A DNA stretch of 64,000 nucleotides from Eledone cirrhosa (lineage: Eukaryota). The stretch lies in assembly GCA_964016885.1 (NCBI GenBank), contig OZ024743.1, positions 292,330,001 through 292,394,000 of the forward strand. Direction: 5' to 3'. The translations under genes and the position numbers were made by a program. Shown here piece after piece: positions 1 to 64,000 of the stretch. The first letter of the stretch is position 1; the number at the start of each line of letters is the position of its first letter. Under the pieces are notes generated by a model. The model saw only the letters and a program-made list of their open reading frames with translations. It did no database searches and was not told the DNA's origin.

Positions 1-11
1 TCTCTCTCTCT

Positions 12-107
<96 letters not shown>

Positions 108-842
108 GAAAATGAAAAATGAGTGATGCATCGGAACTCAATTTATTGTGGGTTACAATTGTTTCTACGTGTGTGGATCTACCTGACTCTAGACTCGCAG
201 GTTCCTCGGACACATCTATTGATTTCGAATCATATCCTCTTTCTGGTGTTTTCTGGTCCTACAAGCCTATATCGTCCACCTTCATCCGCTTTGCACGTCC
301 TTGGGTTGGTCACTGGGTACTGACGTCATCATTATTCTGACCACTTGTAGCAGCTCACTGACCGTCAGGGCGTGAGCTGTTACTCACTCACTGCTCCATC
401 AGTAAAATTTCTGCTGTTTGTCAGCTCACACTCCCACTCACACACACACACACACAGATACTGACATACAGATACAGAGTAGCTTGTGTGCTTACATTCA
501 CACACAGAAATAGTCACACAAATATACGCATACATGCACACAGAGAGGCACACACGAACAAAGGCGCGTGGATATACGCACGCATATACACAGACACATG
601 CACATACACGCACTATACATGCACTCAGACACACGTACGCATCCGTACGTATACATACACGTACACTCACACATATATATATACATATACATACATTTAC
701 GTACACACATCTGCACATCTGCACATGCACATGCATACATACACACATACACATACACGCCCACACATACGTATATACACATACGTCTACACATACGTCT
801 ACACACACATATATACACACACACGCACATATATACACACAC

Positions 843-902
<60 letters not shown>

Positions 903-1010
903 CATACATACATATATACACACGCATACCCTAATACATTTTTGTTTCCCCCTGCACGTGTGCATACTCACACACAGACTCGCATATATATTCTTACACA
1001 TATGTATACA
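1..1010. repeat. Compound microsatellites (TC)n(TA)n(GA)n and degenerate (CA/TA)n tract
   Basis: Seen directly at 1-103 and ~430-1010. The ORFs here are His/Thr/Tyr/Ile or Cys/Val low-complexity artefacts. Confidence 0.95.
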
Positions 1011-1721
1011 CACATAAAAAAATGTACGAAAACTACATGCAAGAAATATTGAATTGAATTTCTAACATTACTAATTCATTTTTCAAATCCCACCGCTGTC
1101 TTTTAATCACGTGATGTTTACACACACATATCCATATAATGAACATAGGATAACAGAAAATTAAACACACACAAAAGAAGATAGGATAAAGATCAAAGTT
1201 ATTTGTAAGACGCTCAGGTTAAAGGAAGAAATATTTATTTTTGACGTTTTGGACAGTTTCCTTCTTTGAAAAATAGTAGTGGAAAAAAAAGATAATAACG
1301 GAAATGTTCAAACAATTAGTATTTTCGTTACCCAATACTCATGGACTGAGCTAAAGTAAGAACATGTTCAGTTTAAGTATTCAAGTCTAACAAGCAAATG
1401 GTGGACGTGTGACGTGTTGTGTATATATGTGTATATATGTGTGTGAGTATATGTGTGAGTGAGTGTTTTTTTCTGAGAGAGAAAGAAATTTGACTTAAAT
1501 GTATATGTATGAGTCATTTCGTATGTGAACATGTGCGTGCATTTACACCGTGTAATCTTTTGAAAGTAGAATGTTTAAATACGGGGTGTAAGTGTATATG
1601 TATGTGTCTCACTAATTACTTTAGATGTATAATTTTGTGTTTGTTTTTTTAAAAGTCATGTATGTCTGGCTGACTTTGACACGGTGTGCACGTGTGTTTA
1701 TTAGTGCAGTATGTGCGTGAA

Positions 1722-2025
1722 GGCGCCCGGTTAGTGGTTAGAGCGTTCAGCTTGCAATCGTGAGGTTGTGAGTTTGATTCTCGCTCCGAGTGATGCATTG
1801 AATCGTTGAACGACATATTTTATTTCACGTTACGCCAGTTTACTCAGCTGTAGAAATGAGTTGCGACGTCACTGGTACGAAACTGTATTAGTCATTGCCT
1901 TTCCATTGGGCAACATCGGTGCCGTAAAGAAGGGAGCCTTGTACGAATCAATAAGTTGCGTATTTTGTGGGAAGGCTCAAATCGAAATCTGATTGGAACG
2001 ATGAAATGGTAAATTAGATGGGTGG
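1722..2025 (+). mobile_element. tRNA-derived SINE
   Basis: Starts GGCGCCCGGTTAGTGGTTAGAGCG (A-box-like), then GAGTTTGATTC (B-box-like), followed by a non-tRNA body. Confidence 0.7.
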
Positions 2026-2108
2026 AAGGTGAGAATAAAGGGGAGGTCTCACAAAATGGGGCAGAATTGATGGGTGGGTTTGAGAGCGCCTCACGCACAC
2101 ACACAGAT

Positions 2109-2141
<33 letters not shown>

Positions 2142-2147
2142 AAACAC

Positions 2148-2179
<32 letters not shown>

Positions 2180-2180
<1 letters not shown>

Positions 2181-2285
2181 AACGGAAAAAATGAAACGAA
2201 ATTTCATTTCTCACTCTTAGTACGGCTGTTACTTAAATATAAGTATGTATACGTACATACATATATGTATACAGACGTACAGTAG

Positions 2286-2317
<32 letters not shown>

Positions 2318-3098
2318 CGTACATGCACACATATATATGTGTACATATAGATTCACCGAACATTTATTATAATGTTCGGTGTGTCTGTAAACAAACATCC
2401 CGAATTTAGCCGTACAGTGTCTAGCAACCATCGTTGCTCATTTATTCAACACTGTCAAAGGAACGCTGAACTAGTTTCAAGATTATTAGCTATCGTCAGC
2501 AAAGTATACCTTCCTGCCAGATGATTGAACGTCTGAAAGTATATACTTTCCTTATGCATATTAACGGCTGAGCAGCCTAATTTGCATATCGAGTGATTTA
2601 ATCGGCCGGGCGCACCGAAAACGATAAACGGAAAAAATGAAATGAAATTTTATTTCTCACTCTGCCGATTTAAGTAGCAGCCGTACTAAGAGTTAGAAAT
2701 GAAATTTCGTTTCATTTTTTCCGTTTATCGTTTTCAATGCGCCCGGCCGATTAACTCACTCCATATGCAAATTAAGCTGCTCAGCCGTTAATATGCATAA
2801 GGAAAGTATATACTTTCAGACGTTCAATCATCTGGCAGGAAGGTATACGTTGCTGACGATAGCTAATAAGCTTGAAACTAGTACAGCGTTTCTTTTTCAG
2901 TGTTGAACGAACGAGAATCGATGGTTGCTAGACACTGTACGGCTTAATTCGGGATGTTTGTTTGCAAACACACCGAACATTATAATAAATTTTAGGTGAA
3001 TCCATACGTACATATATATATATGTGTGCATGTATGTATATATATATACATACTACTGTACGTCTGTATACATATATGTATGTATACATACTTATATT
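2180..3098. mobile_element. Penelope-type palindromic remnant (~420 bp inverted arms plus a short direct repeat)
   Basis: ~2239-2662 is the reverse complement of ~2689-3098. 2180-2220 recurs directly at ~2626-2662. Each arm carries a hammerhead core. Confidence 0.75.
2848..2888 (+). ncRNA. Minimal type I hammerhead ribozyme (mirror copy on - at ~2464-2504)
   Basis: cgttg-CTGACGA-t-agc taataa gct-t-GAAAC-ta-GTA-cagcg. Stem I is cgttg/cagcg and the palindromic stem III is ACTAGT. Confidence 0.65.
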
Positions 3099-4079
3099 TA
3101 TATATATATATACATATATACATATATTATATATAGAGAGAAAAAGAAGGAGAATGAGCAGAAATAATAAAGGTAGAAACAGAAAAAATATGTAATTATA
3201 ATATATTCATAGAAATTGCTACTAGATAATAAGTTTTAAAAAACCCACTAAATATGGAAGTTGTTGTGGTTTCTTAGCTCCTGGTCATCCATTTTAGGCA
3301 ATCCATGGCCAATACATTTACAGACTAGCGCTCTTGTTGACAGGAAGACAAAATCAAAGGAACTGATAATAATATAGTGTATCCTAATATCTTCCCTGCG
3401 TGTTACACAACATTTGAGTAATCTGTAGATACGATAAAATGCGATTGAGTAGGCTTATTTTTTTCGTATTCATGTAATACTTTTTTTCGGAATTTTCTGC
3501 TTAAGAGCATCACATTCATTTCATTAGTCAGAAGCAATAATCTGTGGACCGAGAGATGAGAAACCACTCAAAGAGTAACGATTTAAAAGAAATCAAATCT
3601 AAAAATTAAATCATATTCAACAAATTCTGTTAGCAGATTTAACAATTTTAGAGCCATATTTAAATGTCGGGTTGTTGCGTTAAAAGTGTTAAAAACACGT
3701 TTGTCAGGTTAATGCATATATCACTCTTGATTCAATGAGAATCCTGTGGTCTGAAGCTGCTAGCTAAACGCAAGATTCTCGTTCCATCTTTCTGAAGCAG
3801 ATGTAAGCTGATGAAAAAGTATGTATAGCTGAAAAATGGTATTCTATACAATTTCTTCCTACCTATATATTTCTTTTTACGTGATTGGGAACATTCCATG
3901 TAAAAATGAAATCTGATATCCATATCCATCAAATGCTTTTAAAGATATTGCTAGAATTGTAATTCTCCCCCCTTGAATCTCGTATAAAAAATACGATTCG
4001 TAGCTTAGACAACGATATCCATATCTACTCTGCTACTACTCTAACTATATATATAGCTATTTGTTTCTATTTATCTGCT

Positions 4080-4124
<45 letters not shown>

Positions 4125-4159
4125 CCCTCTCTATCGCTACAAAACACACTCACACATAA

Positions 4160-4341
4160 TTGTTTCTACTTTTGGCACAAGGCCAGCAATTATCTCAGTT
4201 TATTACTGGTACTTTATTTTATCGACCCCGTAAGGATGAAAGGCAAAGTTAACCTCGGCAGGATTTGAACTCAGATCATAAAGGGAAGTAACACTATGCT
4301 TCAAAGCACGGAGTCTGATCCTCTACCGATACTGCCAATCC
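4160..4341 (-). mobile_element. SINE (abundant family; other copies at 13580-13750 -, 15506-15688 +, 17853-18005 +, 59941-59992 -)
   Basis: The shared motif ggcacaaggccagcaat...ttatcgacccc...ggatgaaaggcaaagttaacctcggc.ggatttgaactcag recurs in the window and contains a B-box-like GAGTTCAAATCC. Confidence 0.75.
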
Positions 4342-6525
4342 ACACATATATATACATATAATATATATATATATACATATGTGTGTGTATTACCAAATGG
4401 CAGACTGAATGAGGTGGTAATACGCCCCATGAAACTAATATATATATATATATAAATATCTATACATACCTATATGCATATGTGTTAATATTGAGGAAAG
4501 CAAGAATGAGCACACAGCACTATAGTAAAGATTAATGGCTTATTAAGGCTAATCCAGTAGCCTGTTTAACCTAATGTTTTCCACTCACTCAAAGTGCATC
4601 ACCCTCAATCAGTAGTTACTATCCCGGTACCAGTGACAAGCTACTGAACATTTATGGAGTACATAAGCATATAGATATATATGTACAGAGACATACTTAA
4701 TACATAAACATACACAGACAAATATACACAACTATACACATAAATACACACATGCACATGAACACATACACACATATATTCAGACATACAACCATACATA
4801 CATACATAGACACATTCACATTGCAAAGATGTCTCCGGTTGTGAGTATTCATCTTGAAAAATGTAATTGAATTTTGTCGATTAGATTCAGCTCTTAATTG
4901 AGAAGACTAAATTTGTAATCGATAATCCCACACATTGAAAGTTTAGATATTCCGATAGACGTTATATTGGAGAGAAATGCATTGGGCGTCATCGTTAGTG
5001 TGCCTGAGATAGAATATGAACGACAAATAATTTGTGTAGGCTTTTCTGGTTCAGCAAATTGACCATCGTCATTGCCATGGATACAAACAAATAATTATAT
5101 TTTGTGAAGGGCTTTATTAGTTTAAATCGTTACTAATATATGACTTGTAAATATGTTTCAAACAAGACAGGTAATGATAAGTTTACACTTGTAGAATTTG
5201 AGATGCGTTTCTTCCTATGATCCAGTTATTCTGCAGAGACAATGCTTTAACATGAATGGACTTTTATTTAATTTGATTAGGCACAAAAGATCGATGGTAT
5301 TATGAAATGGTATATGTTGATACTGTGATCGTCATATCTTTCCTAAATGTATTAGTGGTATCACTGAAGTCGTATGATTTCAACTAGATACTTTAACTGT
5401 TAAATCAGTAAGGGAAATGTATTGTCCATGCCATATTTCATGGCCGCAAAGACTGGTGGGTGAGAAGAATCTCTCCTCAAAACGGAGATCTGACGCACAA
5501 AAAAGGGTATTCTGCTAAAGACACTCAAGTGCCAGGTAGTGGTGTTAAACTGAGCAACCCAGAGCGTCACACATGATTTAAACTTAGAACACAAAAAAGT
5601 CGTCATAAAACTTGCAACGCATCTCGTCCAACAATTTAATATCATCATCAATACATTGCTCTAGTCTAGTACTTTATTTTATCTAGCCGAAAGAAAACAA
5701 AAGCAAAGTTGATCTTGACAGAATGTACAGAGACGGAACATATTTTGTTTAACGCTCTACACAGTAACAATTTACTGCAAATTTGAAAGCGTGTTGCGAT
5801 TAGGATCGTTGTGGGTTTACAGTCAACACAATATAACATTAAAATAGTGATTTATTTTAAAATTATTATGTGAAACAACTTATCTAAGAATGACTCTATA
5901 TAGCGTCTTCTAGAGTTCATTCCTTTAACGTCAAGGATACCTGACTGATTTGTTTCTTCTCGTCCCATCACCCATAATATGTCTAACCTTCCAGGGCCAG
6001 CACTAACCCCAGTCATACCATGAATATCTTTAATACAAAACTCTACAAACAATAGCTTAATTGCAGCAATCTCTCCAGTTTGTGAGAACTACGGGCATAG
6101 CTTCTTTATTCAGACCGCTCATAAAAAAAAGTACACGAACTTGTTGCTGCCAAGAATCAGGCCACGGGTTTAATTCCTGCTTCATCCAGGTAACCCCCCC
6201 CCCCCCCCCCACCCTCCTTCACAAGAAATTGGTATTTAAAAAGGAAAATGTCTGATCTAACATCCTGGTAATTTTCGTAGAATATTATCAGTGCAGTGAA
6301 AATTATAACAAAATCACACTCTATAGGAAACATACAGATTGTTTCACTTCCATATTTCTCCGTTTGGATAACAATTATTGGTTATGGTATCACCCAAAAC
6401 ATGAGCGGAGACCGACGCATATAGATTTGTATTCCAAATTAATATATATGTACACAGACAGAGACACACACACACACAGACAAACACACACACACACAAA
6501 GACAGACACACACACACATATATAA

Positions 6526-6697
6526 CAATACAAAGAAGATTTGCTAAGCCTTCATTACGTTTATTGATTGGCGACACGCGTTTCGCTCAAGGTTCGATCT
6601 GTATCAATACAGATAGAACATTGAGCTGATCAATAGCGAAACCCGTGTCACCAATCAATAAACGTAATGAAGGCTTAACCAATCATCCTTGTATTAT
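6526..6697. repeat. Imperfect ~85 bp-arm palindrome with a truncated hammerhead (Penelope-type end)
   Basis: aagccttcattacgtttattgattgg / ccaatcaataaacgtaatgaaggctt, centred on ctgtat-ca-atacag. Contains TGA-gct gatcaat agc-GAAAC..GTC. Confidence 0.7.
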
Positions 6698-6800
6698 TAT
6701 ATTACATTCTGTCTTGCTTTACACTCCGCTACTGACGTGAACCTAAACATCGAGTACTCACCTGGGTGAACCTACAGTAACTTCACTTTACACTTCCTGG

Positions 6801-6865
<65 letters not shown>

Positions 6866-6876
6866 TGTGTGTGTGC

Positions 6877-6912
<36 letters not shown>

Positions 6913-7430
6913 TATGCACATCCATTTTACTAATTGCCACGGAAAAACACACACAATAAAATACGGAAATATACCAATCAACGGACGCATACAGACACAT
7001 GTTAAAGGCCGCATACTAGCTAAGGGATGAACATATATAAGAACACATATACAGTTATACACAAATACATAAAGATAACAAACGATACATACATTCATAC
7101 CTGGGCACTCAAATCGCATTTTACGAAAACACTAAATATACGCATACACAAACCACATATACTCACATATAGCTTGTACACCATTAGCTCGCATACGGAC
7201 ATTTAGTCGGGTTATTCTTACAATATATAATACTAAATATGAGATGTAAGTAAATCTAACTACTTATACCCACACGCACACACCCTCCCCTCACACACAC
7301 ATATATATATATACATAGCATATATAAAGACAAATATAAATAAATATTGCATATGCAAAAATACAGAAATACACATATACATTTACATGGAATATATATC
7401 GATATAGACATATAAACATATAATTATATT

Positions 7431-7838
7431 ACGTAGACTCTTTCAGGCTGAATCCTTTATACTGTCGCGACAGTGCCGGACGCCTTCCACGCCATGCTTC
7501 TCTCAACGAGGTTATGAAGCATGGCTTGGATGCTGCAGTCTTCCCCTCCCAGCTCGAACCAGTTGGGCTGGACCGAGGGGTCGGCAAAAGGCCAGACGGC
7601 TTGACCATCTTCCCGCTCCGCAGAGGTAAACCCCTCATCTGGGATGCCACATGCAGTGACACATTTTCCAGCGGCAACCTGGTGCTGTCTGTGACTAACA
7701 CAGACTCTACTGCACTTCGGGTTGAGGAGAGTAAACTCTCCAAATATCGGTCGCTCTGCGAAAGGTTTGTTGTCCATCCCATAGCAGTGGAGACTTCTGG
7801 TGTCCTTGGACCTACAGCCACCTCCCTACTCACCACCA
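7431..7838 (+). mobile_element. Fragment of an RLE non-LTR retrotransposon, CRE-like endonuclease region
   Basis: Translation ...GRLPRHASLNEV..EPVGLDRGVGKRPDGLTIFP...LIWDATCSDT...E.SK..KY..L..F..PIAVETSGVLG has the RH, PD..D and E..K..KY motifs. Confidence 0.75.
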
Positions 7839-8058
7839 GTATTTATTTGTACTTTATACTTAGAGCTTAATGGTTACAGGGTTCTAATTCATATATATAT
7901 ATTTCGGCTCTCTTACAGGATGAGCTATTAAGTTGTGCGTGTTGGACTGTTATTTCTGTTCAACACGCGCTTACCACGTTTGGCTGGCGAAGCACGAGGT
8001 GATGAATTCATCTTTCTGTGTGAACGTTGGCAAATAGTGTTTGTGGCATTTAATCGCA

Positions 8059-8140
8059 ATCTCTCGCTGATGAAGCCCAAGATTATCTGTTACAAACACA
8101 CTCAGGGCGAAACAGATTAGGGATAATCTGTCCGAGAGAT
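8059..8140 (+). ncRNA. Type I hammerhead ribozyme, intact core
   Basis: Stem I ATCTCTCG(8059-66)/CGAGAGAT(8133-40); CTGATGA 8067-73; stem II GCCC/GGGC; GAAA 8109-12; stem III ACAGATTA-ggga-TAATCTGT; GTC site with C at 8132. Lies between ~55 bp direct repeats at 7838 and 8309. Confidence 0.85.
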
Positions 8141-8399
8141 ATTATGGTTATTGAGGCGGTTTGTATTATTTGATATTATATTTTTATTTTCATTTCGTCA
8201 TTCTGTCTGTTTCTTGGTTAAATATTTCAAGCATATGTGGCTTTTCAACCCTTGTAATTTTAGACACACGGTTTACTGTGTTTCTAACTATATATTGTTA
8301 ATCGGCTCAGTATTTATTTGTACTTTATACTTAGAGCTTAATGGTTACAGGGTTCTAATTCATATATATATATACATGTATATATATATATATATATAT

Positions 8400-9580
<1,181 letters not shown>

Positions 9581-9717
9581 TACTTCGTTTATTTAATTTG
9601 TTTTGCATGATTCCTTATCTGAAAACGTGTGTTGAAACAGATATTGTTATACTTTGGAAGGGTCATGTTGCCAATAAAAACGTTAGCACCAGTTCATTTT
9701 CACTTCAATTTATTAGA

Positions 9718-10550
9718 AACTACCAGCAGTACCCAGCGTTGCCTGGCTGGGTAAAATAATATCTTCTTTGATGAAAATGTGTTGATCTTAGCGTCTGCTT
9801 CTCGATGACACATCTATGGCCACACACAGGCCATGCGAGGGAGAGTGGTGATGACCTCTATCACTGAGAAACGGAGGTGGCTGATGAAGGGGCATGCTGA
9901 GGGAGGGAGTTTCGAATTTGAACGAAATCGGTTGAAAAATGTGGGAGCTACAGCCGAAAAGGCGGAAATTTGAGCGAAAAGGTGGTATTTTCGAATATTT
10001 AAGCGGCTGCCACGCCATTCCTAAACAAAAAAAATCAAATATGTAAATAAACTTTAAGATGTAAAATAATCAGATCTAGCGTAGTGTGAATTTTGAACAA
10101 AGTAGGTTGATTAATGTGGGAGTTAGAGCCGGAAAAGTGGAAACTTGAGTCTAAAAGTTGTATTTTTGTATATTTAAGTGGCTGTCACACTGTTCCTGAA
10201 CGACAAATGCAAAATATAAATCCAGGAAAGGATGTGCAATGATAACTTCTATTTCGCTTTTAAATTTGAACGAAATCGGTGGCAAAATGTGGGAGCTAGA
10301 GCCAAAAGTCTTATTTTTCGATACCTAAAATAAGGTCCCCCCCCCCCCTCCCCCTATAGATTTTTATCTGCAGAATGACCCCGGAATAAAAAAAAACGAT
10401 ACGCTGATATATAGAAAACATTCCCCGATGACTAATCTATGAGCCTGTACAGTTTCATGAAAATCGGTCGTAAGATGTAGGCCCCTAAAGGTAATACACA
10501 TACACACAGACACACACACACACACATACTTAATGTTATATATATACAGA
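9718..10550 (+). mobile_element. Non-autonomous Helitron/Helentron-like element with ~173 bp internal repeats
   Basis: 5' actaccagcagtacccagcgttgcctgg. Three copies of aatttgaacgaaatcggt...aatgtgggagctagagcc at ~9915, ~10089 and ~10262. 3' (CA)n plus ttatatatata end. Confidence 0.55.
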
Positions 10551-10559
10551 TTTCCAGCT

Positions 10560-12450
10560 GGCTGGTTGCTTCGATAACCAGATGGTTGTTTACATATTGT
10601 CAAAGCTCTTTCGTCACACATTATGTGACCTCCTCAGAGACTAGGTTTTTATTTTGTTTCTCTCCTTTGTTCTGTTCTACTCCATCTTGATGTTGTGTGT
10701 CACGTGCTTAGTTTGCGCGTGTGTTACATTCAGGTGTGTTTGTGTGTGTGTATATTTATTTATGTGTTTATTTACTTGCCAATATTTGGTTGTTTGTTCT
10801 ATATGTGTGTCTGATTTGTTTTATTAGTTTGGTTTTTATGTGTGTCTGTAATTCTTCATTTTGTCCTTAATTACTAGTCATGATGTTATTATTCCACTAA
10901 TGTTATCTGTTTAATTTTCGTTGGAGTTCGTTTACATTTGGCACCTCTGTAATTTGTCTGAGCATTGCATCTTTTCAGTGTTTGGATATAATATTTATTT
11001 ATATGTACAATAATGTGCCCCTATGTTCTACTTTGGCATGTCGGTGGAGTACTGATGAGGTTTTCCCATCTTGGATTTCTCGCCAGTTTTCACTTATCCT
11101 TTCTGGTATGCTACGGGCTGTTTCAACTGTGTATGTTGTGTTATTATTCCTACAATGTCCCTAGGCACATCTGCTATATACTACGTTTCTTGTTTTGTAG
11201 TTAGTTTGTGGTCTAGCTTGGACACTATGCACTTCCTATCAGAGTAAGTGTTTCTTTGAAATGAAAATTTTACTAATTAGGGTTTTATGGGAATACCTAG
11301 TCTTTCAACTATCTTAATATTTTATTTGAGCTTGTCTAGGTCTCTTCTAAATCTGTAAGCTTGTTCGTCTCTAGTAGTTGTATTGACGAACATTATACTA
11401 GTATTTATTTCTATCATACCATGATTTGATCTCATTTGCCTTATTCCTAATGCTTTCTATTCTGTTCAAAAATGTGCTCCTATACCTGGGGCAAATCCCA
11501 TGTCAATCATTTTCTAGTATATTTGCCCATTTGGTCCTGGCTCCTTTATATGCCCTGATCTTTTCTCCCTGATAGTAGCCAGTGAAATGCATACGGTAGA
11601 TGAAGTATGGTATGTGTCTCTCTAATTCTTTAGGATTGCGCATGCAGGACACATTCCTCATCACTCTTACTAAGTGTGCAATCAGTATATTGATTTTCAT
11701 GGGATCCGAAACAGCTGGGTTTTGGTGGATCAGGTACTTGGATTATGGGTTTGGCAATATGCAGATGGTGAATTTGCGTTCTATTACTAATAGTTTCCAA
11801 CCAGAGTTCTGTGTCTAGTAAGGATAATCTATGGTTGGGGTTTTTACTTGAGTAGTCTATAGTAACTTTAATGGATGGTGTTAGCTATTTACTGGATGAT
11901 TTCCATGGTGTTCTTCCCTAATTCCTGACTTTTCCTGTGGGGGTCTTTTTACTCCGATGTTTATGTCATCTACGTAGAGGTAGTACATAGTCAGGGTTAT
12001 AAAATAGTCGTCTAAGCGTTCCTCTAGCCTTGTGTCCTACCATACCATAAAGAGGTTAGCTATGTCACCTGCAATGCTAATGCCAATGGCTGCCCCCCCC
12101 CCCGCCTTCTTTGGCAGACTTTTATCCATTAAACTTGAATATATGTTCATTTAGGGTTGTCCCAGGATTGGAAGTTGTTGGTAGTCCATCTTTTAGGTTG
12201 CATTATGCTAGTCCACATCATCATATAATTATTGAGGGTTTCTTCCCTTTATTCATGCTGTTGTTGTGTTACTTCTCTTCTGTTGATGATGTGGGGTTTG
12301 CATTGACTGGATGAGTTTGCAGGCTGTCAACTGACAATCTGTCAGACTTGTCTGCTGGAAAGCATACGATCTATCCATTTCGTGAGTGCTGCATGAGATT
12401 ACGCAAGCCATTTGCGGATTTTCCCAAAGTTACTGGGCCTCCATTATATT
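10560..12450 (-). mobile_element. Degenerate Penelope-like retroelement
   Basis: Minus strand encodes GAAIGISIAGDIANLFM (~12045-12095), LYVDD (~11966-11980) and thumb-like KINILIAHLVRVMRNVS. Hammerhead CTGAGGA-g-gtcac..gtgac-GAAA at ~10599-10644. Confidence 0.65.
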
Positions 12451-12719
12451 CTGTTTCCTGCTATGCTGTTCTAGAAACTTTTAAAGTTTAGTTCTGGCTA
12501 TTGTAATATGTACCTCCGTTTGGTCATCAGATTGTGACGGTAAATTTGATCGTTTGATAAACGAAAGCGTCGTAGGGTAAATGTATCCCATGTCGAAGTA
12601 TTTATCAGATGGGTCATAGAATGTGGAATTCCACGGTGTATTGTTTACTATGTTAGTATAAATTGTGTTGTTGTCTCTACTTTCAATCAACAGCTTCGTG
12701 GTTGCTTTTAGGCCGTATC

Positions 12720-13356
12720 AACCTCACAGCGATGATGCACTTTTAAAGCGCAGAAATCGGTGCACACGGATCGGCGAAACTGCAGTCGGGTCTTTGAAGA
12801 AAAAATAGGTATATTTTTGTCTATTATTTACTCATATTTTGTAATTTGATATATAGCTCTGATTATGGAGTTGATTTAATTATTTTAGTTATCGGTCATC
12901 GAGCAACACGTGTTAAGGCGGACACCACACACACACACATATACATATGAATATGTGTGTGTACTCCATTATCATATTGTCCCAAACTCCCCTATGGTCG
13001 AGTTAACCACGAGTGTATTAACTGCCTTTTCTAGCAAATACGTTATTCACTCACTGTCCACCTTACTACCCTTCTGTGACCACTGTATCATGTGTTTATC
13101 TCTCTCCTCGCCTCCCGAGAAATTGACACTTGCTACAAAAGAAACAATGCTTTTTTTATCACTATATCACGTGTTAATACCTCCCTTCGCCTCTGAGACT
13201 TTCTCACTTGCTATAAACGCATCAGAAAAATGACCCCACAGAGATGATGCACATTTAAAGTGCCGAATCCGTGCACAAGGATCGGCGAAATTGCAATCGG
13301 GACTTTGGAAAAAAATAGGTATAACTTTGTCTATTATTTCCACATATTTTGTAATT

Positions 13357-13362
<6 letters not shown>
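12720..13362 (+). repeat. ~130 bp diverged direct repeats (12720-12853, 13232-13362), probable Penelope pseudo-LTRs
   Basis: Both read gatgatgcac...gtgcac..ggatcggcGAAA.tgca.TCggg.ctttg.a.aaaaaataggtata. The hammerhead 5' core is degenerate. Confidence 0.55.
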
Positions 13363-13390
<28 letters not shown>

Positions 13391-13394
13391 GTAT

Positions 13395-13478
13395 ATAGGA
13401 ACAAGTAAGACCCCGACGGCTGAGCTCAAGCCGTTTCGACGGCTTGAGCTCAGCCGTCGGGGTCTTACTTGTTCCTAT
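13395..13478. repeat. Perfect 40-bp-arm inverted repeat with TTCG loop
   Basis: 13395-13434 is the exact reverse complement of 13439-13478. Confidence 0.95.
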
Positions 13479-14072
13479 TACCCACTCTACTACCCTAAGT
13501 ATTGATTACTTTGGTGCGTTATGGTCCACCTGGTTCCTTACCACATTTCATTCGTTATATAAACGTATATATATATAATTGATCCTACTTTCGGCACGAG
13601 GCCTGCAACCTGTTACAGGTGCGTCATTTATCAACCCCATCAGAAAGAAAATCAAACCCAACCTCGGCAGGATTGGAACAGAGAACGTAAAGGCCCGTAG
13701 ATATATTCTGCAAAGCATTTTATTCGACGCTCTACCGAAATTCCACCGCTCAGATGCAATAATAATAATGATAAGAAGAAAAATAAAGTAATAATATTAT
13801 TATTAATAATAGTAATAATAATAATAATAAACCGGGATAAGAGAGAATGTCAGAAAGTAAGGACGGTCTATATTAGCCATAAAACCCGATACTTAGATAG
13901 GTAGATTTTATTGACTTCAGTTGTGTTACTATTAAGTATAATGCATATCTGCTTCTAAAATGGTTTACGACTAGGAGAAAGGTGTAAAAGCAATGAAATC
14001 TGTCAAAATCAAACAGTAAAGCAGGTTGAAGCTATCAGTTCATAAATGAATATTTAGCGTAAGTAAGGAACA

Positions 14073-14153
<81 letters not shown>

Positions 14154-14276
14154 ATGTGTTTGTTCGTGTTTTTGTGTGCGCGTGCGTGTGTGTGTTAAAT
14201 GTTGATGATATATACATATGCATACACACACAAAGACACACACGCACACATATATATATATATTTATATATATATA

Positions 14277-14340
<64 letters not shown>

Positions 14341-14815
14341 CTTATATATATATACATACATACATACATATATACATAAATACATACATACACAAACATA
14401 TACATATATATTAGGCCTACCTTTCAGAGATAATGTTTTCAAAGATAGTGTGTGCTACTTCACGAGGCTTTTATGTTAAACAAGACTTTTCAATTTCCTT
14501 TAAATAATTCTCTCTTGGTGTTGAAATGAGGCTGAAACCTAAAATTGGTGTCAGAGTTCTTCATAAAGAATAGTTGCTCCTTACTGTTCATATTTCCACC
14601 TAAATCTTCACCTATGCATAGTACCTAATCATTATCCATCCACAGTCCAATGACAGAGTATGAATATAGTCGTATTATTTGATAGAGGAACTGGAATCAT
14701 ATGATTCCAGTTCCTCAGTGAAATAACAACCCAACCAGGAACTGGGCATATCAGAGTATTGACAAAATTATACACCTCAACAACATATGTACTTGTCTAT
14801 ACCACACTAATTCGG

Positions 14816-14870
14816 ACTGCCTGAAGAGGTCACAGCCAAAGATGGCTGTCACTGAAATATATATAGCAGT
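14816..14870 (+). ncRNA. Minimal type I hammerhead ribozyme
   Basis: actgc-CTGAAGA-ggtcacagcc aaagat ggctgtcact-GAAA-tatat-ATA-gcagt. A 32-bp perfect palindrome lies upstream at 14685-14716. Confidence 0.7.
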
Positions 14871-15013
14871 GATAAACGAAGCTAAATTTTAAACATTTGA
14901 CTTTTTATTTAACTATATTTTACATTACTCCGGAGTAAGCAAACCAACCTGCGCACCTCGTCGAGTGCTCCAGCCTGCATACTGAGGTGTTGGTATACAG
15001 CCAACATGTATTC

Positions 15014-15086
<73 letters not shown>

Positions 15087-15684
15087 ATATATATATAATT
15101 TTTAATGTATATATATAACGAATCATCCATGGTTATATTAGGTAGCATGGTGTAGAGATTTGCATATTGTACAGATTTGCATATTGTACAATTTTGGATT
15201 GTTGACTTAGGATTCAGAAACCAATAGAAAATATTGTATAATATCTAACGATTAGGTTCAGGTCTGTATCAACCTGCTTGTATTTTCGTCGATGTGGTGG
15301 CTTCTCTGGAATTCTCCGCTTAACTACAGTTTTCAATTTGTACGCCTTTAACGCATGTTTATTACTCTGAGATTCAATTTATCGATTTATCAGTATAATC
15401 TTATTGAGTGCTTCGTGCAGAACTACCGACTATTGTGCTTTCTTGGGATGCAAACCTATGTTGAAATTTCGATTTTACTCACATTATATATATATAATGG
15501 ACGGTGGATTGGCAGTATCGGTAGAGGGTCGGATGCCATGCTTTGGAGCAAAGAGTTAATGCCATTTATGGTCTGACTTCAAATCCCGCCGAGGTTAACT
15601 TTGCCTTTCATCCCTACGGGGTCGATAAAAAAAGTACCAGTAATACACTGGGATAATTGCTGGCCTTGTGCCAAGAGTAGAAAC

Positions 15685-15732
<48 letters not shown>

Positions 15733-17494
15733 GGGGGGGGAGAAAGAGGTATATCAAATATTAGATGGATACTGAACCGTCGTTTTTACGCCAGTTCTTC
15801 TAAGCTTTCTCGAGTTGGACGAAGGCGTGAACATTTCCAGAAGTTTCTAGTGGTGATAATTAATTCTGGGTATACGGCGCCAGTCACACACATGGTTTTT
15901 CTTCTGCTTTTGCGGGTACTTATTTTCACCTGAGTGAACTAACTTCCTTGTCCAAGAACGCAAGGCACTAGCAAATGTACGATTTGAATAACCAACCTCA
16001 TCATCAGCATCCCAATCCCTTAAACCTTTATCCCTAAAATGACGGGTTGTGCATAGTTAGAATAGCATATTTTAAATAAATGCTTGTTTAATCGGGAATA
16101 GTCTGAGTTAAACAATAACAATAAAAACAAATAATATAAAAGTCTCCTCAAGAAGCCATCAGCCACCTAAGCCAAAAAAACGAAGCAAGCAAAACAGGTC
16201 AAACAAAAGAATTTACCTGGACCCCTGGAATTGATGGTATAATCCAGTAAAGGGTTTCTGCGACACCTAAATCAATTATACTGCCCGCTTACATATTAAG
16301 CTTTTGGTATAATGATCGAACAAGGCTGCCACTTCGACAGCAGGTATTTTGTTCTCAGCCAGCGATCGGGATCCCGGCAGTAGTAATGTGTAGTAGTGAT
16401 AACTCCACGTGTATTACCCTACAGGGAGGTAACCCCTTTTTTTGGCAGATGAATTCAACACGTGTAAAATTACTGCAAGAATTAATATATATTTATATAA
16501 GACAATTATCAAAGTTGTGTTCAAATCATTTAATAGCTGACAATCGTTTCTTCCAAAATTTCGTTTGGAATCATCAGAGCAATATCAATGTTTGTACATA
16601 TAATTAACCTCCTATTCAACTGAACAATCATATAGATACATATGTATTGATGTTGTGAGCAACAGTTTCGTATTTACAGGGTTTACTGGATGCGACACAT
16701 ATTATACGAGAATTGTACAATAATTCTAATTAAAATTAAAAGCACAGAGTGGAATGCATGCAACAGATAATACAAGCGAATAGTCTAATAATTAAAGAGG
16801 CATTGGGAAAGAAGCATTGAGAAAGAAAGAGTACATTAGCAGTACATATGCAAGCGTGAGAAAATGCACATATATATGAGAAGGAAATATGCAAAGATAT
16901 TATGCATATATAGAGAAATAAATAAATACTGTATGGTAAGCAAATATGTTAATGTATTAAAAGTTATGGCGGATGTAATATGTTGATTGTGTACGATGTT
17001 CTTACATTGAGCTAGTTCTATACGAAAGTTGTCTATTTGAAACACCAAGGTGTGTTGAATAACATGTTCGTCATTCGACTAACAAATGAATATGTGAATA
17101 CGAAGACAAGGTGACAAGATTATAATGGCTCTAGAAATAGCATGCATTTTACCCGTCTATCTTCTCAACAATTAAGTTGTAGCAAAATGACGTACATATT
17201 TTTCAACGTATGAAGTTGTTTAAAACAATTGTCTATTGAATGTTTTTATTTTTTATCCAAATAATCCCTCCGATTAAGGAATTTCTACCAGCATTAGTTG
17301 TTTTAATCTATTGGAATAATTAATATTGTTTCTAAATTCCAGAAACTGCAGCCAGAGATAGGGCATGAAAGATGAGCGAAACTTTCTAATATTACTGTCT
17401 AACTTGCGTTCCCCCTAGTGGATGTTTTGGCATTAGCTATGTATTTTTTGATATTCTTCATTGAGATATCCATATAACTTTCTGCCTGCCTTTC

Positions 17495-17637
<143 letters not shown>

Positions 17638-18924
17638 TAGAGATAAGTCTAACATACCTGTATACATTGGATGTATGTATATATTTTTGGATGTACGTTT
17701 ATTTGTTCGGAAACTGTTCTGACCTGAAAGATCGACACTGGCGCCTGTTTTGCTCGGATGCCCTATCCGTATGTTAGGAACATGTGTCTCCATTATTAAA
17801 AGAGTAACTTATCTTACGCTGTCTATCAATTTTAGATATCATTACAGAACGGTTGATTGGCAGTATTGGTATATATCCCCGAAGCATGTTTTGTGGCATA
17901 TAGTTACGTTCCTTTACGTTCTGAATTCAAATCCCACCGAGGTTAGTTTCAGCTTCCACCCTTATGGAGTTGATATAGTAAAATACCAGTAACTCACTGG
18001 GATCAATTCCTTAAAATTTCCCCTTAATGTTCTCCATAAATCCCTTGGTGTTTGTGTTGCTGAGCAAAAATTATTTCTAATTACGTCTTACAGTTTAAGA
18101 TATGCGATTTTGATTTGATGAGGTAAACCGGATTGGAATTAATCATAAACAATACTAGGAAATATTGAATTGCAATCGACAGGAGATTATTAGATATGGT
18201 AGAAATTAACCCTTTCAATACCATATTATAATGGAAGATACTTCCTATGATTGTCAAGTAATTTCGAAAATAATTAGAATTTAGAAGGATTATTAAGCTG
18301 GTAGTATCAGATAGGATCAGCAATGGAAGAACTAATGAAAACATAGTTTTCTGGGTCCAGGATCATAACGTAAAGATTATGATGGAAATGATTTAGAAAA
18401 AAGTAAAACTTAAACCAAGTAGGGGTGGTTACAGGTGGATTGATATCAAGATCGTTAAATAGAAACAGATAAACATAGCATGATATCTGAGTGAATTCCT
18501 AGTTGATGAGTGAAATACTATGAGACAATGTATAATAATGTCAAGAGAACTGCTCAATACAGACGATAAACATTTGTACTTCGACTGAAATAGGTAATTC
18601 GGTTAATTTGTTGTGAAAGGCTCGTAGTGACACTTCCGAACAATGTATCATATTTTTTTATTCCACGCATATGTATATATATTTGTGAATATACACATAT
18701 ATATCTATGTATATATGCATGTAAGCATGTATACATGCAGGCATATATGTACGTATGTACGTACGTACGTGTATATCATTCCGCGATGTATATTGGCGAA
18801 ATATGTGACCATGGATTTTATAAAATTATTGGTGCTTTCAATTTAAGTTCCTTGTGATATTGATTTTATCTGAATTACACAGAAAAAACCCCCGTCACTC
18901 TCGTCATCACTAAATAAAATAAAC

Positions 18925-19262
18925 CAGAGTTTTACATGCTACACACGTGGGCATGCTTACAGAGTCAGAAAACAGCACAACCCCATTGACTTTCGGAAAC
19001 ATTGTTTCACGCTCAGAGTTGCTGAAGCATGGAACAAACTACCTGCATCAGTTATTAGCTGTCGAGACACTGCATCCTTTAAAACCTCCATGCTTCCTGA
19101 GATTCGCCAACACTGCACTTAATATTCCCCCTCCACACACACGCACACATGTATATCATAACTCATGACTATTCACTTCCCTGATATTTGTATATTATTC
19201 TATGTACTATAATGCACCTTTGATGAGTTGTAGTGCACCTGAGCACTGTACACAATAATTCG
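18925..19262 (+). mobile_element. CR1-clade LINE 3' fragment
   Basis: An unlisted frame reads TRGHAYRVRKQH...FRKHCFTLRVAEAWNKLPASVI...SFK, the typical CR1 ORF2 C-terminus. Confidence 0.75.
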
Positions 19263-20420
19263 ATTAATTCAAGATTGGTGAATCTACTAAATATAAAAAT
19301 ACCATCGTCTCAATAGCCTCTATATTTAAGATATAATGTGTAGTCAATGTAATTCTGACTAGAGCCAGGAAATATGTTGTATGCTCCCGGCAAGTCGAGC
19401 TTACGGTGATGGAATGTTCATTCTGATAAAAACCACTAGTGTTCCTTTAGCTATTACGGAGACATATTTTATCTTTTAAAAAAATATTTATTCCTTTTTC
19501 TTTGTAACTCATTCAAAGAACCAGGCAGATATCAGTTAATGTTTTGTACTATGTCGGTTATCACCGTGGAATAAAACGTTAGCTTCCGGCAAACTGTGAA
19601 CACAATGCAGTCTTAATTGTGTGTGTACTTATTTATTTGACTTCCATTGTTAATACCCTTGCGGAAGAGAAAGCAAGCATAAACGTTACAATATTCACAT
19701 TTTGCCCTCTCATCCATATAATGACGGATCTTTCGCTGCTTATTCCATCACAAATAAGAAATAAAGAACTAATTTATGCGATATTCTCTTAGGTTGGACG
19801 TAGACATGGATGGGTGAGTGGATACGCATTTCCATTTGTAATCACGAGTATCCGGGTTCCAACTCCCTACGCAGCTCCTTCAACGAGGTTCTTTGCATTA
19901 TCTTATGTCATCCCAATCTTTGTGAAGGAAAATTGGGTCGACAGAAACTTCGTAAAAGCCTGTCAGTATGACCGTACCAGTATGTATTTCAAATGTCAGG
20001 CCTAGGCAGATATTTTATCATAACTGACTCTGCATGTGAATTACGTTGTTATCTAAAGAGCTCACATGTCCACGGAATACTCAACAACATGTACGTTATT
20101 TCCTGATCAAGACATACCATTCAATAAATATTCAACGTTTAAACCAACACAAGATCCATTATTTACCTATTTTTAGGAGAATCTGACGTAGGAAAAATAA
20201 AACAGAAGAAAAAATAAATGTGTGATGTGAAGTTAATGTCTTCAAAGCAATGTTTGAAATAATTCAAATGACTAACTATATCCAAAAATTTGAAAGACAA
20301 AATAACCTGTAACTTGTATGTTGTCCACCTATCATTTTTTCACTCAGTAACTATTTCGTTAGGAAAGGATTCACATTAATAACAAAAATCAAATGTTTTA
20401 TCATCTACTATAATGCTGCT

Positions 20421-20430
20421 CTTCTTCTTC

Positions 20431-20477
<47 letters not shown>
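20421..20477 (+). repeat. (CTT)n(TTA)n tract, left boundary of the retrotransposon array
   Basis: Seen directly. Further (TTA)n spacers start at ~29795, 31653, 37588, 42982, 43219, 44158, 44481, 46017, 47526, 49038, 50023, 55947 and 56213. Confidence 0.95.
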
Positions 20478-20693
20478 GAATGCCATGGTTGACGGAGGCT
20501 CGGCTCTGTAAGGTATAGTAATTTTTAACCGTTAAAACAATTGTAAATTGTTTAAAACTTGAACCAAATTGTTGATAAAGACACCCTCCTCCTCGTGAGA
20601 GGGGTCTTTCTGTCCGTTATTTGGCCCTTCGGGGTTAAATAACCAGTTATTGGGGTTTTGTACCCAAAATTTCATTTTAAACAAAAAAACAAC

Positions 20694-22763
20694 ATGGCTA
20701 CGAAAAAGAAATTTCATACGTCACTCCCACTCATTCCGTCTTCTTCTTCCTCAATCATCACTACAGCAGAGAGAAGATTGTCTCTCTCCCTCCCTTCTCT
20801 TTCGCAAGTGACGAAAGAAAAGAAAAGTCTCGTGCAAAGCGTGCAAGGTTTCTCCACGACGACGACGACAGCGACGAAACAGGTTTGCGGGAAATACGAA
20901 AACCCAGTTCATTCGTCTGACGTCAGGAATAATAGCAGTAGCAGCCGTAATAACAACAGCAACAGTGACAATGAAAACAACAGTAGCAGCCGCAAAAGCA
21001 TCACCAGCAGCATAAACAACGACAGCATTAGCAGCAGCAACACCAACAACAACCACAGCAACAGCGGCGGAGGCAGTAGTCGTAGTACCTGCAGCAACAA
21101 CATAAGTACCAGCAGCTCTGACGACAACAACAACAGCAGAGAAAAACCAATCTCATTTGCAGGTATTGCGAAAAACTTGGAAACAATCCTCATAACAAAT
21201 GAGGAATTAGAGGAAGCGAAGAAGATGGTGACAAAGAACGGACACCGAGCAATCTGCAAGGCAGCGGAAAAACTTTTCGAAACCCAAGAGCACTGTACGG
21301 TCACGTACCGTACAGTAAGTACAAAATCCCGTAGAGTGGAAAGAGCCACAGAGGCCCAAATACAAAAAGCCTTGGGGTCTGTGTGGCAGCGGAAAACGCA
21401 CATCACCCGAGGCAAAAAATATGCCACCGTAGACGTACTTTTTGCCACACCCCAGGAGGCAAAGGCCCAATCAGTAGTGACCCTAAGGAGCGAGGAAATG
21501 GTGTTGGTGCCCTCCTACTGCGGGCAAAAAATTGTGAGGGTCAAACTGACCCACGTCCCCCCCGGAATGACCCCTTCTTGGCTGGCCGCGTCTGTCCTCG
21601 TCGGAATCGAGGACAAAACAACTGTACTGCAAGTACAGAAAAAAGTAAGAGAAGATTGGGTCGGCTCCTCCATTGAGATGCTAATCCAAACCAACCAGGA
21701 GTGCATCGAAGCTATCCCGGATGTGATAGACTTCGATAACGGCACTCAACTGCCCATAAGTGTTGAGGGCAAACGCCCGAAATGCTTTCGCTGTTGATCG
21801 AAGACTCACCTCGGGGCCTTCTGCAACGAGGAGACCCTGAGAAAGAAGAAAACCCCCCTCCTTCCGAATCCGGCTCCACGGCTACCAGCAACAGGACAAG
21901 CGGCAACCAGGAACGATAGGTCCGTGGCACCCATACCCACTCCACGGAAATCAAAAACAGCAGCAGCAGTGGAAATATTAACAACAACAACAGCAATACC
22001 AAATGCAGCAGCAACAGAGACTCCAGTGCAAACATCACCAACAACAACAAGTGAAAGAGTGGAGCTGGTACCCCTCCCCGACCTCACAGAATCAGACATG
22101 GAGTGTGAGGTGGGAGAGGGATGGCAAAAGGTCGTAAGAAGGCACAAACGCAGAAGCAGCGCATCGTCGCCTTTGAAAAGGGAGGAAAGAAATGAGAAAA
22201 GGGTAAAGTCTACTGCAAAGAGACCCACAGCAGCAACAACACCAACACCATCACCACCCACACTAGCACCACCATCACCACCGGCGACAACTCCACCGCC
22301 AACAACACCTTTAACACCACCACCACAAGCACCAACATCGCAAACACAACAACAAAACACACACACCCAGCAACAACGACAAGAAAATAGCAGAACCACA
22401 CCCCACCCCCAGAAAAACAAATGCACGGCAATAAACACACACAACAAGAAACTAATGACTTACATAATTGAACACACAGACATTTCACAACAGGACTACA
22501 TAATACCAGCACCAATCAAAACGCCAACTAACATAAGACTGCTAAAAATAGCACAGAAACAATACACAAACATTAAAACGAAATTCCCCAACGCAGTTGG
22601 TGATTTCAGGGACCTAGGAGGAACCATCAATCGAAGAGTATATTCAGACATTCTCTTAGAAGAGCCGACGAACAGCCGAAGGGACGATTCAACGGTCCCT
22701 TCACCAGACGATCAAGTGAAAAGGGATGTAAAAACCATCCCTCCTCTACCAAAAGTACGGTAA
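20694..22763 (+). pseudogene. Tx1 ORF1 (gag-like, CCHC knuckle), disrupted
   Basis: ATG at 20694. Knuckle CFRC*SKTHLGAFC with TGA at 21795-97, then a frameshift into the Pro/Thr-rich C-terminal part ending at 22763. Confidence 0.8.
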
Positions 22764-22798
22764 GTGGTCTTTCCCATCTTTTCCACTCTATTTTAAAC

Positions 22799-25700
22799 AT
22801 GACCTCACTCAGAATAGGCAGCATAAATGCGCGTGGCTTGGGGTCGTCATGGAAGCAGGGTCACCTGCTCAACGACCTCAGGTCACTAAACATAGATGTA
22901 GTGGCCATCAGCGAGACCAGAATCTCCGAAGCACGGGCCTTCGCACCGATCTTCGGCGGCTACGATGTGTACGCATCTGCCAGCCGTCCTGGATCGGGAG
23001 GAGGAGTTGCTGTGCTTTTTCGGAGAGGCCGTCTATGCCCCGGCAGGAGCAGGGCGGCCTGATTTCTTCCGGCGTCTGGAGAACTTTCTTGGAACGTCCC
23101 GCTCTTTAGTGTTAGTGGGCGACTGGAACGGGATCTTAGATGCACGCTGGGACTGTGTGGGATTAGCGGATAGGGGTGGTGGGTGCAAGAGCCTCACCAA
23201 CCTGCTCAGGCGTTTTGAACTGTCTGACAGCTACCGATTGGATTTCCCGAATGTGCCAATGTGGACTTGGACAAACCGCATAGGGTCATCCAGATCATAT
23301 CTAGATAGAGTATTTTGTAGGGAAATAGATAGGTCTAGCATAGGCTGTCCACAATTCAAGATAGTCAGCTACACGGACTACAAATTCGTGACCTGTGTGC
23401 TTGACTTAGATAGGCTTCATAGACGAGGACCCGGCTACTGGAAGCTAAACGCGTCCTTACCAGCGCGCAAGGCCTACAGAGACCGGATTAGCGAACTAGT
23501 TAAGCGGGCGTTGACGGGGGCCATCGTCAACAACAAGTGGTGGTTTGCTCTGAAAAGAGCGATTAGAATAGAATCGATTAGGTTTAGTAAGGCTTTAGCA
23601 ATAGAGAAAAATAGAGCAGAGGGAGAACTAGTTAGAAAATTAGACGAGGCGCTTAGCAAAGGCATTGCGACCGACGTGCTTGCGGCGAAATTGGCCCTTG
23701 ACCAATTCTTCAATGCAAAGCACGAAGGCTGCGTTGTCAGAGCTGGGGTGCGTGCTCTCAGACACGAGGGGGCGAAAGCCGTTCAATGGGCCCGAGTGGC
23801 GGAGGCGCGTCGTGGCAACAAAGCCACGATCCGGTCTTTGGTGGACCACGACGGGCGCATGCTACTCGATCCCGGGCAAATGTGTGAAGCTTTTCAGCGA
23901 CACTTCGCTCAGCTGTTCGGGGGCAGCGGGGGGCCGGGTAGAGGGATGGACTTTAGTGTCTACCTCGACGGACTGCCGCGGCTCTCGGCCACTGAGGCGA
24001 AGTGTTGCGAAAAGCCGATAACAGCCGCTGAAGTAAGGGAGGCAATGACTGGCTGCACAAGGGGTATATCGCCTGGTTTGGATGGTCTGCCCTATGAACT
24101 TTACGTACAGATGCCAGACTTGTTCGGAGGCCTCTTGGCGGACGTCTACTGCAACTGGCAACAGAACGGGAGAATTCCCAGTTCTGTGAGCCGAGGAGCG
24201 GTGGCACTGCTGAGAAAGGATCCGAACAAGGGGGATAACATAGAAAATTTCCGGCCCATAACTCTGCTAAACACAGAGTTTAAGATTTTGGCCAAGGTGC
24301 TAGCAAAGAGTTTGGCGCTTGTCGTTGGTGGTCTGGTGGGAGAGGCGCAGACATGCGCCATTCCCGACAGATCCATCCACGACAACCTCCACCTCATGCG
24401 ATACATCGTAGAGAGGGTAGCTAGGGAACCTGGCACGGGTGGGTCCTTGATCAATTTAGATCAGTCGAAAGCTTTCGATAGGGTCGACCATCGTTACCTA
24501 GCGGAAGTCCTGAGGGCGGCTGGCTTTGGGCCCGTCTTCAGAGGCTGGATCGCTGCCATGCACAGCGACATCTGCTCTGTGGTGAGAGTGAACGGTCACC
24601 TGTCGGAACCGTTCAACATCATGCGCTCGGTCCGCCAAGGATGTCCCCTCTCGTCCCTCTTGTACGTATTGACTCTCGAGCCATTACTGCACAAACTGGA
24701 GACGTTGAGGGGAGTCCCGCGCGAACTAGGATGCGGAAGATCCGTGTCAGCATATGCGGACGATGTCACCGTAGTGGTGTCGAACGCCAAACACATCGAG
24801 GCGATCGGCACTACACTAAGAGAATACGAAGCGGTGACAGGAGCAATGATCAACCAGGAAAAGTCAGTGGGCCTGCAGCTCGGCACCTGGAGAGGCAGGT
24901 CCATGCCGTCCAACAGCGTCGTCGGGCGCTGGACGGATGGACCGGTTAAATTGCTAGGGGTCTGGTTCGGTCCGGACCTCCAGACGGACAAAAACTGGGA
25001 CGAGGTGACGAGCAGGGTGGCTTCTCTCACCCAGAAGTGGGCGGAGAGGAAGCTATCCCTGAAAGGTCGAGCGGAGGTGGCTAACGCGTACATCGCGTCT
25101 GTCATCTGCTACCGCCTAACCGTCGTACCTTGTCCTAAGCCTCGCCTGACTGCGCTGGAGCGTTTGCTCTTTCGCTTTTTGTGGAAGGGACGTGCTCCGA
25201 TGGTCAGGCGGTCCATCTGTTGTCAACACCAGCTACGTGGAGGGCTGGGCATGCCGTGGCTGATGATGCGCAGACACGCGCTCAGGCTACGACATCTCCA
25301 CCTCTTCCTCGACGGTGATCAGGTGTGGTCGCCGTTTGCAAGACACGTTTTTCCCCAGCTCGCCTCCTTGACGGAGCTGCAGTCCTGGGTCAAGCGAAGA
25401 CCGAGAGGGAGCGCTTGGAGACTGGAATGTCTTCAGGCGCTCACAGCCCTCGACCAATCGGGCAATGTGATCGGTGGAAACTCCACCTTGGCGTTCTATA
25501 GGGGATTAGTGGAGGGGAAGAGCGACGACGTACTTGGAGAAACTCTAGGCGTCGACGAAAATCAACTAGCCAATCTCTTCGGAAGGACTTTCGGGCCGGG
25601 GCCTATGGACAACTTCCAGAAATCCCTGGCCTGGCAGTGCTACCGAGGAGCTTTGCCAGTTCGGGATAAACTCTACAGGCATGGAGGTGCCGTCAGCCGG

Positions 25701-26120
25701 GCATGTCCGAGATGCGCGTAGGGCGACGAAACCGTCCTGCACGCACTCGTCCAGTGTCCGAGCATTGCTGACTTGTGGGTTTATGTCGAACACCTGCTGC
25801 CACGTGTAGGACGGATCCAGCTATCAGCTGAGTCCATCGTGAGGATTGCCCCGCCCCTTTCCTTTAGCCTGGAAGGGCAGGCAGTTTTTATCTGTCTGGT
25901 GGCCATGGCGAAAGAGATAGTATGGTGGACACGTTTGAAAGGGCTGAAGACGAGCACTTACCTCTTCGGTGATGCCCTGATTAACTTTTTCAAATTTCAT
26001 TTGAAAAGGAAAATCAGGGTAGAGAGGGAAGTGCTCTCTTCCCAGCATTTTGTTGAAAGATGGGTGAGAGAAGCAAGTATAGCCCGAATGAATGGGCCTT
26101 CTCTGAGTATGTGTCTGTAA
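22799..26120 (+). pseudogene. Tx1 ORF2 (APE endonuclease-RT-zinc finger), disrupted
   Basis: SINARGL, ISET, GDWN, SYLD, RPITLLN, QGCPLS, YADD, CPRC..ETVLHALVQC. Has a 98-bp deletion at 23028/29 relative to copy 2 and a TAG at 25719-21. Confidence 0.92.
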
Positions 26121-26280
26121 ATTAAAGGTGGAAAACTGGGAGAGGGCACTTGCCCTGGTGGTCAGGGCCACTGTGGTCTGTTAATGGGCTTTCTCCACAA
26201 ATGTCCCTCGGAAGTCTCCCCCCTATTGGGGAATTTTTCTTTGTTATTTTATTTCATCCTCTGTTTTTTATATCTGATAT

Positions 26281-29200
26281 AAGTCTTTCTATATTATATC
26301 AGGTCTGTTTGCATCTATTTTTCGGTCTGTTTGGATGCTAAAGTTCCACAAGATTGAGATGTGATCTTTTTCAAGTATGGGAGGTGGTTGATGCTCCCAC
26401 CAATTCTTTTGATGGGGCAGGTCAAAATGCTTACACATTATCCAATGTATGTATTGTGCAGCTCTGTCATGCCTGTTTAGGTATTCGGTTGGAGCTATAG
26501 GACTGCACATTGAAATTATATGGTCAATGGTCTCTGGTTGTTTTTTGCATACACGGCATATTGGGCTGCACCCATTTTTTATTATGTTGGCTTGGTAATT
26601 TTTTGTTTTGCAGACACTGATCTTGTGCCGATATAATCAGTACTTCAGTCTCCGATTTCAGTCCAGAGGATACCAACCACTGATGGGTTAAAGTTTTGTC
26701 AACATCAGGATTGTTAGCTCGCTCTGGGTATTTTCCATACAGAGGCTTTTCTTGCCATTTCTTAGCCAGTTTCTGTAGCAGTTCTTTCTTTTCAGTTACT
26801 TTTACCTGCTTTGCTTTTTCTGTGTTTTCCATTTCAGCAGTAAATGGGACTTCTGAAATTTGTAGTCCATTACTGTATCTTTGTGGATCTTTTGTAATGG
26901 AATATGATCTTTTTATGCTTTCGTATTTCAAAACGAGTTTGATCATCCAATCATGTGATTCCCTTAGATATGTAGATAATCCAATTGTTGCAGTTTTCAA
27001 CGCAATGTCTAACTGGATTAACCCACGTCCTCCTTCTTTCCTAGGGAGATATATTCTATCTATATCTGCTTTAGGGTGATGCATTCTGTGCATGGTTAAG
27101 AATTTTCGAATTTTTGTATCGAGCCTACGGATTTCTGTGCTTGACCAGTTGATGACATTGTAACTGTAGGTTACTACTGGTATGGCAAGCGTGTTTATGG
27201 CATCGATCCTATTCCTTGCATTCAATTCCGTTCTTAAGATTGCTCTTACTCTGCGGTAATATTCCTTCCTTATCCTTTCCCTCATTGTCGAGTGCTTGAT
27301 TCCGTTTCCTTCACAAACACCTAGATATTTGTAAGTTTTTTCTTGATCAAGTTCTCTTATCACGTTCCCCCGATCAAGATTAATGTCTGAACTCTTCAGC
27401 AGCTTTCCTCTGGTGAACGTTGCTTTGGCGCATTTATCTAGTCCAAACTCCATTTTAATGTCATCACTGAACTGCTTCACTGTGGATAATAGCCCTTGCA
27501 ATTGTTCATCATTTTTTGCAAATAGTTTCAGGTCATCCATGTAGAACAGGTGATTAATGGTTTTGTCATAGACTTTATATCCATGTTTTGTTTCATTGAG
27601 CATTTTACTTAATGGTATAAGTGCGATGCAGAATAAAAGTGGTGATAAAGGGTCACCCTGAAAAATTCCACAATTAATGTTAACTTCTCCATCTTCCAGT
27701 GATTTTGTTTCACTATTCAAATGGAGTGTCGTTTTCCATGTCTCCATACTGAATGACAAAAACCTCCTGACAACGGGGGATATTTTGAAAATCTCTAAAC
27801 ATTTTTCAATCCAACTGTGTGGCAAACTATCGAATGCTTTTTTATAATCTATCCAAGCAATCGATAGATTTTTGTGTCTATTATGACAATCTTCCAGTAT
27901 CATTTTGTTAACCAGAATCTGATCCTTACAGCCATATGAGCCTCGTTTACACCCTTTTTGCTCAATGGGAAATAGGTCATTTTTTATCAGGTGGTCATAT
28001 GTGTATTCAGTTAGGACTGATGTTAAAATGTTATACATTGTGGTCAAGCAAGTTATCGGTCTGTAATTTTCGGGATTGTTTGTCTCATCATTCTTCGGAA
28101 GCAGGAATGTAATGCCGTTAACCAGCCATGAAGGTATCTTTTCTGGCTCCTTAACTATTTCATTGTAAAGTTGGGCTAACAGCTCATGAGATTCTGTGAA
28201 GGCATTTATCTAAAAGTTTTGTATTTTGTCTTTTCCTGGGGATTTCCTTTGGCTGGTTTTTCTTAGAGCCAAGCGCAACTGTTCAACTGTTATATTTTCC
28301 CATGTTTGTTCCTCATGGTGAGCTGTATCTTTCATTTGTCTGTCTATCCATGGGGCATGTATGTTATGAACTTTTTCTTCGACCCAGATCTTTTCCCAGA
28401 ATTCTTGCACTTCCTCCTTGGGTGGTATTGATTTAGCAGTTATTGTTGACTTACCAATTTTTCTGTAGAAGTTTCTTTGGTTGTTTTTGAACATATTATT
28501 GTCCTTATAGAATCTAGATCGTTTTTCAAAGCGCCTTATACGAGCAGCTTTGGCCGACACTTTTTGCTTGATTATTTCTAAGAGCATGTCTATGTCACAT
28601 GTTGATTTTTCAATTTTCTAAGTTTAGTTTGTTTAACATGTTCACCTACTTTATAGTTTGTTAAAATTTCTATGTCAGATCGGAGAAGGTCTATTTGGCG
28701 ATTGATGTTCTCTTGCCAAGTAGATTTCTTGTGGGAATTCCTTTGTTTTTTCATCTTCACTCCACATAAGTGCGTGGTGACTTTAGCCGATGCATAATAG
28801 AGATGATTTAAATCAGTAATGTTTAGTTTGTTTGTGATGATAATGTTTTTGAGAACTATGTTAGTCTTGTGTATTATCCTTTGGTTCTGTTTGGAGTTCT
28901 GGATCTTAGGGGGGGGGGGGTATCTCGTCGCCCCATGTCAGATTCTTTCATTTTCATCCATTCGATCATAATTTCATCCTTCAAGTTGGCAAGTTCATTT
29001 TCATTCATTTCTTTATCATTTACGATCTCATTATTTTCATTTGGAGTTTCATCCTGAGCATGCACTCCCTCCAATTTTCGATCCTTTCTTTAATTTGTTC
29101 TGTTGCCAGTGATGCCGCCCCAACTCTGGGATTCGAAGTGTTACAGTTTACCTCGTTTTCACTGACACATGTTTCATTTTCCCTTCGCTGACTTTGTGCT

Positions 29201-29794
29201 AATAGCTTGATCTGATCAATTTCTATATCAGTTAGTAACATTTTTCTTACAATATTTCTTCGTATATTGGCTAGTTTGTTACTGTCAATATAGCCTCTGT
29301 TTTCGGGATGTTTCTTTTTCCAGTTGATATATGTCTGTTCTGTATTCGATGTATTTGATGGGTAGTACATGGCAGTGTAGAAAGCCTCAAGTACTTCTTT
29401 ATTATCTTCCCTTGACCATTTTTCTCTCTTTTTCTTTGGATTTCTTGGTGGTGAGCATGGAGGGCCAACAGTAGGAGTATTCCGGTTATGGGAGGTCTCC
29501 AGCTCCGAAGTGATGGGAAGGTTTGAACCATTAGCTGATTTTTCGACACCAGTCTGGTTCCTCTCTGAGGGACGCGGCCCTTTTTTACCCGGGTGACGGC
29601 CGATCCGGTATGAGATTTTATCATTAGACATTTACTTTATTTTGTCGCGTTTTATCCTTATCCGCCAAGGGGTAATCATTTCGTGTTACCACTTCTAGAA
29701 CGAGTGTCAACCAAGACTAGAGGGGTCGTTCTCCCCTAGAGACACGACTATTCCCCGCCGGCCGCCATCCCGGTATTTCTTGGTCATGGGGTTT
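26281..29794 (-). mobile_element. R4/Dong-clade element family B copy 1 (5' complete, 3' deleted, frameshifted)
   Basis: ATG at 29631; Myb-like KWSREDNKEVLEAFY; DYKKAFD, GIFQGD, YMDD; ends inside the RLE at NRPDII. Confidence 0.9.
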
Positions 29795-29811
29795 TTATTA
29801 TTATTATTATT

Positions 29812-31652
29812 TGCATTTATCTTGCTTTATGTTCATACGAGTTATCACCAAGTCACAACCAGTGACCTCAAGAGACAACAAGGTCCGCCATGTTCAAGAA
29901 AGAACATACATATTCACACATGCATCCTTAGTGTTTAGACTTGTGATGTAATTATATTGACAGGATCTTCTTTAGTATATGGGCAGTTCCCATTAGTACT
30001 ATCTTTTGTATTTCTCCTATACGCGGGTTTCCTGGGATTTGCGATAAGTAGTCGTTAGACCCCTTAGGTATCATTCCCAGAGCGCCTACAACCACTGGTA
30101 TTGTTTTAGTTCTCAATTTCCACATTTTTCCAATTTCTATCTCCAGGTCCTTATACTTGCTCAATTTTTCAAATGTTTTTATAGATACATTCTTGTCTAT
30201 TGGAACAGACATATCAATTAGCAGGCATACCCTCCTTTGAAAGTCCTTCAATATTATATCAGGCCTATTTGCATCTATTTTTCGGCCTGTTTGGATGCTA
30301 AAGTTCCACAAGATTGAGATGTGATCTTTTTCAAGTATGGGAGGTGGTTGATGCTCCCACCAATTCTTTTGATGGGGCAGGTCAAAATGCTTACACATTA
30401 TCCAATGTATGTATTGTGCAGCTCTGTCATGCCTGTTTAGGTATTCGGTTGGAGCTATAGGACTGCACATTGAAATTATATGGTCAATGGTCTCTGGTTG
30501 TTTTTTGCATACACGGCATAATGGGCTGCACCCATTTTTTATTATGTTGGCTTGGTAATTTTTTGTTGGCAGACACTGATCTTGTGCCGATATAATCAGT
30601 CCTTCAGTCTCCGATTTCAGTCCAGAGGATGCCAACCACTGATGGGTTAAAGTTTTGTCAACATCAGGATTGTTAGCTCGCTCTGGGTATTTTCCATACA
30701 GAGGCTTTTCTTGCCATTTCTTAGCCAGTTTCTGTAGCAGTTCTTTCTTTTCAGTTACTTTTACCTGCTTTGCTTTTTCTCTGTTTTCCATTTCAGCAGT
30801 AAATGGAACTTCTGAAATTTGTAGTCCATTACTATATCTTTGTGCATCTTTTGTAATGGAATATGATCTTTTGGTGCTTTCGTGTTTCAAAACGAGTTTG
30901 ATAATCCAATCATGTGATTCCCTTAGATATGTGGATAATCCAATTGTTGCAGTTTTTAACGCGATGTCTAACTGGATTAACCCACGTCCTCCTTCTTTCC
31001 TAGGGAGATATATTCTATCTATGGCTGCCTTAGGGTGATGCATTCTGTGCATGGTTAAGAATTTTCGGATTTTTGTATCGAGCCTACGGATCTCTGTGCT
31101 TGACCAGTTGATGACATTGTAACTGTAGGTTACTACTGGTATGGCAAACGTGTTTATGGCATCGATCCTATTCCTTGCATTCAATTCCGTTCTTAAGATT
31201 GCTCTGACTCTGCGGTAACATTCCTTCCTTATCCTTTCCCTCATTGTCGAGTGCTTGATTCCGTCTCCTTCACAAACACCTAGATATTTGTAAGTTTTTT
31301 CTTGATCAAGCTCTCTTATCACGTTCCCCCGATCAAGATTAATGTCTGAACTCTTCAGCAGCTTTCCTCTGGTGAACGTTGCTTTGGCGCATTTATCAAG
31401 TCCAAACTCCATTTTAATGTCATCACTGAACTGCTTCACAGTGGATAATAGCCCTCGCAATTGTTCATCATTTTTTGCAAATAGTTTCAGGTCATCCATG
31501 TAGAACAGGTGATTAATGGTTTTGTCATAGACTCTATATCCATGTTTTGTTTCATTGAGCATTTTACTTAATGGTATAAGTGCGATGCAGAATAAAAGCG
31601 GTGATAAAGAGTCACCCTGAAAAATTCCACAATTAATATTAACTTCTCCAGC
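29812..31652 (-). mobile_element. Dong family B copy 2, 5'-truncated
   Basis: ORF 29952-31562 has YMDD, CRVC..ETIDHIISMC, RHD, RPD..ID..EKLSKY. (TTA)n on both sides. Confidence 0.92.
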
Positions 31653-31681
31653 TTATTATTATTATTATTATTATTATTATT

Positions 31682-34600
31682 GGCGACCTACGTAGTAAAT
31701 CGTATCATCGTGAGCTCCGCAAAGGTTTGTTATTTCCGTTTGTTAAAAATTGCCATTCATGGAAAATTTTTATTGTTAACCATATATAAGCGCACATACA
31801 TTGTTTTCTGAAAAGGACACCCAAAAAGATTGGGGCCTTGTGCCCAAAATTTTAACTTTTATTATTATCAAAAATTTCTTTGAAAAAAAAATGGCTAATT
31901 CAACTCTGCACCAAGCAGCTGAAAGCCTTCCTCACAAATTAACACCTCACACCGACACCACCATTGTAAATGTTACTACGTTTGCCAACACAAAAAAAAA
32001 TATAAGCAGTAGCAATATTTTAAATTTGTCTCAGGTACACATTCATTTCCCGCCATTACCAATGACTGCAGGTGTTAAAGCCTCCACTACCACCACCACC
32101 GCGACAACCCCCACCCCCACCACCACCGCGACAACAGAAACGAAAGAAGAAAAAAATTAATTAACTCGTGATGTCGAAATGAAATCAAGCAAAATGGACT
32201 CTTCCCCACCAAAGACGACTGACGTCACCACCAGCACAACTGAAACTAAAATTAATATTAACCCAAATAACGATAGCAACAACAACAACAATGACATTAT
32301 AAAACCGACCCTCAGTTTCGCCAGAGTAGCAAAACAGTTCGAAGCATTTACGGTAACTCAGGAGGATTTAGAAAATGCCAAACAAATGGTAAAGAAAGAT
32401 GGGTACAGGGTCAGCCTCACACACACCACCCCTAATAAAATGGAGCATCGGCGCCTATGCACCGTGTCGTATAGAACAATAAATGTAAAATCGCGCCGAG
32501 TGGAACGGGCATCCGTGTCCCAAATCCAAAAAGCTTTGGGACATGTGTGGGCAAGAAAAACCCACATCTGACGTGGGCAAAAATATGGAACCGTGGACGT
32601 GTTCTTTGAAACACCAGAGGAGGCTAGAGAACACTCCATGGCCCCATTAAGAAGAGACGACTTCACACTCGTCCCAAGCTATTGTGGCCAGAGACTCGTA
32701 AAGATGAGGGTGACCCACGTTCCACCGGCCATCGAAATTCCCTGGCTAATAGCGGCCGTCCTCGCCGGCATCGAAGCCAACACAAAAATAATAGCAACAG
32801 CAAAAGAAAAGCAGGAGAACTGGTCCGGATCTGGGATGGAGCTCCTGATCCAAGCGGACCAAAAAAGCATTGAGTAGATCCCAGAGATAATAGACCTCAC
32901 TAACGGCAGCCATCTCACGGTAATTGTCGAGGGCAGAAGACCTAGGTGTGTCGTTTGTGGTGAAGGAACCCACCAAAGGGCTTTCTGCCCTCAGGCTAAA
33001 AGGTTGAGGCCACCTCTCCTACCCTCCCCAGTGACACAACCATCAACACCACCAGTAGCAGAGATGGCAGCAACAACTGTAGCAGCAACAACAGAAGCAA
33101 CTATAACAGCAACAACCCAGCAACAGTAGCAAAACCAACACCACCACCACCACCAGCAAAACCAACACCCCCACCACCCAACGCTTCAGAACTAGCACCA
33201 GCGCCTACACCATCCACCACGCCACAACCAAAACTAACGCTTGTGGAGGATTTTCCACTCCCCGGCCTATCACAACTGGAGACAGATTGTGACGACGAGG
33301 AGTGGGAAACAATATCCGGAAAAAAAAAAGAAACCAAAAAAGAAAAAAATTCTCTTCCTTCCCCCTCCAAAAACAAAATACAGAGGGAAACAAATAAACT
33401 AAGAAACAAAAAAGTTAGGACAGATATGCCACCATCCACACCAGCATCACCAACCCCATCAACCCAAACACCAACCCCATCACCATCATTAACTCCAACA
33501 CCACCATCACCTACACCACAAAAGTCACCAAAATGCGAAACAGAAACAAACCCACAACAAACGCAAACAAAACAAAACAACCAAAACGATACACACTACA
33601 CAGCATTAAATTTGAACAATAAGCAATTATTACACTACATCCAACACAACACCAGCATCACAGAAAAAGACTACACAACAACCCCAAAATACACACCACC
33701 TCCACACATACAAATCACTCGCATCACACAGAAAACGTACATGACACTAAAACAAAAATTCCCCAAAGACATCGGAGACTTCCGACAAGCACTCTCCAGG
33801 AGGATTTATAAGGATATCCTTCCTGAGGAGGCCACAAGCAGTGAAAAGGATGGAAAAACCGTCCTTCCCCTACGAGAAGTAAGGTAAGTGGTCTTTCCCA
33901 CCTTTTCCACTCCTTTTCAACATGACCTCACTCAGAATAGGCAGCATAAATGCGCGTGGCTTGGGGTCGTCATGGAAGCAGGGCCACCTGCTCAACGACC
34001 TCAGGTCACTAAACATAGATGTAGTGGCCATCAGCGAGACCAGAATCTCCGAAGCACAGGCTTTCGCACCGATCTTCGGCGGATACGATGTGTACGCATC
34101 TCCCAGCCGTCCGGGATCGGGGTGGGAGGAGTTGCTGTGGTTTTTCGGAGAGGTTTGGATCTTGCCATACGGGCCATCTTCCTGGACCCAGAAGGTAAGT
34201 TGGTGGTGCTGGACGTGACTAGCGGAGACGGGCAAGCTTTCAGGTTAGTGGCCGTCTATGCCCCGACAGGAGCAGGGCGGCCTCGTTTCTTCCGGCGTCT
34301 GGAGACCTTTCTTGGAACGTCCCGCTCTTTAGTGTTAGTGGGCGACTGGAACGGGATCTTAGATGCACGCTGGGATTGTGTGGGATTAGTGGATAGGGAA
34401 GGAGGGTGCAAGAGTCTCACCAACCTGCTCAGACGTTTTGAACTGTCTGACAGGTACCGAATGGATTTCCCGAATGTACCAATGTGGACTTGGACAAATC
34501 GCATAGGGTCATCCAGATCATATCTAGATAGAGTATGTTGTAGGGAAATAGATAGGTCTAGCATAGGCTGTCCACAATTCAAGATAGTCAGCTACACGGA

Positions 34601-37585
34601 CCAAAAATTCGTGATCTGTGTGATTGACTTAGATAGGCTTCATAGGCGAGGACCCGGCTACTGGAAGCTAAACGCGTCCTTACCAGCGCGCAAGGCCTAC
34701 AGAGACCGGATTAGCGAACTAGTTAAGCGGGCGTTGACGGGGGCCATCGTCAACAACAAGTGGTGGTTTGCTCTGAAAAGAGCAATTAGAATAGAGTCCA
34801 TTAGGTTTAGTAAGACTTTAGCAATAGAGAAAAATAGAGCAGAGGGAGAACTAGTTAGAAAATTAGATGAGGCGCTTAGCAAAGGCATCGCGACCGACGT
34901 GCTTGCGGCGAAATTGGCCCTTGACCAATTCTTCAATGCAAAGCACGAAGGCTGCGTTGTCAGAGCTAGGGTGCGTGCTCTCAGACACGAGGGGACGAAA
35001 GCCGTTCAATGGGCCCGAGTGGCGGAGGCGCGTCGTGGCAACAGAGCCACGATCCGGTCTTTGGTGGACCACGACGGGCGCATGCTACTCGATCCCGGGC
35101 AAATGTGTGAAGCTTTTCAGCGACACTTCGCTCAACTGTTCGGGGGCAGTGGCGGGCCGGATCGAGGGATGGACTTTAGTGTCTAACTCGACGGACTGCC
35201 GCGGCTTTCGGCCACTGAGGCGGAGTGTTGCGAAAAGCCGATAACAACCGCTGAAGTACGGGATGCAATGACTAGTTGCACAAGGGGTAAATCGCCTGGT
35301 TTCGATGGTCTGCCCTATGAACTTTACGTACAAATGCCAAACTTGTTCGGGGGCCTCTTGGCGGATGTCTACTGCAACTGGCAACAGAACGGGAGAATTC
35401 CCAGCTCTGTGAGCCGAGGAGCGGTGGCCCTGCTGAGAAAGGATCCGAACAAGGGGGATAACATAGATAATTTTAGGCCCATAACTCTGCTAAACACAGA
35501 GTTCAAGATTTTGGCCAAGGTGCTAGCAAAGAGGTTGGCGCTTGTCGTTGGTGGTCTGGTGGGAGAGGCACAGACATGCGCCATTCGCGACAGATCCATC
35601 CACGACAACCTCCACCTCATGCGATACATCGTAGAGAGGGTAGCTAGGGAACCTGGCACGGGTGGGTCTTTGATCAATTTAGATCAGTCGAAAGCCTTCT
35701 ATAGGGTCGACCATCGTTACCTAGAGGCAGTCCTGAGGGCGGCTGGCTTTGGGCCCGTCTTCAGAGGCTGGATCGCTGCCATGCACAGCAACATCTGCTC
35801 TGTAGTGAGAGTGAAGGGTCACCCTTCGGAACCGTTCAACATCATGCGCTCGGTCCGCCAAGGATGTCCCCTCTCGTCCCTATTGTACGTATTGACTCTC
35901 GAGCCATTACTGCACAAACTGGAGACGTTCAGGGGGATCCCGCGCGAAATAGGATGCGGAAGATCCGTGTCAGCATATGCCGACGATGTCACCGTAGTGG
36001 TGTCGAACGCCAAATACATCGAGGCGATCGGCACTACACTAAGAGAATACGAAGCGGTGAGAGGAGCAATGATCAACCAGGAAAAGTCAGTTGGCCTGCA
36101 GCTCAGCACCTGGAGAGGCAGGTCCATGCCGTCCAACAGCGTCGTCGGGCGCTGGACAGACGGACCCGTTAAATTGCTAGGGGTCTGGTTCGGTCAAGAC
36201 CTCCAGACGGACAAAAACTGGGACGAGGTGACGAGCAGGGTGGCTTCTCTCACCCAGAAATGGGCCGAGAGGAAGCTATCCCTGAAAGGTCGAGCGGAGG
36301 TGGCTAACGCGTACATCGCGTCCGTCATCTATTACCGCCTGACCGTCGTACCTTGTCCTAAGCCCCGCCTGACTGCGCTGGAGCGTTTGCTCTTTCGCTT
36401 CTTGTGGAAGGGACGCGCTCCGATGGTCAGGCGGTCCATCTGCTGTCAACACCCACTACGTGGAGGGCTGGGCATGCCGTGGCTGATGATGCGCAGACAC
36501 GCGCTCAGGCTACGACATCTCCACATCTTCCTCGACGGTGATCAGGTGTGGTCGCCATTTGCTAGACACGTTTTTCCCCAGCTCGTCTCCTTGACGGAGC
36601 TGCAGTCCTGGGTCAAGCGAAGACCGAGAGGGAGCGCTTGGAGACTGGAATGTCTTCAGGCGCTCACAGCCCTCGACCAATCGGGCAATGTGATAGTGGA
36701 AACTCCACCTTGGCGTTCTATAGGGGATTAGTGGAGGTGAAGAGCGACGACGTACTTGGAGAAAATCTAGGCGTCGACGAAAATCAACTAGCCAATCTCT
36801 TCGGAAGGACTTTCGGGCCGGGGCCTATGGACAACTTCCAGAAATCCCTGGCCTGGCAGTGCTACCGGGGTGCTTTGCCAGTTCGGGATAAACTTTACAA
36901 GCATGGAGGTGCCGTCAGCCGGGCATGTCTGAGATGCGCACAGGGCGACGAAACCGTCCTGCACGCACTCGTCCAGTGTCCGAGCATTGCTGACTTGTGG
37001 GTTTATGTCGAACACCTGCTGTCACGTGTAGGACGGATCCAGCTATCAGCTGAGTCCATCGTGAGGTTTGCTCCGCCCTCTTCCTTTAGCCGGGAAGGGC
37101 AGGCAGTTTTTATCTGTCTGGTGGCCATGGCGAAAGAGATAGTATGGTGGACACGTTTGAAAGGGCTGAAGACGAGCACTTACCTCTTCGGTGATGCCCT
37201 GATTAACTTTTTCAAATTTCATTTGAAAAGGAAAATCAGGGTAGAGAGGGAAGTGCTCTCTTCCCAGCATTTTGTTGAAAGATGGGTGAGAGAAGCAAGT
37301 ATAGCCCGAATGAATGGGCCTTCTCTGAGTATGTGTCTGTAAATTAAAGGTGGAAAACTGGGAGAGGGCACTTGCCCTGGTGGTCAGGGCCACTGTGGTC
37401 TGTTAATGGGCTTTCTCCACAAATGTCCCTCGGAAGTCTCCCCCCTATTGGGGAATTTTTCTTTGTTATTTTATTTCATCCTCTGTTTTTTTTACACGCA
37501 GAAATGCCCATTTGTACCGTACTGTATTGTCCTATACCGTCCTTAATGTCTACTTTATGTAAACCCTTGTGGTTAATAAAGAAAA

Positions 37586-37587
<2 letters not shown>
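31682..37587 (+). mobile_element. Tx1-clade LINE copy 2, full length (5' module type 2), disrupted ORFs
   Basis: ORF1 31891-33887 (several stops; knuckle CVVCGEGTHQRAFC). ORF2 33922-37342 (frameshifts, TAA at 35184-86). 3' AATAAAgaaaaca then (TTA)n. Confidence 0.92.
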
Positions 37588-37616
<29 letters not shown>

Positions 37617-37628
37617 GTTATTGTTATT

Positions 37629-40600
37629 CCTTGAATCTCAGTCATTGATGTTGGTTAACTGGAAAGTCCGTTGGATTGAATATCAAGCCACTACCTGCAG
37701 CCTCAGATATTCAGGACGTATCGGAGGGTTCTTGCCGTTCCAAGCAAGCATGCCTTTTGAAGCGTTCCAAAAAGCGTGAAGGGGCCGATTTTCTTTAACC
37801 ATCCCTGGAAACCTTTGGAGATAGTCCCCAGTGCGCCTATGACAATCGGGATCACTTTGACTTCATGGCAGTTCCAAATCCTTTTCACCTCCCACTTTAG
37901 GTCCTGGTATCGGTTAATTTTCTCCCTCTCCTTCTCTTGCACTCTCGTGTCGAACGGGCAGGCCACATCCACAATCAGGCACGATCTTTTTTCTTTGTCC
38001 ACAACCACAAGGTCAGGTCTATTGTGTTCCAGTTTTTTGTCCGTCTGTATCCTAAAATCCCACAGCACCTTCACCTGACTGTTCTCCATCACCGCCTCTG
38101 GCCTATGCTCATACCATTTCTCAGAATGTGGTAGATTGTTTACTTTGCACAGGTGCCAGTGGATCACCCTGCCCATCACATCGTGTCTCCAGCCCTTATA
38201 GTGGGTCTGGGCTAGGTGTTTACACTCGGACACAATGTGAGCCACAGTCTCCTCTCTCTCTCCACAGATCCTGCACAGTGGGCTAGCCTCCTCCTTGTAG
38301 ATATGGTGCTTCAACCACTTCGTTTTGAGGGCCTGCTCCTGCGCAGCCATTAGCATTCCTTCTGTAGCCTTTTTGAGGTCTCCTCTTCTCAACCAGTTAC
38401 ATGTCTGTGGATCTCTAAATTCAGTTTTCTCAAAGAAGGTACTATGAAGGGATTTTCCCTTAAGGCTGCTCTTCCTCCTTGATGTTATTTCCTCCTTGGG
38501 TATCCCCTGGCCTACTGTCCCCTCCTTCAGTACAGCTCTGAGCATTGGCTCCTTACTATAGGTCACGTATTTGTATAGGTTGTTTTTCTCCATCTGAACA
38601 CAGTCCTCTATGCTGATAAGACCTCTTCCACCCTCAGATCTCCTTAGGTAGAGTCTATCGACATCACTCCTCTTGTGGAACATGTTGTAGATAGTCAATA
38701 GCTTCCTAGTCTTCCTATCCATTTCTTTTTGTTCAGCAACATTCCATCTCAGAATTCCCGCACTGTACCTAATAATAGACACAGCTCGGGAATTTACTGC
38801 GCTTATGGCATTTCTGCTGTTCAGATGTGACTTCAATACGCTCCTTACTCTCCGAATGTATTCAGTTCTTAACAATTCCTTCATTTTTTTGTTCTTTATG
38901 CCATCAGCCTCCAGAACGCCCAAATACTTGTATCCTTCCTCAGAGTCAATTTCCTTTATCATCTCACCTGTTGGTATCTGGATCCCGTTACTTCTGCTCA
39001 ACCTACCCCTCCTCATCACAATGACTCCACATTTACCAATACCAAACTGCATACATATATCACTGCTGAAAATACGGACAGTGTCAACAAGCACATCCAA
39101 CTCCTTCTCACTTTTCCCGAAGAGCTTAAGATCGTCCATGAAGAGGAGGTGATTGATGGTAAGCTCTCCCCTTCCCAACTTGTATCCTGCTCTCACTTTT
39201 CGCAGCATAATGGTCAAGGGCATCAGGGCAAGGACAAACAACAGAGGGGACAGGCTATCTCCCTGGAAGATACCTCTCTTGATCTTCACGCTTCCCAAGG
39301 ATACTCCAGTTGATGTCAACTCTGTCTCCCAGGACCCCATACTCCTGCCCAGCAACTGTCTGATGTTATCTGCCACCCTGAAGATCTCCAGGCTTTTGGT
39401 GATCCAGGAATGAGGCACCATGTCAAATGCCTTTCTGTAGTCTATCCATCCCATGGCAAGATCAGTGTGTCTCCTCCTGCAATTCCCCATTACCATCTTA
39501 TCAATAAGCAACTGGTCCTTTGTACCACGTGACTTCTTTCGGCATCCTTTCTGTTCGTCCGGCAACAAGTTGTTTGTGTGGAGGTGATGGTAGATTTCCT
39601 CAGACACAATGCTCGTCAACAGTTTCCACATTACGGGCAGACATGTGATAGGTCTATAGTTGGTAACATCATTACCCTTGATTCGGTCTTTCATTATCAG
39701 AACTGTGGTACCTTTTGTCAACCACTCTGGCACCTCACCCGACACCAAGCAGTCATTGAACATGGCCGTCAGCTTCGGGTGGAGGGATGTTAAATGTTTA
39801 ATCCAATACTCCTGCACACCATCTGGGCCTGGTGATTTCCAGTTGGTTAGTTTTTTGGCTTGCCCCTTAAGAGTTTCAACTGTGATACTCAAATCAGTCT
39901 GTTGCTGTGCCTGCTCACCGATCTCCCTCTGTACTGTCTCAATCCACCCTGCCTGGGCATTGTGTCTAACATCCTGCTCCCATATTCCTCTCCAGAATGT
40001 TTTAGCTTGTTCCGCCCCAGGGATCAAGTCGGTGCCTCTTTCTTTCCCCTCAAGCTGTCCAAACAGCATCTTCTGGCTGTTGTCGAACATGCGGTTCTGT
40101 TTATACTGACTGACTCTGTTCTCGTATCGCCTGATTTTGGCACTCTTTGCTACAATGCGTTGCTTCAATTCCTCTATGATAATATTTAGCTTTTTACTCC
40201 TAGTTTTGTATTTTATTTCCAGTCTATTTTTAGTGCCTATGTTTTTTAGTGTCCCATTCAGTAGTGACTCAAGCTTTCCTATGTCATTTCTCATTTCCCC
40301 GATTTGCCCACTCAGTCGCTTCTTCCACCACGGCTCTGCTCTTTCTTGTCTGTTGTTTCCTCTCGCTTTTATACCAAGTAGTTTCCTCACCGTATTTGCT
40401 GTTGCTTTGAGGATATTGTTGCACTGGTGAAGACTCCTCGCCTCAAGGTATGGGATGACTTTGTTTACCTTAGCTGTTGTTTCTTTTAACTTTTTCCTGT
40501 CTACAAATCTTAGGTTCATAGGTCTCCCACTATCATTGTTCAACTCATCTACCACTAAATTTAGGATGTCAACCGAATCTTGTCCTAGCCCGTCAGCATT

Positions 40601-41211
40601 CATCTCCTCAGTGGCCGTATCTCTGTTCCAGGTATTATTTATCTCAGTATTCAGATCATTGTCTGCTTCGGGTGGTTCCTCCGCTCTCAGGACCTCCTCA
40701 CCTTCATTTCCCGCCGGCTCGCTTGTCTGGCATACTACACCCGCCATCTCCAAGCCATTCTCTCTGCCCAGTTCCTCCAGTTCCAGCTCGCTTATCCACC
40801 CATTAGTTCTTATTACCCGAGCCTGCCCGGCCAATTTTTGTTCATCTAATTTAAATAAACCAATCTCGTTCCAGATGTTATGCATCCGTCTCCTGTAGCC
40901 CCTCTCCTTGGGGTTACTTTTCAGGTAGCATTGCATAACAGTTCTATTCAATTCTTTCGTCCAGTTGGTTCTGGCCCCTTTCCTTCTTCTTCTTCCTCCA
41001 ACATCAGCAGTATTTCGTTGACAGTCAGGTTCCTGCTGCTGAGCCAGGGGGCACCTGTTGGGTGAGAGTCTGTCACATGACGTTCTAGTCTCCATTTCAC
41101 CGTTATTCGAACTGTTTATGTTCGATATTTAAACACTCTTATCGAGGATTGGCGAATGTATGTTTACATAGCCATCTGTGGATCCGCCATCCCACTTGGC
41201 CCTTGTGTGGC
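37629..41211 (-). mobile_element. R4/Dong-clade element family A, apparently full length
   Basis: Single long ORF, 3' end abutting (TAA)n on -. The 5' end is placed at ~41211 by analogy with the family B 5' motif, so it is approximate. Confidence 0.85.
37703..41095 (-). CDS. Intact 1130-aa R4/Dong polyprotein (Myb-like N-terminus, RT, CCHC, restriction-like endonuclease)
   Basis: NWTKELNRTVMQCY...GYRRRM; KSPGPDGV, NYRPITCL, DYRKAFD, GIFQGDSLSP, FMDD; CRICGEREETVAHIVSEC; RHD, RPD...VDVACP, EREKINRY. Confidence 0.93.
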   Translation of the reverse strand: METRTSCDRLSPNRCPLAQQQEPDCQRNTADVGGRRRRKGARTNWTKELNRTVMQCYLKSNPKERGYRRRMHNIWNEIGLFKLDEQKLAGQARVIRTNGWISELELEELGRENGLEMAGVVCQTSEPAGNEGEEVLRAEEPPEADNDLNTEINNTWNRDTATEEMNADGLGQDSVDILNLVVDELNNDSGRPMNLRFVDRKKLKETTAKVNKVIPYLEARSLHQCNNILKATANTVRKLLGIKARGNNRQERAEPWWKKRLSGQIGEMRNDIGKLESLLNGTLKNIGTKNRLEIKYKTRSKKLNIIIEELKQRIVAKSAKIRRYENRVSQYKQNRMFDNSQKMLFGQLEGKERGTDLIPGAEQAKTFWRGIWEQDVRHNAQAGWIETVQREIGEQAQQQTDLSITVETLKGQAKKLTNWKSPGPDGVQEYWIKHLTSLHPKLTAMFNDCLVSGEVPEWLTKGTTVLIMKDRIKGNDVTNYRPITCLPVMWKLLTSIVSEEIYHHLHTNNLLPDEQKGCRKKSRGTKDQLLIDKMVMGNCRRRHTDLAMGWIDYRKAFDMVPHSWITKSLEIFRVADNIRQLLGRSMGSWETELTSTGVSLGSVKIKRGIFQGDSLSPLLFVLALMPLTIMLRKVRAGYKLGRGELTINHLLFMDDLKLFGKSEKELDVLVDTVRIFSSDICMQFGIGKCGVIVMRRGRLSRSNGIQIPTGEMIKEIDSEEGYKYLGVLEADGIKNKKMKELLRTEYIRRVRSVLKSHLNSRNAISAVNSRAVSIIRYSAGILRWNVAEQKEMDRKTRKLLTIYNMFHKRSDVDRLYLRRSEGGRGLISIEDCVQMEKNNLYKYVTYSKEPMLRAVLKEGTVGQGIPKEEITSRRKSSLKGKSLHSTFFEKTEFRDPQTCNWLRRGDLKKATEGMLMAAQEQALKTKWLKHHIYKEEASPLCRICGEREETVAHIVSECKHLAQTHYKGWRHDVMGRVIHWHLCKVNNLPHSEKWYEHRPEAVMENSQVKVLWDFRIQTDKKLEHNRPDLVVVDKEKRSCLIVDVACPFDTRVQEKEREKINRYQDLKWEVKRIWNCHEVKVIPIVIGALGTISKGFQGWLKKIGPFTLFGTLQKACLLGTARTLRYVLNI

Positions 41212-41329
41212 ATTATCACCACGCTGTATACGGACACACATAAACAAACAAACACACGGGCAGAAAGGGCCCCAAAAATGAATAAGCATAAGTTTCATTG
41301 TAATGTAGTATTCGAATGTCTGACTTAGT

Positions 41330-42817
41330 TTTTGTTTTTTAAGTTTTACTTTTTCCCCCCTCTTCTCTGTCCGTCCGCCTGCTTCTCTCTTCATTCTTAT
41401 TTTCTTTACGTTTTTGGGGTTTCTTTTTTTGTTTTTGTTTTTCTCTGTTTTTCTCGTTTTTTACTGTTGTTGCTGTGCTGCTTTTGTTGTTTGTTTTTTC
41501 TTTTTTCTTTTGAGTCTATCTATATATTTTGATGCCTTCCTCTTTGTTGGTAGTAGGAATTCTATAATGTGGAAGTGGTAGCCAGCAGAGACTAGCGGCG
41601 TTGGCGATACTGAGACAGTGGTGGCGGTGATGTCGATACCGAGGCAGTGGTGGCGGTGATGCGACCGTATTACTGTAGTGATGGTGCTGTAGCGGTGGCA
41701 GCAGCAGTGAAGGAGTCAGGGGGTGGTGGCGGCGGTGATGGGATAGTGGTGGTAATGATGGCCGTAGTGAGCGGTGGCGGTGAAGGTGAAAATGCTGTTG
41801 TGTTTAGTGTACACAGATGATGGGGTGGGTGGTGTATCTAGTTTCTGGTGTTGGTGAGTTTCGCTGTCCTATATAGTGTAGCCAGAGGAGAGGAGGGGGG
41901 GGGGGGGGGTTCTTCTTCTTCCATTTATAGCCATTTTATTTTTTTTTTTTTTTGGATATACAGTGTACAATACAAAGTTGAATATTTGAATATTTGAGCC
42001 GTATTACTGTAGTGATCGTGCTGTAGCGGTGGCAGCAGCAGTGAAGGAGTCAAGGGGTGGTGGCGGCGGTGATGGGATAGTGGTGGTAATGATGGCCGTA
42101 GTGAGCGGTGGCGGTGAAGGTGAAAATCCTGTTGTGTTTAGTGTACACAGATGATGGGGTGGGTGGTGTATCTAGTTTCTGGTGTTGGTGAGTTTCGCTG
42201 TCCTATATAGTGTAGCCAGAGGAGAGGAGGGGGGGGGGGGGTTCTTCTTCTTCCATTCATAGCCATTTTATTTTTTTTTTTTTGGATATACAGTGTACAA
42301 TACAAAGTTGAATATTTGAATATTGGAGCCGTATTACTGTAGTGATGGTGCTGTAGCGGTGGCAGCAGCAGTGAAGGAGTCAAGGGGTGGTGGCGGCGGT
42401 GATGGGATAGTGGTGGTAATGATGGCCGTAGTGAGCGGTGGCGGTGAAGGTGAAAATGCTGTTGTGTTTAGTGTACACAGATGATGGGGTGGGCGGTGTA
42501 TCTAGTTTCTGGTGTTGGTGAGTTTAGCTGTCCTATATAGTGTAGCCAGAGGAGAGGAGGGGGGGTTCTTCTTCTTCCATTTATAGCCATTTTTTTTTTG
42601 GATATACAGTGTACAATACAAAGTTGAATATTTGAATATTTGAGCCTTATAACAATATATTTTGGGTCCGAATTTTTTGGGGCTCAAGCCGGGTGCTTTA
42701 CGTAGCATTTGTACTAAGAGTTGTTATTTCACAAATGATTTAAATATGTTAAAAATTCAAAACTTACGGGAGCGATTTCATGACCTCCGTCACCTCGTGC
42801 GTCTTCTACCCTTAGAA
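41330..42817 (-). mobile_element. Probable third Tx1-like 5'UTR/ORF1-start module, inverted
   Basis: Minus strand ggtgacggagg...ctcccgtaag..aatttttaac resembles the copy 1 start ggttgacggagg..ctctgtaag..aatttttaac. A-run+ATGGCTA matches the ORF1 start context of copies 1-3. Confidence 0.5.
41667..42646. repeat. Three tandem ~330 bp units
   Basis: Units start gtattactgtagtgat at 41667, 42001 and 42331, and differ mainly in homopolymer lengths. Confidence 0.95.
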
Positions 42818-42979
42818 GTCCCTTGGAAGTCCCCCCCCCCCTATTGGGGAATTTTTCTTTGTTATTTTATTTCAACCTCTGTTTTTTACACGCAGAAATG
42901 CCCATTTGTACCGTCCTGTATTGTCCTGTACTGTCCTTAATGTCTACTTTATGTGAACCCTTGTGGTTAATAAAGAAAA

Positions 42980-42981
<2 letters not shown>
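42818..42981 (+). mobile_element. Tx1 3'UTR stub
   Basis: Matches ~55786-55946 and ends AATAAAgaaaaca(TTA)n. Confidence 0.9.
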
Positions 42982-43034
<53 letters not shown>

Positions 43035-43035
<1 letters not shown>

Positions 43036-43218
43036 CTTGAATCTCAGTCATTGATGTTAGTTAACTGGAAAGTCCGTTGGAATGAATATCAAGCCACTAC
43101 CTGCAGCCTCAGATATTCAGGACGTATTGGAGGGTTCTTGCTGTTCCCAGCAAGCATGCCTTTTGAAGCGTTCCAAAAAGCGTGAAGGGGCCGATTTTCT
43201 TTAACCATCCCTGGAAAC
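43035..43218 (-). mobile_element. Dong-A 3' stub
   Basis: Matches ~37629-37812, with (TTA)n on both sides. Confidence 0.9.
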
Positions 43219-43275
<57 letters not shown>

Positions 43276-43276
<1 letters not shown>

Positions 43277-44150
43277 AGTTGCATTTATCTTGCTTTATGT
43301 TCATACGAGTTATCACCAAGTCACAACCAGTGACCTCAAGAGACAACAAGGTCCGCCATGTTCAAGAAAGAACACACATACTCACACATGCATCTTAGTG
43401 TTTAGACTTGTGATGTACTTATATTCACAGAATCTTCCTTAGTATATGGGCAGTTCCCATTAGTACTATCTTTTGTATTTCTCCTACACGCGGGTTTCCT
43501 GGGATTTGCGATAAGTAATCATTAGGTATCATTCCCAGAGCGCCTACAACCACTGGTATTGTTTTAGTTCTCAATTTTCACATTTTTCCAATTTCTATCT
43601 GCAGGTCCTTATACTTGTCAATTTTTCAAATGTTTTTATAGATACATTCTTGTCTATTGGAACAGACATATCAATTAGCAGGCATACCCTCTTTTTAAAG
43701 TCCTTCAATATTATATCAGGTCTATTTGCGTCTATTTTTCGGTCTGTTTGGATGCTAAAGTTCCACAAGTTTGAGATGTGATCTTTTTCAAGTATGGGAG
43801 GTGGTTGATGCTCCCACCAATTCTTTTGATGGGGCAGGTCAAAATGCTTTCACATTATCCAATGTATGTATTGTGCAGCTCTGTCATGCCTGTTTAGGTA
43901 TTCGGTTGGAGCTATAGGACTGCACATTGAAATTATATGGTCAATGGTCTCTGGTTGTTTTTTGCATACACGGCATAATGGGCTGCATCCATTTTTTATT
44001 ATGTTGGCTTAGTAATTTTTTGTTGGCAGACACTGATCTTGTGCTGATATAATCAGTCCTTCAGTCTCCGATTTCAGTCCAGAGGATGCCAACCACTGAT
44101 GGGTTAATATTTTGTCAACATCAGGATTGTTAGCTCGCTGTGGGTATTTT
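43276..44150 (-). mobile_element. Dong-B copy 3, 5'-truncated
   Basis: Aligns to ~29812-30693. Confidence 0.9.
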
Positions 44151-44182
44151 GATGTGATTATTATTATTATTATTATTATTAT

Positions 44183-44478
44183 AAGCAAGTATGGCCCGAA
44201 TGAATGGGCCTTCTCTGAGTATGTGTCTGTAAATTAAAGGTGGAAAACTGGGAGAGGGCACTTGCCCTGGTGGTCAGGGCCACTGTGGTCTTTTAATGGG
44301 CTTTCTCCACAAATGTCCCTTGGAAGTCCCCCCCCCCCCCTATTGGGGAATTTTTCTTTGTTATTTTATTTCAACCTCTGTTTTTTACACGCAGAAATGC
44401 CCATTTGTACCTTCCTGTATTGTCCTGTACTGTCCTTAATGTCTACTTTATGTGAACCCTTGTGGTTAATAAAGAAAA

Positions 44479-44480
<2 letters not shown>
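44183..44480 (+). mobile_element. Tx1 5'-truncated stub (~300 bp)
   Basis: End of ORF2 plus 3'UTR, with (TTA)n on both sides. Confidence 0.9.
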
Positions 44481-44533
<53 letters not shown>

Positions 44534-44534
<1 letters not shown>

Positions 44535-46016
44535 CTTGAATCTCAGTCATTGATGTTAGTTAACTGGAAAGTCCGTTGGAATGAATATCAAGCCACTACC
44601 TGCAGCCTCAGATATTCAGGACGTATTGGAGGGTTCTTGCTGTTCCCAGCAAGCATGCCTTTTGAAGCGTTCCAAAAAGCGTGAAGGGGCCGATTTTCTT
44701 TAACCATCCCTGGAAACTTTTGGAGATAGTCCCCAGTGCGCCTATGACAATCGGGATCACTTTGACTTCATGGCAGTTCCAAATCCTTTTTACCTCCCAC
44801 TTTAAGTCCTGGTATCGGTTAATTTTCTCCCTCTCCTTCTCTTGCACTCCCGTGTCGAATGGGCAGGCCACATCCACAATCAGACACGATCTTTTTTCTT
44901 TGTCCACAACCACCAGGTCAGGTCTATTGTGTTCCAGTTTCTTGTCCGTCTGTATCCTAAAATCCCACAGCACCTTCACCTGATCGTTCTCCATCACCGC
45001 CTCTGGCTTATGCTGATACCATTTCTCAGAATGTGGTAAATTGTTTACTTTGCACAGGTGCCAGTGGATCACCCTGCCCATCACATCATGTCTCCAGCCC
45101 TTATAGTGGGACTGGGCTAGGTGTTTACACTCGGATACAATGTGAGCCACAGTCTCCTCTCTCTCTCCACAGATCCTGCACAGTGGGCTAGCCTCCTCCT
45201 TGTAAATATGGTGTTTCAACCACTTTGTTTTGAGAGCCTGCTTCTGCGCAGCCATTAACATTCCTTCTGTAGCCTTTTTAAGGTCTCCTCTTCTCAACCA
45301 GTTCCATGTCTGTGGATCTCTAAATTCAGTTTTCTCAAAGAAGGTACTATGAAGGGATTTTTCCCGAAGGCTGCTCTTCCTCCTTGATGTTATTTCCTCC
45401 TTGGACATCCCCTGGCCTATTGTCCCATCCTTCAGTACAGTTCTGAGCATTGGCTCCTTACTATCAGTCACGTATTTGTGTAGGCTGTTTTTCTCCATCT
45501 GAACACAGTCCTCTATGCTGATAAGACCTCTTCCACCCTCAGATCTCCTTAGGTAGAGTCTATCGACATCACTCCTCTTGTGGAACATGTTGTAGATAGT
45601 CAATAGCTTCCTAGTCTTCCTATCCATTTCTTTTTGTTCAGCAACATTCCATCTCAGAATTCCCGCACTGTACCTAATAATAGACACAGCTCGGGAATTT
45701 ACTGCGCTTATGGCATTTCTGCTGTTCAAATGTGACTTCAATACGCTCCTTACTCTCCGAATGTATTCAGTTCTTAACAATTCCTTCATTTTTTTGTTCT
45801 TTATGCCATCAGCCTCCAGAACGCCCAAATACTTGTATCCTTCCTCAGAGTCAATTTCCTTTATCATCTCACCTGTTGGTATCTGGATTCCGTTACTTCT
45901 GCTCAACCTACCCCTCCTCATCACAATGACTCCACACTTACTAATACCAAACTGCATACATATATCACTGCTGAAAATACGGACAGTGTCAACAAGCACA
46001 TCCAACTCCTTCTCAC

Positions 46017-46054
<38 letters not shown>

Positions 46055-47525
46055 GTTGTTGTTATTCCTTGAATCTCAGTCATTGATGTTGGTTAACTGG
46101 AAAGTCCGTTGGAATGAATATCAAGCCACTACCTGCAGCCTCAGATATTCAGGACGTATCGGAGGGTTCTTGCTGTTCCCAGCAAGCATGCCTTTTGAAG
46201 CGTTCCAAAAAGCGTGAAGGGGCCGATTTTCTTTAACCATCCCTGGAAACTTTTGGAGATAGTCCCCAGTGCGCCTATGACAATCGGGATCACTTTGACT
46301 TCATTGCAGTTCCAAATCCTTTTCACCTCCCACTTTAGGTCCTGGTATCGGTTAATTTTCTCCCTCTCCTTCTCTTGCACTCTCGTGTCGAAAGGGCAGG
46401 CCACATCCACAATCAGACACGATCTTTTTTCTTTGTCCACAACCACCAGGTCAGGTCTATTGTGTTCCAGTTTTTTGTCCGTCTGTATCCTAAAATCCCA
46501 CAGCACCTTCACCTGATTGTTCTCCATCACCGCCTCTGGCCTATGCTCATACCATTTCTCAGAATGTGGTAAATTGTTTACCCTGCCCATCACATCGTGT
46601 CTCCAGCCCTTATAGTGGGTCTGGGCTAGGTGTTTACACTCGGACACAATGTGAGCCACAGTCTCCTCTCTCTCTCCACAGATCCTGCACAGTGGGCTAG
46701 CCTCCTCCCTGTAAATATGGTGCTTCAACCACTTCGTTTTGAGGGCCTGCTCCTGCGCAGCCATTAGCATTCCTTCTGTAGCCTTTTTGAGGTCTCCTCT
46801 TCTCAACCAGTTCCATGTCTGTGTATCTCTAAATTCAGTTTTCTCAAAGAAGGTACTATGAAGGGATTTTCCCTTAAGGCTGCTCTTCCTCCTTGATGTT
46901 ATTTCCTCCTTGGACATCCCCTGGCCTACTGTCCCCTCCTTCAGTACAGTTCTGAGCATTGGCTCCTTACTATCAGTCACGTATTTGTGTAGGCTGTTTT
47001 TCTCCATCTGAACACAGTCCTCTATGCTGATAAGACCTCTTCCACCCTCAGATCTCCTTAGGTAGAGTCTATCGACATCACTCCTCTTGTGGAACATGTT
47101 GTAGATAGTCAATAGCTTCCTAGTCTTCCTATCCATTTCTTTTTGTTCAGCAACATTCCATCTCAGAATTCCCGCACTGTACCTAATAATAGACACAGCT
47201 CGGGAATTTACTGCGCTTATGGCATTTCTGCTGTTCAAATGTGACTTCAATACGCTCCTTACTCTCCGAATGTATTCAGTTCTTAACAATTCCTTCATTT
47301 TTTTGTTCTTTATGCCATCAGCCTCCAGAACGCCCAAATACTTGTATCCTTCCTCAGAGTCAATTTCCTTTATCATCTCACCTGTTGGTATCTGGATTCC
47401 GTTACTTCTGCTCAACCTACCCCTCCTCATCACAATGACTCCACACTTACTAATACCAAACTGCATACATATATCACTGCTGAAAATACGGACAGTGTCA
47501 ACAAGCACATCCAACTCCTTCTCAC

Positions 47526-47566
<41 letters not shown>

Positions 47567-49037
47567 GTTGTTGTTATTCCTTGAATCTCAGTCATTGATG
47601 TTGGTTAACTGGAAAGTCCGTTGGAATGAATATCAAGCCACTACCTGCAGCCTCAGATATTCAGGACGTATCGGAGGGTTCTTGCTGTTCCCAGCAAGCA
47701 TGCCTTTTGAAGCGTTCCAAAAAGCGTGAAGGGGCCGATTTCCTTTAACCATCCCTGGAAACTTTTGGAGATAGTCCCCAGTGCGCCTATGACAATCGGG
47801 ATCACTTTGACTTCATTGCAGTTCCAAATCCTTTTCACCTCCCACTTTAGGTCCTGGTATCGGTTAATTTTCTCCCTCTCCTTCTCTTGCACTCTCGTGT
47901 CGAAAGGGCAGGCCACATCCACAATCAGACACGATCTTTTTTCTTTGTCCACAACCACCAGGTCAGGTCTATTGTGTTCCAGTTTTTTGTCCGTCTGTAT
48001 CCTAAAATCCCACAGCACCTTCACCTGATTGTTCTCCATCACCGCCTCTGGCCTATGCTCATACCATTTCTCAGAATGTGGTAAATTGTTTACCCTGCCC
48101 ATCACATCGTGTCTCCAGCCCTTATAGTGGGTCTGGGCTAGGTGTTTACACTCGGACACAATGTGAGCCACAGTCTCCTCTCTCTCTCCACAGATCCTGC
48201 ACAGTGGGCTAGCCTCCTCCCTGTAAATATGGTGCTTCAACCACTTCGTTTTGAGGGCCTGCTCCTGCGCAGCCATTAGCATTCCTTCTGTAGCCTTTTT
48301 GAGGTCTCCTCTTCTCAACCAGTTCCATGTCTGTGTATCTCTAAATTCAGTTTTCTCAAAGAAGGTACTATGAAGGGATTTTCCCTTAAGGCTGCTCTTC
48401 CTCCTTGATGTTATTTCCTCCTTGGACATCCCCTGGCCTACTGTCCCCTCCTTCAGTACAGTTCTGAGCATTGGCTCCTTACTATCAGTCACGTATTTGT
48501 GTAGGCTGTTTTTCTCCATCTGAACACAGTCCTCTATGCTGATAAGACCTCTTCCACCCTCAGATCTCCTTAGGTAGAGTCTATCGACATCACTCCTCTT
48601 GTGGAACATGTTGTAGATAGTCAATAGCTTCCTAGTCTTCCTATCCATTTCTTTTTGTTCAGCAACATTCCATTTCAGAATTCCCGCACTGTACCTAATA
48701 ATAGACACAGCTCGGGAATTTACTGCGCTTATGGCATTTCTGCTGTTCAAATGTGACTTCAATACGCTCCTTACTCTCCGAATGTATTCAGTTCTTAACA
48801 ATTCCTTCATTTTTTTGTTCTTTATGCCATCAGCCTCCAGAACGCCCAAATACTTGTATCCTTCCTCAGAGTCAATTTCCTTTATCATCTCACCTGTTGG
48901 TATCTGGATTCCGTTACTTCTGCTCAACCTACCCCTCCTCATCACAATGACTCCACACTTACTAATACCAAACTGCATACATATATCACTGCTGAAAATA
49001 CGGACAGTGTCAACAAGCACATCCAACTCCTTCTCAC

Positions 49038-49075
<38 letters not shown>

Positions 49076-50020
49076 GTTGTTGTTATTCCTTGAATCTCAG
49101 TCATTGATGTTGGTTAACTGGAAAGTCCGTTGGAATGAATATCAAGCCACTACCTGCAGCCTCAGATATTCAGGACGTATCGGAGGGTTCTTGCTGTTCC
49201 CAGCAAGCATGCCTTTTGAAGCGTTCCAAAAAGCGTGAAGGGGCCGATTTTCTTTAACCATCCCTGGAAACTTTTGGAGATAGTCCCCAGTGCGCCTATG
49301 ACAATCGGGATCACTTTGACTTCATTGCAGTTCCAAATCCTTTTCACCTCCCACTTTAGGTCCTGGTATCGGTTAATTTTCTCCCTCTCCTTCTCTTGCA
49401 CTCTCGTGTCGAAAGGGCAGGCCACATCCACAATCAGACACGATCTTTTTTCTTTGTCCACAACCACCAGGTCAGGTCTATTGTGTTCCAGTTTTTTGTC
49501 CGTCTGTATCCTAAAATCCCACAGCACCTTCACCTGATTGTTCTCCATCACCGCCTCTGGCCTATGCTCATACCATTTCTCAGAATGTGGTAAATTGTTT
49601 ACCCTGCCCATCACATCGTGTCTCCAGCCCTTATAGTGGGTCTGGGCTAGGTGTTTACACTCGGACACAATGTGAGCCACAGTCTCCTCTCTCTCTCCAC
49701 AGATCCTGCACAGTGGGCTAGCCTCCTCCCTGTAAATATGGTGCTTCAACCACTTCGTTTTGAGGGCCTGCTCCTGCGCAGCCATTAGCATTCCTTCTGT
49801 AGCCTTTTTGAGGTCTCCTCTTCTCAACCAGTTCCATGTCTGTGTATCTCTAAATTCAGTTTTCTCAAAGAAGGTACTATGAAGGGATTTTCCCTTAAGG
49901 CTGCTCTTCCTCCTTGATGTTATTTCCTCCTTGGACATCCCCTGGCCTACTGTCCCCTCCTTCAGTACAGTTCTGAGCATTGGCTCCTTACTATAGGTCA
50001 CGTATTTGTATAGGTTGTTT
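44534..50020 (-). mobile_element. Four tandem 5'-truncated Dong-A copies (44534-46016, 46067-47525, 47579-49037, 49088-50020)
   Basis: ~1.51 kb period. Each encodes part of the thumb, the CCHC and the RLE, and lacks FMDD. Separated by (TTA)n(TTG)3TTATT. Confidence 0.95.
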
Positions 50021-50021
50021 A

Positions 50022-50057
<36 letters not shown>

Positions 50058-53000
50058 GGCGACCTACGTAGGAAATCGTATTATCGTGAGCTCCGCAAAG
50101 GTTTGTTATTTCCGTTTGTTTAAAAATTGCCATTTATGGAAAATTTTATTGTAAATTGTTTATAAGCACACATACATTGTTTTCCGAAAAGGACACCCAA
50201 AAAGATTGGGGCCTTGTGCCCAAAGTTTTAACTTTTATTATTATCCAAAAATTTCTTTGAAAAAAAAATGGCTAATTCCCCTATGCACGAAGCAGCTGAA
50301 AGCCTTCCTCACAAAATAACACCTCACACCGACACCACCATTGTAAATGTTACTACGTTTGCCAACACAAAAAAAAATATAAGCAGTAGCAATATTTTAA
50401 ATTTGTCTCAGGCAGACATTCATTTCCCGCCATTACCAATGACTGCAGGTGTTAAACCCTCCACCACCACCACCACCGCGACAACAAAAACAAAAGAAGA
50501 AAAAAATAAATTAACTCGTGACGTCGAAATGAAATCAAGCAAAATGGACTCTTCCCCACCAACGACGACTGACGTCACCACCACCACAACTGAAAATAAA
50601 ATTAATATTAACGATAGCAACAACAACAACAATGACATTATAAAACCGACCCTCAGTTTCGCCATCGTAGCAAAACAATTCGAAGCGTTCACGGTAACTC
50701 AAGAAGATTTAGAAAATGCCAAACAAATGGTAAAGAAAGATGGGTACAGGGTCAGCCTCACCCCCCCCCCCCCGCCAACCCCACCTAATAAAATGGAGCA
50801 TCGGCGCCTGTGCACCGTGTCGTATAGAACAATAAATGTAAAATCGCGCCGAGTGGAACGGGCATCCGAGTCCCAAATCCAAAAAGCTTTGGGACATGTG
50901 TGGGCAAGAAAAACCCACATCAGACGTGGGCAAAAGTATGGAACCGTGGATGTGTTCTTTGAAACACCAGAGGAGGCTAGAGAACACTCCATGGCCCCAT
51001 TAAAAAGTGACGACCTCACACTCGTCCCAAGCTATTGTGGCCAGAGACTCGTAAAGATCAGGGTGACCCACGTTCCACCGGCCATCGAAATTCCCTGGCT
51101 AATAGCGGCTGTCCTCGCCGGCATCGAAGCCAACACAAAAATAATAGCAGTAGCAAAAGAAAAGTAGGAAAACTGGTCCGGATCTTGGATGGAGCTCCTG
51201 ATCCAAGCGGACCAAAAAAGCATTGAGGAGATCCCAGAGGTAATATACCTCACTGACGGCAGCCACCTCGCGGTAATTGTCGAGGGCAGAAGACCTAGGT
51301 GTGTCGTTTGTGGTGAAGGAACCCACCTAAGGGCTTTCTGCCCTCAGGCTAAAAGGTTGAGGCCACCTCTCCTACCCTCCCCAGTGACACAACCATCAAC
51401 ACCACCAGTAGCAGAGATGGCAGCAACAACTGTAGCAGCAACAACAGAAGCAACTATAACAGCAACAACCCCAGCAACAGTAGCAAAACCAACACCACTA
51501 CCACCACCAGCAAAACCAACACCACCACCACCCAACGCTTCAGAACTAGCACCAGCGCCTACACCATCACCACACCACAACCAAAACTAACGGCTGTGGA
51601 GGATTTTCCACTCCCCGGCCTATCACAACTGGAGACAGATTGTGACGACGAGGAGTGGGAAACGATATCCGGAAAAAAAAATAGAAACCAAAAAAGAAAA
51701 AATTCTCTTCCTTCCCCCTCCAAAAACAAAATACAGAGGGAAACAAATAAACTAAGAAACAAAAAAGTTAGGACAGATATGCCACCATCCACACCAGCAT
51801 CACCAACCCCATCAACCCAAACACCAACACCATCACCATCATTAACTCCAACACCACCATCACCTACACCACAAAAGTCACCAAAATGCGAAACAGAAAC
51901 AAACCCACAACAAACGCAAACAAAACAGAACAACCAAAACGATACACACTACACAGCATTAAATTTGAACAATAAGCAATTATTACACTACATCCAACAC
52001 AACACCAGCATCACAGAAAAAGACTACACAACAACCCCAAAATACACACCACCTCCACACATACAAATCACTCGCATCACACAGAAAACGTACATGTCAC
52101 AAAAACAAAAATTCCCCAAAGACATCGGAGACTTCCGACAAGCACTCTCCAGGAGGATTTATAAGGATATCCTTCCTGAGGAGGCCACAAGCAGTGAAAA
52201 GGATGGAAAAATCGTCCTTCCCCTACGAGAAGTAAGGTAAGTTGTCTTTCCCATCTTTTCCACTCCTTTTCAACATGACCTCACTCAGAATAGGCAGCAT
52301 AAATGCGCGTGGCTTGGGGTCGTCATGGAAGCAGGGCCACCTGCTCAACGACCTCAGGTCACTAAACATAGATGTAGTGGCCATCAGCGAGACCAGAATC
52401 TCCGAAGCACAGGCTTTCGCACCGATCTTCGGCGGATACGATGTGTACGCATCTCCCAGCCGTCCGGGATCGGGGGGGGAGGAGTTGCTGTGCTTTTTCG
52501 GAGAGGTTTGGATCTTGCCATACGGGCCATCTTCCTGGACCCAGAAGGTAAGTTGGTGGTGCTGGACGTGACTAGCGGAGACGGGCAAGCTTTCAGGTTA
52601 GTGGCCGTCTATGCCCCGACAGGAGCAGGGCCGCCTGGTTTCTTCCGGCGTCTGGAGACCTTTCTTGGAACGTCCCGCTCTTTAGTGTTAGTGGGCGACT
52701 GGAACGGGATCTTAGATGCACGCTGGGATTGTGTGGGATTAGTGGATAGGGAAGGAGGGTGCAAGAGTCTCACCAACCTGCTCAGACGTTTTGAACTGTC
52801 TGACAGGTATCGAATGGATTTCCCGAATGTACCAACGTGGACTTGGACAAATCGCATAGGGTCATCCAGATCATATCTAGATAGAGTATTTTGTAGGGAA
52901 ATAGATAGGTCTAGCATAGGCTGTCCACAATTCAAGATAGTCAGCTACACGGACCACAAATTCGTGATCTGTGTGCTTGACTTAGATAGGCTTCATAGAC

Positions 53001-55944
53001 GAGGACCCGGCTACTGGAAGTTAAACGCGTCCTTACCAGCGCGCAAGGCCTACAGAGACCGGATTAGCGAACTAGTTAAGCGGGCGTTGACGGGGGCCAT
53101 CGTGAACAACAAGTGGTGGTTTGCTCTGAAAAGAGCAATTAGAATAGAGTCCATTAGGTTTAGTAAGACTTTAGCAATAGAGAAAAATAGAGCAGAGGGA
53201 GAATTAGTTAGAAAATTAGATGAGGCGCTTAGCAAAGGCATCGCGACCGACGTACTTGCGGCGAAATTGGCCCTTGACCAATTCTTCAATGCAAAGCACG
53301 AAGGCTGCGTTGTCAGATCTAGGGTGCGTGCTCTCAGACACGAGGGGACGAAAGCCGTTCAATGGGCCCGAGTGGCGGAGGCGCGTCGTGGCAACAAAGC
53401 CACGATCCGGTCTTTGGTGGACCACGACGGGCGCATGCTACTCGATCCCGGGCAAATGTGTGAAGCTTTTCAGCGACACTTCGCTCAACTGTTCGGGGGC
53501 AGTGGCGGGCCGGATCGAGGGATGGACTTTAGTGTCTAACTCGACGGACTGCCGCGGCTTTCGGCCACTGAGGCGGAGTGTTGCGAAAAGCCGATAACAA
53601 CCGCTGAAGTACGGGATGCAATGACTAGTTGCACAAGGGGTAAATCGCCTGGTTTCGATGGTCTGCCCTATGAACTTTACGTACAAATGCCAAACTTGTT
53701 CGGAGGCCTCTTGGCGGACGTCTACTGCAACTGGCAATAGAACGGGAGAATTCCCAGCTCTGTGAGCGTAGGAGCGGTGGCGCTGCTGAGAAAGGATCCG
53801 AACAAGGGGGATAACATAGATAATTTTAGGCCCATAACTCTGCTAAACACAGAGTTCAAGATTTTGGCCAAGGTGCTAGCAAAGAGGTTGGCGCTTGTCG
53901 TTGGTGGTCTGGTGGGAGAGGCGCAGACATGCGCCATTCCCGACAGATCCATCCACTACAACCTCCAACTCATGCGATACATCTTAGAGAGGGTAGCTAG
54001 GGAACCTGGCACGGGTGGGTCTTTGATCAATTTAGATCAGTCGAAAGCCTTCGATAGGGTCGACCATCGTTACCTAGCGGCAGTCCTGAGGGCGGCTGGC
54101 TTTGGGCCCGTCTTCAGAGGCTGGATCGCTGCCATGCACAGCGACATCTGCTCTGTAGTGAGAGTGAATGGTCACCTTTCGGAACCGTTCAACATCATGC
54201 ACTCGGTCCGCCAAGGATGTCCCCTCTCGTCCCTCTTGTACGTATTGACTCTCGAGCCATTACTGCAGAAACTGGAGACGTTGAGGGGGTCCCGCGCGAA
54301 CTAGGATGCGGAAGATCCGTGTCAGCATATGCCGACGATGTCACCGTAGTGGTGTCGAACGCCAAACACATCGAGGCGATCGGCACTACACTAAGAGAAT
54401 ACGAAGCGGTGACAGGAGCAATGATCAACCAGGAAAAGTCAGTGGGCCTGCAGCTCGGCACCTGGAGAGGCAGGTCCATGCCGTCCAACAGCGTCGTCGG
54501 GCGCTGGACGGACGGACCGGTTAAATTGCTAGGGATCTGGTTCGGTCCAGACCTCCAGACGGACAAAAACTGGGACGAGGTGACGAGCAGGGTGGCTTCT
54601 CTCACCCAGAAATTGGCCGAGAGGAAGCTATCCCTGAAAGGTCGAGCGGAGGTGGCGAATGCATACATCGCATCCGTCATCTACTACCGCGTGACCGTCG
54701 TACCTTGTCCTAAGCCCCCCCCCCCCCCCTGACTGCGCTGGAGCGTTTGCTCTTTCGCTTCCTGTGGAAGGGACGCGCTCCGATGGTCAGGCGGTCCATC
54801 TGCTGTCAACACCCGCTACGTGGAGGGGTGGGCATGCCGTGGCTGATGATGCGCAGACACGCGCTCAGGCTACGACATCCCCACCTCTTCCTCGACGGTG
54901 ATCAGGTGTGGTCGCCGTTTGCAAGACACGTTTTTCCCCAGCTCGTCTCCTTGACGGAGCTGCAGTCCTGGGTCAAGCGAAGACCGAGAGGGAGCGCTTG
55001 GAGACTGGAATGTCTTCAGGCGCTCACAGCCCTCGACCAATCGGGCAATGTGATCGGTGGAAACTCCACCTTGGCGTTCTATAGGGGATTAGTGGAGGGG
55101 AAGAGCGACGACGTACTTGAAGAAACTCTAGGCGTCGACGAAAATCAACTAGCCAATCTCTTCGGAAGGACTTTCGGGCCGGGGCCTATGGACAACTTCC
55201 AGAAATCCCTGGCCTGGCAGTGCTACCGAGGAGCTTTGCCAGTTCGGGATAAACTCTACAGGCATGGAGGTGCCGTCAGCCGGGCATGTCCGAGATGCGC
55301 GCAGGGCGACGAAACCGTCCTGCACGCACTCGTCCAGTGTCCGAGCATTGCTGACTTGTGGGTTTATGTTGAACACCTGCTGTCACGTGTAGGACCTATC
55401 CAGCTATCAGCTGAGTCCATCGTGAGGATTGCCCCGCCCCCTTCCTTTAGCCTGGAAGGGCAGGCAGTTTTTATCTGTCTGGTGGCCATGGCGAAAGAGA
55501 TAGTATGGTGGACACGTTTGAAAGGGCTGAAGACGAGCACTTACCTCTTCGGTGATGCCCTGATTAACTTTTTCAAATTTCATTTGAAAAGGAAAATCAG
55601 GGTAGAGAGGGAAGTGCTCTCTTCCCAGCATTTTGTTGAAAGATGGGTGAGAGAAGCAAGTATGGCCCGAATGGATGGGCCTTCTCTGAGTATGTGTCTG
55701 TAAATTAAAGGTGGAAAACTGGGAGAGGGCACTTGCGCTGGTGGTCAGGGCCACTGTGGTCTTTTAATGGGCTTTCTCCACAAATGTCCCTTGGAAGTCG
55801 CCCCCCTATTGGGAATTTTTCTTTGTTATTTTATTTCAACCTCTGTTTTTTTACACGCAGAAATGCCCATTTGTACCGTCCTGTATTGTCCTGTACTGTC
55901 CTTAATGTCTACTTTATGTGAACCCTTGTGGTTAATAAAGAAAA

Positions 55945-55946
<2 letters not shown>
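50058..55946 (+). mobile_element. Tx1-clade LINE copy 3, full length (5' module type 2), disrupted ORFs
   Basis: ORF1 50268-52240 and ORF2 52275-55703, with stops and frameshifts. Same 5' start ggcgacctacgtag as copy 2. Confidence 0.92.
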
Positions 55947-55978
<32 letters not shown>

Positions 55979-55990
55979 GCTGTTGTTATT

Positions 55991-56211
55991 CCTTGAATCT
56001 CAGTCATTGATGTTGGTTAACTGGAAAGTCCGTTGGATTGAATATCAAGCCACTACCTGCAGCCTCAGATATTCAGGACGTATCGGAGGGTTCTTGCTGT
56101 TCCAAGCAAGCATGCCTTTTGAAGCGTTCCAAAAAGCGTGAAGGGGCCGATTTTCTTTAACCATCCCTGGAAACTTTTGGAGATAGTCCCCAGTGCGCCT
56201 ATGACAATCGG

Positions 56212-56212
<1 letters not shown>
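55991..56212 (-). mobile_element. Dong-A 3' stub
   Basis: Matches ~37629-37850, with (TTA)n on both sides. Confidence 0.9.
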
Positions 56213-56279
<67 letters not shown>

Positions 56280-56280
<1 letters not shown>

Positions 56281-58210
56281 GTTGCATTTATCTTGCTTTA
56301 TGTTCATACGAGTTATCACCAAGTCACAACCAGTGACCTCAAGAGACAACAAGGTCCGCCATGTTCAAGAAAGAACATACATACACACACATTGCATCTT
56401 TAGGTGTTTAGACTTGTCACGTATTTATATTGACAGAATCTTCCTTAGTATATGGGCAGTTCCCATTAGTACTATCTTTTATATTTCTCCTATACGCAGG
56501 TTTCCTGGGATTTGCGATAAGTAATCATTAGACCCCTTAGGTATTAGTCCTAGAGCGCCTACAACCACTGGTATTGTTTTAGTTCTCAATTTCCACATTT
56601 TTGCAATTTCTATCTCCAGGTCCTTATACTTACACAATTTTTCAAATGTTTTTATAGATACATTCTTGTCTAATTGGAACGGACATATCAATTAGCAGGC
56701 ATACCCTCTTTTTAAAGTCCTTCAGTATTATATCAGATCTATTTGCATCTAATTTTCGGACTGTTTGGATACTAAAGTTCCACAAGATTGAGATGTGATC
56801 TTTTTCAAGTATGGGAGGTGGTTGATGCTCCCACCAATTCTTTTGATGGGGCAGATCAAAATGCTTACACAATATCCAATGTATGTATTGTGCAGCTCTG
56901 TCATGCCTGTTTAGGTATTCGGTTGGCGCTATAGGACTGCACATTGAAATTATATGATCAATGGTCTCTGGTTGTTTTTTACATACACGGCATAATGTGT
57001 TGCATCCATTTTTTATTATGTTGGCTTGGTAATTTTTTGTTAGCAGACACTGATCTTGTGCTGATATAATCAGTCCTTCAATCTCCGATTTCAGTCCAAA
57101 CGATGCCAATCACTGATGGGTTAAAGTTTTGTCAACATCAGGATTTTTAGCTCTTTCTGGTTATTTTCCATACAGAGGCTTTTCTTGCCATTTCTTAGCC
57201 AGTTTCTGTAGCAGTTCTTTCTTTGCAGTTACTTTTACCTGCTTTGCTTTTTCTGTGTTTTCCATTTCAGCAGTAAATGGGACTTCTGAAATGTCTAGTC
57301 CATTACTGTATCTTTATGCATCTTTTGTAATAGAGTATGATCTTTTGATGCTTTCGTGTTTCAAAACGAGTTTGATCAGCCAATCATGTGATTCCCTTAG
57401 GTATGTAGATAATCCAATTGTTGCAGTTTTCAACGCGATATCTAACTGGATTAACCCACGTCCTCCTTCTTTCCTAGGGAGATATATTCTATCTGTATCT
57501 GCCTTAGAGTGATGCATTCTGTGCATGGTTAAGAATTTTCTAATTTTTGTATCGAGCCTACGGATCTCTCTGCTTGACCAATAGATGACATTGTAACTGT
57601 AGGTTACTACTGGTATGGCAAGCGTGTTTATGGCATCGATCCTATTCCTTGCATTCAATTCCGTTCTTAAGATTGCTCTTACTCTGCGGTAACATTCCTT
57701 CCTTATCCTTTCCCTCATTGTCAAGTGCTTGATTCCGTCTCCTTCACAAACACCTAGATATTTGTAAGTTTCCTCTTGATCAAGTTCTCTTATCACATTC
57801 CCCCGATCAAGATTAATGTCTGAACTTTTCAGCAGCTTTCCTCTGGTGAACGTTGCTTTGGCGCATTTATCTAGTCCAAATTCCATTTTAATGTCATCAC
57901 TGTGGATAATAGCCCTTGCAATTGTTCATCATTTTTTGCAAATAGTTTCAGGTCATCCATGTAGAACAAGTGATTAAGGTTTTGTCATAGACTTTATATC
58001 CATGTTTTGTTTCATTGAGCTTTTTACTTAATGGTATAAGTGCGATGCAGAATAAAAGCGGTGATAAAGAGTCACCCTGAAAAATTCCACAATTAATATT
58101 AACTTCTCCTGCTTCCAGTGATTTTTTTTCACTATTCAAAAGGAGTGCCAATTTCCATGTCTTCATACTGAATGACAGGAACCTGCTGACAACGGGTGAT
58201 ATTTTTCCAT
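56280..58210 (-). mobile_element. Dong-B copy 4, 5'-truncated, more decayed
   Basis: RT C-terminal half, CCHC and RLE fragments with several frameshifts. Confidence 0.9.
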
Positions 58211-58360
58211 TTCCTCTTCCTCCTCGTCCACCTCCTCCTTCTCCTCCTCCTCATTCTTCTTCTTCTTCTTCTTCTTCTTCTTCTTCTTCTTCTTCTTCTT
58301 CTTCTTCTTCTTCTTCTTCTTCTTCTTCTTCTTCTTCTTCTTCTTCTTCTTCGTCTTCTT
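58211..58360 (+). repeat. (CCT)n/(CTT)n tract, right boundary of the array
   Basis: Seen directly. It is the source of the poly-K/R/L ORFs. Confidence 0.95.
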
Positions 58361-58530
58361 TGCCCACTTATTCCTGAAATGGTCACGGAGGCAGAGTTTG
58401 AAACACGCCTTCGAGAGAGTCCTGTCAGAGACAGATGTCTCCAATTAATCCGGCTGTAAACCTAAGCGGGACCAGCCGAGCTCATTGATGTTATCCTATC
58501 ATCTTTGTCAGGGTCTTACCCGAGTTCTTT
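58361..58530 (-). mobile_element. Possible 3' end of an RTE-like LINE with a (GAA)n tail
   Basis: Minus strand GLQPD*LETSVSDRTLSK resembles the RTE terminal A.DR..W motif and runs into (GAA)n. Weak. Confidence 0.3.
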
Positions 58531-59339
58531 TATCGGTTGGTTTTTCATTTAAAATCTGTCTAACAATTCTTTCCTTAGACATTTGATTCAGTGCTCTAAT
58601 TTGCTGCCTTAAATGGAATATATTGAACTCGGCGGTATTTGAAATGAGAGCACAAACGACCAGAACAAGTACTTTTAGATGTTCTAATTCGCTACATTGA
58701 AAGGAATACGTTTCATTGAATAAGGATGTTTGCTTCTAGGTTGAGTCATGGCTAATATCATACATCATTGCTAAAAAATTAATATTGATTTATACGTGTA
58801 AAAATAGAGGCTAATTCAACTTTACCGTCATTTTCTCCCCACAATAAAAAAAAAATATTAAACAACTACTTTTGTTGTGGGTTTGATCAAATTAGAACTC
58901 TACATGCGCTTTGTTATTATTTCTTTCTAATTTTCCTGCCAAAATCTGTTTGATTTACCGTCATATTTGAACCCTCTGTAATACTATTAACTAGAAATTC
59001 TATTATCCTAAAATTCTATTATTCTAAATATTGACTGGAATTTTGACATTACACATGTTCTACTGGTTATTATATAGTTGTTTTTGTTGGTATTGATTAT
59101 CTAAACCCTGATTGGATAGGCTTATGATCAAAGGCATTCCAATAGTAAGTGTACCATTTATTACATTCTGTATCACAGTTAACATCATCAAATGATTTTG
59201 TTTTACTAAACGGTAGGAGGTTATTTGAGAATTATTTTGCTGCTAATTATAGCAAGTCGAGTGCCCATGTAAATGCTTTTTTGTTGTCTTACTCGCTCAA
59301 TATGAGTTTCGTTAGCCTAGAGTTTGCACCCAGCTCCTC

Positions 59340-59570
59340 TAAACGCCTAATATAAAGCCTGGTAAATAATCATAACACCTCAACACACGCGTATCCTCAT
59401 TCAAAAAACACATCGACAAATGTAGAGACATGAACCAACATATTACCGTTACCATTAAAGCCAATGATAGAAATGTGGGCAACTTAAAAATTAAGGAAGC
59501 CTTGCTCATACTTCGACTGAACCTGCAAATAAATAATAGATTAGAACTCAGCACACAGTACTTGACATAA
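59340..59570 (+). mobile_element. Penelope GIY-YIG C-terminal remnant
   Basis: A frame reads KHIDKCR...TIKANDRNVGNLKIKEALLILRLNLQINNR (EA..I....L.N pattern). Confidence 0.5.
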
Positions 59571-60794
59571 AAAAGACACACCCACATGCACACACACTAA
59601 ACATCTCATACAAAAAAGAAAATTGATTTCGCGAAATACTATATTGGCAATTGACGCCATTCAAGCGGACAGCGAAGTAACCATCGAAAAACACTTGAAA
59701 ACGACTCAAAAATGTTTAATCAAAATCAAAATTTTATCCCAAAGAGAGGAAATTAGAACGTTATCCACTGAAGGTTCCTTAAACCCTGATGAAGTGATTT
59801 TTAGTTCCCAAAATATTGGACAGATAAACGAACAACAACAAAACAAAGATTACCAGATAACTTTTAATTTTCGTTACCTCATCTTACAGTCCATTTTGCA
59901 TTATTTCGTCTTCTATCTCTGTCAACGTTATAACATATAATTGTTTCTATTTTAGGCACAAGGCCAGCAATTATTTAGTGCATTACTGGTACGTTATAAC
60001 ATATAATATTTTGCCACATTATATGAAGACAAACTGCTTCATAATCTAATTGTTTGCGGCTTCTGTTTCTTGTTTTGAAAGGGAAAGAACCAAATGATTC
60101 AATTTCTTGAATTTAATTTCGTTTATTTTAATTCTTTTAACTTTTAATAACTAAACACCGTCATATTAATAAAATTTTAATTTATCTAAATTTTATTAAA
60201 TGTATTTTTTTATATGAAACCAACAGTGATCGCTAATATCTAAATAAATAGCTATAAAACAACAGAAAAGAAATACTCGCACTATGTGACGGGGTCACAA
60301 CGACTAGCAACGAGACAGACGTAATTTGCTGCTTGAATGCATTGAATACACAGACTTCGAAACTCACCAGTGTAAAACACAAGACTTTCCAATACAATGG
60401 TTCGTACCGAAAAATTAAAGTAAGCCAATGATGGCAGAGATGTCGTCCAAATGTATAACTGTTTTCAATTAGGGTGACTGGATATTATAACCACCTTCGT
60501 ATGTGACATATTATATTGACACAGAAACGAGGTATAGCAGGTTCAAATCATAACTATATAAACGGCTTCGAAATTAATTTTCATATATATGGCCGAACAT
60601 TATTGGAATCACTACTATTTACAAGCCGAGCAATGAAAATATAAACACATATGAAGAACAATCTGTTAAACCCTTTGTTCACCAAAATAACATGACATTG
60701 CCACCGGTTGTTTGACAGACGGTTGGTCATATCTTCTAAGAGGAACTAATATGGGTACTTTTATCCTGATGAACGAGCATCTAGCTCTGTAACA

Positions 60795-60864
60795 CATACA
60801 CACACGCATGCATATATATATATATATATGTATGTATGTGTGTGTGTGTGTGTGTATGTGTGTG

Positions 60865-60938
<74 letters not shown>

Positions 60939-61300
60939 TGTGTATGTGTGCGTGTGTGTTTTGCATACACATATATATAGTCATAGATATATCTCTATAA
61001 ATATTTATAAATGTACGAATATATACATATATATTTCTAAATACATACACACATATGTATGACTGTATATACATATGTAAGTCTATATGTATGTATGTAA
61101 ATATGTATGTATGCATGTATGTATGCATATATGTATGTATCTATGTATGTATTATGTATGTATTATATATGTATGTATTATGTATGTATGTATGTATGTA
61201 TGTATGCATGTATGTATGTATGTCAGTATGTATGTATGTGTGAATATGCATGTATGTATATATTATGTATGCATGTATGTAGAGAAGTACACATACACAC
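60795..61300. repeat. (TG)n and (TATG)n microsatellites
   Basis: Seen directly. Confidence 0.95.
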
Positions 61301-61903
61301 AGCCAAATATCCTTAAAAGGCACGAACACGTACACGAGCATCCACGAAATCATGCTCTGGGGACACTACAGACAGCATGGTGCCGTGCTGAAGCAGCAAG
61401 CACAGAGAACCATATATGTACTCATTGATTTAAATAACTGATTTAGTTATTATTACCGCTTCAATACTTATTGTTATCAGTCTCGTCTGACCATGCTGAC
61501 TCATAGATTGGCGTCTGCTGTATAAGGATTGACCAACAATAAAAATGGCCGTCTCCAACGAATTATCATTTTCGTGTTGATGAAAGGAATACCGGCATAC
61601 ATCATTATTGCTACCATTATATCAGTTACACGAGACAGAAACTAATATACGATTGAATATTTCCATATGTATATCCTATCTATTCATCTATCTGTTTGTC
61701 TATCGATATACATATACACAAGCACACACACAAATACACACATACACATACAAATACACACACACATAAAAACTTACAGACACACATATATATGTATATA
61801 AGCATATATATCTATCGGTATAAATACACACACACATATATATATATATAAATATATATATGTGTGTGTGTATTTATACCGATAGATATATATGCTTATA
61901 TAC

Positions 61904-61937
<34 letters not shown>

Positions 61938-61951
61938 ATTTATACCGATAG

Positions 61952-63530
61952 ATATCGTCCTAGTTGTAGATTAATTAACCCTGCTAAGACTGATATTGGT
62001 CTTGCCAGCAAAAAAATTTTAAATAATATAAATACACACGTTAGAAGTAAATCTAAATTACTCCAATGGATAAATAGCTCTTCCGTAGTACATTGGTTTA
62101 ATAATATTAAAAACAAAAATAGTCCTAGATTCACCCAATTTGACACTGTAGATTTCTACCCATCTATCACTCAGACCCTTTTAGCGAAAGCTTTAAATTT
62201 CGCTAGAAGGTTTACTAATATCTCCGATATTGAAGAGAATGTCATCTTGCACGCTAGAAACACTCTACTCTTTACTGATAATGACACTTGGGTAAAAATA
62301 TCTAACCCAGAGAGCCCATTCGATGTCTCAATGGGCTCTTATGACAGTGCTGATGTTTGTGATTTGGTCGGCCTATTCCTCCTACATACACTTAAAGAAA
62401 GAATTCCTAACCATATTTTTGGGCTTTATCGCGACGATGGTCTAATACTTTCCCATACCACCATAGGCCATAACTTAGATAGATTAAGGAAAGACTTAAT
62501 AAAAACCTTCGCTAGTTTTAATCTTAAAATTACTATTGACACTAACCTTTCCAATGTAGATTTCCTAGATATAAACCTAAATTTGCCTACTGCCTCTTAT
62601 AAACCATACCATAAACCTAATGAAAACTTAAAATATATAAATAAAGGCTCTTGCCATCCTCCTATAGTTTTTAAAAACCCTATCCCTAATATTAGCCGTA
62701 GGATCTCCACCCTCTCTTCCTCAGAAGCTATTTTTAATAAGGCATCCACCTACTATAATAAAGCCTTCCAAAATAGCGGTTTTAGCGAACCGATTAAATA
62801 CATACCCAACTATACTAACTCTATTAAACATAAAAGCAGGAAAAGAAAAGTAATCTGGTTCACACCCCCCTACTCTCTAGCAGTTAAAACTAATGTAGGC
62901 AAAAAATTCCTAGAGCTCCTAGATAAACATTTCCCTAGAACACATAGATACTATAAGATCTTTAACAGAAACTGTGTCATAATTAGCTATTCCTGCGGTC
63001 CCCCTATTAAGTCCTATATCATCAACAAAAAATCACCCAGAGAAAATCAAAATTGCTCCTGTAGAATCAAAAGTAAATGCCCATTACAAGGTAAATGCAA
63101 CACCAAAGCCATTGTATATGCGGCTAAAGTGACAACCATCAGCAACAACCATCCAGCCACCAGTGAACGATATGTGGGTATGACGCAAGACAAATTCAAA
63201 ACGCGTTATTACTCACATGTCGCATCCTTTCCACATCCAGAAAAAAAGATTTACAACAGCTCTGGCTAGCAGAATTTGGGATTTGAAAGACCAAGGCATC
63301 CAATATAAATTGGATTGGTCAATTTTGAACCAAACTAAAGAATATACAAGAGGAACAAGAAAATGCACGCTCTGCATAAGTGAAAAATATTGGATCTTGC
63401 AGGCATAATCTTAAATCACCAAAGACCTGCCCGAACACAAAGACGGAAATTTTCACCAATTGCCCACACATAAAATCACACCTGCTTTCCAGCTCATATA
63501 AACTTAACACATTTTCAGATACTTATCCTC
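61952..63530 (+). mobile_element. 5'-truncated Penelope-like element (RT + GIY-YIG), Naiad-like
   Basis: RLINPAK, FDTVDFYPSI, MGSYDSADVCDLVG, YRDD; Cys linker CSCRIKSKCPLQGKC; AIVY...YVGMT..F..R; frameshift at the A-run near 63240, continuing to CTLCISEK. The Naiad assignment is from motif memory only. Confidence 0.85.
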
Positions 63531-64000
63531 CATAAACTCTTATTATTCTCTTTATAACTACCCTTTCTGATTTACTTTCATTTTTATCCTTATTATTAAT
63601 TTCATTTTTATTTTTATTTTTTATTTTATATATTTTTTTAATTTTTACATCACATCCACCAATACCCCCCTCCTTTATTCTCCGATTCACTTACATAATA
63701 TCTTCACTTTCCACTGTTTACTTCCCTATTTTCTTCACTAACTGATTACAATAGTCACTTGCGTTTTCCACTCCAGATATTTTTTATTTTTATTTTTTAT
63801 TTTTTTGCAGCCTATCTTATAATTTTATATTTGTACTTACTTTTTTATACCCCGTATCTATGTGTCTGAACGCCTTAATGTGTGTACACTTTCTATATAT
63901 GTATACGAGCGCCTAAGTATGTGCGCGCGCGTGCGTGTATATATATATATATGTATGTGTATGTGTATGTGTCTTTATATCCGTGTTTTTACATCTGTGT

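Follow-up and report, generated by a model that had tools for sequence, protein, structure and literature searches.

TRAS and SART are both APE-type retrotransposons of the R1 clade that reside in telomeric (TTAGG)n repeats. In Bombyx, the TRAS1 and SART1 families occupy one simple repeat with opposite insertion directions, as described in parts of PMC7265360. Microsatellite targets have also been described for the Tx1 clade, including (TC)n for Kibi, (TTC)n for Koshi and (TTCC)n/(TTTC)n for crocodilian families (PMC4494074), and for Dong, with (TAA)n reported as its target in the majority of insects, molluscs and cnidarians (PMC7998251, PMC3812793). R4/Dong-clade elements have a Myb/SANT-like domain at the N-terminus and no zinc fingers at this end (PMC7998251), and Bombyx Dong has a 5' HDV-like ribozyme (PMC3774820).

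We analysed a window of 64,000 nucleotides from Eledone cirrhosa, in which Tx1-like and Dong-like elements are placed end to end in a 38-kb array. The window lies on a 379-Mb contig, at a distance of 86 Mb from its end. Dong insertion in (TAA)n, microsatellite targeting by Tx1 and the opposed orientation of TRAS and SART are already known, and the parts of the array represent known biology. As in TRAS/SART, two kinds of element oppose each other in one repeat, and a sequence-only reading of the window had proposed an interstitial analogue of that system. The likeness is confined to geometry: the target is an interstitial (TTA)n rather than a telomeric or subtelomeric repeat, one partner encodes a restriction-like endonuclease (RLE) where TRAS and SART are both APE, and the sites number in the thousands. 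Unlike Kibi, Koshi and the crocodilian families, the Tx1-like elements have (TTA)n as their main target and share it with an RLE clade. The passages of PMC4494074 that were consulted do not name (TTA)n as a Tx1 target, and our literature searches did not find a TTA-targeting Tx1 element on Dong's target in reverse orientation.

Composition of the array

The array is made up of 16 pieces. They belong to four families, of which two are Tx1-like with an APE and two R4/Dong-like with an RLE (Table 1). All five Tx1-like pieces are on the + strand and all 11 Dong-like pieces (four Dong-A, seven Dong-B) on the - strand, with a chance probability of 3e-5 for 16 pieces, or of 2e-3 if these represent ~10 independent events. 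The interval 20421-58360 contains 14 tracts of (TTA)>=5 and none of (TAA)>=5, while the remaining 26 kb of the window contain none and one, respectively. The spacer tracts are only 15-66 bp each, and a tract is present at 13 of the 15 internal junctions. No tract was identified at junction 26270/26281, where both 3' ends have been lost, and junction 42811/42815 has a single TTA. The right end of the array (58204) adjoins a TCC/TTC tract that has no TTA. The suggestion that each insertion regenerates the target on both flanks is overstated, as this is not always the case.

Table 1. Pieces of the array, from left to right, in window positions
Position	Strand	Piece	Remarks
20421..20477	+	Left boundary	(TTC)3, then (TTA)15
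20478..26270	+	T1, Tx1-C	Own 5' end/ORF1 to ~22715, Tx1-B-like ORF2 APE-RT; deleted internally near 23025, with stops and without the 3' end
26281..29794	-	A1, Dong-A	3' end missing, 5' UTR truncated; then (TTA)5
29812..31652	-	A2, Dong-A	5'-truncated; RT-CCHC-RLE end intact; TTA on either side
31680..37587	+	T2, Tx1-B	Full-length; ORF1, ORF2 APE-RT-zf, frames broken; AATAAA..(TTA)n end
37626..42811	-	B1, Dong-B	Full-length; 1141-aa open frame; 5' UTR with 3 x 330-bp repeat; youngest piece (0.2% from nearest copy)
42815..43218	mixed	T3 (Tx1 3' stub, +), (TTA)17, B2 (Dong-B stub, -)	99.3% copy of T4/B3 junction
43276..46016	mixed	A3 (Dong-A, -), (TTA)8, T4 (Tx1 stub, +), (TTA)17, B3 (Dong-B, -)	
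46064..49037	-	B4 and B5, Dong-B	Duplicated in tandem, 99.9% identity; mosaics that combine B6 and B3
49085..50020	-	B6, Dong-B	5'-truncated; 24-bp deletion common to B4, B5 and B6
50056..55946	+	T5, Tx1-B	Full-length; 96% identity to T2
55988..56212	-	B7, Dong-B	3' stub; TTA on either side
56279..58204	-	A4, Dong-A	5'-truncated; highest divergence of all pieces (3.6% from its nearest copy)
58205..58360	+	Right boundary	Degenerate (TCC)n followed by (TTC)n; no TTA

The tract and piece counts confirm the 14 (TTA)n tracts and five Tx1 pieces on + and the 11 Dong pieces on - in the sequence-only reading. Its total of about 17 pieces is reduced to 16, the two halves of the first element probably having been counted separately. 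Its three families become four, because the join of a Tx1-C 5' end/ORF1 to a Tx1-B-like ORF2 was recovered at all three other loci fetched for this test, which makes Tx1-C a separate family. TTA borders each of the three short stubs on either side, as the reading stated, but those at 43033-43218 and 44182-44480 are located within duplicated blocks and are therefore not independent evidence of insertion. Arrays of 40-47 kb are present at other genomic loci, and this locus is thus one example rather than a special site. Reads over 19300-20520, from one RAD-seq run and from three runs of a single sample that may be the source of the assembly, covered the unique flank only and skipped the repeat junction; they showed neither an empty allele nor a read that spans the array.

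Identity of the two clades

The Tx1-like ORF2 matched PF03372 (E 1e-13), PF00078 and PF13966, which corresponds to an APE-RT-zinc finger architecture, and it contains visible motifs that we take to be the APE catalytic motifs. The best named relative was "Transposon TX1 uncharacterized 149 kDa protein", an automatic name, with 32% identity (E 2e-86), and the best PDB match was human L1 ORF2p. Together with a CCHC knuckle in ORF1, for which the zf-CCHC match (E 0.0015) was below the cut-off, and microsatellite-specific insertion, this resembles Kibi, Koshi and the crocodilian Tx1 families. A descriptor for HDV-like ribozymes gave only loose, G-U-rich matches in Tx1-C, which were dismissed.

The Dong-like elements have a single ORF with an RT followed by a CCHC knuckle and an RLE, and the 1141-aa frame of Dong-B contains the motifs CRIC..H..C, RHD and RPD..DV.CP..EKINRY. 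A profile of this protein aligned to R2 over residues 141-1116 (E 1e-65), and the structure model aligned to R2Tg through residue 1141 (Z 32.5, rmsd 4.0, 758 residues aligned). As in Dong, an RT, a CCHC knuckle and a C-terminal PD-(D/E)xK-like motif are present, a Pfam search gave no match to an APE domain, and the elements reside in (TAA)n in their own sense. These two families differ from Dong as reported in that they occur in mixed arrays with Tx1 and have a minor (GAA)n flank. In a comparison of the C-terminal 569 aa, Dong-A and Dong-B have only 39% identity; their 5' ends are related. The N-terminus contains a confident helical domain at 58-129, which starts with W-T-K-E-L; no N-terminal zinc finger was found, and none of 32 homologues had a Myb match in Pfam. 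A single-sequence model was poor (pLDDT 45), and a wide fold search barely covered residues <234. No named R4/Dong reference was present among the 120 homologues listed. There were no ribozyme matches in Rfam, and our own crude descriptor for HDV-like ribozymes, run without a positive control, gave no matches in eight Dong 5' ends. Rfam matches to CrcZ on the TTA tracts were attributed to chance.

Target and orientation across the genome

We mapped flanks and orientations genome-wide, a check that the sequence-only reading had proposed, and both the shared target and the opposite orientation were upheld by Tx1-B 5' ends, Dong ends and the polarity of neighbouring pairs. Insertion of the Tx1-like elements is sequence-specific: of 2,261 exact Tx1-B 5' ends, 2,106 are immediately preceded by ATTATTATT, i.e. 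(ATT)3, and none follows AATAATAAT, i.e. (AAT)3, within 4 bases, where ~0.4 would be expected by chance, and TTA was found at all 30 sampled Tx1-C 5' ends. For Dong, (TAA)n in the sense of the element was found at 97 of 100 intact 3' ends and at 25 of 30 full-length 5' ends. Among the first 30 copies on contig C1 in each of six end classes, 170 of 180 ends touched TTA and none touched TAA only. Across the tract from these 180 ends, which come from overlapping loci and are not independent, we identified a family member in the expected orientation in 125 cases, one in the opposite orientation in three, a SINE tail in 13 and none of these in 39. Ten ends initially labelled as Dong-A in + orientation were due to a SINE inside the Dong-A reference and are counted here as SINE tails.

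Neighbouring 3' ends <10 kb apart shared polarity in 81 of 85 pairs, including 37 of 38 Tx1-Dong pairs, declining to 83 of 165 for pairs >20 kb apart. In total, 177 of 285 ends were clustered, compared to a null mean of 28 and maximum of 56. At 15-kb linkage, six of the 42 clusters with both clades contain both polarities, with inverted members. The genome has ~46,700 tracts of >=8 units and at least 9,348 exact-match 3' ends of elements, and copies are spread along contig C1. These results show that both clades are located in the same TTA repeat by the thousand, and almost always in opposed orientation.

The junction census of truncated classes is based on copies that retain their 3' end and break off within coding sequence. 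UTR breaks and internal deletions were dropped, since an earlier census had its truncated classes inflated where the alignment broke in the variable 5' UTRs. The flank of 5'-truncated Dong copies was TAA in the sense of the element in 46 of 65 cases, TTA in none, GAA in four and other sequence in 15. The 19 truncated Tx1 copies were flanked by TTA in eight cases (one really an internal deletion), TTC in three, TAA in one and other sequence in seven. (TTC)n is a minor flank, and corresponds to the target of Koshi (PMC4494074).

Proposed mechanism and alternative explanations

The clade-by-strand rule, TTA at both 5' and 3' ends, clustering, staggered ages and some local duplication were all observed. 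We consider it likely that the polarised arrays result from targeting of (TTA)n/(TAA)n by both clades, with each target-primed insertion leaving repeat for the next. Shared targeting would account for Tx1 being sense and Dong antisense to the TTA strand, and the fresh repeat left by each insertion for the piling up of long arrays. Under the model of target-primed reverse transcription, first-strand priming would start where the TAA strand is nicked for Tx1 and where the TTA strand is nicked for Dong, and each insertion would split or extend one tract into two. Many of the long targets would thereby come to be tracts that flank elements, on which arrays could accrete, and repeats would contribute extra pieces through unequal crossing-over and block copying. 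The seed was likely a pre-existing tract, in many cases either a compound (TTC)n(TTA)n or the ATT tail of a SINE. On balance, we lean towards a broader reading, in which an APE and an RLE clade arrived by convergence at the two opposite strands of a single trinucleotide repeat and now generate much of the target available to them. An insertion by either clade would then open sites to both. The outcome would be a genome-wide, cross-clade, self-feeding network of polarised arrays, with SINE tails and (TTC)n tracts as seeds and with sense and antisense elements fused tail to tail.

Site and strand choice by microsatellite-specific retrotransposons is not well understood (PMC3812793), and this two-clade system makes it directly testable. 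Open ORFs exist in both clades, which offers a natural comparison of two enzymes on one 3-bp substrate. The arrays may also explain hotspots of transposable elements in genomes where Dong-R4 and L1-Tx1 have both been recently active, as reported for Octopus vulgaris in parts of PMC13282606 that present no target analysis. Hypothetically, tail-to-tail Tx1/Dong fusions could give antisense read-through and small RNAs. Neither a host benefit or function nor a link to telomeres is in evidence.

Between four and seven of the 16 pieces derive from DNA-level copying by unequal crossing-over and block copying, and the array has thus not grown by insertion alone. An inverted copy of the A3-T4-B3 block, 98.6-99.5% identical, is located 59 kb upstream. 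The ends of the block fit retrotransposition as one RNA, but this was rejected in favour of DNA-level copying because the sole other copy is so close. That growth is mainly due to duplication, by unequal crossing-over or conversion between neighbouring arrays, with insertion only as a seed, would agree with the mosaic structure of B4/B5, with their single truncation point (seven matches genome-wide, three at this locus), with the A3|T4 junction (two matches genome-wide, both within 60 kb) and with the repeated Tx1C-DongA units in another array. It is nevertheless improbable, since the majority of pieces in this and other arrays are truncated at different points, are 3-7% apart and have closer relatives on another contig. 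Divergence from the nearest copy ranges from 0.2 to 3.6%, and accretion over time is supported by the location of the oldest piece at the right edge and the youngest inside. The view of the array as self-extending by insertion is thus consistent with the staggered ages, but has to be amended for the copied pieces.

A possible but rather doubtful variant, compatible with shared targeting, is that orientation is set when a putative 3' tail of the RNA, (AUU)n or (UAA)n, pairs with the nicked primer, and that either enzyme may nick both strands. In both clades the 3' end continues into the repeat in the element's own sense, TpA steps occur on both strands, and annealing of SART1 RNA to its target influences initiation, according to parts of PMC7265360. 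The same parts of that paper report that endonuclease swaps shift specificity between SART1 and TRAS1 and that the TRAS1 endonuclease nicks a defined site, and two Tx1 ends inside a minisatellite carry only ATTAT; these observations argue against tail pairing. It is very unlikely that only Dong targets the repeat, with Tx1 simply bringing along a TTA tail and transcribing a TTA leader at its 5' end, or inserting loosely in AT-rich DNA and being retained by selection. The low number of TTA-flanked truncated Tx1 copies would fit, but even seven of 19 greatly exceeds the background of 2e-4, no Tx1-B end was in the wrong orientation, and the tract before full-length Tx1 copies varies from 4 to 24 units, with a wide variety of flanks beyond it, among them unique DNA and SINE tails. 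Misassembly through TTA tracts, joining unrelated elements, could have produced the near-identical B4 and B5 as a stutter, but is hardly credible for the array given the short tracts and the thousands of ends that follow the rule; nor would chimeric joins date the pieces or match a junction in the neighbouring array. A founder may also have seeded TTA de novo inside a TTC tract, given that the array is rich in TTC at either end, with A4 as its oldest piece, but free (TTC)n(TTA)n compounds exist as well, and one was found in 16 random stretches.

Composition of the array

The sequence-only reading had proposed a self-extending array of about 17 pieces from three families in this window, with all Tx1 pieces on + and all Dong pieces on -. 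The array is real. Of (TTA)≥5 tracts, 14 lie inside it and none in the rest of the window; (TAA)≥5 tracts numbered 0 inside and 1 elsewhere. The strand assignment held, with five pieces on + coding for APE-RT-zinc-finger ORF2s and eleven on - coding for RT-CCHC-RLE proteins, but the inventory became 16 pieces from four families. The RLE pieces belong to Dong-A (4) and Dong-B (7), whose proteins are 39% identical over 569 aligned residues, and the APE pieces to Tx1-B and Tx1-C, the latter with a distinct 5' end and ORF1 fused to a B-like ORF2, a join repeated at all 3 loci fetched as a test. The TTA spacers were confirmed at 13 of 15 internal junctions, but not at 26270/26281, where a deletion took both 3' ends, nor at 42811/42815, which has a single TTA only. 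The left end reads (TTC)3(TTA)15; at the right end, a truncated Dong-A adjoins a TCC/TTC tract with no TTA. The host genome is 3.0 Gb and contig C4 (OZ024743.1) is 378.8 Mb, which makes the site interstitial.

Features in and beside the window (window positions unless a contig is named)
Feature	Position	Strand	Description
Array	20421-58360 of G000:C4:292,330,001-292,394,000		16 pieces; from self-comparison and junction reading
Neighbouring array	G000:C4:292312500-292320900		10 kb, reverse polarity, just upstream of the window (L237/L238)
Dong-B 5' UTR	41665-42650	-	three 330-bp tandem copies
(GAA)n at a Dong 5' junction	58205-58360
SINE with ATT tail	4163-4191, 15655-15683, 59944-59972		abundant, also at many other loci
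Penelope-like element	61824-63420	+	broken; RT then GIY-YIG-like motif; outside the array
Long inverted repeats, left flank	2234-3100, 8794-9486, 8398-9368		arms 86-97%

In B1, the full-length Dong-B piece, the frame is open over 1141 aa. A 53-sequence profile aligned with R2 proteins from position 141 to 1116 (E 1e-65); its alignment with L1 lay mostly in the RT. A structure search with the AlphaFold model (pLDDT 86.5) placed R2 first (Z 32.5, rmsd 4.0, 758 residues, reaching the C-terminus). A Tx1-B ORF2 from another locus is open over 1152 aa and contains PF03372, PF00078 and PF13966, and an ORF1 has a CCHC knuckle. These domain and structure matches establish the APE/RLE split. The best named relative of the Tx1-B ORF2 is an automatically named TX1 protein (32%); the clade names Dong and Tx1 are putative assignments from architecture, target and this one name transfer, not from a tree.

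Dong-A and Dong-B have a 5' end of ~350 bp in common (76%) while blastn found no match between their ORFs, which suggests that 5' UTRs may have been exchanged. The motif in the Penelope-like element is presumably of the GIY-YIG type; a Pfam search of the window gave no match at this element, and its start is not TTA-flanked. The inverted repeats in the left flank are possibly non-autonomous DNA transposons.

Target and orientation across the genome

Exact patterns, which give lower bounds, identified at least 2,764 3' ends of Tx1-B, 3,102 of Dong-B and 3,482 of Dong-A, and at least 2,261, 2,375 and 1,656 5' ends of Tx1-B, Tx1-C and Dong. The 5' ends were taken as the test of the rule that Tx1 is sense and Dong antisense to the TTA strand, because a 3' repeat might be only a tail. 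The flank and orientation seen in the window recurred throughout the genome: 2,106 of the 2,261 Tx1-B 5' ends lay immediately after ATTATTATT, and 0 of 2,261 followed AATAATAAT within four bases, as compared to ~0.4 expected by chance (rate from 16 random 10-kb stretches). The rule was followed by 30/30 sampled Tx1-C 5' ends and by 25/30 full-length Dong 5' ends.

Among 65 5'-truncated Dong copies with an intact 3' end, the flank was (TAA)n in sense in 46, (GAA)n in 4, reversed in 0 and other in 15. For 19 such Tx1 copies it was TTA in 8 (one of them really an internal deletion), TTC in 3, reversed in 1 and other in 7, a weaker figure than for full-length copies that counts against strict specificity. 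Some of these other junctions resemble sites of later insertion or deletion.

TTA tracts hold further Tx1 families, more diverged but with related 3' ends and oriented as Tx1 (L031, L040, L101, L104, L009, L077), and a repeated element end unlike the four families adjoins TTA tracts at array edges (L032, L072, L105). (GAA)n occurs directly at Dong 5' junctions (L015, L083, L086, L150 and the window), and the element often has a few matching bases there; the repeat could be a secondary target, part of a compound tract or a product of slippage at the junction.

Other arrays and growth of the array in the window

Clustering was examined in 285 ends (the first 100 matches listed for each of three patterns) from the first 83 Mb of contig C1. 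Among these listed matches, 177 lay within 15-kb clusters, against a mean of 28 and a maximum of 56 in 2,000 draws from a uniform null, TTA polarity was the same in 81 of 85 pairs of neighbours <10 kb apart and in 83 of 165 pairs beyond 20 kb, and 36 of 42 mixed clusters had a single polarity. Across the tract from 180 ends (six patterns, each with its first 30 matches on C1; loci overlap), we found a family member following the rule in 125 cases, one against it in 3, a SINE tail in 13 and none in 39; ten labels had been reassigned to SINE tails, as a SINE lies inside the Dong-A reference. Clusters picked for size were arrays of ~47, 40 and >40 kb under the same rule, and one further array contains an inverted member. 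The polarity of the neighbouring array shows that polarity belongs to the tract, not to the chromosome.

Overlapping genome-wide counts of (TTA)8 (286,406) and (TTA)9 (239,711) imply ~46,700 tracts of ≥8 units. Since the exact-match 3' ends sum to at least 9,348, a large part of the long TTA targets probably consists of element-flanking tracts. Of the long tracts fetched from the matches listed for the initial 2.8 Mb of C1, most touch these elements, as predicted by self-extension. The feature holds up and reaches further than the sequence-only reading could show.

The distance to the nearest fetched copy was smallest, 0.2%, for the interior B1 with its open frame and largest, 3.6%, for A4, the Dong-A piece at the right edge, so the pieces arrived at different times. 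These staggered ages agree with the proposed growth by insertion, but not every piece is an insertion: four are local copies and three more are common to the neighbouring array, which leaves ~10 independent events. The Dong-B pieces B4 and B5 are 99.9% identical and truncated at the same point as B3; their first ~940 bases match B6, including a 24-bp deletion, and the remainder matches B3, a mosaic that carries the signature of unequal crossing-over. The genome contains 7 instances of the truncation junction of B3, B4 and B5, and this array accounts for 3. T3-(TTA)17-B2, a Tx1 stub with its Dong-B neighbour, duplicates the T4/B3 junction at 99.3% identity. The A3-T4-B3 block has an inverted copy (98.6-99.5%) 59 kb upstream in the neighbouring array, and its diagnostic junction is present in only these two places in the genome.

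Known systems, proposed mechanism and probable seeding

The components are already known one by one. Dong inserts into (TAA)n in insects, molluscs and cnidarians (PMC7998251, PMC3812793) and has a 5' ribozyme (PMC3774820), while the Tx1-clade Kibi, Koshi and crocodilian families occupy (TC)n, (TTC)n, (TTCC)n and (TTTC)n (PMC4494074). The Tx1 and R1 clades are APE elements and the other target-specific clades RLE elements (PMC4640811). For coleoids, Dong-R4 and L1-Tx1 are reported as abundant or recently active in two papers whose accessible parts do not analyse targets (PMC13282606, PMC8967140); the accessible part of PMC3747384 held nothing further on targets. TRAS1 and SART1 insert in opposite directions (PMC7265360), and the proposed analogy holds for this geometry, but the array is not a member of the TRAS/SART system. 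In the literature searched, which excluded Repbase and Kojima and Fujiwara 2004, we found no report of mixed Tx1/Dong arrays, nor of a TTA-targeting Tx1, which those sources or Fig. 3 and the supplements of PMC4494074, also outside the search, may list. What is new relative to this literature is that, at thousands of sites, two clades share a single microsatellite and consistently face opposite ways in it.

The observations are that orientation follows clade, that both ends carry TTA, and that the elements are clustered, of staggered age and in part duplicated. In TPRT, the strand nicked first is the complement of the element's sense strand; under this model, the TAA strand would supply the primer for Tx1 and the TTA strand that for Dong, and insertion inside a tract would leave repeat at each side. 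Strand choice may be set by the nuclease or by RNA-tail pairing, and effects of both are documented for SART1/TRAS1 (PMC7265360).

The seeds are likely SINE ATT tails or compound (TTC)n(TTA)n tracts. The ATT-tailed SINE borders many arrays, and its dispersed copies end in short ATT runs (≥2 units at 26/41 3' ends); compound tracts border other arrays as well as the one in the window. The last ~25 bases of this SINE resemble Tx1 3' ends; Tx1 may mobilise this SINE, which may in turn supply new targets.

Follow-up and report, generated by a model that had tools for sequence, protein, structure and literature searches.

Among the described systems closest to the locus analysed here, Ty1/copia elements carry a conserved U1 site that yields a GAG-only RNA, as in Arabidopsis EVD and in Drosophila copia with its ∼3-kb intron (PMC5580714, available part of the text). 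For LINEs, the prevailing view is that weak reinitiation on a single unspliced RNA is the chief means of balancing ORF1 against ORF2, and the available sections of PMC5860796 present the splicing of human L1 as harmful. Those sections nevertheless report conserved splice sites in the 5' UTR and ORF1 of L1, the source of the spliced SpIREs, together with transcripts that mostly stay unspliced and proteins that prefer to act in cis. Penelope-like elements, which belong to another reverse transcriptase (RT)/endonuclease class, retain an intron through retrotransposition; it lies in the 5' UTR, over the promoter (PMC8557442, available part). Within the Tx1 clade, Kibi and Koshi are two-ORF elements with an APE endonuclease, an RT and a C-terminal zinc finger that insert into the microsatellites (TC)n and (TTC)n, respectively (PMC4494074, available part).

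We describe here a clade of L1/Tx1-type elements in which two of three families share a conserved splice donor where the first gene ends. This donor is our main finding, and it probably reflects a means of control in these LINEs that is either copia-like or based on U1. As in Ty1/copia elements (PMC5580714, same part), a U1-type donor lies near the end of the structural gene, a structural-protein-only mRNA is predicted, the unspliced RNA would serve as the template, and U1 may guard the full-length RNA; unlike those LTR elements, which have a single GAG-POL frame and splicing shown in RNA, the present elements are two-ORF and non-LTR, with splicing inferred from DNA. Their two ORFs, APE endonuclease and microsatellite flanks place them outside Ty1/copia itself; the copia-type layout is found as a set of sequence features, namely the conserved first-gene-end donor, a downstream acceptor with a poly(A) signal, and a predicted mRNA complete with a stop. 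They share with Kibi and Koshi the two ORFs, the endonuclease, RT and zinc-finger domains and the habit of inserting into microsatellites, but the part of PMC4494074 available neither lists their target, (ATT)n, for any Tx1 element nor mentions splice signals at ORF ends. Like human L1, they are bicistronic LINEs with conserved splice sites; unlike those of L1, their donors sit right beside stop codons, with a 3'-UTR acceptor as the possible partner (PMC5860796, same sections). The top literature matches listed included no report of conserved donors at the ORF ends of Tx1/L1-type elements, a coverage that leaves out most subscription journals and Repbase notes. If our interpretation is true, a LINE lineage purposely exploits the spliceosome or U1 of its host and has converged on the copia solution, which would explain how a retroelement can retain splice signals and would suggest a route to ORF1-only elements.

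Element copies in the window

The window, a 64,000-nucleotide stretch of microsatellite-rich animal DNA that probably comes from an octopus (of ten proteins inspected, the only one with a name is an Octopus bimaculoides model), holds a nest of non-LTR retrotransposons within (ATT)n between 20.4 and 58 kb. Three plus-strand copies, A to C, are listed in Table 1 with the features of their junctions. Pfam profiles identified in ORF2 an N-terminal APE endonuclease (PF03372), an RT (PF00078) and a C-terminal zinc finger (PF13966, at 36566-37339 and 54714-55700), and a profile of ORF2 and its relatives had human L1 ORF2p as its best match among solved structures (E 2e-128). The separate upstream ORF1 had no Pfam match; it carries a zinc knuckle (CX2CX4HX4C) that was read from the translations of copies A and C. 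The plus-strand elements end without a poly(A) tail, and (ATT)n adjoins all 4 intact 3' ends and all 4 of the 5' ends that were inspected, which marks their insertion as sequence-specific. On these sequence features we assign copies A to C to the L1/Tx1 group of non-LTR retrotransposons, with a clade tree that contains no named Tx1 sequence. As assembled, every copy is interrupted in both ORFs; the frame opened by the ORF2 ATG extends over only 87-98 codons, and an unbroken ORF2 is present in 0 of 3. At a G-rich run (34118-34127) the ORF2 frame shifts in B and C, and contigs of three sequencing runs have length variants there.

Table 1. Positions of the element copies and candidate splice features in the window (a slash marks a candidate exon-intron boundary)
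Feature	Positions	Strand	Remarks
Copy A	20478..26272	+	Diverged ORF1 type with the same ORF2 as B and C
Copy A donor ACG/GTAAGT	22757..22765	+	GT at 22760
Copy B, L1/Tx1-type non-LTR retrotransposon	31682..37586	+	Flanked by (ATT)n
Copy B ORFs	ORF1 from 31891, ORF2 33922-37342	+	Both interrupted
14-nt word with donor AAG/GTAAGT	33878..33891	+	GT at 33884; ORF1 stop 33885-33887; identical word at family 2 ORF1 end
Inter-ORF spacer	33888..33921	+	34 nt, 79% pyrimidine, no significant fold
ORF2 ATG	33922..33924	+	Usual place, just 5' of APE endonuclease
Proximal candidate acceptor (ORF2 codon 5)	33927..33935	+	CTCACTCAG/; ends at 33935, also at 52288 and 22812
Second AAG/GTAAGT, in ORF2 coding sequence	34192..34200	+	GT at 34195, also 52548; explained by codons
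Distal candidate acceptor, 3' UTR	37455..37501	+	CAG with its last base at 37501, preceded by a long pyrimidine tract and an AG-free zone of 63 nt; also 55860, 42895, 44394
AATAAA	37575..37580	+	74 nt past distal acceptor; element end 37586
Copy C	50058..55945	+	Same type as B, 96% identical
Copy C donor AAG/GTAAGT	52234..52242	+	GT at 52237

Copy A diverges from the others upstream of the junction. Its ORF1 tail is homologous to that of B/C at 43% amino acid identity, and at 22700-22760, ∼45 nt before the donor, it passes into sequence 93-96% identical to them (93% from 22715/33840 on; 96% across ORF2), a pattern that suggests an ORF1 swap through recombination; A-type variants are also present in contigs of run X5. 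Copy A also ends before the position of the 3'-UTR acceptor and has a 98-nt deletion near 23028, which we rejected as a splice product because its end is not AG and it shows GG microhomology.

The ORF1-ORF2 junction

The frame of the ORF1 tail is the true one, as its FP.D.G motif aligns with both relatives, and the ORF1 stop, TAA, occupies donor positions +2 to +4. The original prediction was that a cryptic intron at this point fuses ORF1 to ORF2, and the donors, pyrimidine-rich spacers and acceptors lie exactly where it had placed them in all three copies. The segment between donor and proximal acceptor measures 52 nt in B and C and 53 nt in A, the difference sitting in the spacer and being neutral under any model. 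Both of its ends are in phase 2. In 3 of 3 copies its removal deletes the ORF1 stop together with the ORF2 ATG, restores a codon for Arg and leaves ORF1 continuous with ORF2 in one frame, as had been claimed. The candidate intron thus has both GT-AG ends with a U1 consensus and in-frame removal, though a frame match alone has, as was conceded at the outset, a 1-in-3 chance. The agreement of all three copies despite divergent ORF1 types had been pointed out; the fit is real, but the three junctions are one lineage and not three independent tests, being 93% identical from 45 nt upstream with ORF1 tails at 43%.

The proximal acceptor is the first AG beyond donor position +5. When YAG sites are ordered by the pyrimidine count of the preceding 40 nt, it takes rank 2 of 188 in B and joint rank 1 of 185 in C, although on the nearer 20 nt in B it comes only sixth, tied, with 14/20 pyrimidines. 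The pyrimidine tract lies 5' of the sole TGAC, a possible branch point situated 42 nt from the donor and 10 nt from the AG. In short fly introns the pyrimidine tract may lie upstream of the branch point. A figure for the minimal intron length of octopus was not found in the literature, including the available part of PMC11649378. Related subfamilies likewise have pyrimidine-rich spacers, as judged from contig loose ends at 33918. A mini-intron of 52-53 nt, with ORF2 made as an ORF1-ORF2 fusion, is geometrically possible as a feature of the window family alone, and its top-scoring donor and high-ranking first AG speak for it.

Homologous proteins and sequencing contigs bear on this fusion less kindly. 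Of 85 ORF2 homologues examined, codon 5 provided an anchor in 64 (in two cases a wrong one), and 54 of these have a Met of their own within three residues of the window's ORF2 start, a count that is biased because gene callers favour Met. Codon 5 is variable (Arg in 26, including the 2 mis-anchored, Lys in 13, Asn in 10, other residues in 15), and because a phase-2 AG requires Arg there, only 26 of the 64 are compatible with the splice. An ORF1-ORF2 fusion did not turn up among the proteins compared, but searches with the ORF1 tail (longer lengths, near lengths, Atlas) gave no matches at all and hence had no power to reveal proteins that are fused or carry a tail. ORF2 homologues with N-terminal extensions were considered as ORF1 fusions and rejected; one, P0040, is a kinesin gene model of Octopus bimaculoides whose C-terminus is an endonuclease fragment of this element family, either through exonisation or through an annotation error. 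Read-through upstream of the start occurs in P0089, P0097, P0044 and possibly P0104, with V-S or G-E 11-16 codons before it; judged from protein alone, these pairs (in 3-4 of ∼8 long enough) are a weak hint of donor-encoded residues. For P0012, no genome locus was found.

A spliced fusion RNA would encode the RT and should be copied in cis, leaving intron-less copies, and a genome search for copies precisely lacking the segment had been put forward as a check. The contigs available are of unrecorded kind and come from four of six matching runs, none of the six being recorded as RNA. The comparison covered 15 joints out of 139 and 24 loose ends out of 705, so that rare or ORF2-less forms may have escaped it. 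The intron-less joint 33883-33936 was absent among the best 15 of the 139 joints in the four contig sets, the lowest joint depth among those 15 being 15.9 as against a summed depth of ∼2.6e5 at 33901, and contig depth over the spacer was similar to that over the ORF1 tail. Intron-less copies that are common in the DNA are thereby made slightly less likely; the result bears on DNA, not RNA.

Conservation of the donor in related families

Family 2 comprises 65 loci from a scan of genome contigs, 64 of them in tandem arrays of one bacterial genome record and 1 in another record. The arrays (G001, contigs C3-C19; L001-L065 and L145-L146) are evidently DNA of an animal host; they fill at least 16 contigs with head-to-tail units of 6.4-6.8 kb, mostly intact L1/Tx1-type elements of two families in an unusual organisation. 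No Rfam family matched the one family 2 array locus scanned, nothing was found in viral contigs, and metagenome hits were unrelated.

Family 2 ORF2 is 43% identical to that of copy A over 915 residues. The 14 nt at the end of its ORF1 are identical to window positions 33878-33891, and the only other words of that length or longer shared between the window and family 2 (L079) are two ORF2 coding motifs. The word is read in another frame in family 2, where it is partly non-coding. G/GTAAGT stands at the ORF1 end in 64 of the 65 loci, which represent 9 distinct variants, and the exception is a decayed copy. The positions flanking the donor vary (+7 to +9), and the upstream GT is lost in L048; L147, an older copy, keeps the donor despite an altered stop and spacer. 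A junction deletion in the decayed L113 was rejected as a splice, since it is ∼21 nt long and has no AG. We take the motif at 33884 to be a conserved donor, that is, a splice-donor-type signal which appears from these comparisons to be under selection.

The sequence around the family 2 donor is arranged differently. Family 2 ORF1 terminates at the first TAA, 1 nt before the donor, and only 13 nt, without a pyrimidine tract, separate the donor from the ORF2 AUG; with the stop upstream and so short a spacer, neither a mini-intron nor a fusion is possible. Because the donor precedes the AUG, any splice from it would remove the ORF2 start. In family 3 (L145 and L146), whose identity to family 2 is 48%, the junction lacks a consensus donor and shows an overlapping stop-start, TAATG, instead. 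The window family and families 2 and 3 form one clade (support 96/97), and the donor at the first-gene end is conserved in 2 of its 3 families; among four more distant loci (30-38% identity in the RT), G/GTRAGT was found in 0 of 3 scored stop windows at locatable ORF ends. The expectation that donor, acceptor and phase would be conserved in relatives was thus borne out for the donor in family 2, while acceptor and phase are lost there and family 3 lacks the junction donor altogether. With its layout absent from both families, one lineage behind the three copies, ORF2 homologues that mostly start on their own Met and no intron-less joint among those inspected, we consider it improbable that ORF2 is made as a fusion through the 52-53-nt intron. 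Of the proposal that splicing at this donor controls ORF2, the apparently selected donor-type signal survives; the fusion as its means does not pass the comparison with families 2 and 3.

Might the motif have no role at all, ORF2 being made by plain reinitiation and TAA plus ordinary sequence only mimicking splice sites? TAA itself provides three letters of the motif, the second AAG/GTAAGT within ORF2 demonstrates that so good a donor can arise from codons, and the comparison is limited to three families. The 14-nt identity, however, occurs at a homologous place despite 43% protein identity and different reading frames, and 3 of 5 stop windows other than the one where the motif was discovered also carry it (see below). 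Coincidence seems to us very improbable.

Donors at the end of ORF2 and acceptors in the 3' UTR

Donor-like sites recur at the end of the second gene. Of the 65 family 2 loci, 60 extend to the ORF2 end, and all 60 have GTRAGTA there; position -1 is G in 53 of them, and GTAAGT and GTGAGT replace one another. Family 3 has CAG/GTAAGT 43 nt past its ORF2 stop; the window family has no consensus donor at its ORF2 end. When the discovery site is left out, G/GTRAGT occurs in 3 of 5 stop windows of the clade as compared to a chance of 0.5-3% each. The joint chance is 2.6e-5 if the windows are independent, a figure to be read with the motif and the 50-nt window having been picked after inspection of the data and with an independent sample of three families. 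All clade donors lie within 45 nt of a stop. By the usual rule for nonsense-mediated decay, a junction this near a stop spares that stop, so such transcripts would be expected to avoid decay at it.

These second sites also bear on whether the word is some other cis-element, such as a ribosome reinitiation signal for ORF2 or a protein-binding site, its likeness to a donor being coincidental. In favour of this, the distance from the word to the ORF2 AUG is 13-38 nt, the shared letters begin farther upstream than the usual -3 position, and family 3, which lacks the word, has the overlapping TAATG. Yet the consensus recurs past the ORF2 stop, with no further ORF behind it, and shows the exchange of GTAAGT and GTGAGT that is typical of donors, and no stable structure was found; a hairpin concealing the donor was considered and rejected (z -0.8 to +0.8 in the window). 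The invariant donor core corresponds to the U1 footprint, by the U1 pairing rule, which also counts against another cis-element. We regard this alternative as quite unlikely.

Candidate acceptors precede AATAAA in the 3' UTRs of all three families. The window acceptor at 37501 ranks 1 of 188 by pyrimidines and 2 of 188 by the length of its AG-free zone; the corresponding ranks are 4 of 217 and 1 of 217 in family 2 and 1 of 189 and 2 of 189 in family 3. In family 2, YAG is present in 59 of 60 loci, a count that was built into the search pattern and is not used as evidence. The window acceptor follows the shared GGGGAATT motif, whereas those of families 2 and 3 precede it, which makes homology between the distal acceptor of the window and theirs improbable. 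An 18-nt word beginning GGGGAATT (window 37451-37468) is common to the window and one family 2 subfamily (L001 3' UTR), with a shorter match in family 3, and is possibly an RT recognition signal. The 3'-UTR donor-acceptor segment of family 2 (L074, 8484-8722) contains an 11-bp inverted repeat that is kept in 8 of 9 aligned copies.

A splice that would remove ORF2

The reading we favour, to which we give a little less than an even chance, is that the donor at 33884 splices to the 3'-UTR acceptor at 37501 and drops the whole of ORF2. U1 would bind the donor, and a fraction of transcripts would be spliced from 33883 to 37502; joined in silico, B and C both give ORF1 with 19 additional residues and a stop in the last exon. 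The unspliced RNA would provide ORF2 from its own AUG and also act as template. The ORF1-only RNA would encode no RT, and, since L1-type proteins act in cis (PMC5860796, available sections), it would not be copied, so that the splice signal would survive retrotransposition. Retention of an intron through retrotransposition is a likeness to Penelope-like elements, although those keep theirs in another position and with other enzymes (PMC8557442, available part).

Support for this ORF2-dropping splice comes from the persistence of the donor in a 43%-identical family in which a fusion is impossible, and from a highly ranked 3'-UTR acceptor followed by a poly(A) signal in all three families. Several observations weigh against it. 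No spliced read, contig or protein was seen in the runs, none of which is recorded as RNA, or among the homologues. A consensus donor is missing from the end of ORF1 in family 3 and from the end of ORF2 in the window family, T-rich 3' UTRs easily yield acceptor-like sites, the distal acceptor of the window is probably non-homologous to the other two, and in the window the proximal acceptor scores equally well (32 as against 33 pyrimidines of 40 in B; a tie in C). Conservation within family 2 is weaker as evidence because its 3' UTR is conserved overall (79% column identity). A processed, ORF2-less copy, which would also count in favour, was not found: 56 of 56 scored family 2 units, which are overlapping loci in tandem arrays, keep ORF2 and both donors. 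HAL1 (half-L1) elements are ORF1-only derivatives of L1, and a processed copy of the ORF1-only mRNA would resemble them.

A close rival is that U1 snRNP binds the donor but splicing is rare, U1 either guarding the long RNA from premature polyadenylation or making it resemble an intron-containing transcript. Conservation extends to the donor but not to the acceptor with which it would pair, and the 3'-UTR donor-acceptor segment of family 2 persists in 60 of 60 loci reaching it, though an RNA that is spliced there and still carries both ORFs should lose the segment on retrotransposition; productive splicing of a 3'-UTR intron in families 2 and 3 should thus have erased it. Precedents exist in EVD, where U1 binding blocks premature termination (PMC5580714, available part), and in human L1, which has conserved splice sites yet mostly evades splicing (PMC5860796, available sections). 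Against this stand the strong acceptors that do follow the donors and the lack of AATAAA or ATTAAA between the donor and the ORF2 stop of copy B, whose internal signals lie upstream, in ORF1; HUSH-type protection, moreover, is reportedly independent of a 5' splice site (PMC8770142, available part). We judge binding of U1 with little splicing to be fairly unlikely, and we continue to prefer the removal of ORF2.

A wider proposal would be that the clade as a whole sets its ORF1:ORF2 ratio by alternative splicing from stop-codon donors, with an ORF1-only mRNA and an intron kept through retrotransposition, and that the window family may add a fusion through the 52-nt mini-intron from the same donor. 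Going by the DNA comparisons above, we hold this proposal to be doubtful, on the unlikely side.

Other elements in the window

Two unrelated retrotransposon types are nested in the same (ATT)n on opposite strands at 20431-58360. The minus-strand type, which we take to be Dong/R4-like, is represented by single-ORF elements at 37703-41128 and 26281-29631 with an RT and a PD..D-type nuclease motif. At 44481-50020 the 3' part of this minus-strand element is duplicated about four times, in head-to-tail units of 1.5 kb that are each bounded by (ATT)n, and at 41665-42650 three 330-nt tandem repeats lie in what is apparently its 5' region. Finally, a 481-codon open frame at 61824-63269, without a Pfam match and presumably Penelope-like, has RT-like motifs and a possible C-terminal GIY-YIG-like segment.
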